64,000 bases of DNA from a virus (taxonomy: Duplodnaviria; Heunggongvirae; Uroviricota; Caudoviricetes). The notes under the pieces were generated by a model. That model saw only the letters and a list, made by a program, of their open reading frames with translations, made no database searches and was not told where the DNA came from. The stretch lies in the IMG/VR virus record IMGVR_UViG_3300033066_001253, positions 77,223-141,222 of that record; one strand, written 5' to 3'. This document shows, in pieces, positions 1 to 64,000 of this stretch (its first letter is position 1; each line of letters starts with the position of its first letter). The position numbers and the translations under genes are program-made.

Positions 1-136
1 TTTCTAATTAATTTTCTTAAATTGGATAATAAATAGATGTATATAAAAATTAATATTTATAATCACATAGATATATGAAATACGATTGTAAATTTATATA
101 ATACGTTTATATACACCTATATAATAATTTTAATAA

Positions 137-571
137 ATGAATATAAATAATATTTTTAACTTATTTAATGAACCTGAGGTTGAAGAATCGGGTAATGAAA
201 ATGCTGATAAGTTATATCAAATGTTTAGAGAACATCCATTAGTAAAAATTGGTATGTTTAAGAAAATAATTTCTAATTATAGGAATACTGGAGATGAATT
301 TTTAGAGACTTTCAAAAAATTGGATAGTTCTTTAGATTTAAAAGAGGCTAAGCGAGCAGGAGATTTTATAATTAATAATAGAGCCTGGGAATATATTAAG
401 TGGATTGATATAAGTAAGGAATTCTATTTAAATACTTTAATTTCAGTTTCAACTATTGAATTAAAAGATAATTTAGAATATTCTATTAATTATTATGAAT
501 CTATTGAAGAATATGAGAAATGCGCGTTTTTGTTGGGTATTAAAGAGAAAGTTATGAACAATTTAAAATAA
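137..571 (+). CDS. Hypothetical protein
   Basis: 144-aa ORF with an A/T-rich start context; C-terminal YYESIEEYEKCAFL resembles a UVR-type helical motif. Confidence 0.6.
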   Translation: MNINNIFNLFNEPEVEESGNENADKLYQMFREHPLVKIGMFKKIISNYRNTGDEFLETFKKLDSSLDLKEAKRAGDFIINNRAWEYIKWIDISKEFYLNTLISVSTIELKDNLEYSINYYESIEEYEKCAFLLGIKEKVMNNLK

Positions 572-573
572 GC

Positions 574-602
574 TTGGAGGCGCATTTTAAATCACTTATA
601 AT
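574..602 (+). promoter_or_regulatory. Sigma70-like (early/middle) promoter
   Basis: TTGGAG (574-579), 17 nt, TATAAT (597-602); same geometry at several other intergenic sites. Confidence 0.65.
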
Positions 603-679
603 CATAACAACAGGGGTTATCAACATTTAAATAACATTTAGGAAAATAAATTAGTAAAAATTTAATAAATAAAAATAAA

Positions 680-877
680 ATGAGAAATAGAGAATTATTA
701 ATTAATAAGATTGAATTAATGGAGGGTTATTTTAAAACCTTAAAACATTTAACAGGTTCAGGTGGAACCTTAGAACAATATTTAGATTTCCTATCCAGGT
801 CAGAAGATAGATTAGAAGAAATTAAATCTATGATTGAACGAGAGGATATGACACCTAATGAATTAAATAAATATTAA
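680..877 (+). CDS. Small hypothetical protein
   Basis: 65-aa ORF downstream of the promoter, A-rich start context. Confidence 0.6.
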   Translation: MRNRELLINKIELMEGYFKTLKHLTGSGGTLEQYLDFLSRSEDRLEEIKSMIEREDMTPNELNKY

Positions 878-893
878 ATAAAAAATAAACGTT

Positions 894-1670
894 ATGAATC
901 TTACAGCAGAACAAATCCAAGATAATTGGAATGAACTAATAGGATATATTAATAAATATATTTCATCTCCCAGAAGAGAAAAATTACTAGCTTTTTATGA
1001 AAAATATCAAGATAGATTAATTATAATGCCAGCTAGTCACAAACGCGAATATCATAATGCATTCCCAGGTGGATATATAGAACATGTTAACCGTGTTATT
1101 AAATCATCTCTCCAAATTAACGAAACTTGGGTTAATGAAGGTATTGAACAAAATTATACTATTGAAGAATTAGTATTTTCAGCCCTAAATCATGACCTAG
1201 GAAAAATGGGTGATGAAGAACATGAAGCTTATATTCCTCAAACCAATCAATGGCGTAAAGATAATATGGGAGAAGATTATATCTTTAATACTGAACTTGA
1301 ATTCATGTCTGTTCCAGACCGAGGATTATATTTACTTCAAACCCACGGGATTGAATATACTAAAAATGAATATCTAGCTATTAAATTACATGATGGTATT
1401 TATGATGACGCTAATAAACCATATTTAATGGGTTGGCTACCAGGTCAAAAATTACGTTGTGCTTTACCTTATATTATTCATCAAGGTGACTTCTTGGCTG
1501 CTATTTTCGAATTCCAAAGAGAATGGTTTCCAAAATTTAAAAATAGCGGGGAATCTCAAAAGAAAGAGAGTACATTAAAGGAGAAAAGTAAATCCCCAAC
1601 CAAAGTTAAGGCCTTAGGTAATTTAAAAAGCGAAGGTTTAAGTAAAGCAATGGATGGTTTCTTTAAATAA
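894..1670 (+). CDS. HD-domain phosphohydrolase
   Basis: HNAFPGGYIEH ... NHDLGK ... LHDG ... HQGD metal-binding motifs. Confidence 0.8.
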   Translation: MNLTAEQIQDNWNELIGYINKYISSPRREKLLAFYEKYQDRLIIMPASHKREYHNAFPGGYIEHVNRVIKSSLQINETWVNEGIEQNYTIEELVFSALNHDLGKMGDEEHEAYIPQTNQWRKDNMGEDYIFNTELEFMSVPDRGLYLLQTHGIEYTKNEYLAIKLHDGIYDDANKPYLMGWLPGQKLRCALPYIIHQGDFLAAIFEFQREWFPKFKNSGESQKKESTLKEKSKSPTKVKALGNLKSEGLSKAMDGFFK

Positions 1671-1676
1671 ATTATT

Positions 1677-1952
1677 ATGACAATAGCTCTTACAATTACA
1701 ATTTTCCTTTTAATTATTTGTTTTTTAATTATTAGAAATCTTCTATTAAAAAATGAAAAATGTGAAGATATCATCAATAATTATAGTAATTATATTACTA
1801 AATTTGATGAAATTATTACATTTACAGATACTCAATTAAAAGAAATTGATAGTAAAGGTGCTTTTGCTAGTGATGATGAGGTTGGATTTTTCTTTTTAAA
1901 AATTAAAGAATTACAAAAAATTCTAAATCAATTTAAAATAGAAAAACGTTAA
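1677..1952 (+). CDS. Small membrane-anchored hypothetical protein
   Basis: N-terminal hydrophobic segment IALTITIFLLIICFLII. Confidence 0.65.
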   Translation: MTIALTITIFLLIICFLIIRNLLLKNEKCEDIINNYSNYITKFDEIITFTDTQLKEIDSKGAFASDDEVGFFFLKIKELQKILNQFKIEKR

Positions 1953-1953
1953 T

Positions 1954-2946
1954 ATGAGTTTAACTCCTTTAGTAGAAAATAAAAAGAAACAAAAAAAACA
2001 ATATTTTACTCAAGAAACTGAAGATGCCATTATTAGATATAATGGTTCTTCTGATTTTGATGAAAGAAGTAGAATATATGAACGAGAGATTCATTATGCT
2101 TTCTTTAAACTTACCCAAAATATAATTCATACTTTTAAATTTTATTATACTGATGTTGAAGATATTGAAGATTTACAACATGAATTAATGGAATTTTTAT
2201 TAACTAAAATTCATTTATTTCATCATAGTAGAAATATTAATGATAGATTAAATAAAATAATCAATAAAACATTTAAAGAAGAAAATCAATATAATCATCA
2301 CGATTATAGAATTCATTTAGATAAACTTGTTGAGGGTTCATTTGTTGAGTTTATGAATGATTCACCTAAAGTAACTCAACAAGATATAAATAACTTTATT
2401 AATACTCTACAAGTATCTAAAGAATGTTTAGAAAAATTAAAAACACTAACCCCACCAAAAGCATTTTCTTATTTTGGAACTATTACTAAAAGATGGTTAA
2501 TTATTGAAAATGATAAAAATTATAAGAAAAAGAAAAAAGTTGATAGAGTAGATATGAATGAGTTAGATGAAAATATTTCTACTGGTGAAATTATTTCAAC
2601 TAATGATAATTTATATAATTTTATGGAAGCTTTTACTAAATATTGTTATGATAACTTATATGAAATATATCCTGAAGACAAATTATTTCCTGAAAATAAA
2701 TTAAAAGTACAAATAGCTGATGCTATACTTAATTTATTTTCTAAACGTGATCATTTAGATATATTTAATAAAAAAGCATTATATTTTAATATTAGGGAAT
2801 TAGTTGATGCAAAAACACAAAAAATTACCGAAGTAGCTAACGAATTAAAATCAATATTTACTCCGGCTTACGTTAATTATTTAGAAACTGGTATAATAAA
2901 TTTTGAACCTTATATATTTATATTAAAAAATGAGCGATCTAGATAA
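1954..2946 (+). CDS. Phage RNA polymerase sigma factor (T4 gp55-like late sigma)
   Basis: YFTQETEDAIIRYN near the N-terminus; KAFSYFGTITKR resembles the NPFAYFTQI region-2 motif of gp55; lies ahead of structural genes. Confidence 0.6.
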   Translation: MSLTPLVENKKKQKKQYFTQETEDAIIRYNGSSDFDERSRIYEREIHYAFFKLTQNIIHTFKFYYTDVEDIEDLQHELMEFLLTKIHLFHHSRNINDRLNKIINKTFKEENQYNHHDYRIHLDKLVEGSFVEFMNDSPKVTQQDINNFINTLQVSKECLEKLKTLTPPKAFSYFGTITKRWLIIENDKNYKKKKKVDRVDMNELDENISTGEIISTNDNLYNFMEAFTKYCYDNLYEIYPEDKLFPENKLKVQIADAILNLFSKRDHLDIFNKKALYFNIRELVDAKTQKITEVANELKSIFTPAYVNYLETGIINFEPYIFILKNERSR

Positions 2947-3280
2947 AATAATTTTCGGTAAGAAAAAATTTAGTGATATTTTTCAAGAAATATATAATAA
3001 TCAGATTAAAAAAGAAGGTCAAATATCTTCCCTAATAGCAGAATTAAAACCATTAGTACAAGATATAGGCGATGCTACATTAGTAGTTCCATTAATTAAA
3101 GAATATTTAGAAATTGGAGTCAAAAATGATGAACAATTAATTAAAATGGCTACCATTATTCAAAGATTAATCCAATCATCATCCAGTGGTAAAGATGATG
3201 GAGGTGATGGTACTGGTTTATCTGAAGCTGAGAAGAAACAATTAATGGATGAATTAGAAGAACTACAAAATAAAAAATGA
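2930..3280 (+). CDS. Conserved-looking helical protein (possible terminase small subunit)
   Basis: 116 aa, all-helical; coupled to the sigma and baseplate genes; function is inference only. Confidence 0.35.
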   Translation: MSDLDKIIFGKKKFSDIFQEIYNNQIKKEGQISSLIAELKPLVQDIGDATLVVPLIKEYLEIGVKNDEQLIKMATIIQRLIQSSSSGKDDGGDGTGLSEAEKKQLMDELEELQNKK

Positions 3281-4518
3281 CACAATTTGGTTTTCCTGGT
3301 TTAAATCAAAATTTAAATAAAACAGGTGGTTCTATTTCAAAACAACCCCCCTCAATAATTGTTGGAAGAGTTTCTGATATAATTTTAGATGAAAACCATA
3401 AAGATTTTAATAAAAAGGGTACATTAGGTGAAGGTGGATGGTCTTCATTAGGAAATATTTATTTTACTGATTTAAGCATAAATGGTCCTAATACATCAAA
3501 ACCAAAAATAGCTCACCCATTATCCCCATCTATTAAGAATCCACCATTATTAAACGAATTAATTTATATATTTCCTCTTCCTGATAAATCTTCTCAAAAT
3601 AATACTTTATCTACAAAATATTATTATTTAAATATAATTAATATTTGGAATAGTTCATTACATAATGCTAATCCATTTTCTCAAGATGTAAGTAAACCAT
3701 CAAACAAAAGTTATTCTTCAGTTTCTTCAACTTCTAAACCTGGAGTAATTCAAGATAATTTACCTAGTATTGATTTAGGAATAAATTGGATTAATAATAA
3801 AAAAACCAACCCCTTATATTCATATTTAGGAGATTATATAGTTGAAGGTAGATTTAATAATTCTATTCGATTAGGAAGTACTATAAGAAAATCAACAAAT
3901 AATTGGTCTACATCAGGAGATGAAGGTGATCCTATAATTATAATTAGAAATACTAACAGTCATTCTGATAAAGATTCATGGATTCCTGAAAATGAAGATG
4001 TAAATAAAGATGATTCATCTATTTATATCTCTTCAACCCAAAAAATACCTACAAAAGTTTCTAATGAAAATTATAGAAGTTTAATCCCAACAGAACCTAT
4101 AAATTCATTAAATGAGTATAATAAATCTCAAATAATATTAAAATCAGGAAGATTAGTTTTTTATAGTAAAGAAGATAATTTATTATTATTTTCAGATAAA
4201 AATATAGGTTTATCATCTCAAGAATCAATTGGTTTATCATCTAAAAATATAACATTAGATGCAACTAATGTATTTTTTGGAAATAATAAAGCATCAGAAC
4301 CTGTTTTATTAGGAGATAAAACAGAAAAATTACTAAGTACTTTATTAAAAACTTTAGATACATTATGTATTGCTCTAGCTGGTGCTCAAGATTGGCCTAA
4401 AGGTGAAGCAGCTCCTTCAACAGCAATAAGGTATGCTGCTGAATCAACTAAAAATATAATTAAAGAATTAGGTAATCAATTAAAAGATATTAAATCTAAA
4501 ACCGTAAAAACAATATAG
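3277..4518 (+). CDS. Baseplate hub/spike protein (gp5/gpV-like)
   Basis: OB-fold-like N-terminus (IVGRVSDIIL); beta-helix-like C-terminus (KSGRLVFYSK...ITLDATNVFFG...EPVLLGD); position before gp25 and gp6. Confidence 0.55.
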   Translation: MTQFGFPGLNQNLNKTGGSISKQPPSIIVGRVSDIILDENHKDFNKKGTLGEGGWSSLGNIYFTDLSINGPNTSKPKIAHPLSPSIKNPPLLNELIYIFPLPDKSSQNNTLSTKYYYLNIINIWNSSLHNANPFSQDVSKPSNKSYSSVSSTSKPGVIQDNLPSIDLGINWINNKKTNPLYSYLGDYIVEGRFNNSIRLGSTIRKSTNNWSTSGDEGDPIIIIRNTNSHSDKDSWIPENEDVNKDDSSIYISSTQKIPTKVSNENYRSLIPTEPINSLNEYNKSQIILKSGRLVFYSKEDNLLLFSDKNIGLSSQESIGLSSKNITLDATNVFFGNNKASEPVLLGDKTEKLLSTLLKTLDTLCIALAGAQDWPKGEAAPSTAIRYAAESTKNIIKELGNQLKDIKSKTVKTI

Positions 4519-4519
4519 A

Positions 4520-5761
4520 ATGTCTGAAATAATTACTATAACTGGAAAAATTTTAGATTCTTCTAACAGTAATATTATTCCTGGAGTTAAAGTTTCTCAA
4601 GGAAAATATTTTACTAATACAGATGGAAATGGAGTTTTTACTTTTATAATAGATATTCCTATAACAGTTTCAACTAGTGATAATTCTTTTATACAAACTA
4701 GTAATTCTTTTACTAATATACAATCTAATCCTGAATATATAAAATTAAGTAAAGATCAAAAACAATACATTAGAGATCAATTAACCTTAACTTTTTATCA
4801 AAAAAATTATTCACAAAATACTGAAATATTCCCTTTTAATAATAAAGGTGAATGGGTATTAGATTTAGGAATAATTCAATTAACACCTCAAAATCAACAA
4901 TTAGATTCAGATAAAGTAGAAAGTCAACTATCTACTGATCAAGAAAATCAAATATTAAAAGATAAAATTAATAAAGATAATATAAAAGCAGGTGCATCTG
5001 CTCAATTACAAACATCTTTAAATAAATTTATTCTTAAAATAAAAAATACATTAATACCATTATTATTACTCTTACTATCTGAGTTTGGAGTTACATTGGC
5101 AATGGTAAATAAAAATAAATTTCTAGATAAAAAACAATGTCCTACTAATGAAAAATTATTACAAATAATATCTAGACGTAATAAAATAGTAACTCAATTA
5201 AATAATTTATATTCATTTTTAAATACTGTTTCTCAATCAACAACATTGTTAACTGGATTTTTAGAAGTATTACAATTATCCATTACTATAGCCAAAGCAG
5301 TTCCTGCTCCCGCTCCTGCAGGAGTAGCAGCTATTTTAATATCTTTAGAAAACAAATTAGGAAAAATAATTCATGTGATTGCTGGTATATCATTTACATC
5401 ATTGATAGCAGCAGCTACATTAAAACAAATAATTTCATTAATTTCAGCATTAGATAGTTTAATTCAACAATGTTCTATAGATAATAATGTATCTTTAGTA
5501 GCTATAAATAATGATATACTAAATGCTTCTAATTTAGCAAATGAAGCTATATATAATGGAAATATTGAATACAAAGGATTCACATTAGGAATACAAGAAG
5601 ATACTCAAGATAATAACAAATATGTGAAAAGATATGCTATAGCTAGGGATGTTAGAGGTAATATCGTATTACGTGGTGAATCATCTTTTAGTGCATCAAC
5701 ACAAATATTAATAGATGAATTAAAATTTCAAATAGATCAACAAAACTTAAAAGCCTTTTAA
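4520..5761 (+). CDS. Hypothetical virion/baseplate-region protein
   Basis: 413 aa; N-terminal carboxypeptidase-regulatory-like beta domain (ITGKILDS...PGVKV...TDGNGVF); hydrophobic helices mid-protein. Confidence 0.5.
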   Translation: MSEIITITGKILDSSNSNIIPGVKVSQGKYFTNTDGNGVFTFIIDIPITVSTSDNSFIQTSNSFTNIQSNPEYIKLSKDQKQYIRDQLTLTFYQKNYSQNTEIFPFNNKGEWVLDLGIIQLTPQNQQLDSDKVESQLSTDQENQILKDKINKDNIKAGASAQLQTSLNKFILKIKNTLIPLLLLLLSEFGVTLAMVNKNKFLDKKQCPTNEKLLQIISRRNKIVTQLNNLYSFLNTVSQSTTLLTGFLEVLQLSITIAKAVPAPAPAGVAAILISLENKLGKIIHVIAGISFTSLIAAATLKQIISLISALDSLIQQCSIDNNVSLVAINNDILNASNLANEAIYNGNIEYKGFTLGIQEDTQDNNKYVKRYAIARDVRGNIVLRGESSFSASTQILIDELKFQIDQQNLKAF

Positions 5762-5767
5762 ACTTAA

Positions 5768-5776
5768 ATATTTATA
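5768..5776 (+). promoter_or_regulatory. Candidate late promoter motif ATATTTATA (representative copy)
   Basis: Recurs just upstream of starts at 53, 5768, 16000, 22799, 23682, 27785, 30280, 35758, 37599, 38756, 40582, 44779, 46355, 52191, 53986, 54831, 56850, 59514, 60801, 62600, 62626; variant ATATGTATA at 18719, 49305, 63312. Confidence 0.65.
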
Positions 5777-5780
5777 ACAA

Positions 5781-6158
5781 ATGAAATCAAGTGAATTAAA
5801 AAAATTAATCAAAGACGCAGTTCAGGAAGCTATTAAAGATGAACTAAGGGATATATTATTAGAAGCAGTAAGAGCTAATAAAAACTCACCACCTCTAATG
5901 GAAAATCAACATATTAATTTTAGCCAACAAATCCCCAATCCAGGTTCTACTTCAAAAGCTCCATCAACTTTAATAGATCAAAGAAAAGCGTATGCTGATA
6001 TATTAAATTCTATGTCTAGAAATGGAGATACAATGAATTTTGATACTCAAGGAATGGGTTTATCTCATATTCCTTCTGATACTGTATCTGAAGGTTCATC
6101 ATTACCTGCAGGAGATGTTAGTTTAGATATGATAATGAATTTAACAGGAATTAAATAA
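5781..6158 (+). CDS. Hypothetical protein with N-terminal LKKLIK helix tag
   Basis: MKSSELKKLIKDAVQEAIKDELRDILLE. Confidence 0.65.
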   Translation: MKSSELKKLIKDAVQEAIKDELRDILLEAVRANKNSPPLMENQHINFSQQIPNPGSTSKAPSTLIDQRKAYADILNSMSRNGDTMNFDTQGMGLSHIPSDTVSEGSSLPAGDVSLDMIMNLTGIK

Positions 6159-6562
6159 TGGCAATAAACCCTCGTAAAATATATCCTATTGATACAAAAC
6201 CTAGTGTTGCTGTAGGTATATCTTTACCGTTAAATAAACCATCTGTTTTTGGATCGACATATTTAACAAAGGATGCTATAAAATATAATTTAATAAATTT
6301 CTTTTTAACTAATAAATATGAAAGATATTTAAATAATAATTTTGGAGCTAATTTACGAGCATTTATTTTTGAACAAATTACAAATGGAAATATTGATTTT
6401 TTAAAAGAAGATATACAAACTAAATTAAATCAAAATTTTTCCAATATAAATTTAATTAATCTATCAGTGAATCAATTTCCTGATAATAACGCTTTACAAG
6501 TTATAATGGAATATAATATTCCTAATACTAATATAGAAGATAAAATTGAAATAACATTCTAA
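6158..6562 (+). CDS. gp25: Baseplate wedge protein, gp25-like
   Basis: AIKYNLINFFLTNKYERYLNNNFGANLRAFIFE matches the gp25/GPW pattern (LLT..GER...P.FG..L...FE). Confidence 0.8.
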   Translation: MAINPRKIYPIDTKPSVAVGISLPLNKPSVFGSTYLTKDAIKYNLINFFLTNKYERYLNNNFGANLRAFIFEQITNGNIDFLKEDIQTKLNQNFSNINLINLSVNQFPDNNALQVIMEYNIPNTNIEDKIEITF

Positions 6563-8415
6563 TGGCTGATAAGAAGAATATTACTTACTTAAATAGAGAC
6601 TTTAATACATTTAAAAATGCATTAATAGACTTTACCAAAACTTATTATCCACAAACCTACACAGATTTTACCCCATCTTCACCAGGAATGATGTTTATGG
6701 AACAAGCATCAGTCGTTGGAGATATTTTATCATTTTATTTAGATAATCAGGTACAAGAAACATACGTTCAACATGCTAAACAAGATAATAACTTATTTGA
6801 GTTAGCTTATATGTTTAGTTATAAACCTAAAGTAACTTCTGCAGCATTTACAGATGTATCTATTTATCAATTAGTTCCTTCAATATTATCAGGTAGTAAT
6901 TATATTCCTGATTTCGATTATGCTCTTAGAATTGAAAAAAATGCAACCCTAACTTCTACATCAGTAGGAATACCTTCATTTATTACTCAAGATGAAGTAG
7001 ATTTTTCTATATCTAGTTCAGCAGATCCTACAGAAATAACAGTTTATCAATTATCAGGAAATAATCCCGTATATTATTTATTAAAAAAGAAAGTTAAAGC
7101 ATTTTCTACAACTATAAATTCAACAACTTCAACATTTGGAAGTCCTGAAAAATTCCCAACATTAGAAATAAGTGATAATAGAATAATGGGAATTTTAGAT
7201 ATTACAGATAGTGATGGAAATACATGGTATGAAGTAGATTATCTAGCTCAAGATACAGTTTATGATTCTGTAAAAAATACTAATCTAAATGATCCTAATC
7301 AGTTTGAAAATACTGATACTCCTTATTTATTAAAATTAAAACAAGTACAAAGACGATTTGTTTCAAGATTTTTAGATTCAACTACATTACAAATTCAATT
7401 TGGTGCAGGTACAACAAATAGTTCTGATGAAACAATAATCCCTAATACAGATAATGTGGGTTTAGGTTTACCATTTGGTCAAAATAAAATGACAACTGCT
7501 TATAGTCCATCTAATTTTGTTTTTACAAATACTTATGGTATTGCTCCTTCAAATACAACTTTAACAATAAGATATTTAACAGGAGGAGGAGCTTCAGCTA
7601 ATATACCTTCTAGTACTTTAAACCAAATTTCAGGAACTATTAAATTTCTTAAAAATAATTTAAATTCTGTTACTGCTCAAACAATATTTGATTCATTAGC
7701 AATTGAAAATGAATTTGCTGCTGATGGAGGAAGTGATGGTGATACTATAGAAGAATTAAGACAAAATATAATGTCTAATTATAACACTCAACAACGTTCG
7801 GTAACCCCTGATGATTATTTAATTAGATCTTTAAGTATGTCTCCTAGATTTGGAGCTGTAGCTAAAGCTTATATTGAGGCTACTAAAATACAAAATATTA
7901 ATTTGGGTGAAATTCCATCTATTCTTGATTTATACATTTTAACTTATAATAATAATAAACAATTAACTACATCATCTACTTCAATTAAACAAAATTTAGC
8001 AACTTATTTATCTCAATATAGAATAGTCGGAGATTCAATTAGAATTAGAGATGCATTTGTTATTAATATAGGAATTAACTTTGATATAATTGTTTTACCT
8101 GATTATAATAACAATGATGTTTTAAATAATTGTATTAAAGCTTTACAAGATTTTTTTAATATTGAAAAATGGCAAATAAATCAACCAATATTCTTAAGAG
8201 ATTTATATATACTTTTAGATAAAATAGAAGGAGTACAAACAGTGAAAAATATAGAAATTTACAACAAATCTGGAGTTTCAGATGGATATTCAAAATACGG
8301 ATATAGCATTCCTTCAGCTACTGTAAATAATGTAATTTATCCAAGTTTAGATCCAAGTATTTTTGAATGTAGATATTTAAACGAAGATATAAAAGGAAGA
8401 GTTTCTTCATTATAA
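6562..8415 (+). CDS. gp6: Baseplate wedge subunit, gp6-like
   Basis: YLNRDF...YTDF..SSPGMMFME...GDILSFYLD N-terminus; QIQFG.G; R.VTPDDY baseplate-J motif. Confidence 0.85.
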   Translation: MADKKNITYLNRDFNTFKNALIDFTKTYYPQTYTDFTPSSPGMMFMEQASVVGDILSFYLDNQVQETYVQHAKQDNNLFELAYMFSYKPKVTSAAFTDVSIYQLVPSILSGSNYIPDFDYALRIEKNATLTSTSVGIPSFITQDEVDFSISSSADPTEITVYQLSGNNPVYYLLKKKVKAFSTTINSTTSTFGSPEKFPTLEISDNRIMGILDITDSDGNTWYEVDYLAQDTVYDSVKNTNLNDPNQFENTDTPYLLKLKQVQRRFVSRFLDSTTLQIQFGAGTTNSSDETIIPNTDNVGLGLPFGQNKMTTAYSPSNFVFTNTYGIAPSNTTLTIRYLTGGGASANIPSSTLNQISGTIKFLKNNLNSVTAQTIFDSLAIENEFAADGGSDGDTIEELRQNIMSNYNTQQRSVTPDDYLIRSLSMSPRFGAVAKAYIEATKIQNINLGEIPSILDLYILTYNNNKQLTTSSTSIKQNLATYLSQYRIVGDSIRIRDAFVINIGINFDIIVLPDYNNNDVLNNCIKALQDFFNIEKWQINQPIFLRDLYILLDKIEGVQTVKNIEIYNKSGVSDGYSKYGYSIPSATVNNVIYPSLDPSIFECRYLNEDIKGRVSSL

Positions 8416-8423
8416 AATAAAAC

Positions 8424-9560
8424 ATGGCAATCTATAAATTATTTCCTTCTTACGATACTACATTATACTCTCAATACCCAGACCAAAACACTGGACTTGA
8501 TAGTATATTAGAGGTTTTTAACAAAACCCACAACACCGATCCTTTATATATTTCCGAAGCTGAAGTAGCTAGAACTTTAATATCATTTGATTCAACAGAA
8601 ATAGCTGATGTAATAGAAGATATTATAAGTGGATCACAATGGCAAGCTAATCTTAAATTATTTAACGCAAAAACAACAGGAATAACTGCTGATTCTAAAA
8701 TTTATATTTATCCATTAGCTCAATCTTGGACTAATGGAACTGGTAGATATGATAATTCTCCTAAAACAGAGAATGGAGCTAGTTGGACTTGGAGAACATT
8801 TAACGGAGGAACAACATGGATTACGTCTTCATTTGGATCATATATAACTGCATCCTTCCCATCATCCAATCCTGGTGGTGGAATTTGGTACACAGGATCA
8901 TCAAATGGTTTAAGATATGAAGTAACCCAATCATTTGGATTAAGAAGTATAAAAGACATTAATTCAAATATAACTGATATAGTAAATTCATGGTATTCAG
9001 GAAGTATATCAAATAATGGAGTTATATTAAAATGGGGATCTAATTTAGAATTTAATTCTAGTGAATCATTAGAACCTAATATGAATCTATTTGCAGTAGA
9101 TACTCATACTATTTATCCTCCAGAACTTGAATTTAGATTTAATGATTATTCATTCAATACTGGTTCAAATACACAAGGGTTTATAACATCATCCAATATG
9201 ATATTATCTTTTCCTAATAATAAAGGAGAATTTAATCAAAATAGTATCCAAAAATTTAGAATAGATGTGCGACCTCAATATCCTGCTCGTACATTCATAA
9301 CAAGTTCATATTATATTTCAAATAATTATTTACCTTTATCGTCTAGTTATGCTATAAAGGATTTAGATACAAATGAATTTGTAATAGATTTTGATGATAC
9401 TTACACTAAGATAAGTGCTGATAGTGAAGGAAATTACTTTAAGATATTTATGAATGGCTTAGAACCAGAAAGATATTATAAGATTTTAGTAAAAACAATT
9501 ATAAACGGTGAAACTCTTATTCATGACAATGAATATTATTTTAAAGTAAAAAATGAGTAA
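8424..9560 (+). CDS. Virion structural protein (DNRLRE-like domain)
   Basis: DTTLYSQYPDQNTGLDSILEV...RTLISFD...NNGVILK...YPPELEFRFND; within the baseplate operon. Confidence 0.55.
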   Translation: MAIYKLFPSYDTTLYSQYPDQNTGLDSILEVFNKTHNTDPLYISEAEVARTLISFDSTEIADVIEDIISGSQWQANLKLFNAKTTGITADSKIYIYPLAQSWTNGTGRYDNSPKTENGASWTWRTFNGGTTWITSSFGSYITASFPSSNPGGGIWYTGSSNGLRYEVTQSFGLRSIKDINSNITDIVNSWYSGSISNNGVILKWGSNLEFNSSESLEPNMNLFAVDTHTIYPPELEFRFNDYSFNTGSNTQGFITSSNMILSFPNNKGEFNQNSIQKFRIDVRPQYPARTFITSSYYISNNYLPLSSSYAIKDLDTNEFVIDFDDTYTKISADSEGNYFKIFMNGLEPERYYKILVKTIINGETLIHDNEYYFKVKNE

Positions 9561-9885
9561 AATTAATTTAAATAAAACAGTTTTTGAAAAAAGACAATAT
9601 CCAAAAATAATTGATACTTCATTTAATCAACTTTCTTTAAAATTTACTCCACCCCCAGAATTACCAACCCCCCCAAAACTGGATGAATTTTTTAAATCTT
9701 ACAATGATTTATTTTATGATATTCCAGAAACAGGAGAAACTAATTCACATGAGTTTTTAATTAAACAGAGTAGTGCTTATATTGATTTTCAACAAGTAAA
9801 TGAAGATGTTCAAGCTTTATTAGACGAGATAGCTTCATTAAGAATAGAAAATTTAGAATTACAAAAACAATTATTAAATAAATAA
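9553..9885 (+). CDS. Hypothetical baseplate-region protein
   Basis: 110-aa ORF coupled to its neighbours; C-terminal coiled coil. Confidence 0.6.
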   Translation: MSKINLNKTVFEKRQYPKIIDTSFNQLSLKFTPPPELPTPPKLDEFFKSYNDLFYDIPETGETNSHEFLIKQSSAYIDFQQVNEDVQALLDEIASLRIENLELQKQLLNK

Positions 9886-12800
9886 TGGAAATTATAACAA
9901 ATATATCTTCTTTAGATCCTGTAACTCTTGAACTTCAAGATTATTCATCTACAGATGATTCTCTTATTTCCTCATTTACTTTAAATGATTTATCATTTAC
10001 CTCTAATAATATTATAGAATATCATATTTATGATTTCAATAAGAATTTAATTAGTTCTGATATTAATTATAAAAGATATTCATTAATAGATAATAACTTA
10101 AATTTAGATATACAAAAAGATTTAACTTATTATGGTTTTGAAGAAGGACAATATAAAGTAATTTATAATTTTCTAAAACCAAGATTTAATTCATCTAAAG
10201 ATAATTATTATTACATAACAGAAATTAGTTCTGATAGAACTGAATTAAGATTATCATCTACTATAATTGATTCTTTATCTATTGAAAATGGATATAATCA
10301 ATTTATTTCTGAATCTAATCAATCCACTTATTATTTAGATTTTTATTTAAATTTTGATAATAACAACTTACTTATTTCTAATAATGTTTTATTAGATAAT
10401 TCAATCCCAGGTGATTATAGTTTATTAATTAAATTATACGAACCTTTACCTAATAATTTTACTTTAAATTCTCAATTATGGATTTCAGAAAAAATCTCTG
10501 ATTCTATAGCTTATTCAATAGAAAATATTATAAGTTTTCCTGAGGAAAATGGAGTAATAAAAATAAAAGGACCTAATTTTAATATTCCTATTAAAGATAG
10601 AATCAACAATTCTACAGAATATCACAATAGCAATACCTTAAATAATACAACCTCCTCATTTTTATCAAATCAATTATCTAGTTTATTTCAAAACAATTCA
10701 ATTGAATTAAATATAGATTATACAGATTATGAAAATTTTATTCATTTTTCATCTGCACAAACCCGATTAGAAAATTTTTATTATAAATTATCTTTATTAG
10801 AAACTTATTATTCTCAAAGTAATACTACTACATCTAGTATTTCCAATACTTATATTTCATCAAGTAATAATATATTAAATGATAAAATTACTAATTTAAT
10901 TACTAATTTTGATGAATATGAATATTTTTTATATTACAATTCAGGTAGTAAAGCTTGGCCTAAAACCAACTCAACACCTCCTTATATAAATGCTCCTACA
11001 ACTTCATCACAAGGACAAACATGGTATGATTCTCAAATAATTACTGCTTCGTTATTTGATAATGAAAATAAAGATGCTCTAGTTAATACTATTCCTCTAT
11101 ATTTAAGAGAAGATCCGGAGAATGATAATTATATTTTATTTGTTCAGATGTTAGGTCAACATTTTGATAATATATATCTTTATCATGAAGAAGTTTCAAA
11201 TAAATATAATGCTGACAATAGATTAGATCATGGTATTTCAAGAGATTTAATTTCTGATGCTTTAAAGGATTTTGGAATAAAAATTTATCAAAATAATTTC
11301 TCAACTGATGATTTATATTCTTCATTTTTAGGTTATACTTCAACAGGAGGTTTATTACCCCCAACAGGCAGTGACCTTATAACGACGTATATAACAGCAT
11401 CTGATAGTAGTAACCTATTACCATTAAATGATGTAAATAATGAAATATATAAACGTATATACCATAATTTACCATATTTACTTAAGACCAAGGGTACATT
11501 AACTGGTTTAAGAACATTAATTAACTTATATGGTATCCCCGATACTATTCTTGATATAAAAGAATATGGTGGAAAGGATAAGAATAATTATAATGATTGG
11601 GATAAATTTCAAAATAAATTTAATTATGAATTTGATACATTAGGAAGAGGTTATGTTCAAAAAATAATTCCTGAAGGAGTACCTACTTCTTCTTTAAGTT
11701 CTATAGAATTTAGATTTAAAACTAAAGGAATTCCTTCATCTAGTATAAATCATCTTTTATCTGAAATTCCTGGTAATTTTTATTTAGTACTAGAATATAC
11801 AGGAAGTAGTTTTACAAGTTCATCATATGGTGGTTCTATTCCTAATTTATATAATAATTATGGTACTTTAAAATTTATTAATTCTAATAATAATTCAGCA
11901 AGTATATATTTACCTTTATATAATGAAGATTGGTGGTCATTATTGATAACTAATTATAATAATACTAGTAGTTTATATATAAAAAATAAGATTTATGAAG
12001 GAAATGATGGATCTAAAATAGGTTTCCAATCTTCTAGTAGTTTATCAGGTGGTAATTCTTGGATAACTTCTTCTAATAGTCAAAGTTTTTATTTATCAAT
12101 CCCCCTACCTATATCTATTGCAGGAAAAACATATAGACCATTTACAGGTTCATTTCAAGAATTAAGATTTTATAATACTCAAATAAGTGAAAGCGTATTT
12201 GATGATTTTGTAATGAATCCATATTCAATTGAAGGAAACCAATTAACTGGTTCTCAATCATCATTATCATCTTTAATATTTAGAGCACCATTAGGAACAT
12301 TATTAGATAATAATTCTAATACTTCAAGAACATCATCTCATCCATCTTATACTAATTTTCCTATTACTGAATCTTTTATTACCGCTAGTAGTAGTATTTA
12401 TACATTAAATGGAAGTTATTCTTTTATTCCAAATAGAGAAATAATATATCAAGATCAATTTCCATCTGGTATAAAAAATGATATTTCGGATAAGATAAAA
12501 ATAACTAATAATATATTACCTGAAGGTGATGTTTTATCTCCATTTATATCAATTCAACAAAAATTTCCTATAAGTGAAAGTTATACTAAAGATACAAACT
12601 ATGTTGAAGTAACTTTTTCCCCACAAAACGAAATAAATGATGATATAATTTCTCAATATGGTTATTTCAATATTGGAGATTATATAGGAGATCCTAGACA
12701 ATTAGTTAATCAAAATTTAACATCATATTCTGATTTTAATAAATTAAGAGATACTTATTTTTCTAAATATCAAAATAGATATAATTTAAAAGATTATATT

Positions 12801-13421
12801 AGATTAATTAAATATTTTGATAATTCTTTATTTAAAATAATTAAAGATTTTATTCCTTCAAGAACTAATCTGGCTTCTGGTATTACTATTAAACAACATT
12901 TATTAGAAAGAAACAGATATTCACCAGCTCAATTAGAACAAGAATTTCACAATGAATTTACTGCTTCTGTAAAATCATATCCTTATAATTATAATGATTC
13001 TTCTTCATTATATAAATTTAAAGGTGAAACAGGAGGTGTATTTCCCAATTTAAGTGGATCTATAAGTAGTAGTTTAAATTATCCTGGAATTATCAATATT
13101 ACACAAAGTTGGGTAGAAGAATTTGATGGTCCGAAAGGTTTATCGTACATTAGTCATAGTTACAAAGAAGAATTTTATAATGGGGAATTAAAAGGAAGTC
13201 AATTAAAAGTAGTTTCATCAAGTTTATCAAATGGAGCTACATTATTTAATAATATTTATCCAACTTATTATATTCCTATTTTATATAAAACTACAATAAC
13301 TAATGATGATATATTCTTTAATTCTAATACTTCTCCTAATCCAGGAGAAATATTAATTTATTCAGATTTATTATCTAATATAAATATTTACAACAATAAT
13401 AATATATATTTTACTGAATAA
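9885..13421 (+). CDS. Large virion structural protein (baseplate/tail-associated)
   Basis: 1178 aa, S/N/T-rich; KTKGTLTGLRTLINLYGIP resembles the phage tail protein I/gp7 motif; LamG-like FTGSFQELRFYN. Confidence 0.6.
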   Translation: MEIITNISSLDPVTLELQDYSSTDDSLISSFTLNDLSFTSNNIIEYHIYDFNKNLISSDINYKRYSLIDNNLNLDIQKDLTYYGFEEGQYKVIYNFLKPRFNSSKDNYYYITEISSDRTELRLSSTIIDSLSIENGYNQFISESNQSTYYLDFYLNFDNNNLLISNNVLLDNSIPGDYSLLIKLYEPLPNNFTLNSQLWISEKISDSIAYSIENIISFPEENGVIKIKGPNFNIPIKDRINNSTEYHNSNTLNNTTSSFLSNQLSSLFQNNSIELNIDYTDYENFIHFSSAQTRLENFYYKLSLLETYYSQSNTTTSSISNTYISSSNNILNDKITNLITNFDEYEYFLYYNSGSKAWPKTNSTPPYINAPTTSSQGQTWYDSQIITASLFDNENKDALVNTIPLYLREDPENDNYILFVQMLGQHFDNIYLYHEEVSNKYNADNRLDHGISRDLISDALKDFGIKIYQNNFSTDDLYSSFLGYTSTGGLLPPTGSDLITTYITASDSSNLLPLNDVNNEIYKRIYHNLPYLLKTKGTLTGLRTLINLYGIPDTILDIKEYGGKDKNNYNDWDKFQNKFNYEFDTLGRGYVQKIIPEGVPTSSLSSIEFRFKTKGIPSSSINHLLSEIPGNFYLVLEYTGSSFTSSSYGGSIPNLYNNYGTLKFINSNNNSASIYLPLYNEDWWSLLITNYNNTSSLYIKNKIYEGNDGSKIGFQSSSSLSGGNSWITSSNSQSFYLSIPLPISIAGKTYRPFTGSFQELRFYNTQISESVFDDFVMNPYSIEGNQLTGSQSSLSSLIFRAPLGTLLDNNSNTSRTSSHPSYTNFPITESFITASSSIYTLNGSYSFIPNREIIYQDQFPSGIKNDISDKIKITNNILPEGDVLSPFISIQQKFPISESYTKDTNYVEVTFSPQNEINDDIISQYGYFNIGDYIGDPRQLVNQNLTSYSDFNKLRDTYFSKYQNRYNLKDYIRLIKYFDNSLFKIIKDFIPSRTNLASGITIKQHLLERNRYSPAQLEQEFHNEFTASVKSYPYNYNDSSSLYKFKGETGGVFPNLSGSISSSLNYPGIINITQSWVEEFDGPKGLSYISHSYKEEFYNGELKGSQLKVVSSSLSNGATLFNNIYPTYYIPILYKTTITNDDIFFNSNTSPNPGEILIYSDLLSNINIYNNNNIYFTE

Positions 13422-15997
13422 TGGCTATTTATAGTATTACTAATATAAAAATTTCTAAATTAGATGCTAATGGAAATGATAATACTTCTAATTTAGAACA
13501 ATTATTATATTTTACATTAAAATATTCTGATATTAATCCTATCCAATTTGATATAATCAATAGAAAAGAATATTCTGATTATTTCTTATTTAATATAAAA
13601 ACAACCCCTCTTCAACAATCATATGATATAAATACTTTAGCAAGCAGTTCAGATAATAATATAAAAAATTATTTTACATCTGCTTCTTTTCCATCAAATC
13701 AATCTTCTAGCATATTAAAATATGATACAATTTTAAATAATAATTTAGGTTATTTAAATACTTCTAGTGGTCAATTTATATTAGGAAACACTCCGAATAT
13801 TCCTTTAACTCTTATAGCAACAGCATCAATTTATTCAGTCAATGGAACTTTAGGAACTGAATTAAGAGTTTATACTAGAACATCAGATTCATCTAGTTTA
13901 AGAGGAGTTTCAGGATTTTCTTTTACTCAAGCTACTATTCCTCCATTAGGAAGTGCTACTTTATATGTATCAGGAAGTTTTACTCCAATAAAAGGAGAAA
14001 GATATGTAGTAGGAATATCTGATGATTCAGAATTTTCAGACATAACTGCATCTAATGTAAATTTTTTAATTACTCAATCTATTACACCAAATGTAGGAGT
14101 TAGTAGTTCAGGAGATTTATTAATTTTTATAACTCCAGGAGAAGATTCTGAAAACCCATTGTTAAATAATGCTGAAAACATATTATTAAATCCAAATTAT
14201 TTAACTTTAGATTATACAGAATATAAACTTCCTGATACTGAATTTCAATTAGTTTTATCTGGTTCTGGAACTAATTCATCTGTAAAACAATATAATTATG
14301 AAGCCAATAGAATAACAATTCCTAGATATAAAGGAAGCAGATCAACAAGCCCAGATTGGAATTTAAATAATACTGAGGGTGGTTTAGGTTTAGATCCTAA
14401 TGTTGAAAGAAATAATATATATTTTGCAGCTATAAATTCAATAGAAGAAGCCTCACCAGAAATAATAAATTCCAGTGTAGTTAATTTTAAATTTTTAATA
14501 GATGATCAAGGAAACACTTATGAATTAAATAATGATCCTTCTAATATTTCATATTATAATAGTACTTTTACTTTTGAAAAAGATAAACCAATAGTAATAT
14601 CAGATAATGAGGGAACTAATTATACTAGTTCAATTTATAGATCTGGATATGATGTTATTCCAATTTTATATTCTGATACAGGATTAACTTTTGAACCAAC
14701 ATTATCTTTTTCTAATAGTGGTGTAGGAAATTATTTATATAGAGCTTCAACACAAAATTGGATGTCAGCTAATTCTAATGTATTATTATTTTGGGGACCT
14801 AATTCTACACATGAATCAAATCAAGAAGGAAAAAGCTTCTTAATGAAATTCCCAACTATTTCTAAATCCCCAGATCTAACTTTAACTAATATACAAGTAT
14901 CAGCTAGTACTAATAATATTATTAATAATTTTTCTACTTATACCCCTCCAGGCTATCCTTCATATACACTAACTCCTATAATGACAGGAAGTTTATATCA
15001 TATAACTAATTCTACCCCTAATACTTATCTTAAATTTAAATATCAAGGCCAAGGAGATGCTACAGGTATAGCTGGGTTGTTTTATATAGGACCTTCTTAT
15101 AGTAAATGGCAATTAAATGTTAAATTTATAAAAGCTAAATTAACAGATTTAGGCGCTGTATCTCCTTCAGGAATATACACATGGAATTTTAATAACCTTT
15201 CAACTAATACTGAAATACTAGCTTCTACTACTTATATGGGTAATCTAGCTAATCCTTATTCATATAATGAGACAACAAACCCATTAATAACATATCCTAA
15301 CAAAGTAATTAATATTGATGGAGGAACTAATGGGTATATTACATTCCCTATAAATATAGAAACTAATTTTCTAGCCTTAGAAATAGATGATGTAATAGGT
15401 TTATTAGTAGAATTAGTTGATATTCCGACAGCCAAAACAATAGGTTTTTATAATAGTGCTAATTCTGGATATAATTTTTATTCAATGGAAACTATATCTG
15501 ATCCTCCACCAAACCTATTAATAACAACCTCTCCACAACCTTATTTTCAAACAGCCTCTTCCAATCCTTATAGATTAATAATGGCAACAGCTTCAATTAA
15601 CGCTAACCCGACATTAACTTCAGGTTTGGCTCAAGCATTTGAATATAAACAATTAGATATAACTGGATCCTTATATAAAAATATTACCAAAAAATCGTTA
15701 CCATTGGTAGGAGATCAAATAAGATTTGAACATAATGAATCTTTAATATATGATGTATTGGAAACTGGGTTTACTAGTTCTGGTAATTTTTATATGGATT
15801 TAAATAATCCTATATTAAATGGAACTAACTTGAATTGGTTTTTAATAAGAAGATATATTAAAAATCCATCAAAAATGATAATCACAACTCCATTTGAACA
15901 AACATCAGGATTTGCATTTCCTGAATATATGAGTAAAAACATAGTAAATAATTTACCGAAAATAATAGAAAAATTAAAAACACAAGGATTAATTTAA
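13421..15997 (+). CDS. Large virion structural protein
   Basis: 858 aa, S/T/N-rich, beta-type; in the baseplate operon. Confidence 0.55.
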   Translation: MAIYSITNIKISKLDANGNDNTSNLEQLLYFTLKYSDINPIQFDIINRKEYSDYFLFNIKTTPLQQSYDINTLASSSDNNIKNYFTSASFPSNQSSSILKYDTILNNNLGYLNTSSGQFILGNTPNIPLTLIATASIYSVNGTLGTELRVYTRTSDSSSLRGVSGFSFTQATIPPLGSATLYVSGSFTPIKGERYVVGISDDSEFSDITASNVNFLITQSITPNVGVSSSGDLLIFITPGEDSENPLLNNAENILLNPNYLTLDYTEYKLPDTEFQLVLSGSGTNSSVKQYNYEANRITIPRYKGSRSTSPDWNLNNTEGGLGLDPNVERNNIYFAAINSIEEASPEIINSSVVNFKFLIDDQGNTYELNNDPSNISYYNSTFTFEKDKPIVISDNEGTNYTSSIYRSGYDVIPILYSDTGLTFEPTLSFSNSGVGNYLYRASTQNWMSANSNVLLFWGPNSTHESNQEGKSFLMKFPTISKSPDLTLTNIQVSASTNNIINNFSTYTPPGYPSYTLTPIMTGSLYHITNSTPNTYLKFKYQGQGDATGIAGLFYIGPSYSKWQLNVKFIKAKLTDLGAVSPSGIYTWNFNNLSTNTEILASTTYMGNLANPYSYNETTNPLITYPNKVINIDGGTNGYITFPINIETNFLALEIDDVIGLLVELVDIPTAKTIGFYNSANSGYNFYSMETISDPPPNLLITTSPQPYFQTASSNPYRLIMATASINANPTLTSGLAQAFEYKQLDITGSLYKNITKKSLPLVGDQIRFEHNESLIYDVLETGFTSSGNFYMDLNNPILNGTNLNWFLIRRYIKNPSKMIITTPFEQTSGFAFPEYMSKNIVNNLPKIIEKLKTQGLI

Positions 15998-16024
15998 TAA
16001 TATTTATAATAAAAATAAAACAAA

Positions 16025-16681
16025 TTGGGCTATTTAAATAATTCAACAGTAACAATCGACGCCATTCTTACAAAGAAAGGTAGAGAACTTTTAGCAAAAG
16101 GTGATGGAACCTTTAAAATTACACAATTTGCTCTAGCAGATGATGAAATTGATTATACATTATATAATCCAACTCATCCATCTGGTTCAGCATATTATGG
16201 ACAAGCAATTGAAAATTTACCATTATTAGAAGCTTTCCCTGATGAAACTCAAATAATGAAATATAAATTAGTAACATTACCTAGAGGTACTTCAAAAATG
16301 CCAATTTTAGATTTAGGTTATGCTTCAATTGTATTAAAACAAGGTGCTTCATTAGCAATTACTCCACAAACCTTAAATTATTTAGGTAATAATCAAACAT
16401 TTGAAACTTCAGGTTATACTGCAACTATATCAGATGTTAGATTATTTAATTCATTTACGGGAACTGGTATTCAAACAAATGATGCTAGTAATTTAAATTC
16501 AACTAATACAATAGGAACTAATGTTTCTAAAACAGTTGTTGGAACAACAATTAATTTATCTGCAACAACAATAAATACATTATTTGGAACCGCAACAGAA
16601 TTATATGCTTCCTTAACTATTGTAGGACGTAATAGTGGAGCTAGATTAACAATCCCTGTAACAATTAAAAAAACTCAATAA
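16025..16681 (+). CDS. Virion structural protein (TTG start)
   Basis: GYLNNSTVTIDAILTKKGRELLA...ITQFALADDEIDY; follows an ATATTTATA motif. Confidence 0.6.
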   Translation: MGYLNNSTVTIDAILTKKGRELLAKGDGTFKITQFALADDEIDYTLYNPTHPSGSAYYGQAIENLPLLEAFPDETQIMKYKLVTLPRGTSKMPILDLGYASIVLKQGASLAITPQTLNYLGNNQTFETSGYTATISDVRLFNSFTGTGIQTNDASNLNSTNTIGTNVSKTVVGTTINLSATTINTLFGTATELYASLTIVGRNSGARLTIPVTIKKTQ

Positions 16682-16687
16682 TAAAAT

Positions 16688-17719
16688 ATGTCATACATTA
16701 GATTAGACCCTCAAGATTTTCTTATATCTTCTGAAGCCATTACTTCAGCTTTATGGACAGGGTATGCTCCTACATTAAATTCATTTTTTACATCTTCTAC
16801 TCAAGTAGCTAGTAATGCTGGAAATTATTATATAAGTGTTTACCAAACATCTAGTAGTGATACAAATGCTGAAGTTCAATTTGATATAACTTATGGTGAT
16901 TTATTAGGAAGTGGTAGTATTTTATATGATAGTGGAGTTGCAGAAAAATCTCCAACAAGAACTATTTATGGACAATATAGAACCTTAGTTTTAGGAAGTG
17001 AAACCTCTGATTTTATTTTTGGAAATTATACTTCCCCTAATTTTTATGCTATTTCAATAAACAGAAATAGATATAAAGAATCATTATTTCCAGGTTCATT
17101 AACTTTACAATTAGGTTCAGGAAGTAATAAAATTACCTTAACAGATGATTCTAGAATTACATCAACAAATGTATTTACAGATGCTGGTAGAGTTTATAAT
17201 CTAGTAAGTGGATCTGCAGGAACCGTTTATACAGGAATAAATTCATACGGATGGGCTGGAGGAGCAAATGCTGCATCTGGTTCTTATGGTTGGTTTCTAC
17301 CTGATATTTCCACATTAATATTAAATCCTGCAGCAATTGGAGGAACAGTTGCTAATGGAGGTATAATTTTTCAAACATCAAGAAGTAATAACTCAGATGG
17401 TTTGAATAATGATAGATTATATAGTGCTATTTCAGGAGGAGCTAATTTTACATTAAATTCTCAAGAAACAATAACTTCAGATTTCGTATTTGTTAGAGCT
17501 AGAAACAGTGATTTTAATTATTCAGAAAATCCAAGTTTTATTTCTGGAAGTAATGGTGTTGTATTATATAATGATTTTATAAATAATCCACAAACCTTTA
17601 TTACAACTGTAGGTTTATACAATGATGCAAATGAATTATTAGCAGTTGCTAAATTATCAAGACCATTAAAGAAAGACTTCACGAAAGAGATGCTTCTTAG
17701 ATGTAAGTTAGATTTTTAA
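16688..17719 (+). CDS. Baseplate/tail-fibre attachment protein
   Basis: C-terminal FITTVGLYNDANELLAVAKLSRP, similar to tail-collar fibre attachment domains; paralog of the next gene. Confidence 0.55.
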   Translation: MSYIRLDPQDFLISSEAITSALWTGYAPTLNSFFTSSTQVASNAGNYYISVYQTSSSDTNAEVQFDITYGDLLGSGSILYDSGVAEKSPTRTIYGQYRTLVLGSETSDFIFGNYTSPNFYAISINRNRYKESLFPGSLTLQLGSGSNKITLTDDSRITSTNVFTDAGRVYNLVSGSAGTVYTGINSYGWAGGANAASGSYGWFLPDISTLILNPAAIGGTVANGGIIFQTSRSNNSDGLNNDRLYSAISGGANFTLNSQETITSDFVFVRARNSDFNYSENPSFISGSNGVVLYNDFINNPQTFITTVGLYNDANELLAVAKLSRPLKKDFTKEMLLRCKLDF

Positions 17720-17732
17720 TTTAAATTAATAG

Positions 17733-18692
17733 ATGAGTGTATTTAAGCCATTTCTGGCTCAGGATATAATAATAACTCCTTTCACAGTAAATAAATCTTT
17801 TCAATTTACTGGACGAAATGCACTTACATCTTCTGATGTAGGAATTGATATTTTTATAGCAAAAAATATAACGTCTTCATTTAGTACTTCATCTCCAACC
17901 ACAGGAGAATTTACAACAGGTTCATATCAACAATTATTATATCATTCCGTAAAAGAATTATATTATTCTAATTTTATATCTTCTAGTAAAGGTGATGAAG
18001 CTACACTTTATATAAATAATAATGGAGTAGAAGTTCAAGCTAATAATTTACAACCTAGATATGAAAATTATCTTCAATCAACTTTAGTTCCTGAAAGATT
18101 TATTCCGACAGGTTCAAATGATGAAATAGGAATAATTTCCATCCCCACAACATTATATGGAGATCAAATAAGACCTAAAAGTTTTTATTTATCATCACCA
18201 AGTGGAAGTTTAACAGATGATGGAGAAGGAAATATTTATTTAAATTCATTAACTTCAAGTTTAGTAGGAAATATAATTTATTCTCATGGTTTAATAATTT
18301 TAACTACAGATCATTATCATATAGCATCATATTATAGTACAGCTTCATATGGATCTAGTTTATATAGTGACACAGTAGGAATATTAGGTTCAATAATTAA
18401 TGCACCTTCATTAACAATGTCATTCCAAAGTACTTATACAATATATGAGACTCAATATAAATGTACTATAAGAGAAAGTGAATTTAATTTTAGTTTAAAT
18501 CCTACATTATTATCAGGAAGTACAAATGAAAGGATTTATGATTTTGCTACAGGATCTAATTTTGCTCCTTATATATCTACTATTGGACTTTACAACGATA
18601 ATCAGGAGTTATTAGCAGTTGCTAAATTTTCACAACCACTTCCATCATCCCCAACTACAGATATGAACCTGATAGTATCACTTGACCGCTAA
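17733..18692 (+). CDS. Baseplate/tail-fibre attachment protein (paralog)
   Basis: C-terminal YISTIGLYNDNQELLAVAKFSQP; shares GSLTDD/ITLTDD and EFNFSLNP/DFNYSENP with the previous gene. Confidence 0.55.
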   Translation: MSVFKPFLAQDIIITPFTVNKSFQFTGRNALTSSDVGIDIFIAKNITSSFSTSSPTTGEFTTGSYQQLLYHSVKELYYSNFISSSKGDEATLYINNNGVEVQANNLQPRYENYLQSTLVPERFIPTGSNDEIGIISIPTTLYGDQIRPKSFYLSSPSGSLTDDGEGNIYLNSLTSSLVGNIIYSHGLIILTTDHYHIASYYSTASYGSSLYSDTVGILGSIINAPSLTMSFQSTYTIYETQYKCTIRESEFNFSLNPTLLSGSTNERIYDFATGSNFAPYISTIGLYNDNQELLAVAKFSQPLPSSPTTDMNLIVSLDR

Positions 18693-18730
18693 TTATAAAC
18701 TTAGATTTTTTTTTTCATATATGTATAACC

Positions 18731-19519
18731 ATGGAAATGAAAAAATGTATAGGTTGTAATATAGTTTTAGAACAAACTGAAGCTAATTTTTATAAAAAAG
18801 GTAAAAAATATGAAGGTTTTCAAAGTAGATGTAAATTTTGTTTTAATAAACAAACTATATCAAATCAAAAAAATGAAGATTATAAAAAATATTTAAAAAA
18901 TTATTATAAGTTGAATAAAGAAAAAATTGATTTACAAAATAAAAATAATTATTATATAAATAAAGAAGATAGATCTAAAAAAGCAAAAGAAAAATACCAT
19001 AGTAATTCTGAATATTATTTGAATCTTCAAAAATCATATCAAGAACAAGTTAAAAATGATCCTGATAAATTAGAAAAACAAAGAGAAAGATTTAGAAAAT
19101 GGCATAAAGAAAATAGAAATAAAAATCCTCACCTCCATTTAATTAGAAATCAACTTAAGAATATTAAAGAATTATTAGGAACTAAAAAAACACAACCCGC
19201 ATTACTAGAATTAGGATATACTCCTGATGATTTTAAAAAACATATTGAAATATTATTTAAAGAAAATATGTATTGGGGTAATATAGGATTAGGTGAAGGT
19301 AAATGGAATATAGATCATAAAATACCTGTAACTTGGTTTAAACAAAAAACACCATTTTACTTAGTAAATAATTTAATGAATTTAGAACCAATTTGGTGGG
19401 TAGAAAATAATAAAAAAAGTAATAAATATTCCACTCCAATATGTTTAGAATATTTTAATTTAATAAAAGAATATATATTAGAAGACAAATTAAATTTAAT
19501 CATAATTAATGATAAATAA
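18731..19519 (+). CDS. HNH homing endonuclease
   Basis: N-terminal CxxC...CxxC; WNIDHKIP...NLEPIWWVENNKKSNK. Confidence 0.8.
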   Translation: MEMKKCIGCNIVLEQTEANFYKKGKKYEGFQSRCKFCFNKQTISNQKNEDYKKYLKNYYKLNKEKIDLQNKNNYYINKEDRSKKAKEKYHSNSEYYLNLQKSYQEQVKNDPDKLEKQRERFRKWHKENRNKNPHLHLIRNQLKNIKELLGTKKTQPALLELGYTPDDFKKHIEILFKENMYWGNIGLGEGKWNIDHKIPVTWFKQKTPFYLVNNLMNLEPIWWVENNKKSNKYSTPICLEYFNLIKEYILEDKLNLIIINDK

Positions 19520-19952
19520 ATTAAAATATATAATTAAAGAAGAAATTAGAAAACAATTGGATGAAATTTCTAAACCTGATGATAATACTTTAGAAAAAAT
19601 TTCTTTAGAAGTTAGAAATAAATATCCGAATATTAATAAAGGCTTATGTTTTAATTTTGCTAATATAATATATAATTTATTTGGATTTGATAATTTTGTT
19701 TTTCTTTATGATAAAGGAGAAGCATTTATTGGAGAACCACTACATATAGCTTTTAAATTAGGAGATAATAAATATTATGATGGTTATGGTATATTAACAA
19801 AACAACAACTTCAATATGAATGGCAAGGTCCTGAAGGATTACCTGATTTATATTCTGGAGATATAGAGGATTTAAAAGAATATGTTAAAATATTACCTGA
19901 AATAGATAAAGAAATTAAAAAAATAATACAAAATGTGGTTATACGAAAATAA
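19509..19952 (+). CDS. Tagged protein with putative papain/transglutaminase-like Cys-His-Asp domain
   Basis: NKGLCFNFA ... HIAFKLGDNKYYDGYG; N-terminal LKYIIKEEIRKQLDE. Confidence 0.45.
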   Translation: MINKLKYIIKEEIRKQLDEISKPDDNTLEKISLEVRNKYPNINKGLCFNFANIIYNLFGFDNFVFLYDKGEAFIGEPLHIAFKLGDNKYYDGYGILTKQQLQYEWQGPEGLPDLYSGDIEDLKEYVKILPEIDKEIKKIIQNVVIRK

Positions 19953-20370
19953 GGTTATTACAAAAATAGAAGATTTAGGAGAAAATATTTTTGGTTTTAT
20001 ATATAAAATAGAAAATCTCACCAATAATAAATTTTATATTGGTAAAAAACAAATAATGTCTATTACTAATGTAAAATTAGGTAAAAAGGAAATATCATTA
20101 CTTCCAACAACTCGAGGTAGAACTCCTTCCAAAAAACAAGTTATAAAAGAATCTAATTGGGTTGACTATATGGGAAGTAACAAATTTCTCTTAGAAGATA
20201 TTAAATCATTAGGTAAAGAAAATTTCAAAAAAGAAATCCTAATATTATGTTCTAATAAAAAACTTTTAACATATCATGAATTATCATTCCAGTGTAAATA
20301 TGATGTTTTAACTACCAACAGTTATAATGATAATTTATTAGGAAAATTTTATAGAAAAGATTTTATATAA
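19933..20370 (+). CDS. GIY-YIG endonuclease (T4 endonuclease II-like)
   Basis: MWLY...FGFIYKIENLTNNKFYIGKK...ESNWVDYMGSN...KEILILC...YNDNL. Confidence 0.75.
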   Translation: MWLYENKVITKIEDLGENIFGFIYKIENLTNNKFYIGKKQIMSITNVKLGKKEISLLPTTRGRTPSKKQVIKESNWVDYMGSNKFLLEDIKSLGKENFKKEILILCSNKKLLTYHELSFQCKYDVLTTNSYNDNLLGKFYRKDFI

Positions 20371-20377
20371 TTTAAAC

Positions 20378-20406
20378 TTGGATTTCTAACATAAACTTCA
20401 TATGTT
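20378..20406 (+). promoter_or_regulatory. Sigma70-like promoter for primase
   Basis: TTGGAT, 17 nt, TATGTT; 7 nt before the primase ATG. Confidence 0.5.
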
Positions 20407-20413
20407 ATGAACA

Positions 20414-21346
20414 ATGGTAAATCACTTATTATTAAGTTTAGTTAATTCTGTCTTAGGACAAGGAAAACCTAGAGCAAGGGAAAATTATGCTTATAATTGT
20501 CCTTTTTGTCCTAACCCATCCTCAACCCCAAAACTAGAAATTTGTTTTACTGAAAGTAAAGATGGTATAAATAAATGGGGGTGTTGGAAATGTTTAAGTA
20601 ATGGTAAAAGACTTTCTACATTATTTAAAAAATTAAAAGTACCTCAAGAAAAATTTGATGAATTAAAACAATATGTAACTATTGGAGGTTCATCTGATTA
20701 TATAAAAATAGAAGAAAAATTAGAATTACCTAAAGAATTTAAATCATTAATTAATTCATCAGGTTTAACTTCTAGACAAGCTTTAGCTTATCTTAAAAAA
20801 CGAAATATAACTGAAAATGATATATTAAGATATAATATAGGTTATTGTGAATATGGTGAATATAAGGATATGGTAATTATTCCTTCATATAATTCAGAAG
20901 GTAAATTAAATTATTTTATGGGGAGAACCATAATTCCAGACTCTAAATTCAAACGTAATCCTCAAGTATCAAGAAATATAGTTCCCTTTGAATTATATAT
21001 AAATTGGAATTTACCAATTATATTATGTGAGGGATTCTTTGATGCTATAATTGCTAAAAGAAATGCTATTCCTTTACTAGGAAAAAATATTCAATCTGAA
21101 TTAATGAAAAAATTAATCCAATCCTCAGTAAAAAAAATATATATAGCTCTTGATAAAGATGCTTTAAAACAATCTATAAAACATTGTGAAATGTTGATGG
21201 ATGAAGGAAAAGAAGTTTATTTAGTGAATCTAGAACAAAAAGATTTTAATGAAATGGGATTTGAATCATCAATAAGATTATTACAAACTTCAAAACCATT
21301 AACATTTGAAAAATTATTAAATATAAAATTAAATGAAACAGTGTAA
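20414..21346 (+). CDS. DNA primase (zinc finger + TOPRIM)
   Basis: CPFC...CWKC zinc-binding domain; ILCEGFFD and IALDKDA TOPRIM motifs. Confidence 0.85.
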   Translation: MVNHLLLSLVNSVLGQGKPRARENYAYNCPFCPNPSSTPKLEICFTESKDGINKWGCWKCLSNGKRLSTLFKKLKVPQEKFDELKQYVTIGGSSDYIKIEEKLELPKEFKSLINSSGLTSRQALAYLKKRNITENDILRYNIGYCEYGEYKDMVIIPSYNSEGKLNYFMGRTIIPDSKFKRNPQVSRNIVPFELYINWNLPIILCEGFFDAIIAKRNAIPLLGKNIQSELMKKLIQSSVKKIYIALDKDALKQSIKHCEMLMDEGKEVYLVNLEQKDFNEMGFESSIRLLQTSKPLTFEKLLNIKLNETV

Positions 21347-21992
21347 AAGATGTTTTGAAAATAAAATATTGGATGAATTCCATAATAATAAGAATAGAAA
21401 AGATAATAAAGAAATATATTGTAAATCATGTTTAAATAAGTCTGCAAAAGATAGATATAAAAAAGACCCAAGAATATCATATCACAAAGAATATATTAAT
21501 AATGATTGTTTTAAAATATATCAAAAAGAATATAGATTAAATAATAAAACTAAACTTAATAAACAAATAAATGAATGGTATGTTAGAAATAAAGAAAAAC
21601 ATATAAAACATACTTCTAAATCAAAATTTATTAGGAAAAAGACCGATGTTAATTTTAAATTATCCGAACTTATAAGATCCTATATTTATTCATCTTTAAA
21701 TAAATTTGATATAAATAAAATAGAAAAAATAAAATATTTAGCTTGTGATATTGGGTTTTATAAGACATATTTAGAACAACAATTTAAACCTGAAATGAAT
21801 TGGAGTAATTTTGGTAAAATTTGGGAAATAGATCATATAATTCCTATTTCTAAATTCGATTTAACAATAGAAGAAAATATTTATAAAGCATTTAACTATT
21901 TAAATACCCAACCATTATTTAAAACAACTGAAATAGCAGAAAGTTTAGGTTATAAAAATTATATAGGAAATAGAAATAAAGGTAAAAACTAA
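21333..21992 (+). CDS. HNH homing endonuclease
   Basis: CKRC...CKSC; WEIDHIIP...NTQPLFKTT...IGNRNK; overlaps the primase stop. Confidence 0.8.
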   Translation: MKQCKRCFENKILDEFHNNKNRKDNKEIYCKSCLNKSAKDRYKKDPRISYHKEYINNDCFKIYQKEYRLNNKTKLNKQINEWYVRNKEKHIKHTSKSKFIRKKTDVNFKLSELIRSYIYSSLNKFDINKIEKIKYLACDIGFYKTYLEQQFKPEMNWSNFGKIWEIDHIIPISKFDLTIEENIYKAFNYLNTQPLFKTTEIAESLGYKNYIGNRNKGKN

Positions 21993-22013
21993 AATAATTT
22001 AAATTAAAAAACA

Positions 22014-22796
22014 ATGGATAACGATATAACTTATAAAAGAGTAATAAAACGAATTTCAGAAATAGATAAAACATCTAAACAAATTAATTTTTTAGATCAA
22101 AGATTTTATGAAAGAAAAGGTGAATATTACCCATCAATCACTTCTGTATTACAACTTTATCCTAAGGGTCGTCACTTTGAGAATTGGTTGAAAGATACAG
22201 GTTGGGCAAGTGAACATATAGCTAGAGAATCAGCTAAAGAAGGAACAATGACTCATGATTTAGTAGAAAAATATTTAAATGGTGAAAAATTAGAATGGTT
22301 GAATATTGATGGAACAGCTAAATACCCATTAATTGTTTGGAAAATGTTATTAAGATTTAAAGAATTTTGGGAAACCCATAAACCAACATTAATCCATACT
22401 GAAATTCATTTATATTCAGACATCCATAAAATAGCAGGTACTTGTGATTTAGTATTAGAAATAAATGGAGAAATATGGTTATTAGATATTAAAACATCTA
22501 ATCATCTTAATAATAGTTATGATCTTCAAACAGCAGCATATATAAAATGTTGGAATGAATTATTTGAAGAACCAATCCAAAAAGCTGGTATTATTTGGTT
22601 AAAATCAGGTAAACATAAAGCTGATTCTAAAGGTATAAAAATGCAAGGTAAAGGATGGGAAATAAAAGAATCAGATCGTACTATAGAAGAAAATTGGAAA
22701 TTATTTACTCATGTTCATGCTTTATATAAAATTGAACATCCTAATGACAAACCAATATTTGATAGTTTCCCATTATCAGTTCAAAGAACTGTTTAA
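22014..22796 (+). CDS. PD-(D/E)xK exonuclease (Cas4/lambda-exo-like)
   Basis: YPSITSVL, GTMTH, AGTCDLV, LLDIKTS, QTAAY motifs. Confidence 0.8.
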   Translation: MDNDITYKRVIKRISEIDKTSKQINFLDQRFYERKGEYYPSITSVLQLYPKGRHFENWLKDTGWASEHIARESAKEGTMTHDLVEKYLNGEKLEWLNIDGTAKYPLIVWKMLLRFKEFWETHKPTLIHTEIHLYSDIHKIAGTCDLVLEINGEIWLLDIKTSNHLNNSYDLQTAAYIKCWNELFEEPIQKAGIIWLKSGKHKADSKGIKMQGKGWEIKESDRTIEENWKLFTHVHALYKIEHPNDKPIFDSFPLSVQRTV

Positions 22797-22824
22797 TAAT
22801 ATTTATAATATATAATAAATTTAA

Positions 22825-23628
22825 ATGGCAAATAATTTAACTAAATCTGGTATAACTAGTAATGGTACTATTGAAGCCTGGCATGTAACACAAAGTATAG
22901 ATGCTTTTACAGGAACTGAAGCTTATAATATAAATTTAAGTGGAAGTTTAGCTGTTACTGGTTCACTTCAAGTAGGTTCAGGTTCTATATCTTCAGGATC
23001 ATATCAAACAGTAATAGGAAGTTTTAATAATCATAATGATATAACTTCTAGATTTATAGTAGGGAATGGTACTTCAAATTCATCAAGATCTGATGCTTTT
23101 AAAGTTACACATTCAAGTTCAATTTATATTCCAACCCAATCATCTGCTCCTGCATGGACTGGTTTAGATGGAGAAATAGTACCGGCTGTAGTTAGTGGTA
23201 GTACTTATTTATACATGTGGAGTAGTGGATCTTGGAAATCAACAAATTTTACACCACCCTATGGATCTTATATATCAGCAGTAAACCAAGATGCTGCAGA
23301 GAATGCCCTAACAGTATTAGTATACGATAATACTTTAGGTAGAACTTTAACTTCAACCAAACAATCAACAGGAAATTATTATTTATCAGCAATAAATGCT
23401 TTCCCCACAAGAGATAAAGTTTGGATTGCTTTAGGTGGTGCAACAAATGGAACTTACCATCCTATATCTACTGGTTCAAGTTTATTAGGATATTATTATG
23501 TGGGTAGAGCTAGTGCTGATGATATAGAAATTCTTACATTTAATAGTTCTTTTGTAGCTACGGATTTATATGATTTAATAGGAGCAGTTAGAAGATTAAT
23601 ATTACCTGAAATAAGAGTTTATAAATAA
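22825..23628 (+). CDS. Fibre-like virion protein
   Basis: G/S/T-rich; RFIVGNGTSNSSRSDAFKV trimeric-fibre motif; preceded by ATATTTATA. Confidence 0.5.
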   Translation: MANNLTKSGITSNGTIEAWHVTQSIDAFTGTEAYNINLSGSLAVTGSLQVGSGSISSGSYQTVIGSFNNHNDITSRFIVGNGTSNSSRSDAFKVTHSSSIYIPTQSSAPAWTGLDGEIVPAVVSGSTYLYMWSSGSWKSTNFTPPYGSYISAVNQDAAENALTVLVYDNTLGRTLTSTKQSTGNYYLSAINAFPTRDKVWIALGGATNGTYHPISTGSSLLGYYYVGRASADDIEILTFNSSFVATDLYDLIGAVRRLILPEIRVYK

Positions 23629-23653
23629 TATAAAAATAAAACTTATAATTTAA

Positions 23654-23686
23654 AGGCTTGGAGAAATTCAAGCCTTTTTGTATATT
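23654..23686 (+). terminator. Intrinsic terminator overlapping a sigma70-like promoter
   Basis: AGGCTTG-GAGAAATT-CAAGCCT followed by TTTT; TTGGAG (23658), 17 nt, TATATT (23681). Confidence 0.7.
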
Positions 23687-23694
23687 TATAATTA

Positions 23695-24438
23695 ATGATT
23701 AAACTTACTACTTTGCTATTAGAAACAATAAAAAAACCAAAATGTATATTCATTACTGGTCCTGCTGGTAGTGGTAAGTCCTACATAGCTGATAAAATAT
23801 TACCTAAATCATTTGAATTAATTAATATAGATAAATTCTATGAAGAATTACTTAAACAAAGTGGATTAGGGTTAGATCAAAAAGATTTTAATTTAACACA
23901 AAATTCAACAGCTGGTAAACTAATGGGTCAAGCTGTTACATTATCTAAATTAAAATTTATAGATTATTCTAAGTTAAGAGAAAATATAATAATAGATAGT
24001 ACTGGTGCCTCTTCAAAAACTTTATTACAAAAAAAACAATTTCTAGAAAATTTAGGTTACGAATGTATTATGTTAATGATATATGTATCACCTATAGTTG
24101 CATTAGAGCGTAATATACAACGAACTCGTAGTCTTATGCCGAGTATTATACTTAAAACTTGGTATGATGTAAATACGAATATAGACGTGTATAAACAAGA
24201 ATTTGGAGATAATTTTATATTATATAATAATGATCCAAAAGAATTACCTAGTAAAAATATCCTTACTTATTTTCAAGACTCTCAAGCAGAAAACACATTT
24301 AAAACTGAAGAAGATAAAGCTAAGCATATTGATAAAACCAATCAATTAATACAAAATATCACATCTTTACCTGATGTAAAACATGATTTTACTTCATTAG
24401 AACAAGTAAAAGATAAAATAAATAATTTCATAAAATGA
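23695..24438 (+). CDS. P-loop kinase (zeta-toxin/AAA_33-like)
   Basis: GPAGSGKS Walker A; NIDKFYE; IIIDSTGAS; ALERNIQR.R. Confidence 0.75.
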   Translation: MIKLTTLLLETIKKPKCIFITGPAGSGKSYIADKILPKSFELINIDKFYEELLKQSGLGLDQKDFNLTQNSTAGKLMGQAVTLSKLKFIDYSKLRENIIIDSTGASSKTLLQKKQFLENLGYECIMLMIYVSPIVALERNIQRTRSLMPSIILKTWYDVNTNIDVYKQEFGDNFILYNNDPKELPSKNILTYFQDSQAENTFKTEEDKAKHIDKTNQLIQNITSLPDVKHDFTSLEQVKDKINNFIK

Positions 24439-25649
24439 ATTTAGGAGAATATATTGCTTATTGTTTAATACAAGAAAGCACATCACCATATATAGTATAT
24501 TTTGATATGGATGATACCTTAACAAATTATTCTGGGCAAATTAATAAGACTAAATTAACTCCTAAAGATACTGTAAAACCTGAAAATGTTAGTTTTTGGG
24601 AGAATATGGAGTGGTTAAAAGGTTCTGAAGACATGTTACATTTTTCTACCCAATTTTTTAATACAAAAATATTAACTAGAACTCCTGACTTAGATCATGT
24701 AAAACAAGCTAAGAAAGAATGGATTAAAAATAATATAGGAGATATAGAAGTAATTACTGTTAGAAGAGGTTCCAATAAAGCAGAATATGCAACTCCTAAC
24801 TCTATATTAATAGATGATAAACAAGAAACAATAAATAAATTTAATAAAGCAGGAGGAATAGGAATATTATTTAATAATAATCCAGAATATATAATTCAGG
24901 AATTAAAAAAATATTATGATCCTTTTTATATGAAAGAAGATAAAATACCTGGAGGATTAGCTCAAAATAAAACATTAGAAGATATAGCTAAAAAACATAT
25001 TAAAGGTACTAAAATAGGAATTAGACGTATGTTAGTATTCTTAAAGGAACAACTTTGGAAAGGTGTTAAGATTGAAATGGAACATACAACAGATGAAAAT
25101 ATAGCAGAAGAAATAGCTATGGATCATTTATGGGAAGATCCAAAATATTATGATAAATTAGAAAAAGTTGAAATAAATGAAGGTAAATATCATGATAAAT
25201 TAGTTAAAATGGCTTTGAGGAAAGATCCTGATAGATTAACTGATTTAGGTAAAGAATATTTACCTGAACCTAAATTTACAAGTGACTTTAAAAAATATAT
25301 TTCTTATATTAACGAATTAGTAAATTATGTTTGTGAAGATCTTCAAATAGAACGACCTGAAATAAAAATAATTAATAGTACTAATTATACTCAAGAAAAT
25401 CATAGTTTTGGAGGTTATCAACCAGGACAAAATAAGATATTTTTAGTTATAAAAGATAGAAATTGTAGTGATGTTTGTCGTACTTTAACACATGAATTAA
25501 AACATGCTCAACAAGATCAACAAGGTGTTTTAACTCCTGAATCTGGCAAAGATGGATCTGAACATGAAAATGAGTGTAATTCATATGCAGGTAAAGTGAT
25601 GAGAGAATTTAATAGGAAATATCCTGAAATATTAACTTTAGTAAATTAA
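24435..25649 (+). CDS. Multidomain protein: HAD 5'(3')-nucleotidase + DUF5661-like + HExxH zincin-like
   Basis: FDMDDTL...ILIDD (HAD); GVKIEMEHT...IAMDHLWEDPKYYDKL (DUF5661-like); RTLTHELKHAQQ...ENECN (zincin). Confidence 0.65.
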   Translation: MNLGEYIAYCLIQESTSPYIVYFDMDDTLTNYSGQINKTKLTPKDTVKPENVSFWENMEWLKGSEDMLHFSTQFFNTKILTRTPDLDHVKQAKKEWIKNNIGDIEVITVRRGSNKAEYATPNSILIDDKQETINKFNKAGGIGILFNNNPEYIIQELKKYYDPFYMKEDKIPGGLAQNKTLEDIAKKHIKGTKIGIRRMLVFLKEQLWKGVKIEMEHTTDENIAEEIAMDHLWEDPKYYDKLEKVEINEGKYHDKLVKMALRKDPDRLTDLGKEYLPEPKFTSDFKKYISYINELVNYVCEDLQIERPEIKIINSTNYTQENHSFGGYQPGQNKIFLVIKDRNCSDVCRTLTHELKHAQQDQQGVLTPESGKDGSEHENECNSYAGKVMREFNRKYPEILTLVN

Positions 25650-25651
25650 TA

Positions 25652-26128
25652 ATGGTTGTAAAATATAAAATTTATCAAGATCTTGACGGATGTTTAGCAA
25701 ATTTTGATCAAGGTTTTCATAAACTCACTCACAAATACCCCTCTCAATACGAAAAAGACCATGGTAGAGAACAATTTTGGAACATTATAACTGAATCAGG
25801 AGCTAAATTTTGGTCGGAACTCCGATGGATGCCAGGAGGACGACAATTATGGAATTATATATCAAAATATAATCCTGCAATTTTAACAGCTCCATCAAGA
25901 CATGACTCCTCTAGAGAAGGTAAACAACAATGGGTAACTAAATATATGCCTGGTACTGAACTTTTATTTGAATATTCTCAAGATAAGAAGAAATATGCTT
26001 CCCCTACATCAATTTTAATAGATGATAGAGAAGATAATATATCACAATGGATAGAAGCCGGAGGTTTAGGAATACAATATTTATCAACTGACGACACTAT
26101 TAATCAACTTAAACAACTAGGCCTTTAA
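25652..26128 (+). CDS. 5'(3')-deoxyribonucleotidase, HAD family
   Basis: DLDGCL, ILTAP, GKQQW, ILIDDREDNISQWIEAGGLGI. Confidence 0.8.
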   Translation: MVVKYKIYQDLDGCLANFDQGFHKLTHKYPSQYEKDHGREQFWNIITESGAKFWSELRWMPGGRQLWNYISKYNPAILTAPSRHDSSREGKQQWVTKYMPGTELLFEYSQDKKKYASPTSILIDDREDNISQWIEAGGLGIQYLSTDDTINQLKQLGL

Positions 26129-26646
26129 TGAGTAATATTTTTGAAAATGATGAAGAATCATCAATATCTAAGCAAAAAGCAAGTTATGATCTAGTAGTTA
26201 CACCAAAAGATAAAACTCCTGAAGACGTAGTTAAAGCATTAGATAATATTGATAATTATGGTCAATATGTTTCTAATATAAGAACAGATAAAGCAGGTTT
26301 ACAAAAAGCACTAGATGATCATTTTGGTCCTTCTTTACCTGTAAAAAAGAAAGCCTTAGAAAAACAAAGAGGAGAACCATTTCCTCCAAAAACAAAACAA
26401 GCAATAGACGATTTTATTCGTTCTAAAACATCTAAACCAGATATGCTTAAATATGTTATTCAAGATAATACATTAGTATTTCCTAAAAATTCAAACCCAA
26501 ATAAAGAATTAACTAAAGCTATTTTAAAAACAGTTTTAGGTAAAGCAAGAATTGAATATTCAGTTGATGAAAAAGAAAGTTTAGATGAAAATATATTTAA
26601 ACTTAAAAAATTAATTAAGGAAGAAGTTAAAAAAATATTAAAATAA
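26128..26646 (+). CDS. Hypothetical protein with C-terminal LKKLIKEEV tag
   Basis: Ends LDENIFKLKKLIKEEVKKILK. Confidence 0.65.
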   Translation: MSNIFENDEESSISKQKASYDLVVTPKDKTPEDVVKALDNIDNYGQYVSNIRTDKAGLQKALDDHFGPSLPVKKKALEKQRGEPFPPKTKQAIDDFIRSKTSKPDMLKYVIQDNTLVFPKNSNPNKELTKAILKTVLGKARIEYSVDEKESLDENIFKLKKLIKEEVKKILK

Positions 26647-26649
26647 GTT

Positions 26650-27210
26650 ATGACTAAGTTAATAAAATCCTTTGAAAAAAAAGATGTACAAAGATTGAGA
26701 AATCTAGTACAAGGAAAATATGGTGAAAAAACCACCACAGGAACTGGTTATACTAAAGCTCACATTGATTATAAAGAAGGTGATATTTGGACAGAAGATG
26801 AACGTACTTGGACAATCAAAAATGGCATCAGACAAAATATAACTAAATTAGATAAAGCAAAACAAACTAATTTAATGCCTTTATTTTGTCCAGAATGTAC
26901 TAAAATTATGAAAAATAGAAATGATAAACCATTCTATAATATTCATAAAAAATGTTTTAATTGTGTTATTGAATTTGAACAAAAATTGAAGTTGGAAGGA
27001 AAATGGGAAGATTATGAAAAATCAATCCATAACAGTGAAATAGATAATGTAATAATTGAATTTAAAAATTGGGCAGAAGATGAGTTGAAAGAAAGTAATA
27101 ATTCATATATTACAGAAAATGGTGTAATAGAGGAATGGGTAGGAAAAAACGATAAATTAGAAAAAAACATACAAGATTCTTTAGAATTCTTAAAAACATT
27201 GAAAAAATAA
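26650..27210 (+). CDS. Hypothetical zinc-ribbon protein
   Basis: CPEC...CFNC. Confidence 0.65.
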   Translation: MTKLIKSFEKKDVQRLRNLVQGKYGEKTTTGTGYTKAHIDYKEGDIWTEDERTWTIKNGIRQNITKLDKAKQTNLMPLFCPECTKIMKNRNDKPFYNIHKKCFNCVIEFEQKLKLEGKWEDYEKSIHNSEIDNVIIEFKNWAEDELKESNNSYITENGVIEEWVGKNDKLEKNIQDSLEFLKTLKK

Positions 27211-27212
27211 TT

Positions 27213-27794
27213 ATGGAGCATTTGTTGACAGTTTTTATAACACTAACAACAGTAATTGGAGGACCAATAGTAGTAGAATGGTTCAAACATAAATTAACAA
27301 AGAAAAAAGCAGACCCATTAAATGAAGCTATTCAACATAATGAAGCTATTAATCATCAATTAGAAAGAATAATAGATGAAATAAAAGGAGATAGAGTTTG
27401 GATTGCAATGTTTCATAATGGGGGTCATTTTTATCCAACAGGTAAATCAATACAAAAATTTAGTATATTTCATGAACGTACTACATTAGAAACTGACTCA
27501 ATAATGGACACATTCCAAAATATACCTGTATCATTATTCCCACGATGTTTATCTAAAATATATAATGAAAGTGAATTACATATAGATAGAGATAATATAT
27601 ACGATTTTAATTTCTTTACTAAAAACCAAAATATAACATCAATGGATATGTTTGGTATAAAAGATCCTGAAGGAAGATTTATAGGTATAATGGCTATTGA
27701 GTTTAAAGAACCACATAATTTTAAGAAAGAAGAATTCATATTTATACGCCAGAAATTAGGAATCATTGGTGGTATATTATCACAATATTTATAA
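27213..27794 (+). CDS. Single-TM protein with GAF-like soluble domain (candidate holin)
   Basis: N-terminal hydrophobic helix; RVWIAMFHNGG...GRFIGIMAIEF GAF-like strands. Confidence 0.45.
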   Translation: MEHLLTVFITLTTVIGGPIVVEWFKHKLTKKKADPLNEAIQHNEAINHQLERIIDEIKGDRVWIAMFHNGGHFYPTGKSIQKFSIFHERTTLETDSIMDTFQNIPVSLFPRCLSKIYNESELHIDRDNIYDFNFFTKNQNITSMDMFGIKDPEGRFIGIMAIEFKEPHNFKKEEFIFIRQKLGIIGGILSQYL

Positions 27795-27804
27795 ACCAAA
27801 AATA

Positions 27805-28176
27805 ATGTCAGACAATTTTAATATACATAAATGGAATCGTGATAGATATATTAATGATCTTCAATTAGATGAAAATTATGAAAAAGCACTAGATATATTA
27901 GCTAAAAAAGCAGGTATTGAAGGTAGTAAAGGTAAAAATAAAATCAATTTACCTACCCAAGAATATAATGTTAGTTTTTGGTTAACTAAAGGTGGTGATA
28001 AAGAACCTATGGATTATGATGTTGAAGCTAAAAATGAGAAAGAAGCAATAGAATTAGCTAATTTACCATCTCATCATAAAATTTATAAACAAACCATAAC
28101 TGTTTTGAATAAAAAAACAAATGATGAGAGTAAATATAAATATGATCCAAGTAATTTAGAATATATAAAACTATAA
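27805..28176 (+). CDS. Hypothetical protein (start reassigned to 27805)
   Basis: ATG after the ATATTTATA at 27785; begins MSDNFNIHKW...LDE. Confidence 0.6.
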   Translation: MSDNFNIHKWNRDRYINDLQLDENYEKALDILAKKAGIEGSKGKNKINLPTQEYNVSFWLTKGGDKEPMDYDVEAKNEKEAIELANLPSHHKIYKQTITVLNKKTNDESKYKYDPSNLEYIKL

Positions 28177-28178
28177 AA

Positions 28179-28547
28179 ATGAAAAAAGAAGAATTAAAAT
28201 CAAAAATAAGAGAACAAATATTAACTAATCTTTCTGAAAAAAAGAAAAAAGATAATGTTGAAGAACCTGAAGTAGAAATTACTAAAGATACTGAAGAAGA
28301 AACATCAACAGAGACAGCACCTGCTAAAGATTTTGGAGTAGATCCAAAAATTCAAACATTACAAAATGCTCTTAAAGCTGCTTATGATGCTGCTAAAGAT
28401 ATGGGTGATGAAAAATTAGAAACTCAAATTGGTAATACTATTACTTATTTTACTAGAGCTCATATAGTAAAAAAAGATGAAGGTATTGCTGAAACTACTT
28501 TGAAAGAACAATTAAAAAAATTAATTAAACAAACCTTAAATAAATAA
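28179..28547 (+). CDS. Charged hypothetical protein with helix tags at both ends
   Basis: MKKEELKSKIREQILTNLSE ... LKEQLKKLIKQTLNK. Confidence 0.65.
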   Translation: MKKEELKSKIREQILTNLSEKKKKDNVEEPEVEITKDTEEETSTETAPAKDFGVDPKIQTLQNALKAAYDAAKDMGDEKLETQIGNTITYFTRAHIVKKDEGIAETTLKEQLKKLIKQTLNK

Positions 28548-28552
28548 AATCT

Positions 28553-28726
28553 ATGACAACTCAAGAAATCGTTACAAAAATGCAAGAATTAATGGAAGTA
28601 GTAGTTACTAAACAAGCTTCTAAAACTAAAAAAGATCACAATTTAGCTCGTAAGGCATCTAGTGAATTAAAAAAGTTAGCTGGTGAATTTAAAAAGACAT
28701 CTGCTGCTGAAGATAAAGCTGCTTAA
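28553..28726 (+). CDS. Histone H1-like Hc1-family protein (57 aa, absent from ORF track)
   Basis: Hand-translated MTTQEIVTKMQELMEVVVTKQASKTKKDHNLARKASSELKKLAGEFKKTSAAEDKAA; ARKASxELxKLxxEFxKxS matches the short Bacteroidota Hc1-type protein; fills the gap exactly. Confidence 0.7.
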   Translation: MTTQEIVTKMQELMEVVVTKQASKTKKDHNLARKASSELKKLAGEFKKTSAAEDKAA

Positions 28727-28728
28727 AA

Positions 28729-29265
28729 ATGAAAAAAAAGGAATTAAAAGATTTAATTAAAAAACTAACCACAGATATTATAAATAATACTGAGGAAAAA
28801 TCAACCCCTGAAAAGGAAATTCCTTTAACCACTAAATATTCTAGATTTGACTTATTAGTCCAATTCCCAGAAATGATTCCGGTTTTAACTGATTTAATGA
28901 CTAATGATTTTGAATTATTTTTAAAAGATATATTTTGGGTAGCTCCAAAACCATCCACTTTTAAATTTATGTTAATAAATGGTCAGCATTTCTTCCTAAT
29001 TTATGATGAAAGAAGTTGGGTTGCTCAAGTTGAAGGTAAAAAATATTATTTACTTGAACTTAGAGAATCCCAACTTGCATCTGAAGCAATATCTAGAATT
29101 TTAAGATATGGAAAAATAGAAGATTCAATATCATCTATTCCAGCAGAAAAATCAAAATCTAAATCCAAGTCAAATTCATCAACTAAATCTGAACCAGAAG
29201 GTGAAGAAATTTCTATGGAAGAACCACCTGTTGAAGAACCAACCCCTGACGAAGAAACTGCTTAA
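28729..29265 (+). CDS. Hypothetical protein
   Basis: 178 aa; MKKKELKDLIKK tag; acidic, proline-rich tail. Confidence 0.65.
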   Translation: MKKKELKDLIKKLTTDIINNTEEKSTPEKEIPLTTKYSRFDLLVQFPEMIPVLTDLMTNDFELFLKDIFWVAPKPSTFKFMLINGQHFFLIYDERSWVAQVEGKKYYLLELRESQLASEAISRILRYGKIEDSISSIPAEKSKSKSKSNSSTKSEPEGEEISMEEPPVEEPTPDEETA

Positions 29266-29963
29266 TGTTTACCCTAACATCAGATAAAGAATTTGATTAT
29301 GATAATTTAGTTAGATTAATGAAAAATAATCTGGGTAAAGATCTGACCAAATTACAATTTTTTGATATTTTATCAACATATACTTATAAACATTATTATA
29401 GTAATTTAGGAGATATTATAAAAATATTTCCTACATCTGTATTTACTATAAAAAATTGGAATAAATACGTTACTAAAAAAGAAAGTAATACTGGTAAAGA
29501 AATTGAACAGTTGATTACTTGTTTTGCTAATGAAAAAAATGTAGTAGCTGAAAATATTAGAGGAAAAGGTACGGATGTTTGTATAGGCAATAAGTATTTA
29601 GAAGTTAAATCAAGTGCTTCTAATAGAATAAATACTCAACTACAAACATCATTTTACAAAAACAACCCAAATAAATTCTATATATTTGTTACTAATACAG
29701 CTAAAGACAATATTGAATTAAGAACCGTATCTAGTCAATTATTATATAGATTAAGTTTAGGTAAAGAAATTATAGATGAATTTGAAAAATTAAATCAATC
29801 CCCAACCCTATTAAATCAAATAGATAAAGGCTTAAGTAATTTAGATTTCCCTCACCTAATCCAAACATCAATAAATACTGGTGAAAGTTTAGAAACAACT
29901 AAATCATTTGTTGTTGGTGAAAATGTAAAAGTAAGATTTGTAATATATCTAGAACCTAAATAA
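29265..29963 (+). CDS. Putative PD-(D/E)xK restriction-like endonuclease
   Basis: E...GTDVCIGNKYLEVKSS fits the D-x(n)-E-x-K nuclease signature. Confidence 0.45.
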   Translation: MFTLTSDKEFDYDNLVRLMKNNLGKDLTKLQFFDILSTYTYKHYYSNLGDIIKIFPTSVFTIKNWNKYVTKKESNTGKEIEQLITCFANEKNVVAENIRGKGTDVCIGNKYLEVKSSASNRINTQLQTSFYKNNPNKFYIFVTNTAKDNIELRTVSSQLLYRLSLGKEIIDEFEKLNQSPTLLNQIDKGLSNLDFPHLIQTSINTGESLETTKSFVVGENVKVRFVIYLEPK

Positions 29964-29964
29964 T

Positions 29965-30273
29965 ATGGAACGTTTAAATAAATTAATTCAAGAAGCTATA
30001 GTTAATAATAATTTATCTAAAAAAGGTTGTGGGTGTGGTTGTAATACTTGTCATTTAACTGAAAGTAAAGATAAATTCCCTCACGAAGTTAAATCAACTA
30101 AATATTGGGAACAATTATTAGATAAAACTAATGGTATATCTTCAGGTACTTATAAAACATTCAAAAATATAATTGATTCCATCAAAAAACAAAATAACAT
30201 GGCTTCTGATAAACAAATGGAAGAACTTAAGCGTTTAAAGAATGGTGATTGGAAGCGCGGAAGTAAAAATTAA
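29965..30273 (+). CDS. Hypothetical protein with Cys cluster
   Basis: MERLNKLIQEAI...GCGCGCNTC. Confidence 0.6.
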   Translation: MERLNKLIQEAIVNNNLSKKGCGCGCNTCHLTESKDKFPHEVKSTKYWEQLLDKTNGISSGTYKTFKNIIDSIKKQNNMASDKQMEELKRLKNGDWKRGSKN

Positions 30274-30291
30274 ATTTATATATTTATACAC

Positions 30292-30681
30292 ATGACTAAT
30301 ATCTTAGAAAATAAATTACGTACTATGATCAAACAAGAGGTACGTAATATATTAAACGAAGATAATTCATCTGTTATATATAAGATTGAAGGTAAATTAA
30401 TTACTGATACATCCAAAAACAATCAAAAAGATATATTATCAGATATACGTTCAATAGCTGGTATAACTATAGTAGGTACTAAAGAAACAGGAACCGAAAG
30501 AACAATAGTTAAAAATTCTAATTATACTACTATATTAACTATTAAAATAGATCCTCATCCCTTTATAGGTAAAGGTGGTTTTGGTAGAGAAGAAATAATT
30601 CAAACAATAAAAGATATAAAACGAATTAAGGGAGTTCGTAATTTTACTTTAACTAAATCCCCAATTAAAACAACTAACTAA
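30292..30681 (+). CDS. Hypothetical protein with helix tag
   Basis: MTNILENKLRTMIKQEVRNILNE; ATATTTATA 3 nt upstream. Confidence 0.65.
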   Translation: MTNILENKLRTMIKQEVRNILNEDNSSVIYKIEGKLITDTSKNNQKDILSDIRSIAGITIVGTKETGTERTIVKNSNYTTILTIKIDPHPFIGKGGFGREEIIQTIKDIKRIKGVRNFTLTKSPIKTTN

Positions 30682-30688
30682 TAATAAA

Positions 30689-31174
30689 ATGAAAATTACC
30701 GAAGTACGTCAATTAATTAAAGAATCAATTCAAGATTATATTCGTGAAATTGATAAAAAAGGAGATGAAGCAGCAGTAAAAGCCAAAATGGAAGCATGTT
30801 CTGAAGCTATCGAATCTCGTAAGAAAAAAATCGAAATGTCTGAATCATTAGAAGAAATGAAAGACATGGTAGATCCAGTTAAAATTAAGACATTAGGTGC
30901 TGAAATTAAACAATTGGAAAAAAGTTTAGCTAAATATACTAAGCAATTAGAAAAAATGACTGCTAAAAATGCTCCAAAATCTGAAGAAGTTGAAGAACAA
31001 GAAGTAGTAACTGAAGATGAACCAATTGATGAGGTTGATTTAGAAGTAAACGAAACTGAAGAAGTAGAAGAAACAATTGATGAGGTTGAAACTGAAATCG
31101 AAGAAACAGAAACTACTACTTTAAATGAATCTTATATCAGAATGCAAAAATTAGCAGGTCTTATAAAAGGATAA
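30689..31174 (+). CDS. Acidic coiled-coil protein (candidate prohead core/internal protein)
   Basis: MKITEVRQLIKESI...; ends LNESYIRMQKLAGLIKG, like the scaffold C-terminus. Confidence 0.6.
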   Translation: MKITEVRQLIKESIQDYIREIDKKGDEAAVKAKMEACSEAIESRKKKIEMSESLEEMKDMVDPVKIKTLGAEIKQLEKSLAKYTKQLEKMTAKNAPKSEEVEEQEVVTEDEPIDEVDLEVNETEEVEETIDEVETEIEETETTTLNESYIRMQKLAGLIKG

Positions 31175-31183
31175 TAATTAAAT

Positions 31184-31212
31184 TTGGAAGATTAAAAACT
31201 TATAATTATATT
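31184..31212 (+). promoter_or_regulatory. Possible sigma70-like promoter
   Basis: TTGGAA, 17 nt, TATATT; only 2 nt before the ATG, so the geometry is doubtful. Confidence 0.3.
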
Positions 31213-31214
31213 TA

Positions 31215-31760
31215 ATGTATAAATTTTATAAAGATAAAAACGAGAATTTTGAGTGTAATATAGGACTTGAAGGTGCTAGTTTATCAAATGCTCAAGCTCG
31301 TTTAATCCTTGAAAATGAAGAATTTAATCTTGTATTTAATGGTCAAATTGATAGAAGTGGAAAATGTGTTGTTCCTATAAAAAAACTAAAAATTTTAACT
31401 GAAGGTTTAACTGGAAAATTAAAATTAGAAGTAATAGTAGAAGAAGATACATATTTTCTACCTTTTCAAGATGAATTTATAGTTGATGTTAATAAAAAAT
31501 TAACTGTAGAAGTAATAGAACAAAAAGATGTTAAGAAAAAAATAATAGTTGAAGTAAAACAAAATGATGTTTTAAAAATAGTAAGCGAAATATATGTTAA
31601 ATTAAAGAATAAAAATATTAATTTACAGAATATAAAATCTCATTCTAAAACTATTAGTTCTATTGTAGGTGAAACTATTGATAAATATAAAATACAAGAC
31701 AAAGAATTAAAATTAATTCAAGAACAACTACTAAATAAATTAATAAACAATAATGAGTAA
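31215..31760 (+). CDS. Hypothetical protein
   Basis: 181-aa ORF with an Ig-like, beta-rich N-terminal half. Confidence 0.65.
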   Translation: MYKFYKDKNENFECNIGLEGASLSNAQARLILENEEFNLVFNGQIDRSGKCVVPIKKLKILTEGLTGKLKLEVIVEEDTYFLPFQDEFIVDVNKKLTVEVIEQKDVKKKIIVEVKQNDVLKIVSEIYVKLKNKNINLQNIKSHSKTISSIVGETIDKYKIQDKELKLIQEQLLNKLINNNE

Positions 31761-32181
31761 AAGTAACACAAGTGAAAATGATATGATTGGTTTTACCTTC
31801 AATAAGGTATGTCCAGCATGGATGGGAACATTAGCAACAACAGGAAGTGCTAGTTTATATGTAGCATTACATACAGCAGATCCAGGAGAAGCAGGAACAC
31901 AGGCAACAAGTGAAGCAACATATACTTCATATGCTAGAGTAGCAGTAGCAAGAACAGGATCTGGATGGACAGTAACAGGAAATCAAGCATCAAATACAGC
32001 TTTAATCCAATTCCCACAATGTACAGGGGGTACAAATACTATTACTTATGTAAGTATTGGAACTGATTCCTCAGGTGCAACAGAAATTCTATATAGTGGA
32101 GCATTAAATAGTTCATTATCAGTAGCTAACTTAATTCAACCCCAATTTTCAATTGGTGCGTTGGTAGTTCAAGAAGATTAA
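31753..32181 (+). CDS. Minor tail/fibre-base-like protein
   Basis: LYVALHTADPGEAG...SEATYTSYARVAV...N...IQFP...LYSGAL, typical of phage minor tail proteins. Confidence 0.65.
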   Translation: MSKSNTSENDMIGFTFNKVCPAWMGTLATTGSASLYVALHTADPGEAGTQATSEATYTSYARVAVARTGSGWTVTGNQASNTALIQFPQCTGGTNTITYVSIGTDSSGATEILYSGALNSSLSVANLIQPQFSIGALVVQED

Positions 32182-32194
32182 TATAAAATAAGTT

Positions 32195-32332
32195 ATGAAA
32201 TATAAATGTAGTAAATGTGGTTTAGCTGTAATAATATTACCTGAACAACAACCTATAAAAGCTTGTAATTGTGAAGCTGCTATTATAGCAGAAATGTCTT
32301 CAATAGCACAAGGACAGGGAGGGATAAAATAA
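32195..32332 (+). CDS. 45-aa CxxC/CxC microprotein (absent from ORF track)
   Basis: Hand-translated MKYKCSKCGLAVIILPEQQPIKACNCEAAIIAEMSSIAQGQGGIK; fills the gap in the cassette. Confidence 0.65.
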   Translation: MKYKCSKCGLAVIILPEQQPIKACNCEAAIIAEMSSIAQGQGGIK

Positions 32333-32336
32333 TAAA

Positions 32337-33203
32337 ATGGCGGGGTTTGGTAGGATAAAACAACTAGTAGAAGCTCAAGATATAAATGGAGCAACTAGAT
32401 ATTATACTTGGAGAAAATCCCCAACTCAAATTACAACAATTGGAACTTGGTTTGATTTATCAATGAGTCCTGGGAATCCACAACCAAAATACTGGTTTGA
32501 TGCTGCTCCATTAACTGCAGTACAAGTAAAACAATCAACAGATGGAGGAATATTTCATGGAAGTGGGGTATCTCCTTCTAATAAATTTTTACGAAGAACA
32601 ACATTAATATCAACAGTAGCAACTGCACTACCAATGCCAATGATACTTTGTGATTATTTAATGTATTACCCATCTATAGATGAAGGAACAACAGATACTC
32701 AAATTTTAACAAATGGAGTATCTTTACCTAGATATACAGATGGAGCAGGTGTTCAAGTAATGGCAGTATCAGTAGCAGCAAGAACTGGAAATCAACAATT
32801 TTACTTTACATATACTAATTCAGATGGAGTTTCTGGAAGAACAAGTGGTATAATAACACAAAATTCAGTATCAGTAATTGGCACTTTAGTAAATACAGAA
32901 AGAACATTAAATTCTAGTACATCTCCTTTTTTACCACTTCAGAATGGAGATAAAGGAGTAAGATCTATTGAAACTGTAACAATGTTAGGGATAGATGTAG
33001 GTTTATTTAGTTTAATATTAGTTAAACCTTTAGTAACAACACAAATAAGAGGTATAGATGCTCCTGTTGAAGTTGATTATTTAGTAAATAATCCATCAAC
33101 ACCCCAAATATATGATAACGCATTTTTAAATTACATATGCTTACCTCAAGGAACATTAGCTGCAACAGCATTACATGGTGATTTACAAGTATTGATAAAT
33201 TAA
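32337..33203 (+). CDS. Virion-associated protein, paralog A
   Basis: G/T-rich; shares RYxDGAG, YTxSxGxxxRT, PFLPL..GD/SDxG and PxxYDxAxL with the next gene. Confidence 0.6.
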   Translation: MAGFGRIKQLVEAQDINGATRYYTWRKSPTQITTIGTWFDLSMSPGNPQPKYWFDAAPLTAVQVKQSTDGGIFHGSGVSPSNKFLRRTTLISTVATALPMPMILCDYLMYYPSIDEGTTDTQILTNGVSLPRYTDGAGVQVMAVSVAARTGNQQFYFTYTNSDGVSGRTSGIITQNSVSVIGTLVNTERTLNSSTSPFLPLQNGDKGVRSIETVTMLGIDVGLFSLILVKPLVTTQIRGIDAPVEVDYLVNNPSTPQIYDNAFLNYICLPQGTLAATALHGDLQVLIN

Positions 33204-33214
33204 TAAAATAACAA

Positions 33215-34117
33215 ATGGGATTTAGCTCAATGGATGACTTTATAAATAAAGTCACAAACACAGGAAATTTTTTAAGAACAGATTGGAATAAAAACTTTTT
33301 ACCTACAACACCAGCAGTAGCAGGAGAATGGTTTTGTTTAGCAAGAGGACAAGGAAATCCAAACTCAGGTTCAATATATAATACGGGTACTAACTTAACT
33401 TTTCAAACAGCAAGTCTTTCTCAAGATACTTGTGGTGGTATATACCATGGTGGTGCTGTAACAGGAAGTAATATGACTAAACATATAGTAAATGCGTCTG
33501 CATATACTGCTGCAGCTACAACAGCTCCTGCTATATTAATGTTAGTAGATTTAGTAGGTTTTATAAGAGTCACTTCAACAACAACTACGGGTAATCAAAA
33601 TATAATTAATACACAAACTCAATCTAGATATCAAGATGGAGCTGGTCTACAAGCATTTATGTGGGCTAATAACCCAACTCCTTTAGGTGCTGGTACCCCA
33701 AATTTATCAATTACTTATACATCATCAGCAGGATTAACAAATAGAACAACTCCATCAACTTTACCAGTTGGTAAAACAGCAGCAGCAAATGGATTAATTT
33801 TATACTCAGGAACAGGTGTTGGTAAATATGGTCCTTTTCTCCCATTAACGGGGAGTGATACTGGTATAAAACAAATTTCCCAAGTAAATTTATCGGCAAC
33901 ATATACATCTGGTGAATTCTCAATTGGGTTATGTAGACCTTTACTTACAATGCCTATTACTACATTAGGTGTAGCATCTGAAAGAGATTTGATGAATCAA
34001 GTTCCAAGTTTACCAAGAGTTTATGATGATGCTTGTTTAGTATGGTTATTATATAATGGAGCAGCAACTCCCATTAACTCTGCATTTTATGGTCATTTAG
34101 ATTTTGCATGGGGTTAA
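33215..34117 (+). CDS. Virion-associated protein, paralog B
   Basis: Paralog of 32337..33203 with the same motif order. Confidence 0.6.
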   Translation: MGFSSMDDFINKVTNTGNFLRTDWNKNFLPTTPAVAGEWFCLARGQGNPNSGSIYNTGTNLTFQTASLSQDTCGGIYHGGAVTGSNMTKHIVNASAYTAAATTAPAILMLVDLVGFIRVTSTTTTGNQNIINTQTQSRYQDGAGLQAFMWANNPTPLGAGTPNLSITYTSSAGLTNRTTPSTLPVGKTAAANGLILYSGTGVGKYGPFLPLTGSDTGIKQISQVNLSATYTSGEFSIGLCRPLLTMPITTLGVASERDLMNQVPSLPRVYDDACLVWLLYNGAATPINSAFYGHLDFAWG

Positions 34118-34120
34118 GAA

Positions 34121-35329
34121 ATGGCATTAATAGGAAATTATAGTGTTTTAAATAAAACCTGTGGTAGATTCATAGCTGGTTCATCCGTGTCTGATAATAG
34201 ATCAAACTTTAATACTCCAGGAAGTAGCCGAAATAGATATTTCGGCTATGCTAATATTGATCCAAAAAATGGAGTTCCTAATGGTTATACTCCACCATAT
34301 TCTTGGATAATACCATTTAAAGGAGGAGGAATGGCTGTTTATTTAGGTGTTGAAGGATCAGGTTCTATAATAAATGTTAATTTAGCAGGAGGTATAAATA
34401 TGTCTTCTTCTTTAGAAGGAACAGGATCCTTATCAAATGCTAATTTATATGCATTAGGAAATATAATATCTTTATTAGAAGGAACAGGTTCACTATCTGC
34501 AGATATTACTGGTAAATTAGAAGCATTATCTAATTTAACAGGATCTGGAAATTTAACAGGAGATTTAGGAGCATTAGTAAGTATACTTTCTAATATATCC
34601 GGAACCGGTTCATTATCTGGAGACATAGCAGGTGCTTTATATGCTAATGCTAATTTAGAAGGAACAGGCTCCATAAATTTAGCTAATCTAATAGGAGTAT
34701 TAGAAGCAGCTTCAACTCTAGATGGAATAGGATCATTAACATCTGCAATTGTAGGCATATTTCCAGCATATGCTACAATAAATGGAACTTCTGCAGTAAC
34801 TGCAAGTATAAATGCTCTAGCAGAATGTGTTTCCTCTATAATAGGATCGGGTTCAATAACAAATGCTCTTCCATTTGCAATTGGAAATATGAGTGCATCA
34901 ATAACTCCATTTACAGAATTATCACCTCAAAATTTAGCAGCTGAGGTTTGGAACTCAATAGCAAATGATTTTAATACTGCTGGTACAATGGGTTATAAAT
35001 TAAACGCAGCTAGCTCAGCAGGTGACCCATGGTCAACTTCATTACCAGGAATTTATGCTTCTGGAAGTGCTGGATTTATTTTAGGAAATAAATTAGATAT
35101 AGCAGTTTCAGCTGTTTGGGATGAATTAAAAACAGACCATACAATAACAGGAAGTATGGCTGAAAGATTACAAGATATACATGATGAATCTTTTGGTAAA
35201 TGGGTTTTAGATCCAACAGGTCAAACTTTAACTCTATATAAAGCAGATGGAGTTACAATTCTTAAAACATTTAATTTAGGAAGTACTACAGATAATGTTC
35301 CTGCATTTATATCAAGAACACCTCAATAA
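34121..35329 (+). CDS. Gly-rich repeat fibre-like protein
   Basis: About 8 copies of a ~19-20-aa repeat centred on (L/I)xGxGS(L/I). Confidence 0.6.
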   Translation: MALIGNYSVLNKTCGRFIAGSSVSDNRSNFNTPGSSRNRYFGYANIDPKNGVPNGYTPPYSWIIPFKGGGMAVYLGVEGSGSIINVNLAGGINMSSSLEGTGSLSNANLYALGNIISLLEGTGSLSADITGKLEALSNLTGSGNLTGDLGALVSILSNISGTGSLSGDIAGALYANANLEGTGSINLANLIGVLEAASTLDGIGSLTSAIVGIFPAYATINGTSAVTASINALAECVSSIIGSGSITNALPFAIGNMSASITPFTELSPQNLAAEVWNSIANDFNTAGTMGYKLNAASSAGDPWSTSLPGIYASGSAGFILGNKLDIAVSAVWDELKTDHTITGSMAERLQDIHDESFGKWVLDPTGQTLTLYKADGVTILKTFNLGSTTDNVPAFISRTPQ

Positions 35330-35637
35330 TGAGTATAATTACAAGAGGATATGGAAGTAATAATCTTATAACTCAAGGTTATGGAGGTTACTTACAAGTA
35401 GTAGCAAAAGTTGTTTTTGGAGGTGGTGGTAGTTATTATGATAATTACAAAAAACTTGATAAAGAAGAAAAAGAAAAATTTATAACTTTAACTTGTATTA
35501 TTGGAGATAAAAAAATAATACAAACTAAAAAGAAAAATAAAAAAACAAAAGTAACAGCTAAAAATATAAATTTAATAATAGATGATATCTTAAAAGAAAT
35601 AAATATATCTATTGATGATTTGAAAAAATATAAATAA
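35329..35637 (+). CDS. Hypothetical protein
   Basis: IITRGYG/LITQGYG duplicated N-terminus; basic C-terminus. Confidence 0.55.
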   Translation: MSIITRGYGSNNLITQGYGGYLQVVAKVVFGGGGSYYDNYKKLDKEEKEKFITLTCIIGDKKIIQTKKKNKKTKVTAKNINLIIDDILKEINISIDDLKKYK

Positions 35638-35647
35638 AATTAAAGAT

Positions 35648-35716
35648 ACGGTTTAGGACCGTTATAGCTATGGCTATATAAACCACTCCAAAGTGTCGCT
35701 ACCAAGGAGTGGTTTT
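35648..35716 (+). ncRNA. Candidate structured RNA: three tandem hairpins, the last terminator-like
   Basis: ACGGT/ACCGT (35648-62), TATAGC/GCTATA (35663-78), AAACCACTCC/GGAGTGGTTT (35680-715) with a 16-nt loop; GC-rich relative to flanks. Confidence 0.5.
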
Positions 35717-35733
35717 CTTAATCTATAAAAATC

Positions 35734-35762
35734 GTGGTAATTCTATAAACTATTCTTATATT
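35734..35762 (+). promoter_or_regulatory. Sigma70-like promoter variant for denV
   Basis: GTGGTA, 17 nt, TATATT; TCGTGG context shared with the site at 52167. Confidence 0.45.
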
Positions 35763-35785
35763 TATATAAATTAAAAATAAAGTAC

Positions 35786-36148
35786 ATGACACGTATAAAT
35801 GCAGGCGTTAATCCTATAGAATTAACAGACAGACATCTTCTAGCCGAAGCTAGAGAAATAAAAAGAGTACCAAATTGTGTATCTCGTGGTAGATATAATT
35901 TAAAAAATACACCTAAAGAATTTACTTTAGGTAAAGGTCATGTTTCGTTCTTTTATAATAAATTAAAATATTTAAAAGATAGATATGAAGATTTATATAA
36001 AGAGTGTAAAAGCAGAGGATTTAACGTATCTTATTGGGGTAATGCTTGGGATGATGTACCTCAAGAATTAATGAATGATTATATTCCTACTGATAGAGAT
36101 AGAGAAATTATTAGACAACGAATTAAAGAGAGATTAGATGGAAAATAA
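35786..36148 (+). CDS. denV: Pyrimidine-dimer DNA glycosylase (T4 endonuclease V)
   Basis: MTRIN...ELTDRHLLAEAREIKRV...FTLGKGHVSFFYNKLKYL..RY..L..EC..RGF. Confidence 0.92.
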   Translation: MTRINAGVNPIELTDRHLLAEAREIKRVPNCVSRGRYNLKNTPKEFTLGKGHVSFFYNKLKYLKDRYEDLYKECKSRGFNVSYWGNAWDDVPQELMNDYIPTDRDREIIRQRIKERLDGK

Positions 36149-36281
36149 AGATCAAATAAAAACACAACTAATAGAATTATTAGAACAACAAATAATGGAT
36201 TTAACATTAATGTCTAAAATTGAATTAGGAGATGATGTAATTGAAGAAATTAAACGATTAAAAAGTATTATAAATGAATAA
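36138..36281 (+). CDS. 47-aa hypothetical protein (absent from ORF track)
   Basis: Hand-translated MENKDQIKTQLIELLEQQIMDLTLMSKIELGDDVIEEIKRLKSIINE; overlaps both neighbours. Confidence 0.6.
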   Translation: MENKDQIKTQLIELLEQQIMDLTLMSKIELGDDVIEEIKRLKSIINE

Positions 36282-37599
36282 AAAAATAGTTTACATTGGA
36301 GCAGGAGTATCCACACAATATGGAGTATTACACTTACTAAAAAATGGATATGACCCTTCAAAAATAATAATCATTGAAAAAGGAGATTCAATATATACTA
36401 GAAAATCAAGTGAAGTAATGTCTGGAGCTGGGGGAGCAGGAACCTTTTCAGATTTTAAAGTATTACAATCTTGGACTCAAGGAGGAATATTCTCCCCAGA
36501 ATATGTATCTCAAGAAACAGCTGATAGATTAGGTAAATTAGTTGAAGGTTATATTCATGAATATCATCCTGATCCTTCAAAAATAATGTATACTACTCCT
36601 GAAGAAATACCTCAATGGTTACAAGATTCTCCTTTTGATTTAAAACAAGCTCCTTGTTTTCATCTAGGTACTGATTATGGTCGTCAACAAGTTCAAAATA
36701 TATTTGAATTATTTGATAAAATGGGAGTTACTCAATATTATAATACTGAAGTTATAGATATTGATTTTGCAAATAAAATAGTAAAAGTTAAATTCTTAAA
36801 AGAAGAGGTTGTTGAGGGAATGGGTTATAATTATGATTTTGATTATGATAAAGTAGTTTTAGCAGGAGGTAAATCAGGTGTTGATTTTCTTGATAAATTA
36901 ATTAAAAAATATAATTTAAAAACTAAACCAAGAGCAGCCCAATTAGGAGTAAGATATGAAACTGATGGAAAATATTTTGAAGAATTAACTAAGTTTGCTT
37001 ATGATTTTAAATTATATAAAAAATGGAATAATATTTCAGGCCGTAGTTTTTGTGTAAATAACTATGCTGCATTCGTCGCTCCTGAATTAACCTATGGAAA
37101 ATTATCTTTTAATGGACATAGCCATAAAAACCCAGATAAATTTAATGGGTTATGTAATTTTGGAATCATGTTAGAAATTAAAGATGAAATAGAAGATCCA
37201 TTTAAATTCAAACAAGATTTAGTTTCATTTTTTAATAAAGATGGTAAATCAGCTTGTTATTCTCCTACTAATAGACAACCATCTAAAACAGATGATGGAG
37301 TTGAAATGCCTTGTTATCCTACAACCTTAGAACATTTTAAAGAAGGATATGGAAAATATGCTGATTTAATTTTAGAATATATAGAAGACTTAAATAAGGT
37401 ATTTGGAATTAATAATGATTATATAATTTATTTACCTGAAGTAAAATTTATATCTAATACAATTATATTCAATAATAAAGATTTTTCATTATTAGATCAT
37501 CTAGATGTTCATATTCAAGGTGATAATGGAATGAGCCGCGGAATTTGGATTGCTGCAACTTCAGGCTTATTTGTAGCAGAATCTCTCCTCTCCTCATAA
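36274..37599 (+). CDS. FAD-dependent oxidoreductase (COG2509-like)
   Basis: IGAGVS Rossmann motif, IIEKG, SGAGGAGTFSD, HLGTD, GVRYE, RSFCVN, C-terminal GDNGMSRGIWIAATSG. Confidence 0.8.
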   Translation: MNKKIVYIGAGVSTQYGVLHLLKNGYDPSKIIIIEKGDSIYTRKSSEVMSGAGGAGTFSDFKVLQSWTQGGIFSPEYVSQETADRLGKLVEGYIHEYHPDPSKIMYTTPEEIPQWLQDSPFDLKQAPCFHLGTDYGRQQVQNIFELFDKMGVTQYYNTEVIDIDFANKIVKVKFLKEEVVEGMGYNYDFDYDKVVLAGGKSGVDFLDKLIKKYNLKTKPRAAQLGVRYETDGKYFEELTKFAYDFKLYKKWNNISGRSFCVNNYAAFVAPELTYGKLSFNGHSHKNPDKFNGLCNFGIMLEIKDEIEDPFKFKQDLVSFFNKDGKSACYSPTNRQPSKTDDGVEMPCYPTTLEHFKEGYGKYADLILEYIEDLNKVFGINNDYIIYLPEVKFISNTIIFNNKDFSLLDHLDVHIQGDNGMSRGIWIAATSGLFVAESLLSS

Positions 37600-37666
37600 T
37601 ATTTATACCCATGGAAACACAAGAATTCCCTGAATTTATAGAAAATTTTTAAACATAACCAAAACA

Positions 37667-38164
37667 ATGAGTAAAGACACATTAGTATCACAAGTTAAAC
37701 GAATCATGGAAAATGATGAGTTAAATGAAATGGCCCAATTAACAGGTGCCTTAGAAGCAGCAATTAAAGCAGTAATTGAAGCCAATCCAGATCTAGAAAA
37801 ATTAGCATTAAAAAAAGCAATTAAAGCAGATGCTGATGTTAAATCAGCTTTAGGTGATCAAGAATTATATGATAACCAATTAAACCGTTTCATTGATTTA
37901 GCTAAAGGAGACAGAGAATTAGGTCAACGTGGTCGTAAACCTGGTTCAGGCAATGCATCAGTAGGTAAATCAGCAGTAGATAAATTTACTCAAGGTTTAA
38001 CAGCTGAATATACTCCAGAAGAAAAATCATTTATTCAAGATATGTTTGCTTCTGTAACAGATGATGATGCTGATGTTCCTATGGAAGAAGCTGAAACAGT
38101 TGAATTAAGTGAGTCATTCAAACGTATGACTAAACTTGCAGGAGTTGGAGTTATTAAAGGATAA
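37667..38164 (+). CDS. Candidate internal head protein
   Basis: ELNEMA; ends LSESFKRMTKLAGVGVIKG. Confidence 0.6.
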   Translation: MSKDTLVSQVKRIMENDELNEMAQLTGALEAAIKAVIEANPDLEKLALKKAIKADADVKSALGDQELYDNQLNRFIDLAKGDRELGQRGRKPGSGNASVGKSAVDKFTQGLTAEYTPEEKSFIQDMFASVTDDDADVPMEEAETVELSESFKRMTKLAGVGVIKG

Positions 38165-38186
38165 ATAAATAAAAACTTATATTTAG

Positions 38187-38219
38187 AGGCTTGGAGAAAT
38201 TCAAGCCTTTTCTTATATT
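38187..38219 (+). terminator. Intrinsic terminator overlapping a sigma70-like promoter (repeat of 23654)
   Basis: Identical 25-mer AGGCTTGGAGAAATTCAAGCCTTTT; TTGGAG, 17 nt, TATATT. Confidence 0.7.
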
Positions 38220-38225
38220 TAATAT

Positions 38226-38756
38226 ATGAAAATTACGCTAACTTCTACACACTCAACAGGAAAAACCACACTGGTTAAAGCCTTGGCTGGATTACCTGAA
38301 TTTAAAGACTATCAAATATTTACTGAACGTACTAAATATCTTAAAGATAATTTAAATGTTAAGTTAAATGATGATAGTCAATTAGTATCTCAGTATATAT
38401 TTGCAGGTGAAAGAGCAAAAGAATTACACTCAGGATCTAATTTTATTAGTGATAGAAGTATATATGATGTAGCAGCTTATACATTAAGTGCTAAATCAAT
38501 ATCTAAATCTGATAAAACATTAATGATTAAAGGTTTTACTCCATTAATGAGAGAATATGATTATGTATTTTATATAGATCCAGTTGGTGTTAAATTAGAG
38601 GATAATGGCCTTCGTTCGACTAATTTAGAATATAGAGAACAAATTAATCAAAATATATTAACATTACTTAGAACATATCCACCAAAGAATCTTTTTTATA
38701 TTTCAGGTACAACTGAAGAACGTATTGAACATATTAAAGAGACATTATTTTCGTAA
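38226..38756 (+). CDS. P-loop kinase/ATPase (AAA_28, NadR/dNMP-kinase-like)
   Basis: STHSTGKTT Walker A variant; ISDRSIYD; YDYVFYI; EDNGLRS. Confidence 0.75.
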   Translation: MKITLTSTHSTGKTTLVKALAGLPEFKDYQIFTERTKYLKDNLNVKLNDDSQLVSQYIFAGERAKELHSGSNFISDRSIYDVAAYTLSAKSISKSDKTLMIKGFTPLMREYDYVFYIDPVGVKLEDNGLRSTNLEYREQINQNILTLLRTYPPKNLFYISGTTEERIEHIKETLFS

Positions 38757-38785
38757 TATTTATAATTAAACAATTAAATAACTGA

Positions 38786-39871
38786 ATGAAAACTACACAA
38801 CTTAAAGAAGCATTAAAATCTGAAATACGTAAAGTTTTAAAAGAAAATGAATATACAAATCTATTAGAAAATAACCAAAATATATGGAATAAAAATAAAA
38901 TTTTATCATTATTTTCTGATTTAGATTTTGATATTGAGGATGATTCTATAAAATATAAAATAAATCCCAAAGATAAAACAGAATTAATTATTAAATTTAT
39001 TGATGAGGACCCCGAAGATGTTCAGGAAAATTGTGAAACAATGGAAGAAGAATTTGGGGGAGATGATTATAATTTTAAATATAATAAATCCAATAATACT
39101 ATTTCTGTAATATTATCTGGGGGTGAAGATGATAATGAAGAAGATTTAGATGAAACTTTGGGAATTAATGAAATGGCCCGCATCGCTAAAACCATCAAAA
39201 TATCAGATTTAGATAAAGCTAAAGCAGTTATAGAAAAAGTTAAAGATACTAAGAAAAAATGGATAGCTGATATGATTCAAAAAGTTATTGATGCTGGAGA
39301 TGAAGGAATAGCTCAAGTAGCATTAGCTAAAGCTTTAGGTAAAGTAGATGAATTTGGAGATGGTCGTCAACAAGCAATTAACCCAGAAGTACGTTCGTTG
39401 TTAGGTGGTGATGTATTTACATTTGGAGCTGCTAAAATGGAAGATAAACCAGAAGTAACAGATGTTACTACAGATGATGAAGATGAAATTATCACATCAG
39501 TACCAGATGAAACAGAAGATGAAGAAGAAATAGATATTACAAATGATGATGTTGAAGATTCAGAAGATGAAGATGAAACTGATGCTGATAAATTTCTTAA
39601 ATCAGATGAAGAAGAAACTGAAGATGATGAAGAAGTAGCTAAAAAAGCAACTCCAAACAAACGTATTGGATCAAAAGCAGATCAATTAGATGCTGTTATT
39701 ACTGATATGAAAAAATTGGCAGCTGATTATAAAAAAGCTAAAACAGATGGAGATAAAGATAAAGAAAAAGAAATCGCTGATAAATTAAAAGAAAAAACTA
39801 AATTAAAAAAAGATTTAGAAAAAGATATTCAAATTAGTTTAGGTGATGAAACAGACGAAGATGAATTATAA
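38786..39871 (+). CDS. Highly acidic candidate internal head protein
   Basis: MKTTQLKEALKSEIRKVLKE; INEMA; D/E-rich tracts. Confidence 0.6.
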   Translation: MKTTQLKEALKSEIRKVLKENEYTNLLENNQNIWNKNKILSLFSDLDFDIEDDSIKYKINPKDKTELIIKFIDEDPEDVQENCETMEEEFGGDDYNFKYNKSNNTISVILSGGEDDNEEDLDETLGINEMARIAKTIKISDLDKAKAVIEKVKDTKKKWIADMIQKVIDAGDEGIAQVALAKALGKVDEFGDGRQQAINPEVRSLLGGDVFTFGAAKMEDKPEVTDVTTDDEDEIITSVPDETEDEEEIDITNDDVEDSEDEDETDADKFLKSDEEETEDDEEVAKKATPNKRIGSKADQLDAVITDMKKLAADYKKAKTDGDKDKEKEIADKLKEKTKLKKDLEKDIQISLGDETDEDEL

Positions 39872-40199
39872 ACAATTAGGTTTACATATATTATTTACTA
39901 TTATCATTGTATGGGTTGGTATAACGTTTATACCAACCTCTCATACTCTTGATAACGCTCTATATGAAAGAAAAATTGATTCATTAACTACGGCTATAAA
40001 CGTTAATAATGATAAAATATTAGCTAAAGATATTGATATTCAAAATTTAAGAGATAGTGTTAAATGTATTGATGTTCAATTGAATGATAATAAAAATAAG
40101 TTATATAAATTAAAAAAAGATTATGAAGAAAAAATTGGTAATATTGGTAAGTATTCTTCTAATGAGCTTGCTGAGTTTTTCACAAACCGATACAAATAA
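39861..40199 (+). CDS. N-terminal TM + coiled-coil protein (Rz/i-spanin-like)
   Basis: LGLHILFTIIIVWVGITFI followed by a coiled coil; ATG at 39861 preferred. Confidence 0.45.
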   Translation: MNYKQLGLHILFTIIIVWVGITFIPTSHTLDNALYERKIDSLTTAINVNNDKILAKDIDIQNLRDSVKCIDVQLNDNKNKLYKLKKDYEEKIGNIGKYSSNELAEFFTNRYK

Positions 40200-40521
40200 A
40201 GTTTGTATTGATAAATCAATTGCACGTCAAATAGCAGTAGATTTAGTGAAAAAAGATTTAAATGATTCTATTATAGTTAATATTACTAGAGATAATAACT
40301 TATTACTTAAAAAAATAGAATTTAAAGACAGTACTATTTCAGCTTATAATACTAAAATAGATTTATTCAAACATAATGAGTCTATGTTAAATCAAAAAAT
40401 TGAATATAAAGATAAAGAAATTAATAATTTAAATTTATCATTATCTAAACAAAAAAAACTTACTTTAGGTGCAGTTATAGGGGGTGGAGCTTTATTCATA
40501 TTATCCATATTCATTAAATAA
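40123..40521 (+). CDS. Secreted coiled-coil protein with C-terminal hydrophobic anchor
   Basis: Signal peptide MKKKLVILVSILLMSLLSFS-Q; C-terminal LGAVIGGGALFILSIF; overlaps the previous gene by 77 nt. Confidence 0.5.
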   Translation: MKKKLVILVSILLMSLLSFSQTDTNKVCIDKSIARQIAVDLVKKDLNDSIIVNITRDNNLLLKKIEFKDSTISAYNTKIDLFKHNESMLNQKIEYKDKEINNLNLSLSKQKKLTLGAVIGGGALFILSIFIK

Positions 40522-40543
40522 ATTATAAATACACAATAAATTC

Positions 40544-40571
40544 AATCCTGGCTAAAAACCAGGATTTTTTT
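40544..40571 (+). terminator. Intrinsic terminator
   Basis: AATCCTGG/CCAGGATT stem followed by a T run. Confidence 0.75.
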
Positions 40572-40594
40572 GTCCTTGTATATATTTATAATAT

Positions 40595-41290
40595 ATGGCT
40601 TATTTATACAGACACATAAGATTAGATACTAACGAACCTTTCTATATAGGAATTGGTAGTGACGAAGATGGAAAATATGAACGATCTAAAGCTAGTTGGG
40701 GTAGAAATAAAATATGGAAAAGAATTGTAAATAAAGTTTCATATAGAATAGATATAATCCAAGAAAATTTAACTTGGGATGAAGCTTGTACCAAAGAAAT
40801 AGAATTCATCAAGTTATATGGTAGAAGGGACTTAGGTTTAGGTCCATTAGTTAATCTAACTGATGGAGGAGATGGTTTAGTAGGTTATAAACGAAGTGAA
40901 AAATTAAATAAAGATGCTTTATTATATAAAGCTATTCCTGTTTTTCAATATGATTTAGATGGTAGTTTTATCAAAGAATGGAATTCATCAGCTCAAGCAT
41001 CGAATGAATTAAATTTAGATAGAGGTCATGTATGTGCTGTTTTGAAAAATAAAAAATTAACTGTTAAAGGATTTATATTTAAATATGAAAAATTTGATAA
41101 AATAGAACCTCCTTTACTTATTCGTAATCATCCAATATCTCAATATTCTAAAGAAAATATATTTATCAAAAAATGGAATAGTATGGTTGAAGCACAAAAA
41201 ACCCTCAATATAAATAATATATCTAAAGTTTTAAATAATAAAGCTAAATTTGCTGGAGGATTTAGATGGAAAAGAAACTTACATGAGTGA
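40595..41290 (+). CDS. GIY-YIG homing endonuclease with NUMOD1-like repeats
   Basis: YLYRHIRLDTNEPFYIGIG...LVNLTDGGDG; two VFQYDLDG/ISQYSKEN...W.S..A repeats. Confidence 0.8.
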   Translation: MAYLYRHIRLDTNEPFYIGIGSDEDGKYERSKASWGRNKIWKRIVNKVSYRIDIIQENLTWDEACTKEIEFIKLYGRRDLGLGPLVNLTDGGDGLVGYKRSEKLNKDALLYKAIPVFQYDLDGSFIKEWNSSAQASNELNLDRGHVCAVLKNKKLTVKGFIFKYEKFDKIEPPLLIRNHPISQYSKENIFIKKWNSMVEAQKTLNINNISKVLNNKAKFAGGFRWKRNLHE

Positions 41291-42869
41291 AAACAAACCT
41301 ATAAATTATAAAGAAATAATTAAACAAGAATACCTTAAATGTGCAACTGATCCTGCATATTTTATGCGTAAGTTTTGTTACATACAGCATCCTCAAAGGG
41401 GAAGAATCCTATTCAATCTATACCCATTCCAAGGAAAAGTATTACAATTATTTAGAGACAATCCATATAATATTGTACTTAAATCTAGACAATTAGGTAT
41501 CTCAACTTTATCAGCAGGTTATTCTTTATGGTTAATGTTATTTCATAAGGATAAAAACATTCTTTGTATCGCTACTAAGACTGAAACTGCAAAAAACATG
41601 GTTACTAAGGTAAAATTCATGTATGATAATTTACCTTCATGGCTTAGAGAAAAAGATAATCCTTTAGAAAATAATAAATTATCCCTTAGATTAAATAATG
41701 GTTCCCAAATAAAAGCAGTATCAGCAGCTGGTGATTCAGGTCGATCTGAAGCAGTTTCTTTATTACTTATAGATGAGGCTGCTTTTATTGAAGGTGTTGA
41801 TGAAATTTGGGCTTCAGCTCAACAAACATTAGCAACTGGTGGTGGAGCTATAGTATTATCTACTCCTTATGGAACAGGAAATTGGTTTCATAAAACTTGG
41901 GTCGAGGCTGAATCAGGAGAAAATGATTTCTTACCTATAAAATTAGATTGGAAAGTTCATCCTGAACGTGATCAAACTTGGAGAGATTCTCAAGATAAAA
42001 AACTAGGTGACCCTAGATTAGCAGCACAAGAATGTGATTGTAATTTCTCAACTTCAGGTGATTTAGTATTTCATTCAGAATATTTAGAATATATTGAGAA
42101 AAATACTATTGAAGAACCTATCGAACGAAGAGGAAATGATAGAAATTTATGGATTTGGAAAACTGTAGATTATAATAAAAATTATGTAGTAACAGCCGAT
42201 GTTGCTAGAGGAGATGGAAAGGATTCATCTGCTGCTCAAGTATTTGATCCTGAAACTAATGAACAAGTTGCAGAATATAAAGGTCAATTAGGACCCAAAG
42301 ATTTTGGACATTTTTTAGTAGGTTTAGCTACTGAATATAATAATGCTTTATTAGCAGTAGAAAATGCTAACATGGGTTGGAGTACAGTAGAAACTATTTT
42401 AGAAAGAGGATATTCTAATTTCTATTATTCATCTAAAAGTGGAAATGCAGAAGTTTCTTCGTATACGAATGGATATGAAGATACAAGTAAAATGACTCCT
42501 GGATTTACAATGTCACAATCAACACGTCCATTAGTTATTAGTAAATTTCAAGAATATGTTTTTGAAAAATCAATAATAATTAGATCAAAAAGATTACTTG
42601 GTGAGATGAAAGTTTTTGTTTGGAAAAATAACAGAGCAGAAGCCCAATCAGGTTATAATGATGATTTAATTATGAGTTGTGGGATTGGAACTTATATAAG
42701 AGATAAAGCATTAAGATATAAACAACAAGGAATTGAGATGACAAAATCAGTTCTTAATAATATTACTTCAACTAAACCTCAAACAGCAGGATATAATTCC
42801 TATATTACTCAAAATCCTTATACAATGAATGTAAGAGGCAGACAAGAGGATTTTAGATGGATTCTATAA
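41283..42869 (+). CDS. terL: Terminase large subunit (T4 gp17-like)
   Basis: KSRQLGIST Walker A, LLIDEAAF Walker B, STPYG, VVTADVARGDGKD RNase-H domain, DDLIMS; ATG at 41283 preferred. Confidence 0.95.
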   Translation: MSENKPINYKEIIKQEYLKCATDPAYFMRKFCYIQHPQRGRILFNLYPFQGKVLQLFRDNPYNIVLKSRQLGISTLSAGYSLWLMLFHKDKNILCIATKTETAKNMVTKVKFMYDNLPSWLREKDNPLENNKLSLRLNNGSQIKAVSAAGDSGRSEAVSLLLIDEAAFIEGVDEIWASAQQTLATGGGAIVLSTPYGTGNWFHKTWVEAESGENDFLPIKLDWKVHPERDQTWRDSQDKKLGDPRLAAQECDCNFSTSGDLVFHSEYLEYIEKNTIEEPIERRGNDRNLWIWKTVDYNKNYVVTADVARGDGKDSSAAQVFDPETNEQVAEYKGQLGPKDFGHFLVGLATEYNNALLAVENANMGWSTVETILERGYSNFYYSSKSGNAEVSSYTNGYEDTSKMTPGFTMSQSTRPLVISKFQEYVFEKSIIIRSKRLLGEMKVFVWKNNRAEAQSGYNDDLIMSCGIGTYIRDKALRYKQQGIEMTKSVLNNITSTKPQTAGYNSYITQNPYTMNVRGRQEDFRWIL

Positions 42870-42878
42870 AAACAAACA

Positions 42879-44771
42879 ATGGCAGATACAAAACTATTTA
42901 TTAGATTAAAAAGATTATTTAGTACTGATGTAATCATACGAAATATAGGTGGAAATGAACTTAAGGTAATGGATGTAAATCAAATCCAAACTTCAGGAGA
43001 AATCCAAACCAATTCATTAGTTGATAGATTTCAACGTCTATATACTACATCACCTACATCACTATATGGTCAAAATAACAACCTGAATTTCCAGACTATT
43101 CGACCTCAATTATATTCAGAATATGATGCTATGGATAGTGATGCAATTATAGCATCTGCTTTAGATATATTAGCTGATGAGAGTACATTAAAAAATGATT
43201 TAGGGGAAGTACTTCAAATTAGAAGTAGTGATGAAAATATTCAAAAAATTCTTTATAATTTATTTTATGATGTAATGAATATAGAATTCAATCTATGGTC
43301 ATGGATTAGAAATATGTGTAAATATGGTGATTTTTTCTTAAAATTAGAAATTGCTGAAAAATATGGAGTTTACAATGTTATCCCTTATACAGCATATCAT
43401 ATTGATCGTCAAGAAGGATATGATATTGAAAACCCAATGGCTGTTAGATTTAGATTTAGTCCTGAAGGTATAGCAATGGATGGTTCATCTTACACTAGAT
43501 CAACTCAAGATACTAAAACAGCTATATTTTTTGATAATTATGAAATGGCTCATTTTAGATTATTAGCAGATACTAATTATTTACCTTATGGGAGATCATA
43601 TTTAGAACCAGCTCGTAAATTATTTAAACAATATGTTTTAATGGAAGATGCTATGTTAATTCATAGAATTGTCCGTGCCCCTGAAAAAAGAGTTTTTTAC
43701 ATTAATGTGGGTGGAATTGCATCTGCTGAAGTAGAAGGTTTTATGCAAAAAACCATCAATACCATGAAACGTACACCTTATATGGATCCTCAAACAGGTG
43801 AATATAATTTACGTTATAATATGATGAATATGATGGAGGATTTTTACATTCCGATGAGGGGTAATGATACTGCAACTAAAATTGATACAACAAAAGGTTT
43901 AGATTATTCTGGAATAGAAGATGTACAATATTTACGTGATAAATTATTTGCTGCTTTAAAAGTACCTAAAGCATTTATGGGTTATGAAAAAGATTTAACT
44001 GGTAAAGCAACATTAGCAGCAGAAGATATTAGATTTGCTCGTACAGTAGAACGTTTACAACGTATCATTATTTCAGAATTATATAAAATAGCATTAGTTC
44101 ATTTATATACTCAAGGTTTCAAAGATGAAAATTTAACTAATTTTACATTATCTTTAACAACACCTTCAATTATATATGATCAAGAAAAAATTGCATTATT
44201 GAAAGAAAAAGTATCATTAGCTAAGGATATAATGGAATCTAAATTATTACCTACAGATTGGATTTATGATAATGTATTCCATCTTAGTGATAATGAATTT
44301 GATGAACATAGAGATTTAATACGTGAAGATGCTAGACGTACATTCCGCTTAAACCAAATAGAAAACGAAGGTAACGACCCAGTAGAATCAGGTGAATCAT
44401 ATGGTACACCACATGATTTAGCTTCATTATATGGTAAAGGACGTATGGATTCTAATACAGATAATTTACCTGATGGATATAATGAAGATGTACCAAAAGG
44501 TAGACCTAAAAAACGAGTAACTAATATTAATACTCAAGATGATAATTTTGGTAAAGATCGTTTAGGTAAAATCGATATGAAAAAGGATGATCAATCTACT
44601 AAAGTAGATATTAATTTTAAAGGTGGTTCACCATTAGCATTGGAAAATACATCAAAAATTGAACAATTAAAAAATAAACAATTATTAGAAAATCTAATAG
44701 TTAAAAAGAAACTAGTATTTAACTCTACTAATGAATCATCATTGTTAGATGAAAATCAATTGAAGGACTAA
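42879..44771 (+). CDS. gp20: Portal protein (T4 gp20-like)
   Basis: LMEDAMLIHRIVRAPEKRVFYINVG, MEDFYIP, IEDVQYLRDKLFAALKVP. Confidence 0.95.
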   Translation: MADTKLFIRLKRLFSTDVIIRNIGGNELKVMDVNQIQTSGEIQTNSLVDRFQRLYTTSPTSLYGQNNNLNFQTIRPQLYSEYDAMDSDAIIASALDILADESTLKNDLGEVLQIRSSDENIQKILYNLFYDVMNIEFNLWSWIRNMCKYGDFFLKLEIAEKYGVYNVIPYTAYHIDRQEGYDIENPMAVRFRFSPEGIAMDGSSYTRSTQDTKTAIFFDNYEMAHFRLLADTNYLPYGRSYLEPARKLFKQYVLMEDAMLIHRIVRAPEKRVFYINVGGIASAEVEGFMQKTINTMKRTPYMDPQTGEYNLRYNMMNMMEDFYIPMRGNDTATKIDTTKGLDYSGIEDVQYLRDKLFAALKVPKAFMGYEKDLTGKATLAAEDIRFARTVERLQRIIISELYKIALVHLYTQGFKDENLTNFTLSLTTPSIIYDQEKIALLKEKVSLAKDIMESKLLPTDWIYDNVFHLSDNEFDEHRDLIREDARRTFRLNQIENEGNDPVESGESYGTPHDLASLYGKGRMDSNTDNLPDGYNEDVPKGRPKKRVTNINTQDDNFGKDRLGKIDMKKDDQSTKVDINFKGGSPLALENTSKIEQLKNKQLLENLIVKKKLVFNSTNESSLLDENQLKD

Positions 44772-44805
44772 TTTACATATATTTATAATAAACTCCCTAT
44801 CAGGA

Positions 44806-45660
44806 ATGAAGATAACCCACAACAAATTTAAGAATTCTGGTATATTATTTGAATTACTTGTATCACAAATAACATCAGATACACTAAATGCTAAGGAATC
44901 ACCTGCAGTTGATATATTACGTAAACATTTTACTAAAAGTGAATTAAGTAAAGAATATAAATTATATGAAACTTTACTAAAGAATAAAAGATTAACTGAA
45001 GGTAAAGCAGATATTATATTAAATACTGTACTTGAAGCATCTAAAAAATTAAACAGAACTGCTTTAAGAAAAGAAAAATATAATTTAATTAAAGAAATTA
45101 AAAATCATTATAATTTAGAAGAATTTTTCAAAACTAAATTACCTAATTATAAAGCACAAGCTGCTTTTTATAATTTAATGGAAATAGCAAATAGTGGAGT
45201 TAATAATACTGATGCTGTAATTAATAATAAAATTACTATATTAGAACATCTTACTTCAAAACCAGTAACTGAAGAGGTAAAAGATAAACTATTAGAAGAA
45301 TTTTCAAGTTTTGATAAAGGTACTAGAATGTTAGTATCTAGAACATTATTAGATAAATTCAATGAAAAATATAGTTCATTTAATCCACAACAAAAGTTAA
45401 TTCTTAAAGAATATATTAATTCAGTAGATAATACTTCTAAATTACGTGATTTTTATAATTTACAACTAGTTGAAATTAAATCAAATTTAACTAAAGTAAA
45501 TAAAAAAGTTAAAGACGAAGTAACTAAAATTAAGGTTAATGAAATCGTTACGTTAATAAATGAAGTAGATAAAACATATAAAGTAAAAAACGAAGATATT
45601 ATTAACTTACTTCAATATTGTGAGCTTTTAAATGAATTAGAAAAAATCAATTTAAACTAA
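44806..45660 (+). CDS. Head-module hypothetical protein
   Basis: 284 aa, helical; KFKNSGILFELL; directly after the portal. Confidence 0.65.
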   Translation: MKITHNKFKNSGILFELLVSQITSDTLNAKESPAVDILRKHFTKSELSKEYKLYETLLKNKRLTEGKADIILNTVLEASKKLNRTALRKEKYNLIKEIKNHYNLEEFFKTKLPNYKAQAAFYNLMEIANSGVNNTDAVINNKITILEHLTSKPVTEEVKDKLLEEFSSFDKGTRMLVSRTLLDKFNEKYSSFNPQQKLILKEYINSVDNTSKLRDFYNLQLVEIKSNLTKVNKKVKDEVTKIKVNEIVTLINEVDKTYKVKNEDIINLLQYCELLNELEKINLN

Positions 45661-46355
45661 TGGAAGATTTCGATTACATAAAATATTTAAAGAATAATCC
45701 TTTATTAAATGAATCAGAACAAGGAACTAAAGATGATGTTGAATTACATAAAATAATAGGTAATTCAATTCCATTTGCTGATTTATTATGGGCTGTAAAA
45801 GAAGATTGGGGTAAAGGAGATTTATATTTTGAATTAGAAGAAGCTATATTTGATAAAGATGCTGATAGAATAAAATCAATTCTTCAAAATTATGATGTTT
45901 GGGATGATTATAAACATATGTTAAACCTAAACGAATCAGAAGATGAAGATTGGGTTGATATTGAACAAGGTGGAGAAGAAGATATAGATAATTTAAATAT
46001 GAAATATCAACGTGTTCTTCCAAATAAAAAAATACTTATCCAGGTAATGAAAGATTCTGGACGAGGTTCAGATTTATATCATACTTTATTAGCATATTTT
46101 TCTAAATTAAATCATGTAAAAGGATATGATTCAGATATGTCTAAAATAAAAGACATTCTTAAAAAATATGAGGTTTGGGATAAATATAGTCATTTCTTTA
46201 ATATGAATGAAGATAGAATTAAATCTCTTATTAAAAAAACCTTAGACGAAATGTCAGTTACTGGTGGAGGTGGAGCAGGAGCTGGATTTGAACCTGGTAT
46301 TGGAATGAATTATGCTACTCCTAAAGCATTTAAGAAAGTTAAAAAGAAAAAATAA
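45660..46355 (+). CDS. Head-module protein with internal duplication
   Basis: Two copies of IK.IL..Y.VWD.Y.H..N.NE; several LxE sites. Confidence 0.6.
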   Translation: MEDFDYIKYLKNNPLLNESEQGTKDDVELHKIIGNSIPFADLLWAVKEDWGKGDLYFELEEAIFDKDADRIKSILQNYDVWDDYKHMLNLNESEDEDWVDIEQGGEEDIDNLNMKYQRVLPNKKILIQVMKDSGRGSDLYHTLLAYFSKLNHVKGYDSDMSKIKDILKKYEVWDKYSHFFNMNEDRIKSLIKKTLDEMSVTGGGGAGAGFEPGIGMNYATPKAFKKVKKKK

Positions 46356-46367
46356 TATTTATAAGTA

Positions 46368-46613
46368 ATGAAATCAACTGAATTAAGAAGATTAAAAATT
46401 AAACTAGCAAATCTCCAAACAGAAATTCAATATTTAATTGATAAAGGTGAAAATGAGCCTGGTTTAATAGATGCTATAGCTTCGGATATTGCTGATTTTA
46501 CTGATGAAGTAACTAAAATCAGAAAAGAAATAGCTGGTATTAAAGATAAAAAAATTCAAAAAGAATCAATTAGTTTAGTTAAAATTTACGAAGAAATAAA
46601 AAAGAAAAAATAA
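46368..46613 (+). CDS. Small coiled-coil protein
   Basis: 81 aa; ATATTTATA 4 nt upstream. Confidence 0.6.
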   Translation: MKSTELRRLKIKLANLQTEIQYLIDKGENEPGLIDAIASDIADFTDEVTKIRKEIAGIKDKKIQKESISLVKIYEEIKKKK

Positions 46614-47893
46614 TGGCAAGTTTACAAGAACAATATAACCTTATTAAAGAAGGTAAATCAACAGCTAAAGATGTATTTTTAAAACATGCTAAAGCTTTAT
46701 TTCCTCAATATATTCCTAATCACTTCGATTTTGAATTAACTACTAAAATATTAAAAACTAAATCAATTATAACTGAAGGTTATGTTGATTTAACTCCTTC
46801 ACATAATATTCAGGCTACTCCTAAACAACCATATGAGTTAGCATTTGAAAAATTCTTACAAGAAGCTAAGAAAAAAGAAGCAGAAGAGAAAAAAATTAAA
46901 GCTGATCTTAAAAAAACAGATAAATCAGTAGAAGATATTCAAGATAAAGACTATGATCAAAAAGATACTAAATCAATTGATAATGTAATCTTTGATCAAT
47001 TACAACGTGGTGTTTATACTGAAATGAGTAAAGATCCTGATCAAGATCTTAAAAAAGTAAAAGAAAAAGTATTAAAAAATCTTACTAAAGATCCAATTTA
47101 TTATACTAAAAACAGTGCTTTTGGACTTGAAATAGAAGGATATACAGATAAATTACCAGGTGCTAATCCATCTAAAACAGATAAAATGGAACCTGTTTCA
47201 AAAGAAAAAACTAAATCTAATGTACAAGATTCATTAGGTAAAAAAGAAGCAGCTTCTAAAGGTAAACCTAAATTAGTTAAAGATGAGATGACTCAAACAT
47301 CTAAAACTGCTAGAGGTATTAAAAAAATGGATATGCCTGGTAAAGAAAAAGTTATTAAGTTGAAGGAGGGGATGGGATTAGCTGATTTATTAGGAGAAGA
47401 AGAAGTTGAAGAAATTAAAGTTAATGATCCAAAAAATACTTTATTTAATTTTTGGAAAAAAGGAGAAATTGAAGTTGGTAATGAAACAGCTAATGTAGAG
47501 TCACCTGAAGAATTACAAGGAGAAACCAAAGATACTTTTAATCGTTTTGTTGATTTAGTTAATAATTATCCTAAAATTGATAAAGAAGATTTGGCAGTTC
47601 TTAATTCTATAGGATTATTTGGAGGGACAGAAACATTTTATAATAGTTATGAATGGAATAACTTAAAAGAAAAAGATTTCATTAAAATCATGATGCATGA
47701 ATATGGTTATGAAAGAGAAGATGTAGATGAAGATTATGAAAATTTAGATGAAACTCTAGAAGAAGGCCCACTCGAAGACGCAGACGCTAAATTAGCAAAA
47801 GATCAAGCAGCCAAAGAAGCAGAAGCAGCAGCAATTGAAAAACAAAGAGCTGATAATAAACTAAAAATAGCAAACGCTAATAAAAACGTTTAA
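46613..47893 (+). CDS. Charged candidate prohead core/internal protein
   Basis: K/E/D-rich, many (I/L)xE sites; sits just before the protease. Confidence 0.55.
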   Translation: MASLQEQYNLIKEGKSTAKDVFLKHAKALFPQYIPNHFDFELTTKILKTKSIITEGYVDLTPSHNIQATPKQPYELAFEKFLQEAKKKEAEEKKIKADLKKTDKSVEDIQDKDYDQKDTKSIDNVIFDQLQRGVYTEMSKDPDQDLKKVKEKVLKNLTKDPIYYTKNSAFGLEIEGYTDKLPGANPSKTDKMEPVSKEKTKSNVQDSLGKKEAASKGKPKLVKDEMTQTSKTARGIKKMDMPGKEKVIKLKEGMGLADLLGEEEVEEIKVNDPKNTLFNFWKKGEIEVGNETANVESPEELQGETKDTFNRFVDLVNNYPKIDKEDLAVLNSIGLFGGTETFYNSYEWNNLKEKDFIKIMMHEYGYEREDVDEDYENLDETLEEGPLEDADAKLAKDQAAKEAEAAAIEKQRADNKLKIANANKNV

Positions 47894-47894
47894 T

Positions 47895-48503
47895 ATGAGA
47901 GAAATATTAATTGAAACAATACCATTGACTCTATCTCTTCAGAATATTCATGAGTCTATGAGGAGAGGAGGTAATTTAGTTGTTGAAACTTTATTAGCTA
48001 CTAGTGAAAAAACTAACGGAAATCAAAGATTTTACCCTAGAGAATTATGGGAAAGAGAAATAGATAAATATAATCAAGAATTTATAAATAATAGAACAAG
48101 TACAGGAGAGTTGGATCATCCTGATAGTTCTATAATTAATTTAAAAAATGTATCACATCTCATTACCAAAACATGGTGGGATGGAGATAAAATATATGGT
48201 AAATTAGAAATCTTACCTACCCCATCTGGAAATATAGCTAAAACATTAATTGAAAGTGGAGTCACATTAGGAATATCTAGCAGAGGTATGGGTTCACTTA
48301 AACAAGTAGGTGATGTAATGGAAGTACAAGGAGATTTTAGTCTTCTTTGTTGGGATTTAGTTAGTACTCCATCAAATCCAGGCTCATTTTTAAAAACAGG
48401 TAATTTAAATGAATCATTAAATAATAATATTAACCCTTATACCAAAATTAATGGGATAATAACAGATATTCTTTGTTCACAAGGTCAATGTCCAATATGG
48501 TAG
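47895..48503 (+). CDS. gp21: Prohead protease (T4 gp21-like)
   Basis: NGNQRFYP, GELDHP, LGISSRGMGS, WDLVSTPS. Confidence 0.95.
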   Translation: MREILIETIPLTLSLQNIHESMRRGGNLVVETLLATSEKTNGNQRFYPRELWEREIDKYNQEFINNRTSTGELDHPDSSIINLKNVSHLITKTWWDGDKIYGKLEILPTPSGNIAKTLIESGVTLGISSRGMGSLKQVGDVMEVQGDFSLLCWDLVSTPSNPGSFLKTGNLNESLNNNINPYTKINGIITDILCSQGQCPIW

Positions 48504-49216
48504 AAAAAATTTGTACTAAATGTAATATTAATAAATCTATATTAGATTATTATAAAAATAAAAAATATACTAATGGGTATAGTTTAAATTGTAAATCTTG
48601 TATTAAACAATATTATATAGATAATAAACAAAAGAAAAAAGAATATAGATCTAGTGATGAATTTAAAACTAAAAAAATAGAATATGATAAGAAATATTAC
48701 TATGAAAATAGAGAGCAAAGAATTCAAACTGTAACTAAATATAACAGAGAAACTAACTATCCTCAAATTTGGCATAAGATTAATAAAGATAAAGTTAGTG
48801 CTTATCATAAAATTAATAGAAAAAAACTTAATTCTCAAACTAAAGAAAGATATAAAAATAATATACAATTTAAACTTAAAGTTAGATTAAGACTTAGATT
48901 GTTAGATGCTTTAAGAAAAGATAATATAACTAAAAACCATTCTGCTTTATTATTAATAGGATGTTCAATTGAAGAATTTAAAAATCATTTGGAATCTATG
49001 TTTTTGAATGGAATGTCTTGGGAAAATCACGGGATAATTTGGGAGATAGATCATATCAAACCGTGTTCATCTTTTGACTTAATTAATATAGATCAACAAT
49101 TAGAATGTTTTAATTATAAAAACCACCAACCATTATTTAAAACTACAGAAATAGCTAAATCATTTGGTTATTTAGATCATATTGGTAACAGAAATAAATC
49201 TGATAGAATATTTTAA
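48497..49216 (+). CDS. HNH homing endonuclease
   Basis: CTKC...CKSC; WEIDHIKP...HQPLFKTT...IGNRNK; ATG at 48497 overlaps the protease stop. Confidence 0.8.
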   Translation: MVEKICTKCNINKSILDYYKNKKYTNGYSLNCKSCIKQYYIDNKQKKKEYRSSDEFKTKKIEYDKKYYYENREQRIQTVTKYNRETNYPQIWHKINKDKVSAYHKINRKKLNSQTKERYKNNIQFKLKVRLRLRLLDALRKDNITKNHSALLLIGCSIEEFKNHLESMFLNGMSWENHGIIWEIDHIKPCSSFDLINIDQQLECFNYKNHQPLFKTTEIAKSFGYLDHIGNRNKSDRIF

Positions 49217-49244
49217 CCCCTCTCAAAATAGTATTCTGAGACTG

Positions 49245-49274
49245 ATGCCTTTCGAAAGAGAGGCATTTCTTTTT
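49245..49274 (+). terminator. Intrinsic terminator with GAAA tetraloop
   Basis: ATGCCTTTC-GAAA-GAGAGGCAT followed by TTCTTTTT. Confidence 0.7.
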
Positions 49275-49406
49275 CGATTCTCAAGGTTTTTGAAAAATCT
49301 CGCAATATGTATATCAGAATATGTTGCCATTTCTATGCAACATTCTTTAAATTAATCCCCATTACGTTTCTTAATAAACGTACTCCACAAACCAATTTTT
49401 GAGGAA

Positions 49407-50411
49407 ATGAAAAACACAAACAGAGACCTCTTTGCTGAGGCAATCGCTGATGCTACCGCTGTTAAAAAAATGGCAATAGCAAATGCAAAAGCTGCTTTGG
49501 AAGAATCTTTTACTCCTCACCTAACACAAATGTTATCAGCTAAACTACAAGAAATGGAATCTGAAGAAGAAACCGTGGATGAAGTTGAAGATGTAACAGA
49601 AGTTGAAGTGAGCGAAACAGAAGATGTTACTGAAACAGAAACAACAGTAGATGAAGAAATGGATTTAGACGAACTTTTAGCTGAATTAGAATCAGAAGAA
49701 GTAGAAGAATCTATTGATTTAAATGAAGTTGAAGACGAAACTGAAGAATCAGAAGATGAAACTGAAACTGAAGATGCTGAAGAAGCCGAAACAGAAGAAG
49801 ATGAACCTTTAAATTTAGAAGATATGTCTGAAGATGATTTAAAAGCAGTAATCGAAGACGTTATTAAAGACATGGTAGCAGCGGGTGATATAGAAGCTGG
49901 ACATGAAGGTATGGAAGACGAAACTGAAACTGAGGTTGAAGTTAACGATGAAGATGAAGTAAGTATAGATGAAATTTTAGCTGAAATTGAAGCAATTGAT
50001 GAAGCTAAAAAGAAAAAAACAGTAGTTAAAAAAGACGAAGATAAAGAAAAACTGAAAAAAGAGCTTAAAGAAGCTAAAGAAGCAGTTGATTCATTAAGTC
50101 ATGATTTAAACGAAGTTAATCTATTAAATGCTAAATTGCTTTATGTTAATAAAATCTTCAAATCTAAAAATTTGAATGAAAACCAAAAAGTAAAAGTAAT
50201 CACGTCCTTTGATAAAGCTAAAACAGTAAAAGAAACCAAATTGGTTTACGAAACTATTTTAGAAAGTTTAAAAGAGAAAAAAGTATCTCCAATTAATGAA
50301 TCAAGAGGTTTCGCTTCTAAAGCAACCGGAAATTCAACAAAAGGAACTACTCCAATCTTAGAATCAAATGAAATGGTAAATCGTTTCAAAGTATTAGCAG
50401 GAATTAAATAA
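49407..50411 (+). CDS. Prohead scaffold/core protein (T4 gp22-like)
   Basis: Very acidic coiled coil between protease and MCP; EVNLLNAKLLYVNKIF; C-terminal NRFKVLAGIK. Confidence 0.85.
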   Translation: MKNTNRDLFAEAIADATAVKKMAIANAKAALEESFTPHLTQMLSAKLQEMESEEETVDEVEDVTEVEVSETEDVTETETTVDEEMDLDELLAELESEEVEESIDLNEVEDETEESEDETETEDAEEAETEEDEPLNLEDMSEDDLKAVIEDVIKDMVAAGDIEAGHEGMEDETETEVEVNDEDEVSIDEILAEIEAIDEAKKKKTVVKKDEDKEKLKKELKEAKEAVDSLSHDLNEVNLLNAKLLYVNKIFKSKNLNENQKVKVITSFDKAKTVKETKLVYETILESLKEKKVSPINESRGFASKATGNSTKGTTPILESNEMVNRFKVLAGIK

Positions 50412-50445
50412 AAACAAACAATTAAAAACAATTTAAAAAACAAAA

Positions 50446-52089
50446 ATGAGTACAATCAATTCATTATTAGAAAGTGCCAACCCATATAAGTCATTGCAAA
50501 ATGATGCTGCTAGATTAGCAGGAAAATGGGTTAAAACAGGCCTATTGGAAGGTATGAGTACCGAAACCGATAAAAACAACATGTCAATGATTCTTGAGAA
50601 TCAGGCAAAACAATTAGTAGTTGAATCATCTCAAACAGGTGCAGGAACAGCAGGAGCTGCTTTTACAACTGGAGTAGGTGAACAATGGGCTGGTGTAGCT
50701 TTACCATTAGTACGTAAAGTATTTGGACAAATTGCAGCGAAAGAATTCGTTTCAGTTCAACCAATGAATTTACCTTCTGGTCTAATTTTCTACCTAGATT
50801 TCCAATATGGTACAACTAATTCTCCATTTGCTGCAGCTGGTGCTTCTGGTTTCTATGGAACTGAGTCATTATATGGTAACACAAATCCAGGTGCTACAAC
50901 AGCTGCAAATGGTGGTTTATATGGTGCAGGTCGTTTTAGTTATACTATTAACAACACTTCATCTATTGTAACTGCTACAGTAGCAACAGCTTCTTGGGCT
51001 AACTTTAATTTCGATTCTAATTATTCAGCTTCTGCTGCTTCATTACAATGGAAAACTTTAGCTGTAACTTTAGATGCTAAAGCAGATTTCAACGGATCTC
51101 GTGCATTTACATTAGTATCTCAATCAGCTCTTGGTTTAAATGCTGCTGATATCCAAGCTGCTTATACAACTTTCGCTGGAACTACTGTTACTTTCTTAGT
51201 TACTGGTTCTAAAGTAGGTCAAGTTGCAACTTTAGCTAACGTAACAGCTTCATTCCAATTACAACCAACTGATCAATTACGTGGTGATTTTGAAGATGGA
51301 AACACTTCATTAAACAGTTTAAACAACCCAATCGCTATCCCTGAAATCAACATTAAGTTGAAATCTGAAGCAATCGTTGCTAAAACACGTAAGTTGAAAG
51401 CTGTTTGGACTCCTGAGTTCTCTCAAGATTTAAATGCTTACCATGCTTTAGATGCTGAAGCTGAATTAACTTCTATTATGTCTGAATATATCTCTTTAGA
51501 GATTGACTTAGAAATTATGGATATGTTGATCGCAAACGCTTCTGCAGTTACTGAATATTGGTCAGCAGTTAATAACCAAGCATTGGATTCAACAGGTATC
51601 ACAAATAGTAACTTAGGTTTCTATAACACTCAAGGTGGTTGGTATCAAACATTAGGTACTAAGATTAACAAAGTATCTAATATTATTCACCAAAAAACAC
51701 TTCGTGGTGGTGCTACTTTCTTAGTATGTTCTCCTACAGTAGCAACAATCCTAGAATCAATCCCAGGATTTGCAGCTGATAATAGTGCAGAAGCTACTAA
51801 AATGAAGTATGCATTTGGTGTACAAAAAGTAGGTCAAATGAATGGACGTTACCAAGTATACAAAAATCCATACATGACTGAAAACACAATCCTATTAGGA
51901 TTCCGTGGATCTCAATTCTTGGAAACAGGTGCTGTATTTGCTCCATATGTTCCATTAATCATGACTCCATTAGTTTATGATCCAGATACATTCACTCCAC
52001 GTAAAGGTTTATTGACTCGTTACGCGAAGAAAATGGTAAGGTCAGAATTTTATGGAAAGATTTATGTAAGCGGTTTAAATACTCTTTAA
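50446..52089 (+). CDS. gp23: Major capsid protein (T4 gp23-like)
   Basis: VSVQPMNLPSGLIFYLD, AKTRKLKAVWTPEFSQDLNAYH, EIDLEI, YAPY-like FAPYVPL, GLLTRYA. Confidence 0.97.
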   Translation: MSTINSLLESANPYKSLQNDAARLAGKWVKTGLLEGMSTETDKNNMSMILENQAKQLVVESSQTGAGTAGAAFTTGVGEQWAGVALPLVRKVFGQIAAKEFVSVQPMNLPSGLIFYLDFQYGTTNSPFAAAGASGFYGTESLYGNTNPGATTAANGGLYGAGRFSYTINNTSSIVTATVATASWANFNFDSNYSASAASLQWKTLAVTLDAKADFNGSRAFTLVSQSALGLNAADIQAAYTTFAGTTVTFLVTGSKVGQVATLANVTASFQLQPTDQLRGDFEDGNTSLNSLNNPIAIPEINIKLKSEAIVAKTRKLKAVWTPEFSQDLNAYHALDAEAELTSIMSEYISLEIDLEIMDMLIANASAVTEYWSAVNNQALDSTGITNSNLGFYNTQGGWYQTLGTKINKVSNIIHQKTLRGGATFLVCSPTVATILESIPGFAADNSAEATKMKYAFGVQKVGQMNGRYQVYKNPYMTENTILLGFRGSQFLETGAVFAPYVPLIMTPLVYDPDTFTPRKGLLTRYAKKMVRSEFYGKIYVSGLNTL

Positions 52090-52113
52090 TAAATAACCTT
52101 TAATTAAATTGAG

Positions 52114-52144
52114 AACCCAACAGAAATGTTGGGTTTTCTTTTTC
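52114..52144 (+). terminator. Intrinsic terminator after MCP
   Basis: AACCCAACA-GAAA-TGTTGGGTT followed by a T-rich tail. Confidence 0.85.
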
Positions 52145-52166
52145 TAATTACTTATTATAAAATTTC

Positions 52167-52195
52167 GTGGATAAATAGTATACTCTACTTATATT
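52167..52195 (+). promoter_or_regulatory. Sigma70-like promoter variant for the pentein/PSD cassette
   Basis: GTGGAT, 17 nt, TATATT; overlaps an ATATTTATA motif. Confidence 0.45.
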
Positions 52196-52221
52196 TATAT
52201 TATATTAATTATTAACGACAA

Positions 52222-53139
52222 ATGATAAAAGAAACACCTTCACAACTCAACATACCAAGTTATGTAATGAATTTTCCATTTAGCTTATCTGCTAAAGAAC
52301 CAAACAATATTTGGATGGAAGAACTTAAACCTGAAGAATTAGAAATTAATCGTCCTAAAGCATATAAACAGTTTATGGATTTATATAATTTTATAGCTGG
52401 TCAAGGATTAGTTTATTTATTACCTAGTAAAGGTGATTTTCAAGATCAAGTATATGTTGCTAATTTAGGTTTACATTTACCTCATATTAAAGATCGTAAT
52501 GTAATGTTATTATCTAATTATACCTCAGAACCAAGACGTGGAGAAGAATGGGTTGGTAAGGAATTTTTTGATATGATGGGTTATGAAACATTTGTATGTC
52601 CATTTAAATGGGAAGGTGAAGCAGATCTTAAATATCTAAAAGATAACATTTATATTGGAGGGTATGGACAACGTTCAACTTTAGAAGCATATGAATGGAT
52701 GGAAAAACAATTTGATATGAAAATTATTAAATTAGAAATGATTGAACCTTATTTATATCATTTAGATTGTTCAGTATTTCCGTTAACAAGTGATTCAACT
52801 ATGATTTGCACGTCCTTATATGAACCATCCGAAATAGCTGAGTTAAAACGCTATACTAAAATTATAGACATAAGTGAAGATGATGCCTTTGGAGGTATTA
52901 CTAACTCTGTAAGATTGGGTAATATGATTTTATGTGCTTCAAACATTTCTGAATTGAAAAAAGGAGAAGAATTATATGATTTAGAAAAACATAAAATTAA
53001 TACTTTAGAGAAAATTTGCGGAGGTGAGGGAATGGAATGTGCTATATTTAATCTTTCAGAATTCATGAAAAGTGGTGCTCTTCTCTCTTGTATGATACAA
53101 ATGTTAAATCGCGTAGATATCCAGAAAAAATTAATTTAA
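52222..53139 (+). CDS. Pentein-superfamily amidino hydrolase (arginine dihydrolase/DDAH-like)
   Basis: QDQVYVANLG, RRGEE, WEGEAD, GYGQRS, YHLDC, SEFMKSGALLSC; Asp-His-Cys residues present. Confidence 0.85.
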   Translation: MIKETPSQLNIPSYVMNFPFSLSAKEPNNIWMEELKPEELEINRPKAYKQFMDLYNFIAGQGLVYLLPSKGDFQDQVYVANLGLHLPHIKDRNVMLLSNYTSEPRRGEEWVGKEFFDMMGYETFVCPFKWEGEADLKYLKDNIYIGGYGQRSTLEAYEWMEKQFDMKIIKLEMIEPYLYHLDCSVFPLTSDSTMICTSLYEPSEIAELKRYTKIIDISEDDAFGGITNSVRLGNMILCASNISELKKGEELYDLEKHKINTLEKICGGEGMECAIFNLSEFMKSGALLSCMIQMLNRVDIQKKLI

Positions 53140-53270
53140 TGAAAAATAAAGTTATAGATACTTGGAATAAAGATAAAATAGTTTATGAGGGGACTTATGA
53201 ACAATGTTTAAATTATATTAGAGGTAATAACATTTATCAAAGTAATTATTCCAAATTAAAATTATTATGA
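53139..53270 (+). CDS. 43-aa hypothetical protein
   Basis: MKNKVIDTWNKDKIVYEGTYEQCLNYIRG...; TAATG and ATGA couplings to both neighbours. Confidence 0.55.
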   Translation: MKNKVIDTWNKDKIVYEGTYEQCLNYIRGNNIYQSNYSKLKLL

Positions 53271-53986
53271 GCAAACCCCTAGAACAATGGATTAAAGAAG
53301 ACATTTCAAAATGTAAGAAAATGAATCTTACAAAATTATCAACTGAATTTTTCTTTAGAGATCCTCAACGTCCCAATTATATTGATAACGAACATTTCTA
53401 CTCACCTTGTGATGGGACTATAATGTATCAAAAATATATAACTGATACAAAAGATAAAGTAGTTGAAATAAAAGGTATAAATTATACATTACAAGATGTT
53501 ATAGGAGATAAAACATATAATAAACCTTCACTTGTTATAGGCGTTTTTTTATCGTTTTATGATCCTCATATAATCCGCATACCTTATGGTGGAGTAGTGC
53601 GTTATAGACAGTTAGAACCGATTGAAAGCACTAATAGACCTATGCTCGCGGTTGAAAAAGATTTATTAAATCAAGCAATTAATCCTGATAATATGGATTA
53701 TCTAAAGTATAATGAAAGGATGTTAGTTGAAGTTTACTCACCATCTTTAGATTATACTTATTATGTTACTTTAATTGCTGATGAAGATGTAAATGTAATT
53801 TGTCCATTTACCTTAAATCAAAATGAATTATTTTCACAGAATCAGAGGTTTGCATTAGTTCGCTGGGGCTCACAATCAGAGTTGATATTACCTTTTGATG
53901 AAAGATATGATTTTGAATTATGTCAAGAAGATACGTGGCATATTGAAGCTGGTTTAGATAAATTAGTAAAAATAAAATATAATTAA
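53267..53986 (+). CDS. Phosphatidylserine decarboxylase-family pyruvoyl enzyme, no obvious membrane anchor
   Basis: FFRDP.R, SPCDG, FLSFYDPHIIRIP, ER, RFALVRWGSQ; D-H-S self-cleavage triad. Confidence 0.8.
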   Translation: MSKPLEQWIKEDISKCKKMNLTKLSTEFFFRDPQRPNYIDNEHFYSPCDGTIMYQKYITDTKDKVVEIKGINYTLQDVIGDKTYNKPSLVIGVFLSFYDPHIIRIPYGGVVRYRQLEPIESTNRPMLAVEKDLLNQAINPDNMDYLKYNERMLVEVYSPSLDYTYYVTLIADEDVNVICPFTLNQNELFSQNQRFALVRWGSQSELILPFDERYDFELCQEDTWHIEAGLDKLVKIKYN

Positions 53987-54006
53987 TATTTATAAACAAA
54001 AAATTT

Positions 54007-54696
54007 ATGTCTCAACCAAATAATGAAGAAGTTTTTGCTAATAAGAAAAAACCTAAAGGAGAAATCCGATTTAAATTAGAATTTGCAGAAGATCAGAAAA
54101 ACGCTAAGAAAGCAATTTTAGGAAGTCCTGTAGCAGTTATTGATGGTAAAGCTGGTAGTGGTAAAACAACATTAGCCTCCCAAATAGCCTTAGATTTATT
54201 ATTTAAAAAAGAAATAGAAAAAATAATTATTGCTCGTCCATTTGTTACAGCTGGAGAAGATATTGGTTATCTTCCAGGTGGAGTTGATCAAAAATTAGAA
54301 TATCTTACTTATCCTATTTATGATATTATGAATTCATTGATAGGTAATACTGAGAAAGTAGAAAAAATGATCAAAGAAAATCAAATTAAGGTAATTCCTA
54401 TTGGTTTTCTTAGAGGTCATACTTTTAATGATAGTTTAATTATAATTGATGAAGCTCAAAACTGTACTAAAAAACAAACTGAATTAATATTAGGAAGATT
54501 AGGAACTACTTCAAAACTTTTATTTTGTGGAGATGTAACTCAATGTGATTTAAAATCACCATTAGATTCAGGTATGCGTTTATTACTAGATTTATCTAAG
54601 AATGTAAAGAGAGTTTCTTATGTTAAATTAACTCAAAATCATAGACATGAGGTTGTAGATGAAATTTTAGAGTATATTAAAATTAATAGTCTTTAA
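54007..54696 (+). CDS. phoH: PhoH-family ATPase
   Basis: GKAGSGKT, ARPFV, GYLPG, FLRGHTF, IIDEAQN, RLG, GDVTQCD, NHRH. Confidence 0.92.
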   Translation: MSQPNNEEVFANKKKPKGEIRFKLEFAEDQKNAKKAILGSPVAVIDGKAGSGKTTLASQIALDLLFKKEIEKIIIARPFVTAGEDIGYLPGGVDQKLEYLTYPIYDIMNSLIGNTEKVEKMIKENQIKVIPIGFLRGHTFNDSLIIIDEAQNCTKKQTELILGRLGTTSKLLFCGDVTQCDLKSPLDSGMRLLLDLSKNVKRVSYVKLTQNHRHEVVDEILEYIKINSL

Positions 54697-54794
54697 AATG
54701 AAATGAAAAAAGGTTTATAGTAATGAGTAAAAATCTGAAACCTCGAAATACCCATTAAGATCGACATTAGTTACTCTTATTCATTTTAAAAATT

Positions 54795-54820
54795 AAACCA
54801 CTCCCACGAGTGGTTTTTTT
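54795..54820 (+). terminator. Intrinsic terminator
   Basis: AAACCACTC-CCAC-GAGTGGTTT followed by TTTT. Confidence 0.85.
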
Positions 54821-54860
54821 GTCTCCTCCAATATTTATAATAAATCAAACTACATTATAG

Positions 54861-55241
54861 ATGTCCGCAGGAAGGTATTCATTTGTTATAGAACAAGGAT
54901 CAACATTAAGTTTCCAACTCCAATATAAAGATTCTGATGGAAACCCAATTAATTTATCCAATTATGGAGGAAGAATGCAAATTCGTCCAACATTACCTTC
55001 CTCAACAGTTTATATAACTTTAAGTAGTTCATTACAACCTGATGGAACAGGTTTAAATTTTAGTGGATCTAATGGATCTACTGATCCTATGTCTGGTTCA
55101 ATAGGTTTATATATTTCAGCTGCTTCATCTTCAGCATTTGATTTTGATACAGCAGTATATGATTTAGAAATATATTCAGGAAGCACAGTAAATAGAATTT
55201 TAGAAGGTCAAATTAAATTATCTAAAGAAGTAACTCGATAA
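54861..55241 (+). CDS. Virion structural protein (Ig-like, BppU-type)
   Basis: IEQGSTL...PINLSNY.GRMQIR...YDLEI...RILEGQI. Confidence 0.6.
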   Translation: MSAGRYSFVIEQGSTLSFQLQYKDSDGNPINLSNYGGRMQIRPTLPSSTVYITLSSSLQPDGTGLNFSGSNGSTDPMSGSIGLYISAASSSAFDFDTAVYDLEIYSGSTVNRILEGQIKLSKEVTR

Positions 55242-56692
55242 TGTCAGGACCACATCCTATCAATATTACCCCAAATAATAATGAGGTTGTTTTCAATAAT
55301 GTAAACAATCATATTACTATTACCAATAATGTTGATCATAATGTTGTTGAAATAATTCAACCTGTAACATCAGTAGTAGAAATTAGTACTGGTCCTCAAG
55401 GATTAAGAGGAGATACTGTTGTGGCTACAACAGGTTCCTTTACTGGAAGTTTTACAGGTTCATTTGTTGGAAATGGAGAAGGAATATTTAGTGGATCATT
55501 TATAGGAATAGCAGTTAGTGCTAGTTATGCTAATACATCTTCTTATTCTATTTTATCTGAAACATCATCCTTAGCTATAAGTTCATCTTTTAGTTCTACT
55601 GCTAGTTATTTTATAGAACAAGATCCAATATTTAATTCTAAATCAGGAAGTTTTTTATTAACTTCTTCATTTAATTCTTTTACTAGTTCTTATAATACAG
55701 GTTCATTTACTGGTTCATTTATAGGAAATTCAAATGGAACTTCAAGTTGGAGTAATAATACATTAACCGCTTCATATTACGGAGGTTCAGTAATTACTTC
55801 ATCTTATTCTTCAACTTCATCTAATGCTTTAAGCTCAAGTTATGCTTTAACTGCTTCATTTGCTTTAAATAGTGGAGCTACTATAGATACAGGTTCATTA
55901 GTAAAAACATCTTCATTCAATCCATTTACAGCTAGTATAAATTTATTTACTAGTTCATATAACACAGGTTCTTTTACAGGAAGTTTTACTGGAAGTTTTA
56001 TTGGAACCTTTACAGGTAGTTTACAAGGAACTTCATCCTGGTCAAATAACTCTTTAACAGCATCTTATGTAGCTAATGCTTCATCTTTTCCATATACTGG
56101 AAGTGCAATAATAACAGGAAGTTTAATTGTTACAGGATCTATAATAGGAAATTTTACAGGATCATTACAGGGAACATCATCTTGGTCTAATAATTCCCTA
56201 ACAGCTTCATATATATCTAATGCCCCTATAATAATATATTCCTCAACAACAGATAGTACAGCTACAAATTCAACTAATAATACTTTATGTACAGGAGTAT
56301 TAATCCCAGCTAATACTTTTGATTCTACTAAAAGATTAAGAGCATTAGTAAGAACTAGAAAATCTGCTACTAATGGAACCCTTACTTTACGTGTATATGT
56401 AAATAGCACTAATGATTTATCTGGAGCCACTTTGTTAGCAACATACGCTTCTGCGGCTAGTCACCAATTTGTTACATGCGCGTTCAATTTCCCTTTTAAA
56501 AGCAGTACTACGATTGAAAGGTTTAGTGCAACTTTTTCGATTGTAACAGATGAACAGGCAGGGGGTATTGGATTAGCTCCCGTTACGTTTACATTTGATA
56601 GTACCGCTAATAGATATTTGATTTTTGCACTCCAAAACTCAAGTGCTTCTGATAGTTCAGTAATCTCTTATCTAACGGTAGAAAAATTATGA
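55241..56692 (+). CDS. Fibre-like protein with GSFTGSF repeats
   Basis: GPQGLRGD collagen-like triplets; repeated GSFTGSF and GTSSWSNNxLTASY units; distinct C-terminal domain. Confidence 0.65.
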   Translation: MSGPHPINITPNNNEVVFNNVNNHITITNNVDHNVVEIIQPVTSVVEISTGPQGLRGDTVVATTGSFTGSFTGSFVGNGEGIFSGSFIGIAVSASYANTSSYSILSETSSLAISSSFSSTASYFIEQDPIFNSKSGSFLLTSSFNSFTSSYNTGSFTGSFIGNSNGTSSWSNNTLTASYYGGSVITSSYSSTSSNALSSSYALTASFALNSGATIDTGSLVKTSSFNPFTASINLFTSSYNTGSFTGSFTGSFIGTFTGSLQGTSSWSNNSLTASYVANASSFPYTGSAIITGSLIVTGSIIGNFTGSLQGTSSWSNNSLTASYISNAPIIIYSSTTDSTATNSTNNTLCTGVLIPANTFDSTKRLRALVRTRKSATNGTLTLRVYVNSTNDLSGATLLATYASAASHQFVTCAFNFPFKSSTTIERFSATFSIVTDEQAGGIGLAPVTFTFDSTANRYLIFALQNSSASDSSVISYLTVEKL

Positions 56693-56850
56693 ATATAGAT
56701 TCAAAAAATATTAAAACATTTATAGAAATAGATTCATTATCATTCATGATAGAATATATTACAGGTGAAATAATAAATTATTATTATTCAGATATAACTA
56801 TAAATAATAAAAAATATGAAAATTTTAATTCTTTACCCCAAACAGATTAA
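56689..56850 (+). CDS. 53-aa hypothetical protein (possible fibre chaperone; absent from ORF track)
   Basis: Hand-translated MNIDSKNIKTFIEIDSLSFMIEYITGEIINYYYSDITINNKKYENFNSLPQTD; ATGA overlap with the fibre stop. Confidence 0.5.
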   Translation: MNIDSKNIKTFIEIDSLSFMIEYITGEIINYYYSDITINNKKYENFNSLPQTD

Positions 56851-56871
56851 TATTTATAATAAATCCAAATA

Positions 56872-58038
56872 ATGGCAAATATTCCTATATATCCAGGCTC
56901 ATCATCATTTTTTCCAGGTAATACACCCTTTGGATTTTATGACAATGATTATCAGTTTCAAACTGATGCTGATAAAGTAACAACATTTTGTTCAAGACGT
57001 CTAGGATATCCATTAGTAGAAGTTGAATTACAAGATTTAAATTTTTATACTGCTTTTGAAGAAGCAGTTACAACTTATGGAAATGAATTGTATGCTTATA
57101 AAATAAAACAAGATTTTTTATCTTTAGAAGGAGCATCAACTGGATCTAATTTTAATAATACTTTAATTACTCCTAATTTTGCAGGTATTGTTAGATTATC
57201 TCAACAGTATGGAGAAGAAGCAGGAGTTGGTGGAAAAACAACTTGGTATAGAGGAATAATTCCTTTAACAGCAAGTGTTCAAGATTATGATATGTCTGCT
57301 TGGGCTATTGCTAATAACATAACAGGAGGAATAGAAGTAAAAAGAATATTTTATGAATCTGCTCCTCCAAATGCAACATTTTTTGCCGGAATAGGTGTAA
57401 ATGGTTTAATGGATAGTTTTGGATGGGGTAATTATTCAACAGCTGTAAATTATCTTATGATGCCTCTTAGTTATAATCTTCAATCTCTTCAAGCAATTGA
57501 TATGAATAACCAAGTTAGGAGATCTCAATATAGTTTTGAATTAATAAATAATAAATTAAGAATATTCCCAGTTCCAGGAGAAATAGGAACTGATTTAACA
57601 TCTTCTATTTCATCATCTGGAGGGTATGCTTTCTTTCAATATATAAAATTAGATGAAAGAAATGATCCATCTGCAGGTAATAATAATGGAGGTTTAGTTA
57701 CAAATGTTTCAAATGTCCCATTTACAAATCCAATTTATTCTCAAATTAATTCAATTGGTCGCCAATGGATTTTCGAATATACTTTAGCATTATGTAAAGA
57801 GATGTTAGGATATATTAGAGGTAAATATCAAACAGTCCCAATTCCAGGTGCTGAAACAACTTTAAATCATGGGGATTTAATAACAGCTGCAACTGATGAA
57901 AAAAATAGATTAGTTGAAAGATTAAGAGCTTATTTTGATGAAACTTCAAGACAAAAATTAATGGAAGCTAAAGCATTAGAAATAGATAGTACTCAAAAAT
58001 CATTAACCATGGTTCCACTTACCATTTTCGTAGGCTAA
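56872..58038 (+). CDS. Neck protein (T4 gp13-like)
   Basis: RRLGYPLVEVEL motif; WIFEYTLALCKEMLG..RGKY; neck-module position. Confidence 0.7.
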   Translation: MANIPIYPGSSSFFPGNTPFGFYDNDYQFQTDADKVTTFCSRRLGYPLVEVELQDLNFYTAFEEAVTTYGNELYAYKIKQDFLSLEGASTGSNFNNTLITPNFAGIVRLSQQYGEEAGVGGKTTWYRGIIPLTASVQDYDMSAWAIANNITGGIEVKRIFYESAPPNATFFAGIGVNGLMDSFGWGNYSTAVNYLMMPLSYNLQSLQAIDMNNQVRRSQYSFELINNKLRIFPVPGEIGTDLTSSISSSGGYAFFQYIKLDERNDPSAGNNNGGLVTNVSNVPFTNPIYSQINSIGRQWIFEYTLALCKEMLGYIRGKYQTVPIPGAETTLNHGDLITAATDEKNRLVERLRAYFDETSRQKLMEAKALEIDSTQKSLTMVPLTIFVG

Positions 58039-58039
58039 T

Positions 58040-58549
58040 ATGTGTGCACAATTCGGAAGGCAAAGAGATATATCATTATTTAGACACATCAATCGTGAAT
58101 TGTTAGGAGATATTATTACTCAACAAGTTGCTTTATATAAAGTAAATATAGAAAAAACTGCAACAAATATGTACGGTGAAGTTACAGGAAAAAGATTTTT
58201 TACTGAACCAACATTATTAAATTGTTTAATTAAAAGAACTGATCCTAATTTCCAACAAACAAATATAGGAGAAGATTATAATCGTATTAATACTTTTTCA
58301 TTTCTTAGAGATGACTTAGTTGATGCTGGAGTTAAACCTGAATTAGGAGATTTTATAATGTATTATAATGATTATTATGAAATAGAACAATCATTTGATA
58401 ACCAATTATTTGTTGGTAAAGACCCAGATTATAACTATTCTGAAAATCCAATCAATCCTGGATTAGAAGAATTTGGAACATCTATATCAATAAATTGTGT
58501 AGCTCGATATATTCCAGCAGATAAAATTGGAATTACTAAAGAAAGATAA
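58040..58549 (+). CDS. Neck/head-completion protein (T4 gp14-like)
   Basis: NMYGE, PELGDFIMY..DYYEI; follows the gp13-like gene. Confidence 0.6.
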   Translation: MCAQFGRQRDISLFRHINRELLGDIITQQVALYKVNIEKTATNMYGEVTGKRFFTEPTLLNCLIKRTDPNFQQTNIGEDYNRINTFSFLRDDLVDAGVKPELGDFIMYYNDYYEIEQSFDNQLFVGKDPDYNYSENPINPGLEEFGTSISINCVARYIPADKIGITKER

Positions 58550-58551
58550 AA

Positions 58552-59514
58552 ATGTCTAATAGAAAACCAACCCCAAAATCCCAAAAACAAATCTCTAAAG
58601 ATTTGATAGAACCTTACTCTACGAGTGGTCCTGGTTTTCAACCAACAGGAAATCCTAATGATTCTACTGAAAATAATAGAGGTAATCAATTAAGTTTTAA
58701 AAATGATGATACCAAACCTTTTTATATTGGTATTCAAGATATTGATGAAGCTATTTATTATTATTTTAATGAAGTAATAAAACTTAGTGTTAACCAAAAT
58801 GGAAGTAGAGTAAAAGTACCTATTATATATGGTAATCCTGAAAAATGGAAATCAATTCAAAAAGATGGATACTACAGAGATAAAAATGGTAAAATAATGT
58901 CACCATTATTAGTCTTTAAAAGAGATGAATTAACAAAAAACCGCAGTTTAGGAAATAAATTAGATGCTAATCAACCTCATTTATATAGTTCTTTTACTAA
59001 AAAATATTCATCAAGAAATTTTTATGATGCTTTCAACGTATTAAACAACATAAAACCTGAAAGGGAACAATACGCCATAGCCATACCTGACTACGTTAAT
59101 ATAAAGTATAGTTGCGTTATATACACATACTATGTTGAGCAGATGAACCACATAATTGAAGCCTTAAATTATGCTTCTGATTCATATTGGGGAAATCCAG
59201 AGCGTTTTAAATTTAATGCTAGAATAGATGGTTTTAATACTGTTATAGAAGTTGCTGATGGAGCTGATAGAGCAATAAAAAGTACTTTTGATCTTAAATT
59301 ATCAGGTCAAATAATTCCTGAGGTTTTGCAACGTGATTTAAATGCAGTTAAAAAAATACCAACAATTACTCATACATCTTTTACAACTGAATTAATATTA
59401 AATTCAGGTGAACCTAGAGTTGTAGATTATTTAATTCCTTCAAATTGGATTTTAAATAATGGAATTTGGAATGATAATGGTGAATGGATAGATACTGAAA
59501 TATGGGAAGATTAA
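58552..59514 (+). CDS. Tail terminator/sheath stabiliser (T4 gp15-like)
   Basis: VPIIYGNPEKW, P.YVNI.Y, EQMNHIIE; Trp-rich C-terminal extension. Confidence 0.7.
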   Translation: MSNRKPTPKSQKQISKDLIEPYSTSGPGFQPTGNPNDSTENNRGNQLSFKNDDTKPFYIGIQDIDEAIYYYFNEVIKLSVNQNGSRVKVPIIYGNPEKWKSIQKDGYYRDKNGKIMSPLLVFKRDELTKNRSLGNKLDANQPHLYSSFTKKYSSRNFYDAFNVLNNIKPEREQYAIAIPDYVNIKYSCVIYTYYVEQMNHIIEALNYASDSYWGNPERFKFNARIDGFNTVIEVADGADRAIKSTFDLKLSGQIIPEVLQRDLNAVKKIPTITHTSFTTELILNSGEPRVVDYLIPSNWILNNGIWNDNGEWIDTEIWED

Positions 59515-59530
59515 TATTTATAAATAAAAG

Positions 59531-60742
59531 ATGAGTTTAATTCATATAAATAATGGTGATTCTGGATTAGATACTAGGAATAAAATTAATAATGCTTTTG
59601 ATATGATTGATAATTTATCAACAGGAAGCTTAATAAATGTTACTTATTCTGAAGCAGTAGATTTAATATCTAATAGTAATTTAAATGAAGGATTTCATTA
59701 TAAAATCACAGACAGAGCAGATGCTGGTATTATACTTTTAGCAGTATCTACTAATCAATTCTCTCTTGAAGGTCAAGGTATATTTTTAAATCCTGATTTC
59801 CAAGGAGCAGGTGCATTAAGTGCAGATGTTCAAGGTGTATGGTATGTAGGTGGAGAAGCAGGATATGTAAATGGAAATATTGTATTTTGGAATGGTAATC
59901 ATTATGAAGTAACAGATGATGCTGCTTTTGCAGGAAAAGACCCAAGTGATAATTCTTTAGCTTATACTTTACTTTCTAAATCAGTAGTTAATGGTTATAT
60001 AGAAGAAGTAGATTTTATTCTTTATGATTTTGTTGGTGATAGTATTTTTAAAAGACAAGACAAAAGAGGTAATGATATAAATACAAACTATGTAAATAGT
60101 TTCCAATGGGGAAATGATGTTGTAACTGATGTAGTCGTTGTTAAATCTTCGGATATTGATATTCAAAATCAAAGAGGTTCTATTTCAAGAATTAAAATTC
60201 AAGGTCAAAATAATGGATATTTAAGTGCTGATAATAATTTTACAGGTGTTTTTGTTAATAATTATATATTTGAAACATCTATTTCATTAACAGGAGCGGG
60301 GGCTTTTATATCAGGATGTTCTTTTGAATATTGTCAAGGAGGTATATATTTTAATGGTGGTGAAAGTTATAATAGTAAACAAATAAATCAATTAGGTTCT
60401 ACTTTTGAAGCAACTATAGATTTAACAATGTTTTCTAGTGGTACATTAACTATACCAACAAATCTTAATTATATAGGAATTTTTACTAATCAAGATATAG
60501 GTGGTAATATAGATGAAATAGTAAATTTACCAAATCATCTAACTACATTTAAAAGTATAGTTGGTGTAAATTATTCATTTGTTCATTCAAATGTAGCAGG
60601 TGCTACTATTAATCAATTAATATCTGATGCTGCTACTACTAATACAATTGTAGGTGCTCATAATGACTTTATTCAATATAATAAAGTAGTTGTTAATGGT
60701 GTAAATGTAAATCAAAGATATAACGCAGTAATAGCTGCTTAA
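59531..60742 (+). CDS. Fibre-like virion protein
   Basis: INNGDSGLDTRNKINNAF; VTYSEAVDLISNSNLNEGFHYKITD; beta-helix-like C-terminal half. Confidence 0.55.
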   Translation: MSLIHINNGDSGLDTRNKINNAFDMIDNLSTGSLINVTYSEAVDLISNSNLNEGFHYKITDRADAGIILLAVSTNQFSLEGQGIFLNPDFQGAGALSADVQGVWYVGGEAGYVNGNIVFWNGNHYEVTDDAAFAGKDPSDNSLAYTLLSKSVVNGYIEEVDFILYDFVGDSIFKRQDKRGNDINTNYVNSFQWGNDVVTDVVVVKSSDIDIQNQRGSISRIKIQGQNNGYLSADNNFTGVFVNNYIFETSISLTGAGAFISGCSFEYCQGGIYFNGGESYNSKQINQLGSTFEATIDLTMFSSGTLTIPTNLNYIGIFTNQDIGGNIDEIVNLPNHLTTFKSIVGVNYSFVHSNVAGATINQLISDAATTNTIVGAHNDFIQYNKVVVNGVNVNQRYNAVIAA

Positions 60743-60841
60743 TAATATAAAAAATTTCACCAATATAGATATTTTTACTTATTTTTTGAAATATTTATCC
60801 ATATTTATATTGGAAATCAATCAAATTAAATCAACAAAATA

Positions 60842-62542
60842 ATGGCCGAAACTTTATTATCTCCTGGTGTTTTAGCTCGTGAAAACGACATATCTCAGGT
60901 ATCAACCCAACCAGTACAAGTTGGGGCAGCAATAATAGGTCCAACAGTAAAAGGACCTGTAGAATTACCAACAGTAGTTACTTCTTATAGTGATTACGTA
61001 AATAAATTTGGAGATGTTTTAGTGAGTGGAAGTGATACTTATTCATATTTTACTTCTATAGCAGCTTATAATTATTTTAACAATGGAGGTGATTCATTAT
61101 TAGTAGCTCGTGTTGTTACTGGTTCTTATACTTCTGCTACAAGTACTACTATTAGTGCTAGTTCAAATGCAACAGCATTTTCATTAAAAACAATTTCAAA
61201 AGGTATAATCACAAACAGTTCAAGTTCATTAGATACTAATGGAGCTTTAATGAGTGGTTCTGCTGATAACATTCGTTGGGAAATTGTAAATCCAAATACA
61301 TCATCTGGAACTTTCAATTTATTAATTAGACAAGGTAATGATGTTACTAATAGTAAAACTATTTTAGAAACATTTACAAATTTATCTTTAGATCCTAAAG
61401 CCCCTAATTTTATTTCTAAACAAATTGGTGATTATGTATTTAATTATAACTCATCAACAATTCAAGTAGAATTAACTGGAAGTTATCCAAATGCTTCAAG
61501 ATATGTTTATGTATCATCTGTTAATTTATTAACTCCTGATTATTTAGATAATAATGGAGTAGCAAAAGTACAATATACTTCATCAATTCCTATTGCTGCT
61601 AGTGGTTCATTTACTGGTGCAACAGGTGATTTAAAAAATGGAACTGCATTTTATAATAACATAACAACAGCAGGGAATACACAAGGATTAGATGCTGGTA
61701 ATTATACAAACATGATAAATCTTTTATCAAATAAAGATGATTATCAATTTAATGTTTTATTGGTTCCTGGTTTAATAAATTCACTTCACACTAGTGCTAT
61801 TAGTACTTTAATTAATAATACACAACAAAGAGGTGATAATATTTTATTAATTGATCCTGTAGTTTATGGAGCAACTGCCACAGCCGTAACAGTTGAAGCA
61901 GCATCTAGAGATACTTCATATGGTGCTATGTATTGGCCATGGTGTCAAATTTTAGATCCTGGAACAGGAAAAAATGTTTGGGTACCAGCTTCAACAATGA
62001 TTGCAGGTGTTTATGCTTACAATGATAAGATAGCTGAAAAATGGTCAGCACCAGCAGGTATTCAAAGAGGTGGATTAAACAATGTAATTCGTCCAGAACA
62101 AAAATTAAATGCTTCTACTAGAGATACTTTATATCAAGCTAAAATTAATCCAATAGCTCAATTTCCAGGACAAGGATTAGTTGTTTATGGTCAGAAAACA
62201 TTACAACAAAAAGCATCAGCTTTAGATCGTATTAATGTTAGACGATTATTAATTGAATTAAAAGGATATATTTCACAAGTAGGAAATAATTTAGTATTTG
62301 AAGCAAATACAATTGCTACTAGAAATAGTTTCTTAAATCAAGTAAATCCATATTTATCTTCTGTTCAACAAAGAGATGGTTTATATGCTTTTAAAGTGGT
62401 AATGGATGATTCAAATAATACAGCAGATGTAATTGATAGAAATAAATTGGTAGGTGCTATTTACGTTCAACCAAGTAAGACTGCAGAGTTTATTTATCTA
62501 GATTTTACAGTTACCCCAACTGGTGCAACTTTCCCTGCATAA
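60842..62542 (+). CDS. gp18: Tail sheath protein (T4 gp18-like)
   Basis: LSPGVLAREND, YGAMYWPW, WSAPAG..RG, INPI..FPGQG...GQKTL, RINVRRL, PSKTAEFI. Confidence 0.95.
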   Translation: MAETLLSPGVLARENDISQVSTQPVQVGAAIIGPTVKGPVELPTVVTSYSDYVNKFGDVLVSGSDTYSYFTSIAAYNYFNNGGDSLLVARVVTGSYTSATSTTISASSNATAFSLKTISKGIITNSSSSLDTNGALMSGSADNIRWEIVNPNTSSGTFNLLIRQGNDVTNSKTILETFTNLSLDPKAPNFISKQIGDYVFNYNSSTIQVELTGSYPNASRYVYVSSVNLLTPDYLDNNGVAKVQYTSSIPIAASGSFTGATGDLKNGTAFYNNITTAGNTQGLDAGNYTNMINLLSNKDDYQFNVLLVPGLINSLHTSAISTLINNTQQRGDNILLIDPVVYGATATAVTVEAASRDTSYGAMYWPWCQILDPGTGKNVWVPASTMIAGVYAYNDKIAEKWSAPAGIQRGGLNNVIRPEQKLNASTRDTLYQAKINPIAQFPGQGLVVYGQKTLQQKASALDRINVRRLLIELKGYISQVGNNLVFEANTIATRNSFLNQVNPYLSSVQQRDGLYAFKVVMDDSNNTADVIDRNKLVGAIYVQPSKTAEFIYLDFTVTPTGATFPA

Positions 62543-62560
62543 ATAAAAATATAATTAAAC

Positions 62561-62590
62561 AAAGAAAAGCCACTATATGTGGCTTTCTTT
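62561..62590 (+). terminator. Intrinsic (possibly bidirectional) terminator
   Basis: AAAGAAAAGCCAC-TATAT-GTGGCTTTCTTT. Confidence 0.8.
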
Positions 62591-62634
62591 ATTCTTACAA
62601 TATTTATAATGGAATCCCCAAACGAAATATTTAT

Positions 62635-63294
62635 ATGAAAAAATGTAAAAGATGTAATAAAGATAAAGATTTTAATTCATTTTGTAAAACATCTAAAAAT
62701 AAAGATGGTTATAATAATAGATGTAGAGAATGTATTAAAGAACTTGGAAAAGATTATTATAAAAATAATAAAGAATCAATGAATTTAAAGGCGAAAAAAT
62801 GGTATGGTGAAAATAAAGAAAAACATATAAAACATACCATGAATTATCAAGCAAATAATCCTGAAAAAAAGAAAAAATATCTTAAAAAATGGAATAAAAA
62901 TAATAGAGATTATTTTAAAAAATGGAGAAAAGATAAATATGATAATGATCCTAATTTTAAATTAAGAATAACTTTAAGTGTTAGATTAAGTGGTATTTTA
63001 AGAAATGAAAAAACCTATAAAACTTCAAGTATTATAAAACTAATTGGGTGTACTTTAGATGAATTAAAATTATATATTGAAAAACAATTTATATTAGGAA
63101 TGGATTGGAATAATTGGGGGGAAATATGGGAAGTAGATCATATAAAAGCTTGTGCTAAGTTTGATTTAACAAATATGGAACACCAAAAACAATGTTTCCA
63201 TTACACTAATCTAATGCCTCGATTTAAAACAACAATAATTGCTGAAGAACATGGTTCTGATCAAATAGGTAATAGAAATAAAAGTGATAAATAA
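62635..63294 (+). CDS. HNH homing endonuclease
   Basis: CKRC...CREC; WEVDHIK...NLMPRFKTT...IGNRNK; between sheath and tube. Confidence 0.8.
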   Translation: MKKCKRCNKDKDFNSFCKTSKNKDGYNNRCRECIKELGKDYYKNNKESMNLKAKKWYGENKEKHIKHTMNYQANNPEKKKKYLKKWNKNNRDYFKKWRKDKYDNDPNFKLRITLSVRLSGILRNEKTYKTSSIIKLIGCTLDELKLYIEKQFILGMDWNNWGEIWEVDHIKACAKFDLTNMEHQKQCFHYTNLMPRFKTTIIAEEHGSDQIGNRNKSDK

Positions 63295-63357
63295 TTTTCC
63301 TTTATTTTCACATATGTATAATAAATTTAATTAAAATCCAAAAAACACATATATAAA

Positions 63358-63846
63358 ATGGCAGTATTAAGTCCCAATGAGATATTTTTCAGTGCTTTTG
63401 AACCAAAACAACCAAACCGCTTCGTAATGTACGTAGATGGTATTCCTTCTTTTATGATAAAAGGAATGTCGGCTGTAACTGTGGATCAAGGAGAAATCGT
63501 TTTAAATCATATAAACGTTTATCGTAAAATAAAAGGAAAAGCAAAATGGGGAGATGTAACTCTTACATTATTTGATCCTATCACACCTTCAGGAGCTCAA
63601 GCAGTAATGGAATGGGAACGTTTACATCATGAATCAGTAACAGGACGTGATGGTTATTCTGATTTCTACAAAAAAGATATAACAGTAAATATTTTAGGTC
63701 CAGTTGGAGATATAGTTGGTGAATGGATTTTCAAAGGTGCATTTATTAAATCAGCTAACTTTGGTGAATATAATTACGATACAGAAAATCAAGCAATTAA
63801 TTTACAAATGGTGTTAGGTATGGATTACTGTATACTCAATTTTTAG
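63358..63846 (+). CDS. gp19: Tail tube protein (T4 gp19-like)
   Basis: FEPKQPNRF, KGKAKWGDVTLTLFDP, EWERL, YKKDI.V.ILGP.G..VGEW.FKGAF. Confidence 0.92.
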   Translation: MAVLSPNEIFFSAFEPKQPNRFVMYVDGIPSFMIKGMSAVTVDQGEIVLNHINVYRKIKGKAKWGDVTLTLFDPITPSGAQAVMEWERLHHESVTGRDGYSDFYKKDITVNILGPVGDIVGEWIFKGAFIKSANFGEYNYDTENQAINLQMVLGMDYCILNF

Positions 63847-63871
63847 AATTACTTTTAAAACTTTCAAATTT

Positions 63872-63904
63872 AAGCTTGCCAATTTGGCAGGCTTTTATTA
63901 TATT
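63872..63904 (+). terminator. Intrinsic terminator overlapping a sigma70-like promoter
   Basis: AAGCTTGCCA-ATT-TGGCAGGCTT followed by TT; TTGCCA (63876), 17 nt, TATATT (63899). Confidence 0.7.
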
Positions 63905-63920
63905 ATAACAAATAAAATTT

Positions 63921-64000
63921 ATGGAAAAACAACAACTTACCCAAGAAGAAATAAACGATCTATCTCAACTCCAACTAGAAACTCAAAATCTAATCCTAAA
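63921..64000 (+). CDS. Hypothetical protein, truncated by the window edge
   Basis: MEKQQLTQEEINDLSQLQLETQNLIL..., open to the end. Confidence 0.5.
   Translation, partial: MEKQQLTQEEINDLSQLQLETQNLIL

What the first reader, a model, noticed from the sequence alone, without database searches (positions are those of the whole stretch)
5781..52089. Candidate capsid-cargo system: many accessory proteins share helical tags and prohead-protease sites
Seen: a short amphipathic helix, roughly L(K/R)xLI(K/R)E(E/x)(I/V), usually ending at (I/L)-x-E, occurs at the N-terminus of 5781 (ELKKLIKDAV..LLE), 19509 (KLKYIIKEEIRKQLDE), 28179, 28729, 29965, 30292 (KLRTMIKQEVRNILNE), 30689 and 38786 (QLKEALKSEIRKVLKE). 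It occurs at the C-terminus of 26128 (KLKKLIKEEVKKILK), 28179 and 45660. Shorter leaders end in LLE/IQE/IFE (23695, 24435, 26128), and a DF(D/N)xxK(Y/W) leader starts 27805 and 45660. The same (I/L)xE sites occur in the MCP, scaffold, protease and portal tail. Established: T4 gp21 cleaves after (I/L)-x-E, and T4 internal proteins use a ~10-aa N-terminal capsid-targeting sequence removed at E. Inference: an expanded modular tag-plus-payload system packages 15 or more proteins, including putative enzymes (papain-like, zeta-like kinase, HAD/zincin fusion), for release by the protease and injection with the DNA.
Basis: partly seen in the sequence, partly recalled or inferred. Interest (0 to 1): 0.8.

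Follow-up and report, generated by a model that had tools for sequence, protein, structure and literature searches.

The report
Removable capsid-address tags on phage proteins
A T4-like phage of Flavobacteria-type hosts puts a few interchangeable short tags, each separated from the protein body by the cutting site of the head protease, on about a dozen unrelated proteins. This is most likely how it loads them into the virus head, so the packaged (perhaps injected) proteins of a large aquatic phage group may be readable from sequence.

Summary
The window is the structural half of a 148-kb, 26% GC T4-like phage; its nearest cultured relative is Flavobacterium phage immuto.

A profile built only from other viral contigs finds the 20-residue helical leader (consensus MKKSELKQIIKEEIxKVLxE) on 7-9 proteins here, against 0.25 hits per shuffled proteome. 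In relatives it is N-terminal in 17 of 18 strict matches. Conservation stops right after the final Glu, and synonymous Leu/Ile/Ser codons show selection on the protein.

The system is richer than reported. There are four tag classes:
- the helical leader;
- an MxNFDLKKYL leader;
- a short MIKLxxLLxE leader;
- the scaffold protein's own C-terminal tail (RMQKLAGII), new here.

Tags are swapped on homologous bodies and combined on one protein. A hydrophobic-x-Glu site always lies between tag and body. The phage has a gp21-type protease with the catalytic His and Ser, and its capsid maturation site aligns with T4's. Tagged genes share a late-promoter-like motif with structural genes.

Best reading (about 0.7): removable prohead-targeting propeptides, like the T4 capsid targeting sequence. 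Packaging, cleavage and injection are untested. This scan noted the same leader before in another immuto relative (e1-1850299).

The parts
5781..5864 (+). Double-length helical leader of gene 5781 (MKSSELKKLIKDAVQEAIKDELRDILLE|A). It lies upstream of the baseplate genes.
   Evidence: The syntenic immuto gene starts MKLDLLKKLIKEAVKEAVREELTVILSE|D. The late-promoter-like motif is 12 nt upstream.
19509..19565 (+). Helical leader of gene 19509 (MINKLKYIIKEEIRKQLDE|I). The body is YunG-like with an NlpC/P60-like fold.
   Evidence: Independent HMM 11.6 bits. Atlas look-alikes align from residue 20.
23695..23724 (+). Short leader MIKLTTLLLE|T of the zeta-toxin/AAA_33-like kinase gene 23695.
   Evidence: Pfam hit. 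This leader class is N-terminal in 17 of 19 occurrences, and the L171 homologue starts MGMIKLLSLLKE|I. Late-promoter-like motif upstream.
26587..26643 (+). C-terminal copy of the helical tag on gene 26128 (..SLDE|NIFKLKKLIKEEVKKILK*).
   Evidence: Best hit of the independent HMM, 13.4 bits. In L124 the homologue runs on, in frame, into a leader-bearing body; in L167 the homologue has no tag.
27805..27873 (+). Second-class leader (MSDNFNIHKWNRDRYINDLQLDE|N) of gene 27805.
   Evidence: Late-promoter-like motif upstream.
28179..28238 (+). Helical leader of gene 28179 (MKKEELKSKIREQILTNLSE|K).
   Evidence: 7.7 bits. In L102 the homologue sits behind a second-class leader and an extra domain.
28485..28544 (+). 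Weak C-terminal helical copy on gene 28179 (IAE|TTLKE|QLKKLIKQTLNK*).
   Evidence: score 35 with 26128. Only 1.8 bits with the independent HMM, so it is uncertain.
28729..28797 (+). Helical leader of gene 28729 (MKKKELKDLIKKLTTDIINNTEE). It has no canonical L-x-E.
   Evidence: 5.3 bits. The body is homologous to a domain of an 841-aa immuto protein and to leader-bearing proteins in L102, L137 and L167.
30292..30360 (+). Helical leader of gene 30292 (..KLRTMIKQEVRNILNE|D).
   Evidence: The AlphaFold model shows helix 3-23, a low-confidence linker at 23-26 and then a compact ferredoxin-like domain. E23 is invariant in the family alignment.
30689..30748 (+). Helical leader of gene 30689 (MKITEVRQLIKESIQDYIRE|I).
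   Evidence: Family variant (L/V)RxxIRESIxEYxxE|ID in L136, L164 and L167.
31118..31171 (+). Scaffold-type C-terminal tail on gene 30689 (TLNE|SYIRMQKLAGLIKG*).
37667..37729 (+). Degenerate helical leader of gene 37667 (MSKDTLVSQVKRIMENDELNE|M).
   Evidence: The L121 homologue starts with the canonical MKKSYLLGIIREEIHNVFSE|M.
38099..38161 (+). Scaffold-type C-terminal tail on gene 37667 (VELSE|SFKRMTKLAGVGVIKG*).
38786..38845 (+). Helical leader of gene 38786 (MKTTQLKEALKSEIRKVLKE|N). The body is scaffold-like and acidic, in the variable slot upstream of the large terminase.
   Evidence: This slot (AAA_28 gene, then tagged genes, then TerL) is where most IMG/VR leader genes lie. Late-promoter-like motif upstream.
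45660..45713 (+). Second-class leader (MEDFDYIKYLKNNPLLNE|S) of gene 45660.
   Evidence: A paralogue 44.6 kb upstream of the window has the same start.
46206..46250 (+). Internal helical tag in gene 45660 (NEDRIKSLIKKTLDE|MSVTGGGG). It corresponds to the N-terminus of a separate head-module protein in relatives.
   Evidence: Immuto MKKSQIVKAVQEVLEE|MSTTGAVGG, and 14 IMG/VR loci with M..KLKELVKKTLQE|MSMTGGG between portal and protease.
46368..46424 (+). Weak leader-like start of the 81-aa gene 46368 (MKSTELRRLKIKLANLQTE|I), in the position of T4 gene 67.
   Evidence: Late-promoter-like motif upstream. It was not picked up by the independent HMM.
42879..44771 (+). Portal protein (T4 gp20 type).
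   Evidence: Pfam Portal_T4, 3e-68.
44806..45660 (+). Conserved all-helical 284-aa head-module protein of unknown function.
   Evidence: 75 homologues next to portals. Model pLDDT 82, with no structural match in the PDB.
46613..47893 (+). Conserved head-module protein upstream of the protease. In relatives it is fused to a 30689-like coiled coil behind an internal leader-like helix.
47895..48503 (+). Prohead serine protease (Peptidase_S77, T4 gp21 type). Its N-terminus MREILIE|T aligns with T4 LIE-9.
   Evidence: Pfam 1.8e-28. His and Ser are conserved at T4 positions 85 and 140.
49407..50411 (+). Scaffold protein, with the conserved C-terminal tail at 50355-50408 (ILE|SNEMVNRFKVLAGIK*).
   Evidence: Gene position, acidic coiled coil, and a tail nearly invariant in about 73 scaffolds of relatives.
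50446..52089 (+). Major capsid protein (gp23 type). The predicted propeptide is residues 1-60 (50446-50625), ending QLVVE|SSQTG.
   Evidence: Pfam Gp23. Alignment with the T4 gp23 LTE|AEIGG and gp24 LRE|STTTN sites. L57 and E60 are invariant in 45 sequences.

Best explanation
The tags are removable address labels (propeptides) that bring otherwise unrelated proteins into the assembling prohead core. They work like the capsid targeting sequence (CTS) of the T4 internal proteins, but with a different and larger set of tags.

The four tag classes:
1. A 20-residue amphipathic helix, MKKSELKQIIKEEIxKVLxE.
2. An MxNFDLKKYLxExKL... leader.
3. A 10-residue MIKLxxLLxE leader.
4. The scaffold protein's own C-terminal tail, ...RMQKLAGII.

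Proposed steps, all inferred:
- Late in infection the tagged proteins are made together with the structural proteins.
- The tag binds the scaffold core. For class 4 it binds whatever the scaffold tail binds, probably the inner face of the capsid shell.
- The protein is enclosed when the shell closes.
- The gp21-type serine protease then cuts after the Glu of the hydrophobic-x-Glu site that always lies between tag and body. This frees the body inside the head.
- Proteins with an internal tag are cut into two bodies, like a small polyprotein.
- Some bodies are scaffold-like and are probably degraded or expelled. Others stay with the DNA and may be ejected into the host: a YunG/NlpC-P60-like domain, a zeta-like kinase and small ferredoxin-like domains.

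Shown here: the tags, their positions, the site between tag and body, their modularity, the link to head-module genes, and the protease family.
For: 1. The tags are not chance and are terminal. An independent HMM gives 7 hits of 5 bits or more here, against 0.25 per shuffled proteome. The strict motif is N-terminal in 17 of 18 matches in 80 related loci, where shuffles give 0.06.

2. Breadth and register. A wrong-gap control found 13.

3. Selection acts on the protein, and the boundary is sharp. Codons not fixed by the search pattern are conserved: Ser4 in 66 of 79 and Leu6 in 76 of 79, the latter using four synonymous codons. Amino-acid entropy jumps to more than 3 bits right after Glu20, and the upstream DNA is not conserved in register.

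4. A cutting site lies between tag and body in every arrangement.
- Helical leader: L-x-E at residues 18-20.
- Second-class leader: the first [LIM]xE is at residue 17 or 18 in 50 of 91, and at residue 24 in 12 of 91.
- Scaffold-type tail at the N-terminus: 13 of 13 are followed by I-x-E (background 0.23).
- Scaffold-type tail at the C-terminus: 88 of 96 are preceded by [ILVM]xE (background 0.52).
- The Glu before the 30292-type domain is invariant whether the domain follows a helical leader, a MIK leader, or 330-950 residues of another protein.

5. The protease is of the right kind. It matches Peptidase_S77 at 1.8e-28 and keeps His and Ser at T4 positions 85 and 140. Its LIE-7 aligns with T4 LIE-9. 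The MCP site ..LVVE|S aligns with the T4 gp23 and gp24 maturation sites. T4 gp21 cuts after L/I-X-E and removes the CTS, and T4 Alt has propeptides at both ends (PMC9026906).

6. There is a physical link to the head.
- The helical leader heads a conserved gene between portal and protease, the position of T4 genes 67 and 68.
- The 30689-like unit is fused to the head-module protein in relatives.
- Tail class 4 is the near-invariant end of about 73 scaffolds. It also occurs on 39 non-scaffold proteins, often together with a class 1, 2 or 3 leader.

7. The system is modular. At least 15 unrelated body families follow the helical leader. Homologous bodies carry different leaders. Tagged proteins are mostly not conserved between this phage and immuto, while the tags are.

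8. Co-expression. The motif ATATTTATAA lies 11-40 nt upstream of 24 genes, 22 of them in the structural half (binomial p about 1e-14). These include sheath, head-completion and tape-measure genes and seven tagged genes. In IMG/VR, 33 of 81 leader genes have it, against 85 of 781 other ORFs (p about 1e-10).

9. Clade restriction. 72 of 80 leader loci hold homologues of this genome, often TerL, portal or protease.

10. Structure. The leader of 30292 is modelled as a free helix joined to the domain by a low-confidence linker at the LNE|D site.
Against: - No proteomic, structural or genetic data exist for this phage or for any relative I could find. Packaging, cleavage and ejection therefore all rest on analogy.
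- The leaders have no demonstrable sequence similarity to the 10-residue T4 CTS, and the helical leader is twice as long.
- Hydrophobic-x-Glu is common in this Lys/Glu/Leu/Ile-rich proteome. Counts in MCP, scaffold, protease and portal are not clearly above expectation.
- Three of the five immuto leaders, and 28729 here, lack the Glu at the canonical place.
- Some tagged genes lie among replication genes. 19509 is next to the primase, and one immuto second-class gene lies between the polymerase and SSB genes.
- The commonest neighbours of leader genes in IMG/VR are an AAA_28 ATPase and a 441-aa Rossmann-like protein. This may be plain synteny, but a functional link to them is not excluded.
- The C-terminal tag of 26128 could be a relic of a fusion with a lost downstream gene rather than a working signal.
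Confidence: 0.7

Rival explanations
1. The tags are assembly helices of prohead-core (scaffold-accessory) proteins only. The tagged proteins help to build or size the core and are degraded and expelled at maturation. Nothing is kept in the virion or delivered to the host.
For: 30689, 38786 and 28179 resemble the scaffold in sequence and composition. The 30689 unit is part of a head-module protein in relatives. T4 gp22, gp67 and gp68 are cut into fragments that leave the head (PMC9026906).
Against: Many bodies are compact globular or enzyme-like domains unrelated to scaffolds: YunG/NlpC-P60-like, zeta-like kinase and ferredoxin-like. They are also highly variable between close relatives. This is the pattern of the T4 internal proteins, not of core building blocks.
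Confidence: 0.15
2. The tags address the proteins to something other than the head. Candidates are a shared hub protein (the AAA_28 ATPase or its 441-aa neighbour), the phage chaperonin, or a degradation signal that times their removal.
For: Homologues of 38226 (AAA_28) and 36274 are the commonest neighbours of leader genes, in 32 and 31 of 80 loci. An earlier case in this scan (e1-127136) showed a shared tag that belonged to a neighbouring enzyme rather than to capsid sorting. Some tagged genes lie outside structural modules.
Against: Most tagged genes in this genome are not next to those two genes (5781, 19509, 23695, 27805-30689, 45660). The leaders sit on head-module proteins and are combined with the scaffold's own tail. 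The site between tag and body matches the specificity of the head protease.
Confidence: 0.1
3. The similarity is not a protein signal. It comes from Lys/Glu/Leu-rich composition, from A-rich 5' coding ends that favour translation, or from a mobile promoter-plus-first-codons DNA cassette.
For: The genome is 26% GC, and MKK starts are common.
Against: Shuffled controls give 20- to 280-fold fewer hits. Conserved Leu, Ile and Ser positions use several synonymous codons. The DNA upstream of the start is not conserved in register, and conservation ends exactly at Glu20. The tag also occurs at C-termini and inside proteins.
Confidence: 0.02

Closest known systems
Capsid targeting sequence (CTS) of the T4 internal proteins IPI, IPII and IPIII, and the propeptides of Alt, removed by prohead protease gp21 (Mullaney & Black 1996; reviewed in PMC9026906 and PMC3012670)
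   Same: - A short N-terminal tag on unrelated, fast-evolving proteins.
- The tag ends in hydrophobic-x-Glu.
- The phage has a gp21-family (S77) protease.
- Tags occur at both ends of one protein, as in Alt.
- Genes lie in variable slots, and the other head genes are T4-like.
   Different: - No detectable sequence similarity to the T4 tag.
- The main leader is a 20-residue amphipathic helix rather than 10 residues.
- At least four tag classes coexist and are exchanged.
- One class is the scaffold's own C-terminal tail.
- Tags also occur internally, giving polyprotein-like arrangements.
- Function is untested here.
Scaffold C-terminal coat-binding segments of tailed phages (for example the P22 scaffolding protein helix-turn-helix), and cargo-loading peptides of encapsulins; both recalled from my own knowledge
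   Same: A short conserved terminal peptide, shared by the shell-organising protein and by cargo proteins, would dock proteins on the inner shell surface.
   Different: Binding of the RMQKLAGII tail to the capsid protein is not shown here. In this phage the tail is flanked by a protease site, and it can also sit at the N-terminus.
Propeptide-processed ejection proteins of giant phages (phiKZ, SPN3US; PMC5694885, PMC10052503)
   Same: Many head-internal proteins are processed by a gp21-related prohead protease after Glu.
   Different: Those phages use other site motifs. No small set of interchangeable terminal tags has been described for them.
Earlier notes of this scan on shared leaders in uncultured T4-like phages (e1-1850299 on an immuto relative; e1-1621284 and e1-1842526 on MIKL-type leaders)
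   Same: The same kind of leader and the same reading. The MIKLxxLLxE class and probably the 20-21-residue leader are the same tags.
   Different: New here:
- the scaffold-tail tag class;
- tag swapping on homologous bodies;
- the rule that the site always lies between tag and body;
- internal tags;
- the promoter link.

Membership tests
T4-type capsid targeting propeptides (CTS-like, gp21-processed) | The tag lies at the very N-terminus (or the terminus) of otherwise unrelated proteins. | tested here: met
   17 of 18 strict matches are N-terminal in relatives. At least 15 unrelated body families carry the tag.
T4-type capsid targeting propeptides (CTS-like, gp21-processed) | The tag ends in the protease motif L/I-x-E. 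| tested here: met
   L18 and E20 were fixed by the search pattern, but conservation stops right after E20. E23 is invariant in the 30292 family. 13 of 13 N-terminal and 88 of 96 C-terminal tail tags have such a site. Exceptions are 28729 and three immuto leaders.
T4-type capsid targeting propeptides (CTS-like, gp21-processed) | The phage encodes a gp21-family prohead protease with catalytic residues. | tested here: met
   Peptidase_S77 at 1.8e-28. His and Ser are conserved at T4 positions 85 and 140.
T4-type capsid targeting propeptides (CTS-like, gp21-processed) | Sequence relatedness to the T4 CTS. | not tested
   I did not fetch the T4 internal protein genes. The leader is 20 residues against 10 in T4. 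Any resemblance beyond an MK start and a hydrophobic-x-Glu end would rest on memory.
T4-type capsid targeting propeptides (CTS-like, gp21-processed) | The tag is sufficient for packaging into proheads and is cut off in the head. | not testable with these tools
   This needs virion mass spectrometry or tag-reporter fusions. No such data turned up for relatives.
Peptidase_S77 (T4 gp21 prohead protease): gene 47895 | Profile match above the curated cut-off, and the position between portal and scaffold/MCP. | tested here: met
   99.9 bits against a cut-off of 27. The gene order portal, protease, scaffold, MCP is as in T4.
T4 gp22-type scaffold: gene 49407 | Homology to gp22. | tested here: inconclusive
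   No Pfam or PHROG hit. Assigned by its position directly upstream of the MCP, its acidic coiled-coil make-up and its conserved ends in about 70 relatives.
Scaffold coat-binding tail or cargo-loading peptide (RMQKLAGII tag) | The terminal peptide binds the capsid protein. | not testable with these tools
   Only conservation and distribution are shown.

The most novel reading that the evidence does not exclude
This abundant aquatic clade of T4-like phages uses a small combinatorial code of four interchangeable, protease-removable address tags to load a large and rapidly changing set of proteins into the head. One of the tags is a copy of the scaffold's own shell-binding tail. Some cargo is loaded as polyproteins that the head protease cuts apart. 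If so, the packaged and injected proteome of thousands of uncultured phages can be read from sequence alone, and the tags could be used to load foreign proteins into phages of Bacteroidota.
Probability: 0.45. Interest if true: 0.75.

Novelty: new variant of a known kind. Interest (0 to 1): 0.62.

Why it matters
Which proteins a phage carries in its head and injects with its DNA is known for very few phages, yet these proteins are the first weapons against host defences. If the tags work as proposed, they would do three things:
- mark such proteins directly in genome and metagenome sequence for a large group of aquatic phages of Flavobacteria-type hosts;
- show that capsid targeting in T4-like phages is far more varied than the single T4 sequence, including mimicry of the scaffold tail and tags at both ends;
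- offer ready-made tags for loading foreign proteins into phages of Bacteroidota.

The idea is directly testable in a cultured phage, immuto.

Tried and rejected
- Complex prediction. MCP (45-row alignment) with the scaffold's last 55 residues returned 'no answer': score 0.00 against a mark of 0.32, and the partner's own fold was uncertain. This is neither support nor evidence against binding.
- Short tblastn queries. The 27-30-residue leaders against cultured phage records found nothing. The queries were too short for that database size.
- First IMG/VR pattern. It used the wrong gap (9-15 nt) and found only 13 stretches. I kept it as a register control.
- Homologue searches. 19509 returned only itself among 5.8 billion proteins. 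A leader-region search returned only 118 candidates, so it gives no estimate of breadth.
- T4 late promoter. TATAAATA is enriched (55 against 34 expected), but mostly as the reverse of the real upstream motif TATTTATA.
- Leader mimicking a scaffold helix. An internal scaffold segment (DLKAVIEDVIKDMV) does not score with the leader HMM, so I dropped the idea.
- 44806 as the 'papain-like' protein. It is all-helical and has no PDB match.
- 28553 as a histone-like protein. There is no Pfam support.
- A scaffold-type tail on 5781 (MIMNLTGIK) and on 28553 (ELKKLAGEF). Both are too weak, and the immuto orthologue of 5781 lacks it.
- Pfam and PHROGs gave nothing for any body behind a helical leader.

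Full report
**What the window is.** The 64-kb window is bases 77223-141222 of a 147.9-kb contig with about 26% GC. Nearly all genes are on the + strand. It carries a T4-type head module:
- large terminase at 41250;
- portal at 42879 (Pfam Portal_T4, 3e-68);
- four genes of unknown family at 44806, 45660, 46368 and 46613;
- prohead protease at 47895 (Peptidase_S77, 1.8e-28);
- an inserted HNH-type endonuclease paralogue at 48473;
- scaffold at 49407;
- major capsid protein at 50446 (Pfam Gp23, 5e-78).

The closest cultured relative is Flavobacterium phage vB_FspM_immuto (MCP 60% identical). Next come Microcystis phage Mel-JY01 (50%) and Rhodothermus phage RM378 (38%). A protein elsewhere in the genome ends in what looks like a type IX secretion sorting domain (my reading of its C-terminus). 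This fits a Bacteroidota host.

- I compared the first and last 25-28 residues of all proteins of the genome with each other without assuming a motif. N-termini gave 10 pairs scoring 40 or more, and C-termini gave 7. Internal segments and shuffled N-termini each gave 1.
- The top N-terminal pairs form one cluster: 5781, 19509, 28179, 28729, 30292, 30689, 38786 and a gene 2.2 kb upstream of the window. The C-terminus of 26128 joins the cluster.
- To avoid circularity I built an HMM only from leaders found in other viral contigs. It gives 7 hits of 5 bits or more in this genome, against 0.25 per shuffled proteome. The C-terminal copy on 26128 scores best.
- 29965, the C-terminal copy on 28179, and the short 'leaders' of 24435 and 26128 are not supported.

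**The leader in relatives.**
- Immuto has the same leader on five genes.
- In 80 IMG/VR loci around related MCP genes (61-99% identity), a strict 15-residue version of the motif occurs 17 times within the first 12 residues and once elsewhere. Shuffles give 0.06 N-terminal hits.
The same pattern with gaps of 9-15 nt found 13.
- The consensus is MKKSELKQIIKEEIxKVLxE.
- Positions the pattern left free are conserved: Ser4 in 66 of 79 and Leu6 in 76 of 79. Leu, Ile and Ser use several synonymous codons.
- The DNA upstream is not conserved in register. Amino-acid entropy rises from near 0 to above 3 bits immediately after Glu20.
- So the conservation is on the protein, and the unit ends at that Glu.

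**More tag classes than reported.**
1. *The DF(D/N) leader* of 45660 and 27805 is a second widespread class, MxNFDL[KR]K[YF]Lx[EN]xKL. The scan again reached the 120-stretch limit, with arrays of up to four consecutive genes. Its first [LIM]xE lies at residue 17 or 18 in 50 of 91 unique leaders and at residue 24 in 12. A third copy in this genome lies 44.6 kb upstream of the window.
2. *The 23695 start MIKLTTLLLE* belongs to a third class, MIKLxxLLxE. It is N-terminal in 17 of 19 occurrences in 2118 ORFs. The homologue of 23695 in L171 keeps it. It matches leaders this scan noted in other T4-like phages (e1-1621284, e1-1842526).
The scaffold's C-terminus..PI(V/M)E|SxxMVxR(F/M)(Q/K)KLAG(I/L)I, is nearly invariant in about 73 scaffolds. 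The same tail ends 30689 (TLNE|SYIRMQKLAGLIKG) and 37667 (VELSE|SFKRMTKLAGVGVIKG). In the fetched loci, 39 non-scaffold proteins carry it: 23 at the C-terminus, 13 at the N-terminus and 3 internally. It often occurs together with a leader of class 1, 2 or 3 on the same protein.

**A cutting site always lies between tag and body.**
- N-terminal scaffold-type tags are followed by I-x-E in 13 of 13 cases (background 0.23).
- C-terminal ones are preceded by [ILVM]xE within 14 residues in 88 of 96 (background 0.52).
- The C-terminal helical tag of 26128 is preceded by LDE.
- The small domain of 30292 is found behind the helical leader (window, L113), behind a MIK leader (L127), or at the end of 437-1059-residue proteins (L136, L164, L167). 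The Glu just before it is invariant in all of these.
- In the AlphaFold model of 30292 the leader is a free helix (3-23), the linker at 23-26 has pLDDT below 50, and a compact ferredoxin-like domain follows.

**Link to the head protease.**
- According to PMC9026906, T4 gp21 cuts after L/I-X-E. The first 10 residues of IPIII are the capsid targeting sequence. Alt has propeptides at both ends, and gp21 itself has LIE-9.
- The protease here keeps His and Ser at T4 positions 85 and 140. From memory, these are the proposed catalytic pair.
- Its MREILIE|T aligns with T4 QLLIE|T.
- The MCP aligns so that T4 gp23 LTE|AEIGG and gp24 LRE|STTTN fall on QLVVE|SSQTG. L57 and E60 are invariant in 45 relatives.
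- The number of (I/L)xE sites in MCP, scaffold, protease and portal is not clearly above what the composition predicts. That part of the finding carries little weight.

**Link to the head itself.**
- In relatives, a conserved gene between portal and protease starts M..KLKELVKKTLQE|MSMTGGG. This is where T4 has the core proteins gp67 and gp68. Immuto has this gene as a 73-residue protein. In this window it is the last third of 45660, fused behind a second-class leader and a duplicated domain.
- The 30689-type unit (leader, coiled coil and scaffold tail) is fused to the C-terminus of the head-module protein upstream of the protease in several relatives. There it sits behind an internal leader-like helix ending LKE|ID.
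- 30689, 38786 and 28179 also resemble the scaffold in sequence.

**Modularity.**
- After removing the leaders, the tagged proteins fall into at least 15 unrelated families.
- Between this phage and immuto the tags are conserved, but most tagged proteins are not.
- 24435 is a fusion of an NT5C-type HAD domain, a DUF5661 domain and a zinc-peptidase-like domain. Its DUF5661 part is 44% identical to an immuto protein that carries the helical leader.
- The bodies have no Pfam or PHROG family. Exceptions:
  - 23695 is zeta-toxin/AAA_33-like.
- 19509 is YunG-like by protein-language features (0.96) and resembles NlpC/P60 and transglutaminase-like folds from residue 20 on.

**Expression.** The motif ATATTTATAA lies 11-40 nt upstream of 24 + strand genes, and 22 of these are in the structural half of the genome.
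- That is 24 of the 50 + strand copies, falling in 7% of the sequence (p about 1e-14).
- The set includes the sheath, head-completion, baseplate-hub and tape-measure genes.
- It also includes the tagged genes 5781, 23695, 27805, 30292, 38786 and 46368, and the distant second-class gene.
- In IMG/VR, 33 of 81 leader genes have the core motif within 50 nt upstream, against 85 of 781 other ORFs in the same loci (odds ratio 5.6, p about 1e-10).
- I infer that this is the late promoter. That has not been tested.

**Distribution.** 72 of 80 leader loci hold homologues of proteins of this genome. The most frequent are the AAA_28 ATPase (38226), the 441-residue protein 36274, TerL and portal. Most leader genes therefore sit in the variable slot just upstream of the terminase in this one clade. 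Mel-JY01 keeps the scaffold tail and has weaker leader-like starts.

**Interpretation.** The tags are removable prohead-targeting propeptides that work like the T4 CTS, and I put this at about 0.7. The system has four exchangeable tag classes, and tags also occur at the C-terminus and internally.
- Not shown: binding to the core, enclosure, cleavage and ejection.
- The main rival (0.15) is that the tagged proteins are only core-building accessories that are destroyed at maturation.
- A different destination or hub (0.10) is not excluded. The frequent AAA_28 neighbour and an earlier case in this scan (e1-127136) argue for keeping it open.
- Composition or a DNA cassette is refuted.
- Robust members in the whole genome number about 12-14. 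In the window they are 5781, 19509, 23695, 26128, 27805, 28179, 28729, 30292, 30689, 37667, 38786 and 45660. Two more lie outside it. Weak candidates are 29965, 46368 and 24435.

**Known or new?** The principle is known from T4. I found no paper describing these leaders or any virion proteome for this clade. This scan noted the same kind of leader before in an immuto relative (e1-1850299). New here are:
- the scaffold-tail tag;
- the rule that the site lies between tag and body in every arrangement;
- tag swapping on homologous bodies;
- internal tags;
- the promoter link.

I file it as a new variant of a known kind.

Noticed in passing
window 5769-5776, 23683-23690, 30281-30288, 38757-38764, 44780-44787, 46356-46363, 56851-56858, 60802-60809 and others: The motif ATATTTATAA lies 11-40 nt upstream of 24 genes, and 22 of them are in the structural half. 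It is probably the late promoter of this phage group. It differs from the T4 late promoter TATAAATA and recurs upstream of leader genes in many IMG/VR contigs.
   Followed up: partly
window 18731-19519, 21333-21992, 48473-49216, 62635-63294: Four paralogous endonuclease-like genes with Cys-rich N-termini and a shared C-terminal ..FKTTEIA..GNRNK end (25-39% identical). One is inserted between the protease and scaffold genes. GIY-YIG-type genes lie at 19933 (SegE-like) and 40595 (NUMOD domains).
   Followed up: partly
window 24435-25649: A three-part fusion protein: an NT5C-like HAD domain, DUF5661, and a zinc-metallopeptidase-like domain. The parts match three separate immuto proteins. A DUF5661-like stretch also occurs in the head-module protein 46613.
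   Followed up: partly
window 52222-53139: The gene directly after the major capsid protein has the late-promoter-like motif upstream. It matches the amidinotransferase/dimethylarginine dimethylaminohydrolase fold family (PF19420, 5.5e-9). That is an unusual enzyme to find inside a structural module.
   Followed up: no
window 44806-45660: A conserved 284-residue all-helical protein follows the portal gene in 75 related loci. The model is confident (pLDDT 82), but nothing in the PDB resembles it. It is weakly similar to 29265.
   Followed up: partly
window 50446-50625: The capsid propeptide contains an invariant ..DAARLAGKW.. segment that resembles the scaffold tail core KLAGI. This may be chance, or a hint that the two segments pair or compete.
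   Followed up: no
window 35786-36148 and 31753-32181: A T4 endonuclease V-type pyrimidine dimer glycosylase (PF03013, 6e-13), and a protein matching the podophage GP4 fibre protein family Gp80 (PF23140, 7.5e-22), inside a myophage structural region.
   Followed up: no
L075:13-1970: Four consecutive small genes in one IMG/VR contig all start M(D/E/N)NFDLKKYLAEGKLLKE. The layout is like the T4 internal-protein locus.
   Followed up: partly

What the first reader, a model, noticed from the sequence alone, without database searches (positions are those of the whole stretch)
52222..53986. Arginine-dihydrolase-like pentein plus anchor-less PSD-family decarboxylase: possible new two-step polyamine route
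Seen: a coupled three-gene unit with its own promoter right after the MCP terminator. The pentein motifs (DQVYVAN, WEGEAD, GYGQRS, YHLDC, SEFMKSG...C) follow the pattern of the ArgZ/AgrE N-terminal family. The PSD-family protein keeps the D-H-S triad and the GS cleavage site but lacks the hydrophobic N-terminal anchor. Established: ArgZ converts arginine to ornithine, PSD folds can be repurposed for free amino acids (fungal PsiD), polyamines neutralise packaged DNA, and putrescine modifies thymine in phage phiW-14. Inference: Arg to ornithine to putrescine, or Arg to agmatine then deimination, supporting packaging or DNA modification. Alternative: membrane lipid remodelling (PE or ornithine lipids) under phosphate stress, given the adjacent phoH.
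Basis: partly seen in the sequence, partly recalled or inferred. Interest (0 to 1): 0.78.

Follow-up and report, generated by a model that had tools for sequence, protein, structure and literature searches.

The report
Phage arginine-to-putrescine two-enzyme cassette
Right after its capsid gene, this T4-like phage carries a tightly linked pair of enzymes, an arginine-dihydrolase-like hydrolase and a soluble relative of phosphatidylserine decarboxylase, which also travel together (with an exporter) in bacteria of at least six phyla and most likely turn arginine into the DNA-binding polyamine putrescine by a route I found no description of.

Summary
Window 52222-53139 encodes a pentein enzyme whose closest relative by sequence and fold is the ArgZ/AgrE arginine dihydrolase domain. 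Window 53267-53986 encodes a PSD-family pyruvoyl proenzyme that keeps the self-cleavage machinery but has no hydrophobic N-terminus.

New here: the pair is a conserved module well beyond this phage.
- It is adjacent in essentially every related viral contig.
- It is present in Campylobacter Fletchervirus (genes 40 kb apart) and Bacteroides DAC phages, and both genes are absent from Firehammervirus CP220.
- It is adjacent, in reversed order, in 34 of 35 complete cellular loci from six or more bacterial phyla. In 31-32 of those 34 a MATE or ABC exporter follows directly.
- These bacteria usually also have a separate canonical PSD.

The decarboxylase replaces the basic "ARR" strand of canonical PSDs with an acidic D-x-D strand at a lipid-contact position. 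The pentein keeps the residues that bind a free alpha-amino acid, plus the ArgZ-type Asn.

Best reading (about 0.5): Arg to ornithine to putrescine, made late in infection. PE-lipid synthesis and DNA hypermodification are disfavoured. The 43-aa middle ORF is lineage-specific, and the transcription unit extends through phoH. No paper describing the pair was found. The scan met this cassette before on other phage DNA. Biochemistry is untested.

The parts
52111..52138 (+). Intrinsic terminator after the major capsid gene (12-bp stem, 4-nt loop, T-run)
   Evidence: sequence read. An equivalent GC stem plus T-run precedes the cassette in relatives.
52190..52199 (+). TATATTTATA motif, a candidate phage (late-type) promoter element about 31 nt upstream of the pentein ATG
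   Evidence: TAT(T/G)TATA is present in 90 of 102 unique upstream regions of relatives. In the window there are 9 copies against 5.2 expected, 8 of them on the + strand. Plausible, not proven.
52222..53139 (+). Stand-alone ArgZ/AgrE-like pentein (predicted arginine dihydrolase), 305 aa. Residues by alignment: catalytic C290, H180, E131; Asn N81 at the ArgZ N71 position; alpha-amino binder D75; alpha-carboxylate binders R105 and R151
53139..53270 (+). 43-aa ORF translationally coupled to both neighbours (TAATG, ATGA); no family match; lineage-specific insertion
   Evidence: Found in 1 of 77 related loci and absent in L002-L008.
53267..53986 (+). Soluble PSD-family pyruvoyl proenzyme (predicted ornithine or basic-amino-acid decarboxylase), 239 aa. 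Self-cleavage set D49, D99-x-H101, G201-S202; clade-specific acidic strand D172-E173-D174; clade-specific insert at about 115-135
54007..54696 (+). PhoH-like ATPase, co-transcribed neighbour. Conserved next to the pair in phages only, not in the cellular modules
   Evidence: PhoH in more than 90% of related viral loci; absent from the cellular modules
54795..54816 (+). Intrinsic terminator closing the pentein to PhoH unit

Best explanation
The two genes are a self-contained pathway that converts free L-arginine to putrescine in two steps. Step 1: the pentein is a stand-alone ArgZ-type arginine dihydrolase that hydrolyses the guanidino group (Arg + 2 H2O gives ornithine + 2 NH3 + CO2) through a Cys290 thiouronium intermediate. 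Step 2: the PSD-fold protein cleaves itself at G201/S202 to make a pyruvoyl cofactor. As a soluble enzyme it decarboxylates ornithine to putrescine, and its acidic D-x-D strand holds the cationic side chain where true PSDs hold the lipid. In bacteria the same pair sits with a MATE or ABC exporter. Phages captured only the two enzymes and express them from a terminator-bounded unit behind the capsid gene. The product would therefore accumulate in the infected cell late in infection, most plausibly to supply a counter-ion for replicating and packaged DNA. Shown here: family, fold, catalytic residues, lack of an anchor, the gene linkage, and paralogy to the housekeeping PSD. Inferred: the substrates, the order of steps, the product, and the physiological role.
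For: Pentein. The best solved relatives by sequence and fold are ArgZ/AgrE (phmmer 4.5e-17; Foldseek 1e-15, TM 0.81). DDAH (1e-9), amidinotransferases and agmatine deiminase (4e-7) are well behind. ArgZ N71, mutated in PDB 6juz, aligns with N81, and ArgZ C264 with C290. Positions equivalent to hDDAH1 D73 (alpha-amino), R98/R145 (alpha-carboxylate), H173 and C274 (roles from PMC10958460) are D75, R105/R151, H180 and C290. All are invariant in 32 phage sequences and in 15 phage plus cellular sequences. This fits a substrate that is a free alpha-amino acid, so the pentein would act before decarboxylation.

PSD-like protein. PF02666 scores 73 bits. D49, D99, H101 and G201-S202 are invariant. An intein splits D99/H101 in two relatives. 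The N-terminus is not hydrophobic. E. coli T204, an acyl-chain contact (PMC7952604), maps to E173 inside D172-x-D174, where canonical short PSDs have ARR. Precedents for PSD-fold enzymes acting on free amino acids are Ao-ADC1 (arginine, no PSD activity; PMC12904898) and PsiD.

Linkage. 77 of 80 and 73 of 80 viral loci have both genes, with a median gap of 3 nt. Synteny is conserved. Fletchervirus has both genes 40 kb apart and DAC phages have them adjacent. CP220 has neither. 34 of 35 complete cellular loci from six or more phyla have the pair adjacent in reversed order. 31 of those 34 have a MATE or ABC exporter alongside, plus one more ABC system. 4 of 5 such genomes also hold a canonical PSD scoring 154-206 bits against 87-107 for the module copy. 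The two gene trees are broadly congruent.
Against: No enzyme activity has been measured for any member. Both proteins score far below NCBIfam equivalog cut-offs (80.6 against 450 for arginine dihydrolase; 56.5 against 183 for PSD). The decarboxylase substrate cannot be read from sequence. Structurally the protein is nearer E. coli PSD (Z 11.5) than the amino-acid decarboxylases PsiD (8.5) and Ao-ADC1 (7.9). The substrate-binding residue map rests on alignments and spacing, not on a liganded structure, and I could not read the ArgZ and AgrE structure papers. A dedicated exporter is not an obvious partner for a housekeeping polyamine, so the bacterial product may be something other than putrescine. 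The phage carries no further polyamine genes: no speD, spermidine synthase or NCPAH. The late-promoter assignment is weak.
Confidence: 0.5

Rival explanations
1. Same net product, opposite order. The PSD-fold enzyme is an arginine decarboxylase (Arg to agmatine), and the pentein is an 'agmatine dihydrolase' that takes agmatine straight to putrescine (or a deiminase giving N-carbamoylputrescine, finished by host NCPAH).
For: Ao-ADC1 shows that a PSD-fold pyruvoyl enzyme can be an arginine decarboxylase. In the cellular modules the decarboxylase gene comes first. The likely hosts use the agmatine route (own knowledge).
Against: The pentein keeps the invariant residues that in DDAH bind the alpha-carboxylate (R105, R151) and the alpha-amino group (D75). 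Agmatine would not need the carboxylate binders. The pentein is much closer to ArgZ than to agmatine deiminase (1e-15 against 4e-7), and there is no PF04371 match. The phage has no NCPAH.
Confidence: 0.13
2. The module makes a different small cationic metabolite that bacteria secrete. It could be a guanidino compound made by amidino transfer onto the amine formed by the decarboxylase, or an amine derived from an arginine analogue (homoarginine, canavanine, methylarginine). In the phage this metabolite would manipulate host physiology or defence rather than supply a polyamine.
For: An exporter of one of two unrelated families sits beside the pair in 31-32 of 34 cellular loci. The module occurs in taxa rich in secondary metabolites, such as Xenorhabdus and Pseudonocardiaceae. 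GenBank annotators call the pentein an amidinotransferase. Both proteins score far below equivalog cut-offs.
Against: The guanidine-clamp position carries the ArgZ-type Asn, not the Asp of DDAH. By my recollection the amidinotransferases also have Asp there. Amidinotransferases (SxtG, AGAT) are clearly more distant in fold search (2.5e-8 or weaker) and are not detected by sequence. Apart from the exporter, no tailoring enzyme is conserved around the pair.
Confidence: 0.2
3. The PSD-family protein is a genuine phosphatidylserine decarboxylase, so the phage remodels membrane PE (or ornithine lipids) under phosphate stress, and the pentein does an unrelated job.
For: Pfam and PDB place it nearest bacterial PSD. 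It keeps FFRDP, D-x-H and G-S. PhoH is adjacent. GenBank and JGI annotate it as PSD.
Against: It lacks the membrane-binding N-terminus that E. coli PSD needs for membrane association and maturation. It has an acidic D-x-D strand at a lipid-contact position. The phage has no pssA. Bacteria with the module usually keep a separate canonical PSD. The gene is linked to an arginine-dihydrolase-like gene and to MATE or ABC exporters. The clade profile reaches only 1,339 of 1.8 billion representatives and is separated from canonical PSDs by a very long, fully supported branch.
Confidence: 0.04
4. The pair feeds a DNA hypermodification (for example putrescinyl-thymine as in phage phiW-14) or modifies a protein or the capsid, rather than making a free metabolite.
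For: The genes lie in the head-gene cluster. Fletcherviruses have unusual DNA, with dG replaced by dI (own knowledge of Crippen et al. 2019, not checked here).
Against: The 90%-complete phage has no ThyA-family hydroxymethylase or ThyX. The same module occurs in many bacteria next to exporters, which fits a free small molecule. The pentein keeps binders for a free alpha-amino acid.
Confidence: 0.03

Closest known systems
ArgZ (Sll1336) and AgrE (Alr4995), cyanobacterial arginine dihydrolases of the pentein (guanidine-modifying enzyme) superfamily
   Same: They are the closest solved relatives by sequence (E about 1e-17 to 1e-18) and by fold (TM 0.81). The Cys-His-acid catalytic set, the Asn at the N71 position, and both Arg residues and the Asp that hold the amino-acid end of the substrate are shared.
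   Different: Identity is only about 24-30%. The phage-type protein stands alone at 305 aa, without the C-terminal ornithine cyclodeaminase-like domain. It has a helix insert of about 25 residues (245-270). It scores 80 bits against the 450-bit equivalog cut-off. It is always paired with a PSD-fold decarboxylase instead of an ornithine-ammonia cycle.
Bacterial phosphatidylserine decarboxylase (E. coli Psd, PDB 6L06 / 7CNW; Pfam PF02666)
   Same: It shares the fold (Z 11.5), the FFRDP, D-x-H and G-S self-processing motifs, and so presumably the pyruvoyl cofactor.
   Different: It has no membrane-binding N-terminal helices or transmembrane segment. An acidic D-x-D strand replaces ARR or neutral residues at a lipid-contact position. 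It has a clade-specific insert of about 15-20 residues. Its cleavage motif is [W/Y/F]GSQ. In bacteria it is a paralogue of the housekeeping PSD. It is linked to an arginine-dihydrolase-like gene and an exporter.
Ao-ADC1 (Aspergillus oryzae pyruvoyl arginine decarboxylase, PDB 9JER/9JF5) and PsiD (fungal tryptophan decarboxylase, PDB 8X4Q)
   Same: These are PSD-fold pyruvoyl enzymes that have left lipids and act on free amino acids. That is the functional precedent for the phage protein.
   Different: They are fungal, about twice as long, and have a helical N-terminal region. They are more distant in structure (Z 7.9-8.5, 10-13% identity) than E. coli PSD is. Any shift to amino-acid substrates in the phage and bacterial clade would therefore be independent.
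Phage-encoded polyamine enzymes (Li et al. 2023 PNAS, PMC9992855: PLP ODC, AdoMetDC-fold pyruvoyl ODC/ADC, arginase, spermidine and homospermidine synthases)
   Same: The idea is the same: phages carry auxiliary genes that make putrescine or spermidine, including pyruvoyl enzymes that have switched substrate.
   Different: The enzyme families differ. That paper has no occurrence of 'phosphatidylserine', 'dihydrolase', 'Campylobacter' or 'Bacteroides'. Here the route would be dihydrolase plus a PSD-fold decarboxylase.

Membership tests
Pentein / guanidine-modifying enzyme superfamily | Pentein fold with a C-terminal catalytic Cys, a His in an HLD-type motif, and an acidic partner | tested here: met
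   AF2 model pLDDT 80. All top 50 Foldseek hits are penteins. C290, H180, D182 and E131 are invariant.
ArgZ/AgrE arginine dihydrolase | Closest relationship to ArgZ/AgrE rather than to DDAH, ADI, amidinotransferase or agmatine deiminase | tested here: met
   By sequence, PDB matches are ArgZ/AgrE only. Foldseek gives 1e-15 for ArgZ against 3e-9 or weaker for the others. The best NCBIfam hit is arginine dihydrolase.
ArgZ/AgrE arginine dihydrolase | Asn at the ArgZ N71 position, where DDAH has the guanidine-clamp Asp | tested here: met
   N81 aligns with N71, and the N71S mutant chain shows the position. N81 is invariant in phage and cellular members. The DDAH Asp79 role is from PMC10958460.
ArgZ/AgrE arginine dihydrolase | Residues that bind a free alpha-amino acid (alpha-amino Asp; two alpha-carboxylate Arg) | tested here: met
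   D75, R105 and R151 are invariant. The roles are transferred from hDDAH1 D73, R98 and R145 by motif and spacing, not from a liganded structure.
ArgZ/AgrE arginine dihydrolase | Bifunctional architecture with a C-terminal ornithine cyclodeaminase-like domain, and a score above the NCBIfam equivalog cut-off | tested here: not met
   The protein is 305 aa and stands alone. It scores 80.6 bits against a cut-off of 450, and 76.8 against 1025. It is therefore a related but separate subfamily.
ArgZ/AgrE arginine dihydrolase | Arg to Orn + 2 NH3 + CO2 activity | not testable with these tools
   Needs an enzyme assay.
Phosphatidylserine decarboxylase family (PF02666) | Pfam gathering score, the fold, and the self-cleavage set (Asp, D-x-H, G-S) | tested here: met
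   73 bits against a cut-off of 22. E. coli PSD is the best pyruvoyl-enzyme match. D49, D99, H101, G201 and S202 are invariant.
Functional phosphatidylserine decarboxylase (PE synthesis) | Membrane-binding N-terminal amphipathic helices or a transmembrane segment | tested here: not met
   The alignment starts at E. coli residue 44 or so. Maximum KD19 is -0.22 (clade range -0.1 to -1.0) against +1.75 to +2.2 in canonical short PSDs and 0.58 in E. coli. The requirement is shown in PMC7952604.
Functional phosphatidylserine decarboxylase (PE synthesis) | Lipid and phosphate-binding surface | tested here: not met
   V37, F41 and L13 have no equivalent. F63 becomes S25. T204 becomes E173, within D172-x-D174. 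S166 falls in a clade-specific insert. Y137 to F94 is not diagnostic, because canonical short PSDs also have Phe.
Functional phosphatidylserine decarboxylase (PE synthesis) | Being the cell's PSD orthologue, with a score above the NCBIfam equivalog cut-off | tested here: not met
   The best score is 56.5 bits against a cut-off of 183. 4 of 5 module-bearing genomes have a separate canonical PSD. A long, 100/100-supported branch separates the clade from canonical PSDs.
PSD-fold free-amino-acid decarboxylases (Ao-ADC1, PsiD) | Membership of those fungal clades | tested here: inconclusive
   They match structurally at Z 7.9-8.5 and 10-13% identity, below E. coli PSD. They are not found by sequence. 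The phage protein may work like them without belonging to their clades.
Amidinotransferase (AGAT, SxtG, StrB) | Closest relationship to amidinotransferases, and Asp at the guanidine clamp | tested here: inconclusive
   They are more distant in fold search (2.5e-8 or weaker) and absent from the sequence searches. The clamp residue is Asn, not Asp. That amidinotransferases have Asp there is my recollection, not tested. Transfer activity cannot be excluded without an assay.
Agmatine deiminase (PF04371) | Family match | tested here: not met
   There is no PF04371 hit at E of 1 or below. C. jejuni agmatine deiminase matches only at 4e-7 in Foldseek.

The most novel reading that the evidence does not exclude
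The conserved three-gene bacterial module (PSD-fold decarboxylase, ArgZ-like pentein, MATE or ABC exporter) makes and secretes an arginine-derived small cation that is not a housekeeping polyamine, for example a signal, an allelochemical or a stress metabolite. Phages took the two biosynthetic genes without the exporter, so the infected cell fills with this compound for a purpose other than DNA charge neutralisation, such as host takeover, nitrogen release, pH control or counter-defence.
Probability: 0.2. Interest if true: 0.85.

Novelty: new variant of a known kind. Interest (0 to 1): 0.68.

Why it matters
If the chemistry is as predicted, three things follow. It would be a previously undescribed two-enzyme route from arginine to putrescine, adding to the known ADC/agmatinase, ADC/AIH/NCPAH and arginase/ODC routes. 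It would be the first bacterial or viral case of a PSD-fold pyruvoyl enzyme working on a free amino acid. It would also add a new class of polyamine auxiliary genes that is very common in aquatic T4-like phages and present in cultured Campylobacter and Bacteroides phages, which makes it directly testable. Thousands of database entries now called 'phosphatidylserine decarboxylase', 'DDAH' or 'amidinotransferase' would need re-annotation, and 'psd' counts in viral auxiliary-gene surveys would need a second look. The exporter-linked bacterial module is an uncharacterised, widely distributed small-molecule system in its own right.

Tried and rejected
- Literature. Five searches for the pair or for a PSD-fold ornithine or arginine route in phages and bacteria found nothing relevant. 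The one paper that holds 'phosphatidylserine decarboxylase', 'amidinotransferase' and 'phage' together treats psd and GATM as unrelated auxiliary genes.
- The ArgZ and AgrE structure papers are not held. Residue roles were therefore taken from PDB entry titles, alignments and a DDAH review.
- Y137 to Phe as evidence of lost phosphate binding: rejected, because canonical short PSDs also have Phe there.
- Other polyamine or lipid genes in the phage (speD, spermidine synthase, pssA, CN-hydrolase): none found. This neither supports nor refutes the main reading.
- ThyA-family and ThyX genes for a hydroxymethyl-dU route: none found.
- Conserved neighbours of the cellular module other than the exporter: none. 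Aldehyde dehydrogenase, GntR, SnoaL, cholesterol oxidase, primase, FGE-sulfatase, sigma factor, ketosynthase and two-component systems all vary.
- The PLP decarboxylase next to the module in L039 is an unassigned LysA-like enzyme and is not informative.
- Long PSD-like proteins checked for a pentein fusion: none found. They hold inteins, or possible fusions or read-throughs to Acb1 or an ADP-ribosyltransferase.
- Number and direction of phage acquisitions: unresolved. The Campylobacter and Bacteroides phage copies sit on very long branches.
- Promoter motif enrichment in the window: not significant.
- No complex prediction was run, because no physical interaction is claimed.
Full report
**What is there**

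The window is part of a 147.9-kb, about 90%-complete, low-GC (about 27%) T4-like viral record. Downstream of the Gp23-type major capsid gene (50446-52089) lies a clean intrinsic terminator at 52111-52138. Four co-oriented genes follow, up to the next terminator at 54795-54816.
- A 305-aa pentein (52222-53139).
- A 43-aa ORF (53139-53270).
- A 239-aa PSD-family protein (53267-53986).
- PhoH (54007-54696).

The first three are translationally coupled by TAATG and ATGA overlaps.

**The pentein**

Pfam sees only a weak DDAH_eukar match (5.5e-9). NCBIfam ranks arginine dihydrolase first, at 1e-22 but 80.6 bits against a 450-bit cut-off.

Against the PDB, the only sequence matches are the cyanobacterial arginine dihydrolases ArgZ and AgrE (4.5e-17, or 1e-18 with a clade profile). 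An AlphaFold model (pLDDT 80) also matches them best (Foldseek 1e-15, TM 0.81). DDAH (3e-9), SxtG and AGAT, agmatine deiminase (4e-7) and AstB come after.

The alignments place N81 on ArgZ N71, the residue mutated in the intermediate-trapping structure 6juz. They place C290 on the catalytic C264. The DDAH1 literature assigns these roles: Asp73 binds the substrate alpha-amino group, Arg145 (with Arg98 nearby) the alpha-carboxylate, Asp79 clamps the guanidine, and His173 and Cys274 catalyse (PMC10958460). By motif and spacing the phage equivalents are D75, R151, R105, N81, H180 and C290. All are invariant in 32 phage homologues and in 15 phage and cellular homologues.

So this is a stand-alone enzyme with no cyclodeaminase domain. 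It keeps the binding site for a free alpha-amino acid and carries the ArgZ-type Asn instead of the deiminase or DDAH Asp. It is ArgZ-like but not an ArgZ equivalog.

**The PSD-family protein**

It clears Pfam's PS_Dcarbxylase threshold (73 bits against 22) but falls far below every NCBIfam PSD equivalog cut-off. The model (pLDDT 80) matches E. coli PSD best among pyruvoyl enzymes (Z 11.5). PsiD (8.5) and the Aspergillus arginine decarboxylase Ao-ADC1 (7.9) follow.

The self-processing set is intact and invariant: D49, D99-x-H101 and G201-S202, equivalent to E. coli D90, D142-x-H144 and G253-S254. In two metagenomic relatives an intein with a LAGLIDADG endonuclease is inserted exactly between D99 and H101, the kind of site inteins favour in important enzymes.

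The features that make E. coli PSD a lipid enzyme are known (PMC7952604). They are three N-terminal amphipathic helices needed for membrane binding and maturation, acyl pockets (V37, F41, F63, F67, L252; L13, L18, T204), and phosphate/carboxylate contacts (Y137, H144, S166). The phage-type clade differs in four ways.
- It begins at about E. coli residue 44.
- Its N-terminus is polar. The maximum 19-residue hydropathy is -0.1 to -1.0, against +1.75 to +2.2 in canonical short PSDs.
- T204 maps to position 173, in the middle of a clade-specific acidic strand D172-[E/Y]-D174. Canonical short PSDs have the basic 'ARR' there.
- S166 falls in a clade-specific insert rich in invariant residues.

A profile of the clade reaches only 1,339 of 1.8 billion representative proteins, and nearly all top hits align from residue 1. 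A long, fully supported branch separates the clade from canonical PSDs.

PSD-fold enzymes that act on free amino acids are already known. Ao-ADC1 decarboxylates arginine and has no PSD activity (PMC12904898). PsiD decarboxylates tryptophan.

**The linkage: the main new result**

Both proteins have hundreds to thousands of metagenomic homologues on T4-like contigs up to 180 kb. The order is conserved: portal, prohead protease, scaffold, Gp23, pentein, PSD-like, PhoH.

In IMG/VR, 77 of 80 loci seeded with the decarboxylase and 73 of 80 seeded with the pentein contain both genes. The order is always pentein then decarboxylase, with a median gap of 3 nt. Nearly all the exceptions are cut by a contig end. 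PhoH follows in more than 90% of loci. The 43-aa ORF appears in only one. These loci are one lineage, so the independent evidence comes from three other places.

1. Cultured phages. About 40 Campylobacter Fletchervirus genomes have both genes about 40 kb apart in different modules, and six Bacteroides DAC/SJC phages have them adjacent. A profile search of complete genomes finds both genes in NCTC12673 and DAC23 and neither in the sister-genus phage CP220.

2. Cellular genomes. A scan of one genome per prokaryotic species found the phage-type decarboxylase at 36-48% identity over its full length in the following:
- seven Xenorhabdus species;
- Saccharopolyspora, Saccharothrix, Allokutzneria, Kutzneria and other Actinomycetota;
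- Verrucomicrobiales;
- Sulfurimonas and other Campylobacterota;
- Sedimenticola and other Gammaproteobacteria;
- Gemmatimonadota;
- Latescibacterota.
In 34 of the 35 loci with enough flanking sequence, the ArgZ-like pentein (47-56% identity) lies immediately downstream. That is the reverse of the phage order.

3. Exporters. In 31 of those 34 loci the next gene is an exporter, 20 MATE and 11 ABC half-transporters, and Saccharothrix has another ABC system. Two unrelated exporter families in the same slot argue that a small soluble product is made and exported. All other neighbours vary.

Four of five module-bearing genomes also contain a separate canonical PSD (154-206 bits, against 87-107 for the module copy). 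The cellular parts of the two gene trees are broadly congruent.

**Most likely mechanism**

Both enzymes fit the arginine skeleton. Whichever acts first, a dihydrolase plus a decarboxylase gives putrescine. The pentein retains the alpha-carboxylate and alpha-amino binders, so I favour this order:
- Arg to ornithine (+ 2 NH3 + CO2) by the pentein;
- ornithine to putrescine by the pyruvoyl enzyme, whose acidic strand would hold the delta-ammonium group.

Phages carry the two enzymes without the exporter, in a terminator-bounded unit behind the capsid gene. A conserved TAT(T/G)TATA motif lies about 31 nt upstream of the ATG in 90 of 102 unique relatives, although its count in the window is not significant. 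The product would therefore build up inside the infected cell, probably late in infection.

Supplying counter-ions for replicating and packaged DNA is the most economical role. This rests on general knowledge of polyamines in T-even heads and in-vitro packaging, not on anything tested here. The hosts of the cultured carriers, Campylobacter and Bacteroides, make putrescine by the three-step agmatine route (own knowledge). A two-step bypass would add flux.

**Disfavoured readings**

- PE synthesis or lipid remodelling. There is no anchor, the strand at a lipid-contact position is acidic, the phage has no pssA, the gene is a paralogue of the housekeeping PSD, and it is linked to exporters.
- DNA hypermodification. 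The phage has no ThyA-family or ThyX gene, and the bacterial modules are tied to exporters.
- Amidino transfer or another secreted arginine-derived cation. This stays open at about 0.2, because a dedicated exporter is not what one expects for a housekeeping polyamine and because no activity has been measured.

**Novelty**

The survey of virus-encoded polyamine enzymes (PMC9992855) does not mention PSD-family enzymes, dihydrolases, or Campylobacter or Bacteroides phages. Five further literature searches found no description of the pair. Databases label the genes 'phosphatidylserine decarboxylase', 'DDAH' or 'amidinotransferase'.

This scan met the cassette before on other phage DNA (e1-3600690, e1-5372642, e1-5447304, e1-3538383), and one follow-up reached the same arginine-to-putrescine reading.
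- the exporter-linked cellular module in six or more phyla;
- paralogy to the housekeeping PSD;
- the acidic-strand substitution at a lipid-contact position;
- co-absence of both genes in Firehammervirus;
- the intein in the D-x-H motif.

I class it as a new variant of a known kind: a phage polyamine auxiliary pathway built from enzyme families not previously linked to it.

Noticed in passing
metagenomic relatives P0244 (737 aa) and P0383 (476 aa): An intein with a LAGLIDADG homing endonuclease is inserted in the PSD-like gene exactly between D99 and H101 of the D-x-H self-processing motif (…SFFD | C…HN | CHINRVPY).
   Followed up: yes
metagenomic relatives P0249 (390 aa) and P0246 (1114 aa): Here the PSD-like domain is called as one protein with an Acb1 anti-CBASS phosphodiesterase domain (P0249), or with a VapB-like domain plus an ADP-ribosyltransferase exoenzyme domain (P0246). 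I did not decide whether these are real fusions or read-through gene calls.
   Followed up: partly
window 2913, 18718, 23681, 30279, 35757, 40581, 44778, 52190 (+ strand); 15349 (- strand): The TATAT(T/G)TATA motif is conserved upstream of the cassette in relatives. It may be this phage group's late-type promoter, but the total count is not above chance.
   Followed up: partly
window 53139-53270: A 43-aa ORF is wedged between the two enzyme genes and translationally coupled to both. It has no family match and is present in only one of 77 related loci. Function unknown.
   Followed up: partly
G005 (Allokutzneria oryzae; loci L020, L225, L227 and a fourth place): This actinomycete carries three module-type PSD-like copies (83-90 bits) in addition to one canonical PSD (156 bits).
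   Followed up: no
L039:8080-10415: In one Pseudomonadota MAG the module and its ABC exporter are followed by an unassigned PLP-dependent LysA/ODC-fold decarboxylase and a 372-aa protein with no family match.
   Followed up: partly
L011:5731-7185 (Campylobacter phage NCTC12673) and other Fletchervirus records: A Hef-type homing endonuclease gene overlaps the 3' end of the PSD-like gene in most Fletchervirus genomes. This is another sign that mobile elements target this gene.
   Followed up: no
phage collection: One Xanthomonas phage record has a pentein homologue but no PSD-like gene at the threshold used. It is a possible exception to the pairing.
   Followed up: no
tree: In the PSD-like tree the Fletchervirus copy groups with Sulfurimonas (Campylobacterota) cellular copies (support 100/81). 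This hints at acquisition from the host phylum, but the branch is very long and the pentein tree does not confirm it.
   Followed up: partly
L015 (Actinomycetota MAG contig, 8.1 kb): This is the only cellular locus with enough flanking sequence that has the phage-type PSD-like gene and no detectable pentein nearby.
   Followed up: no
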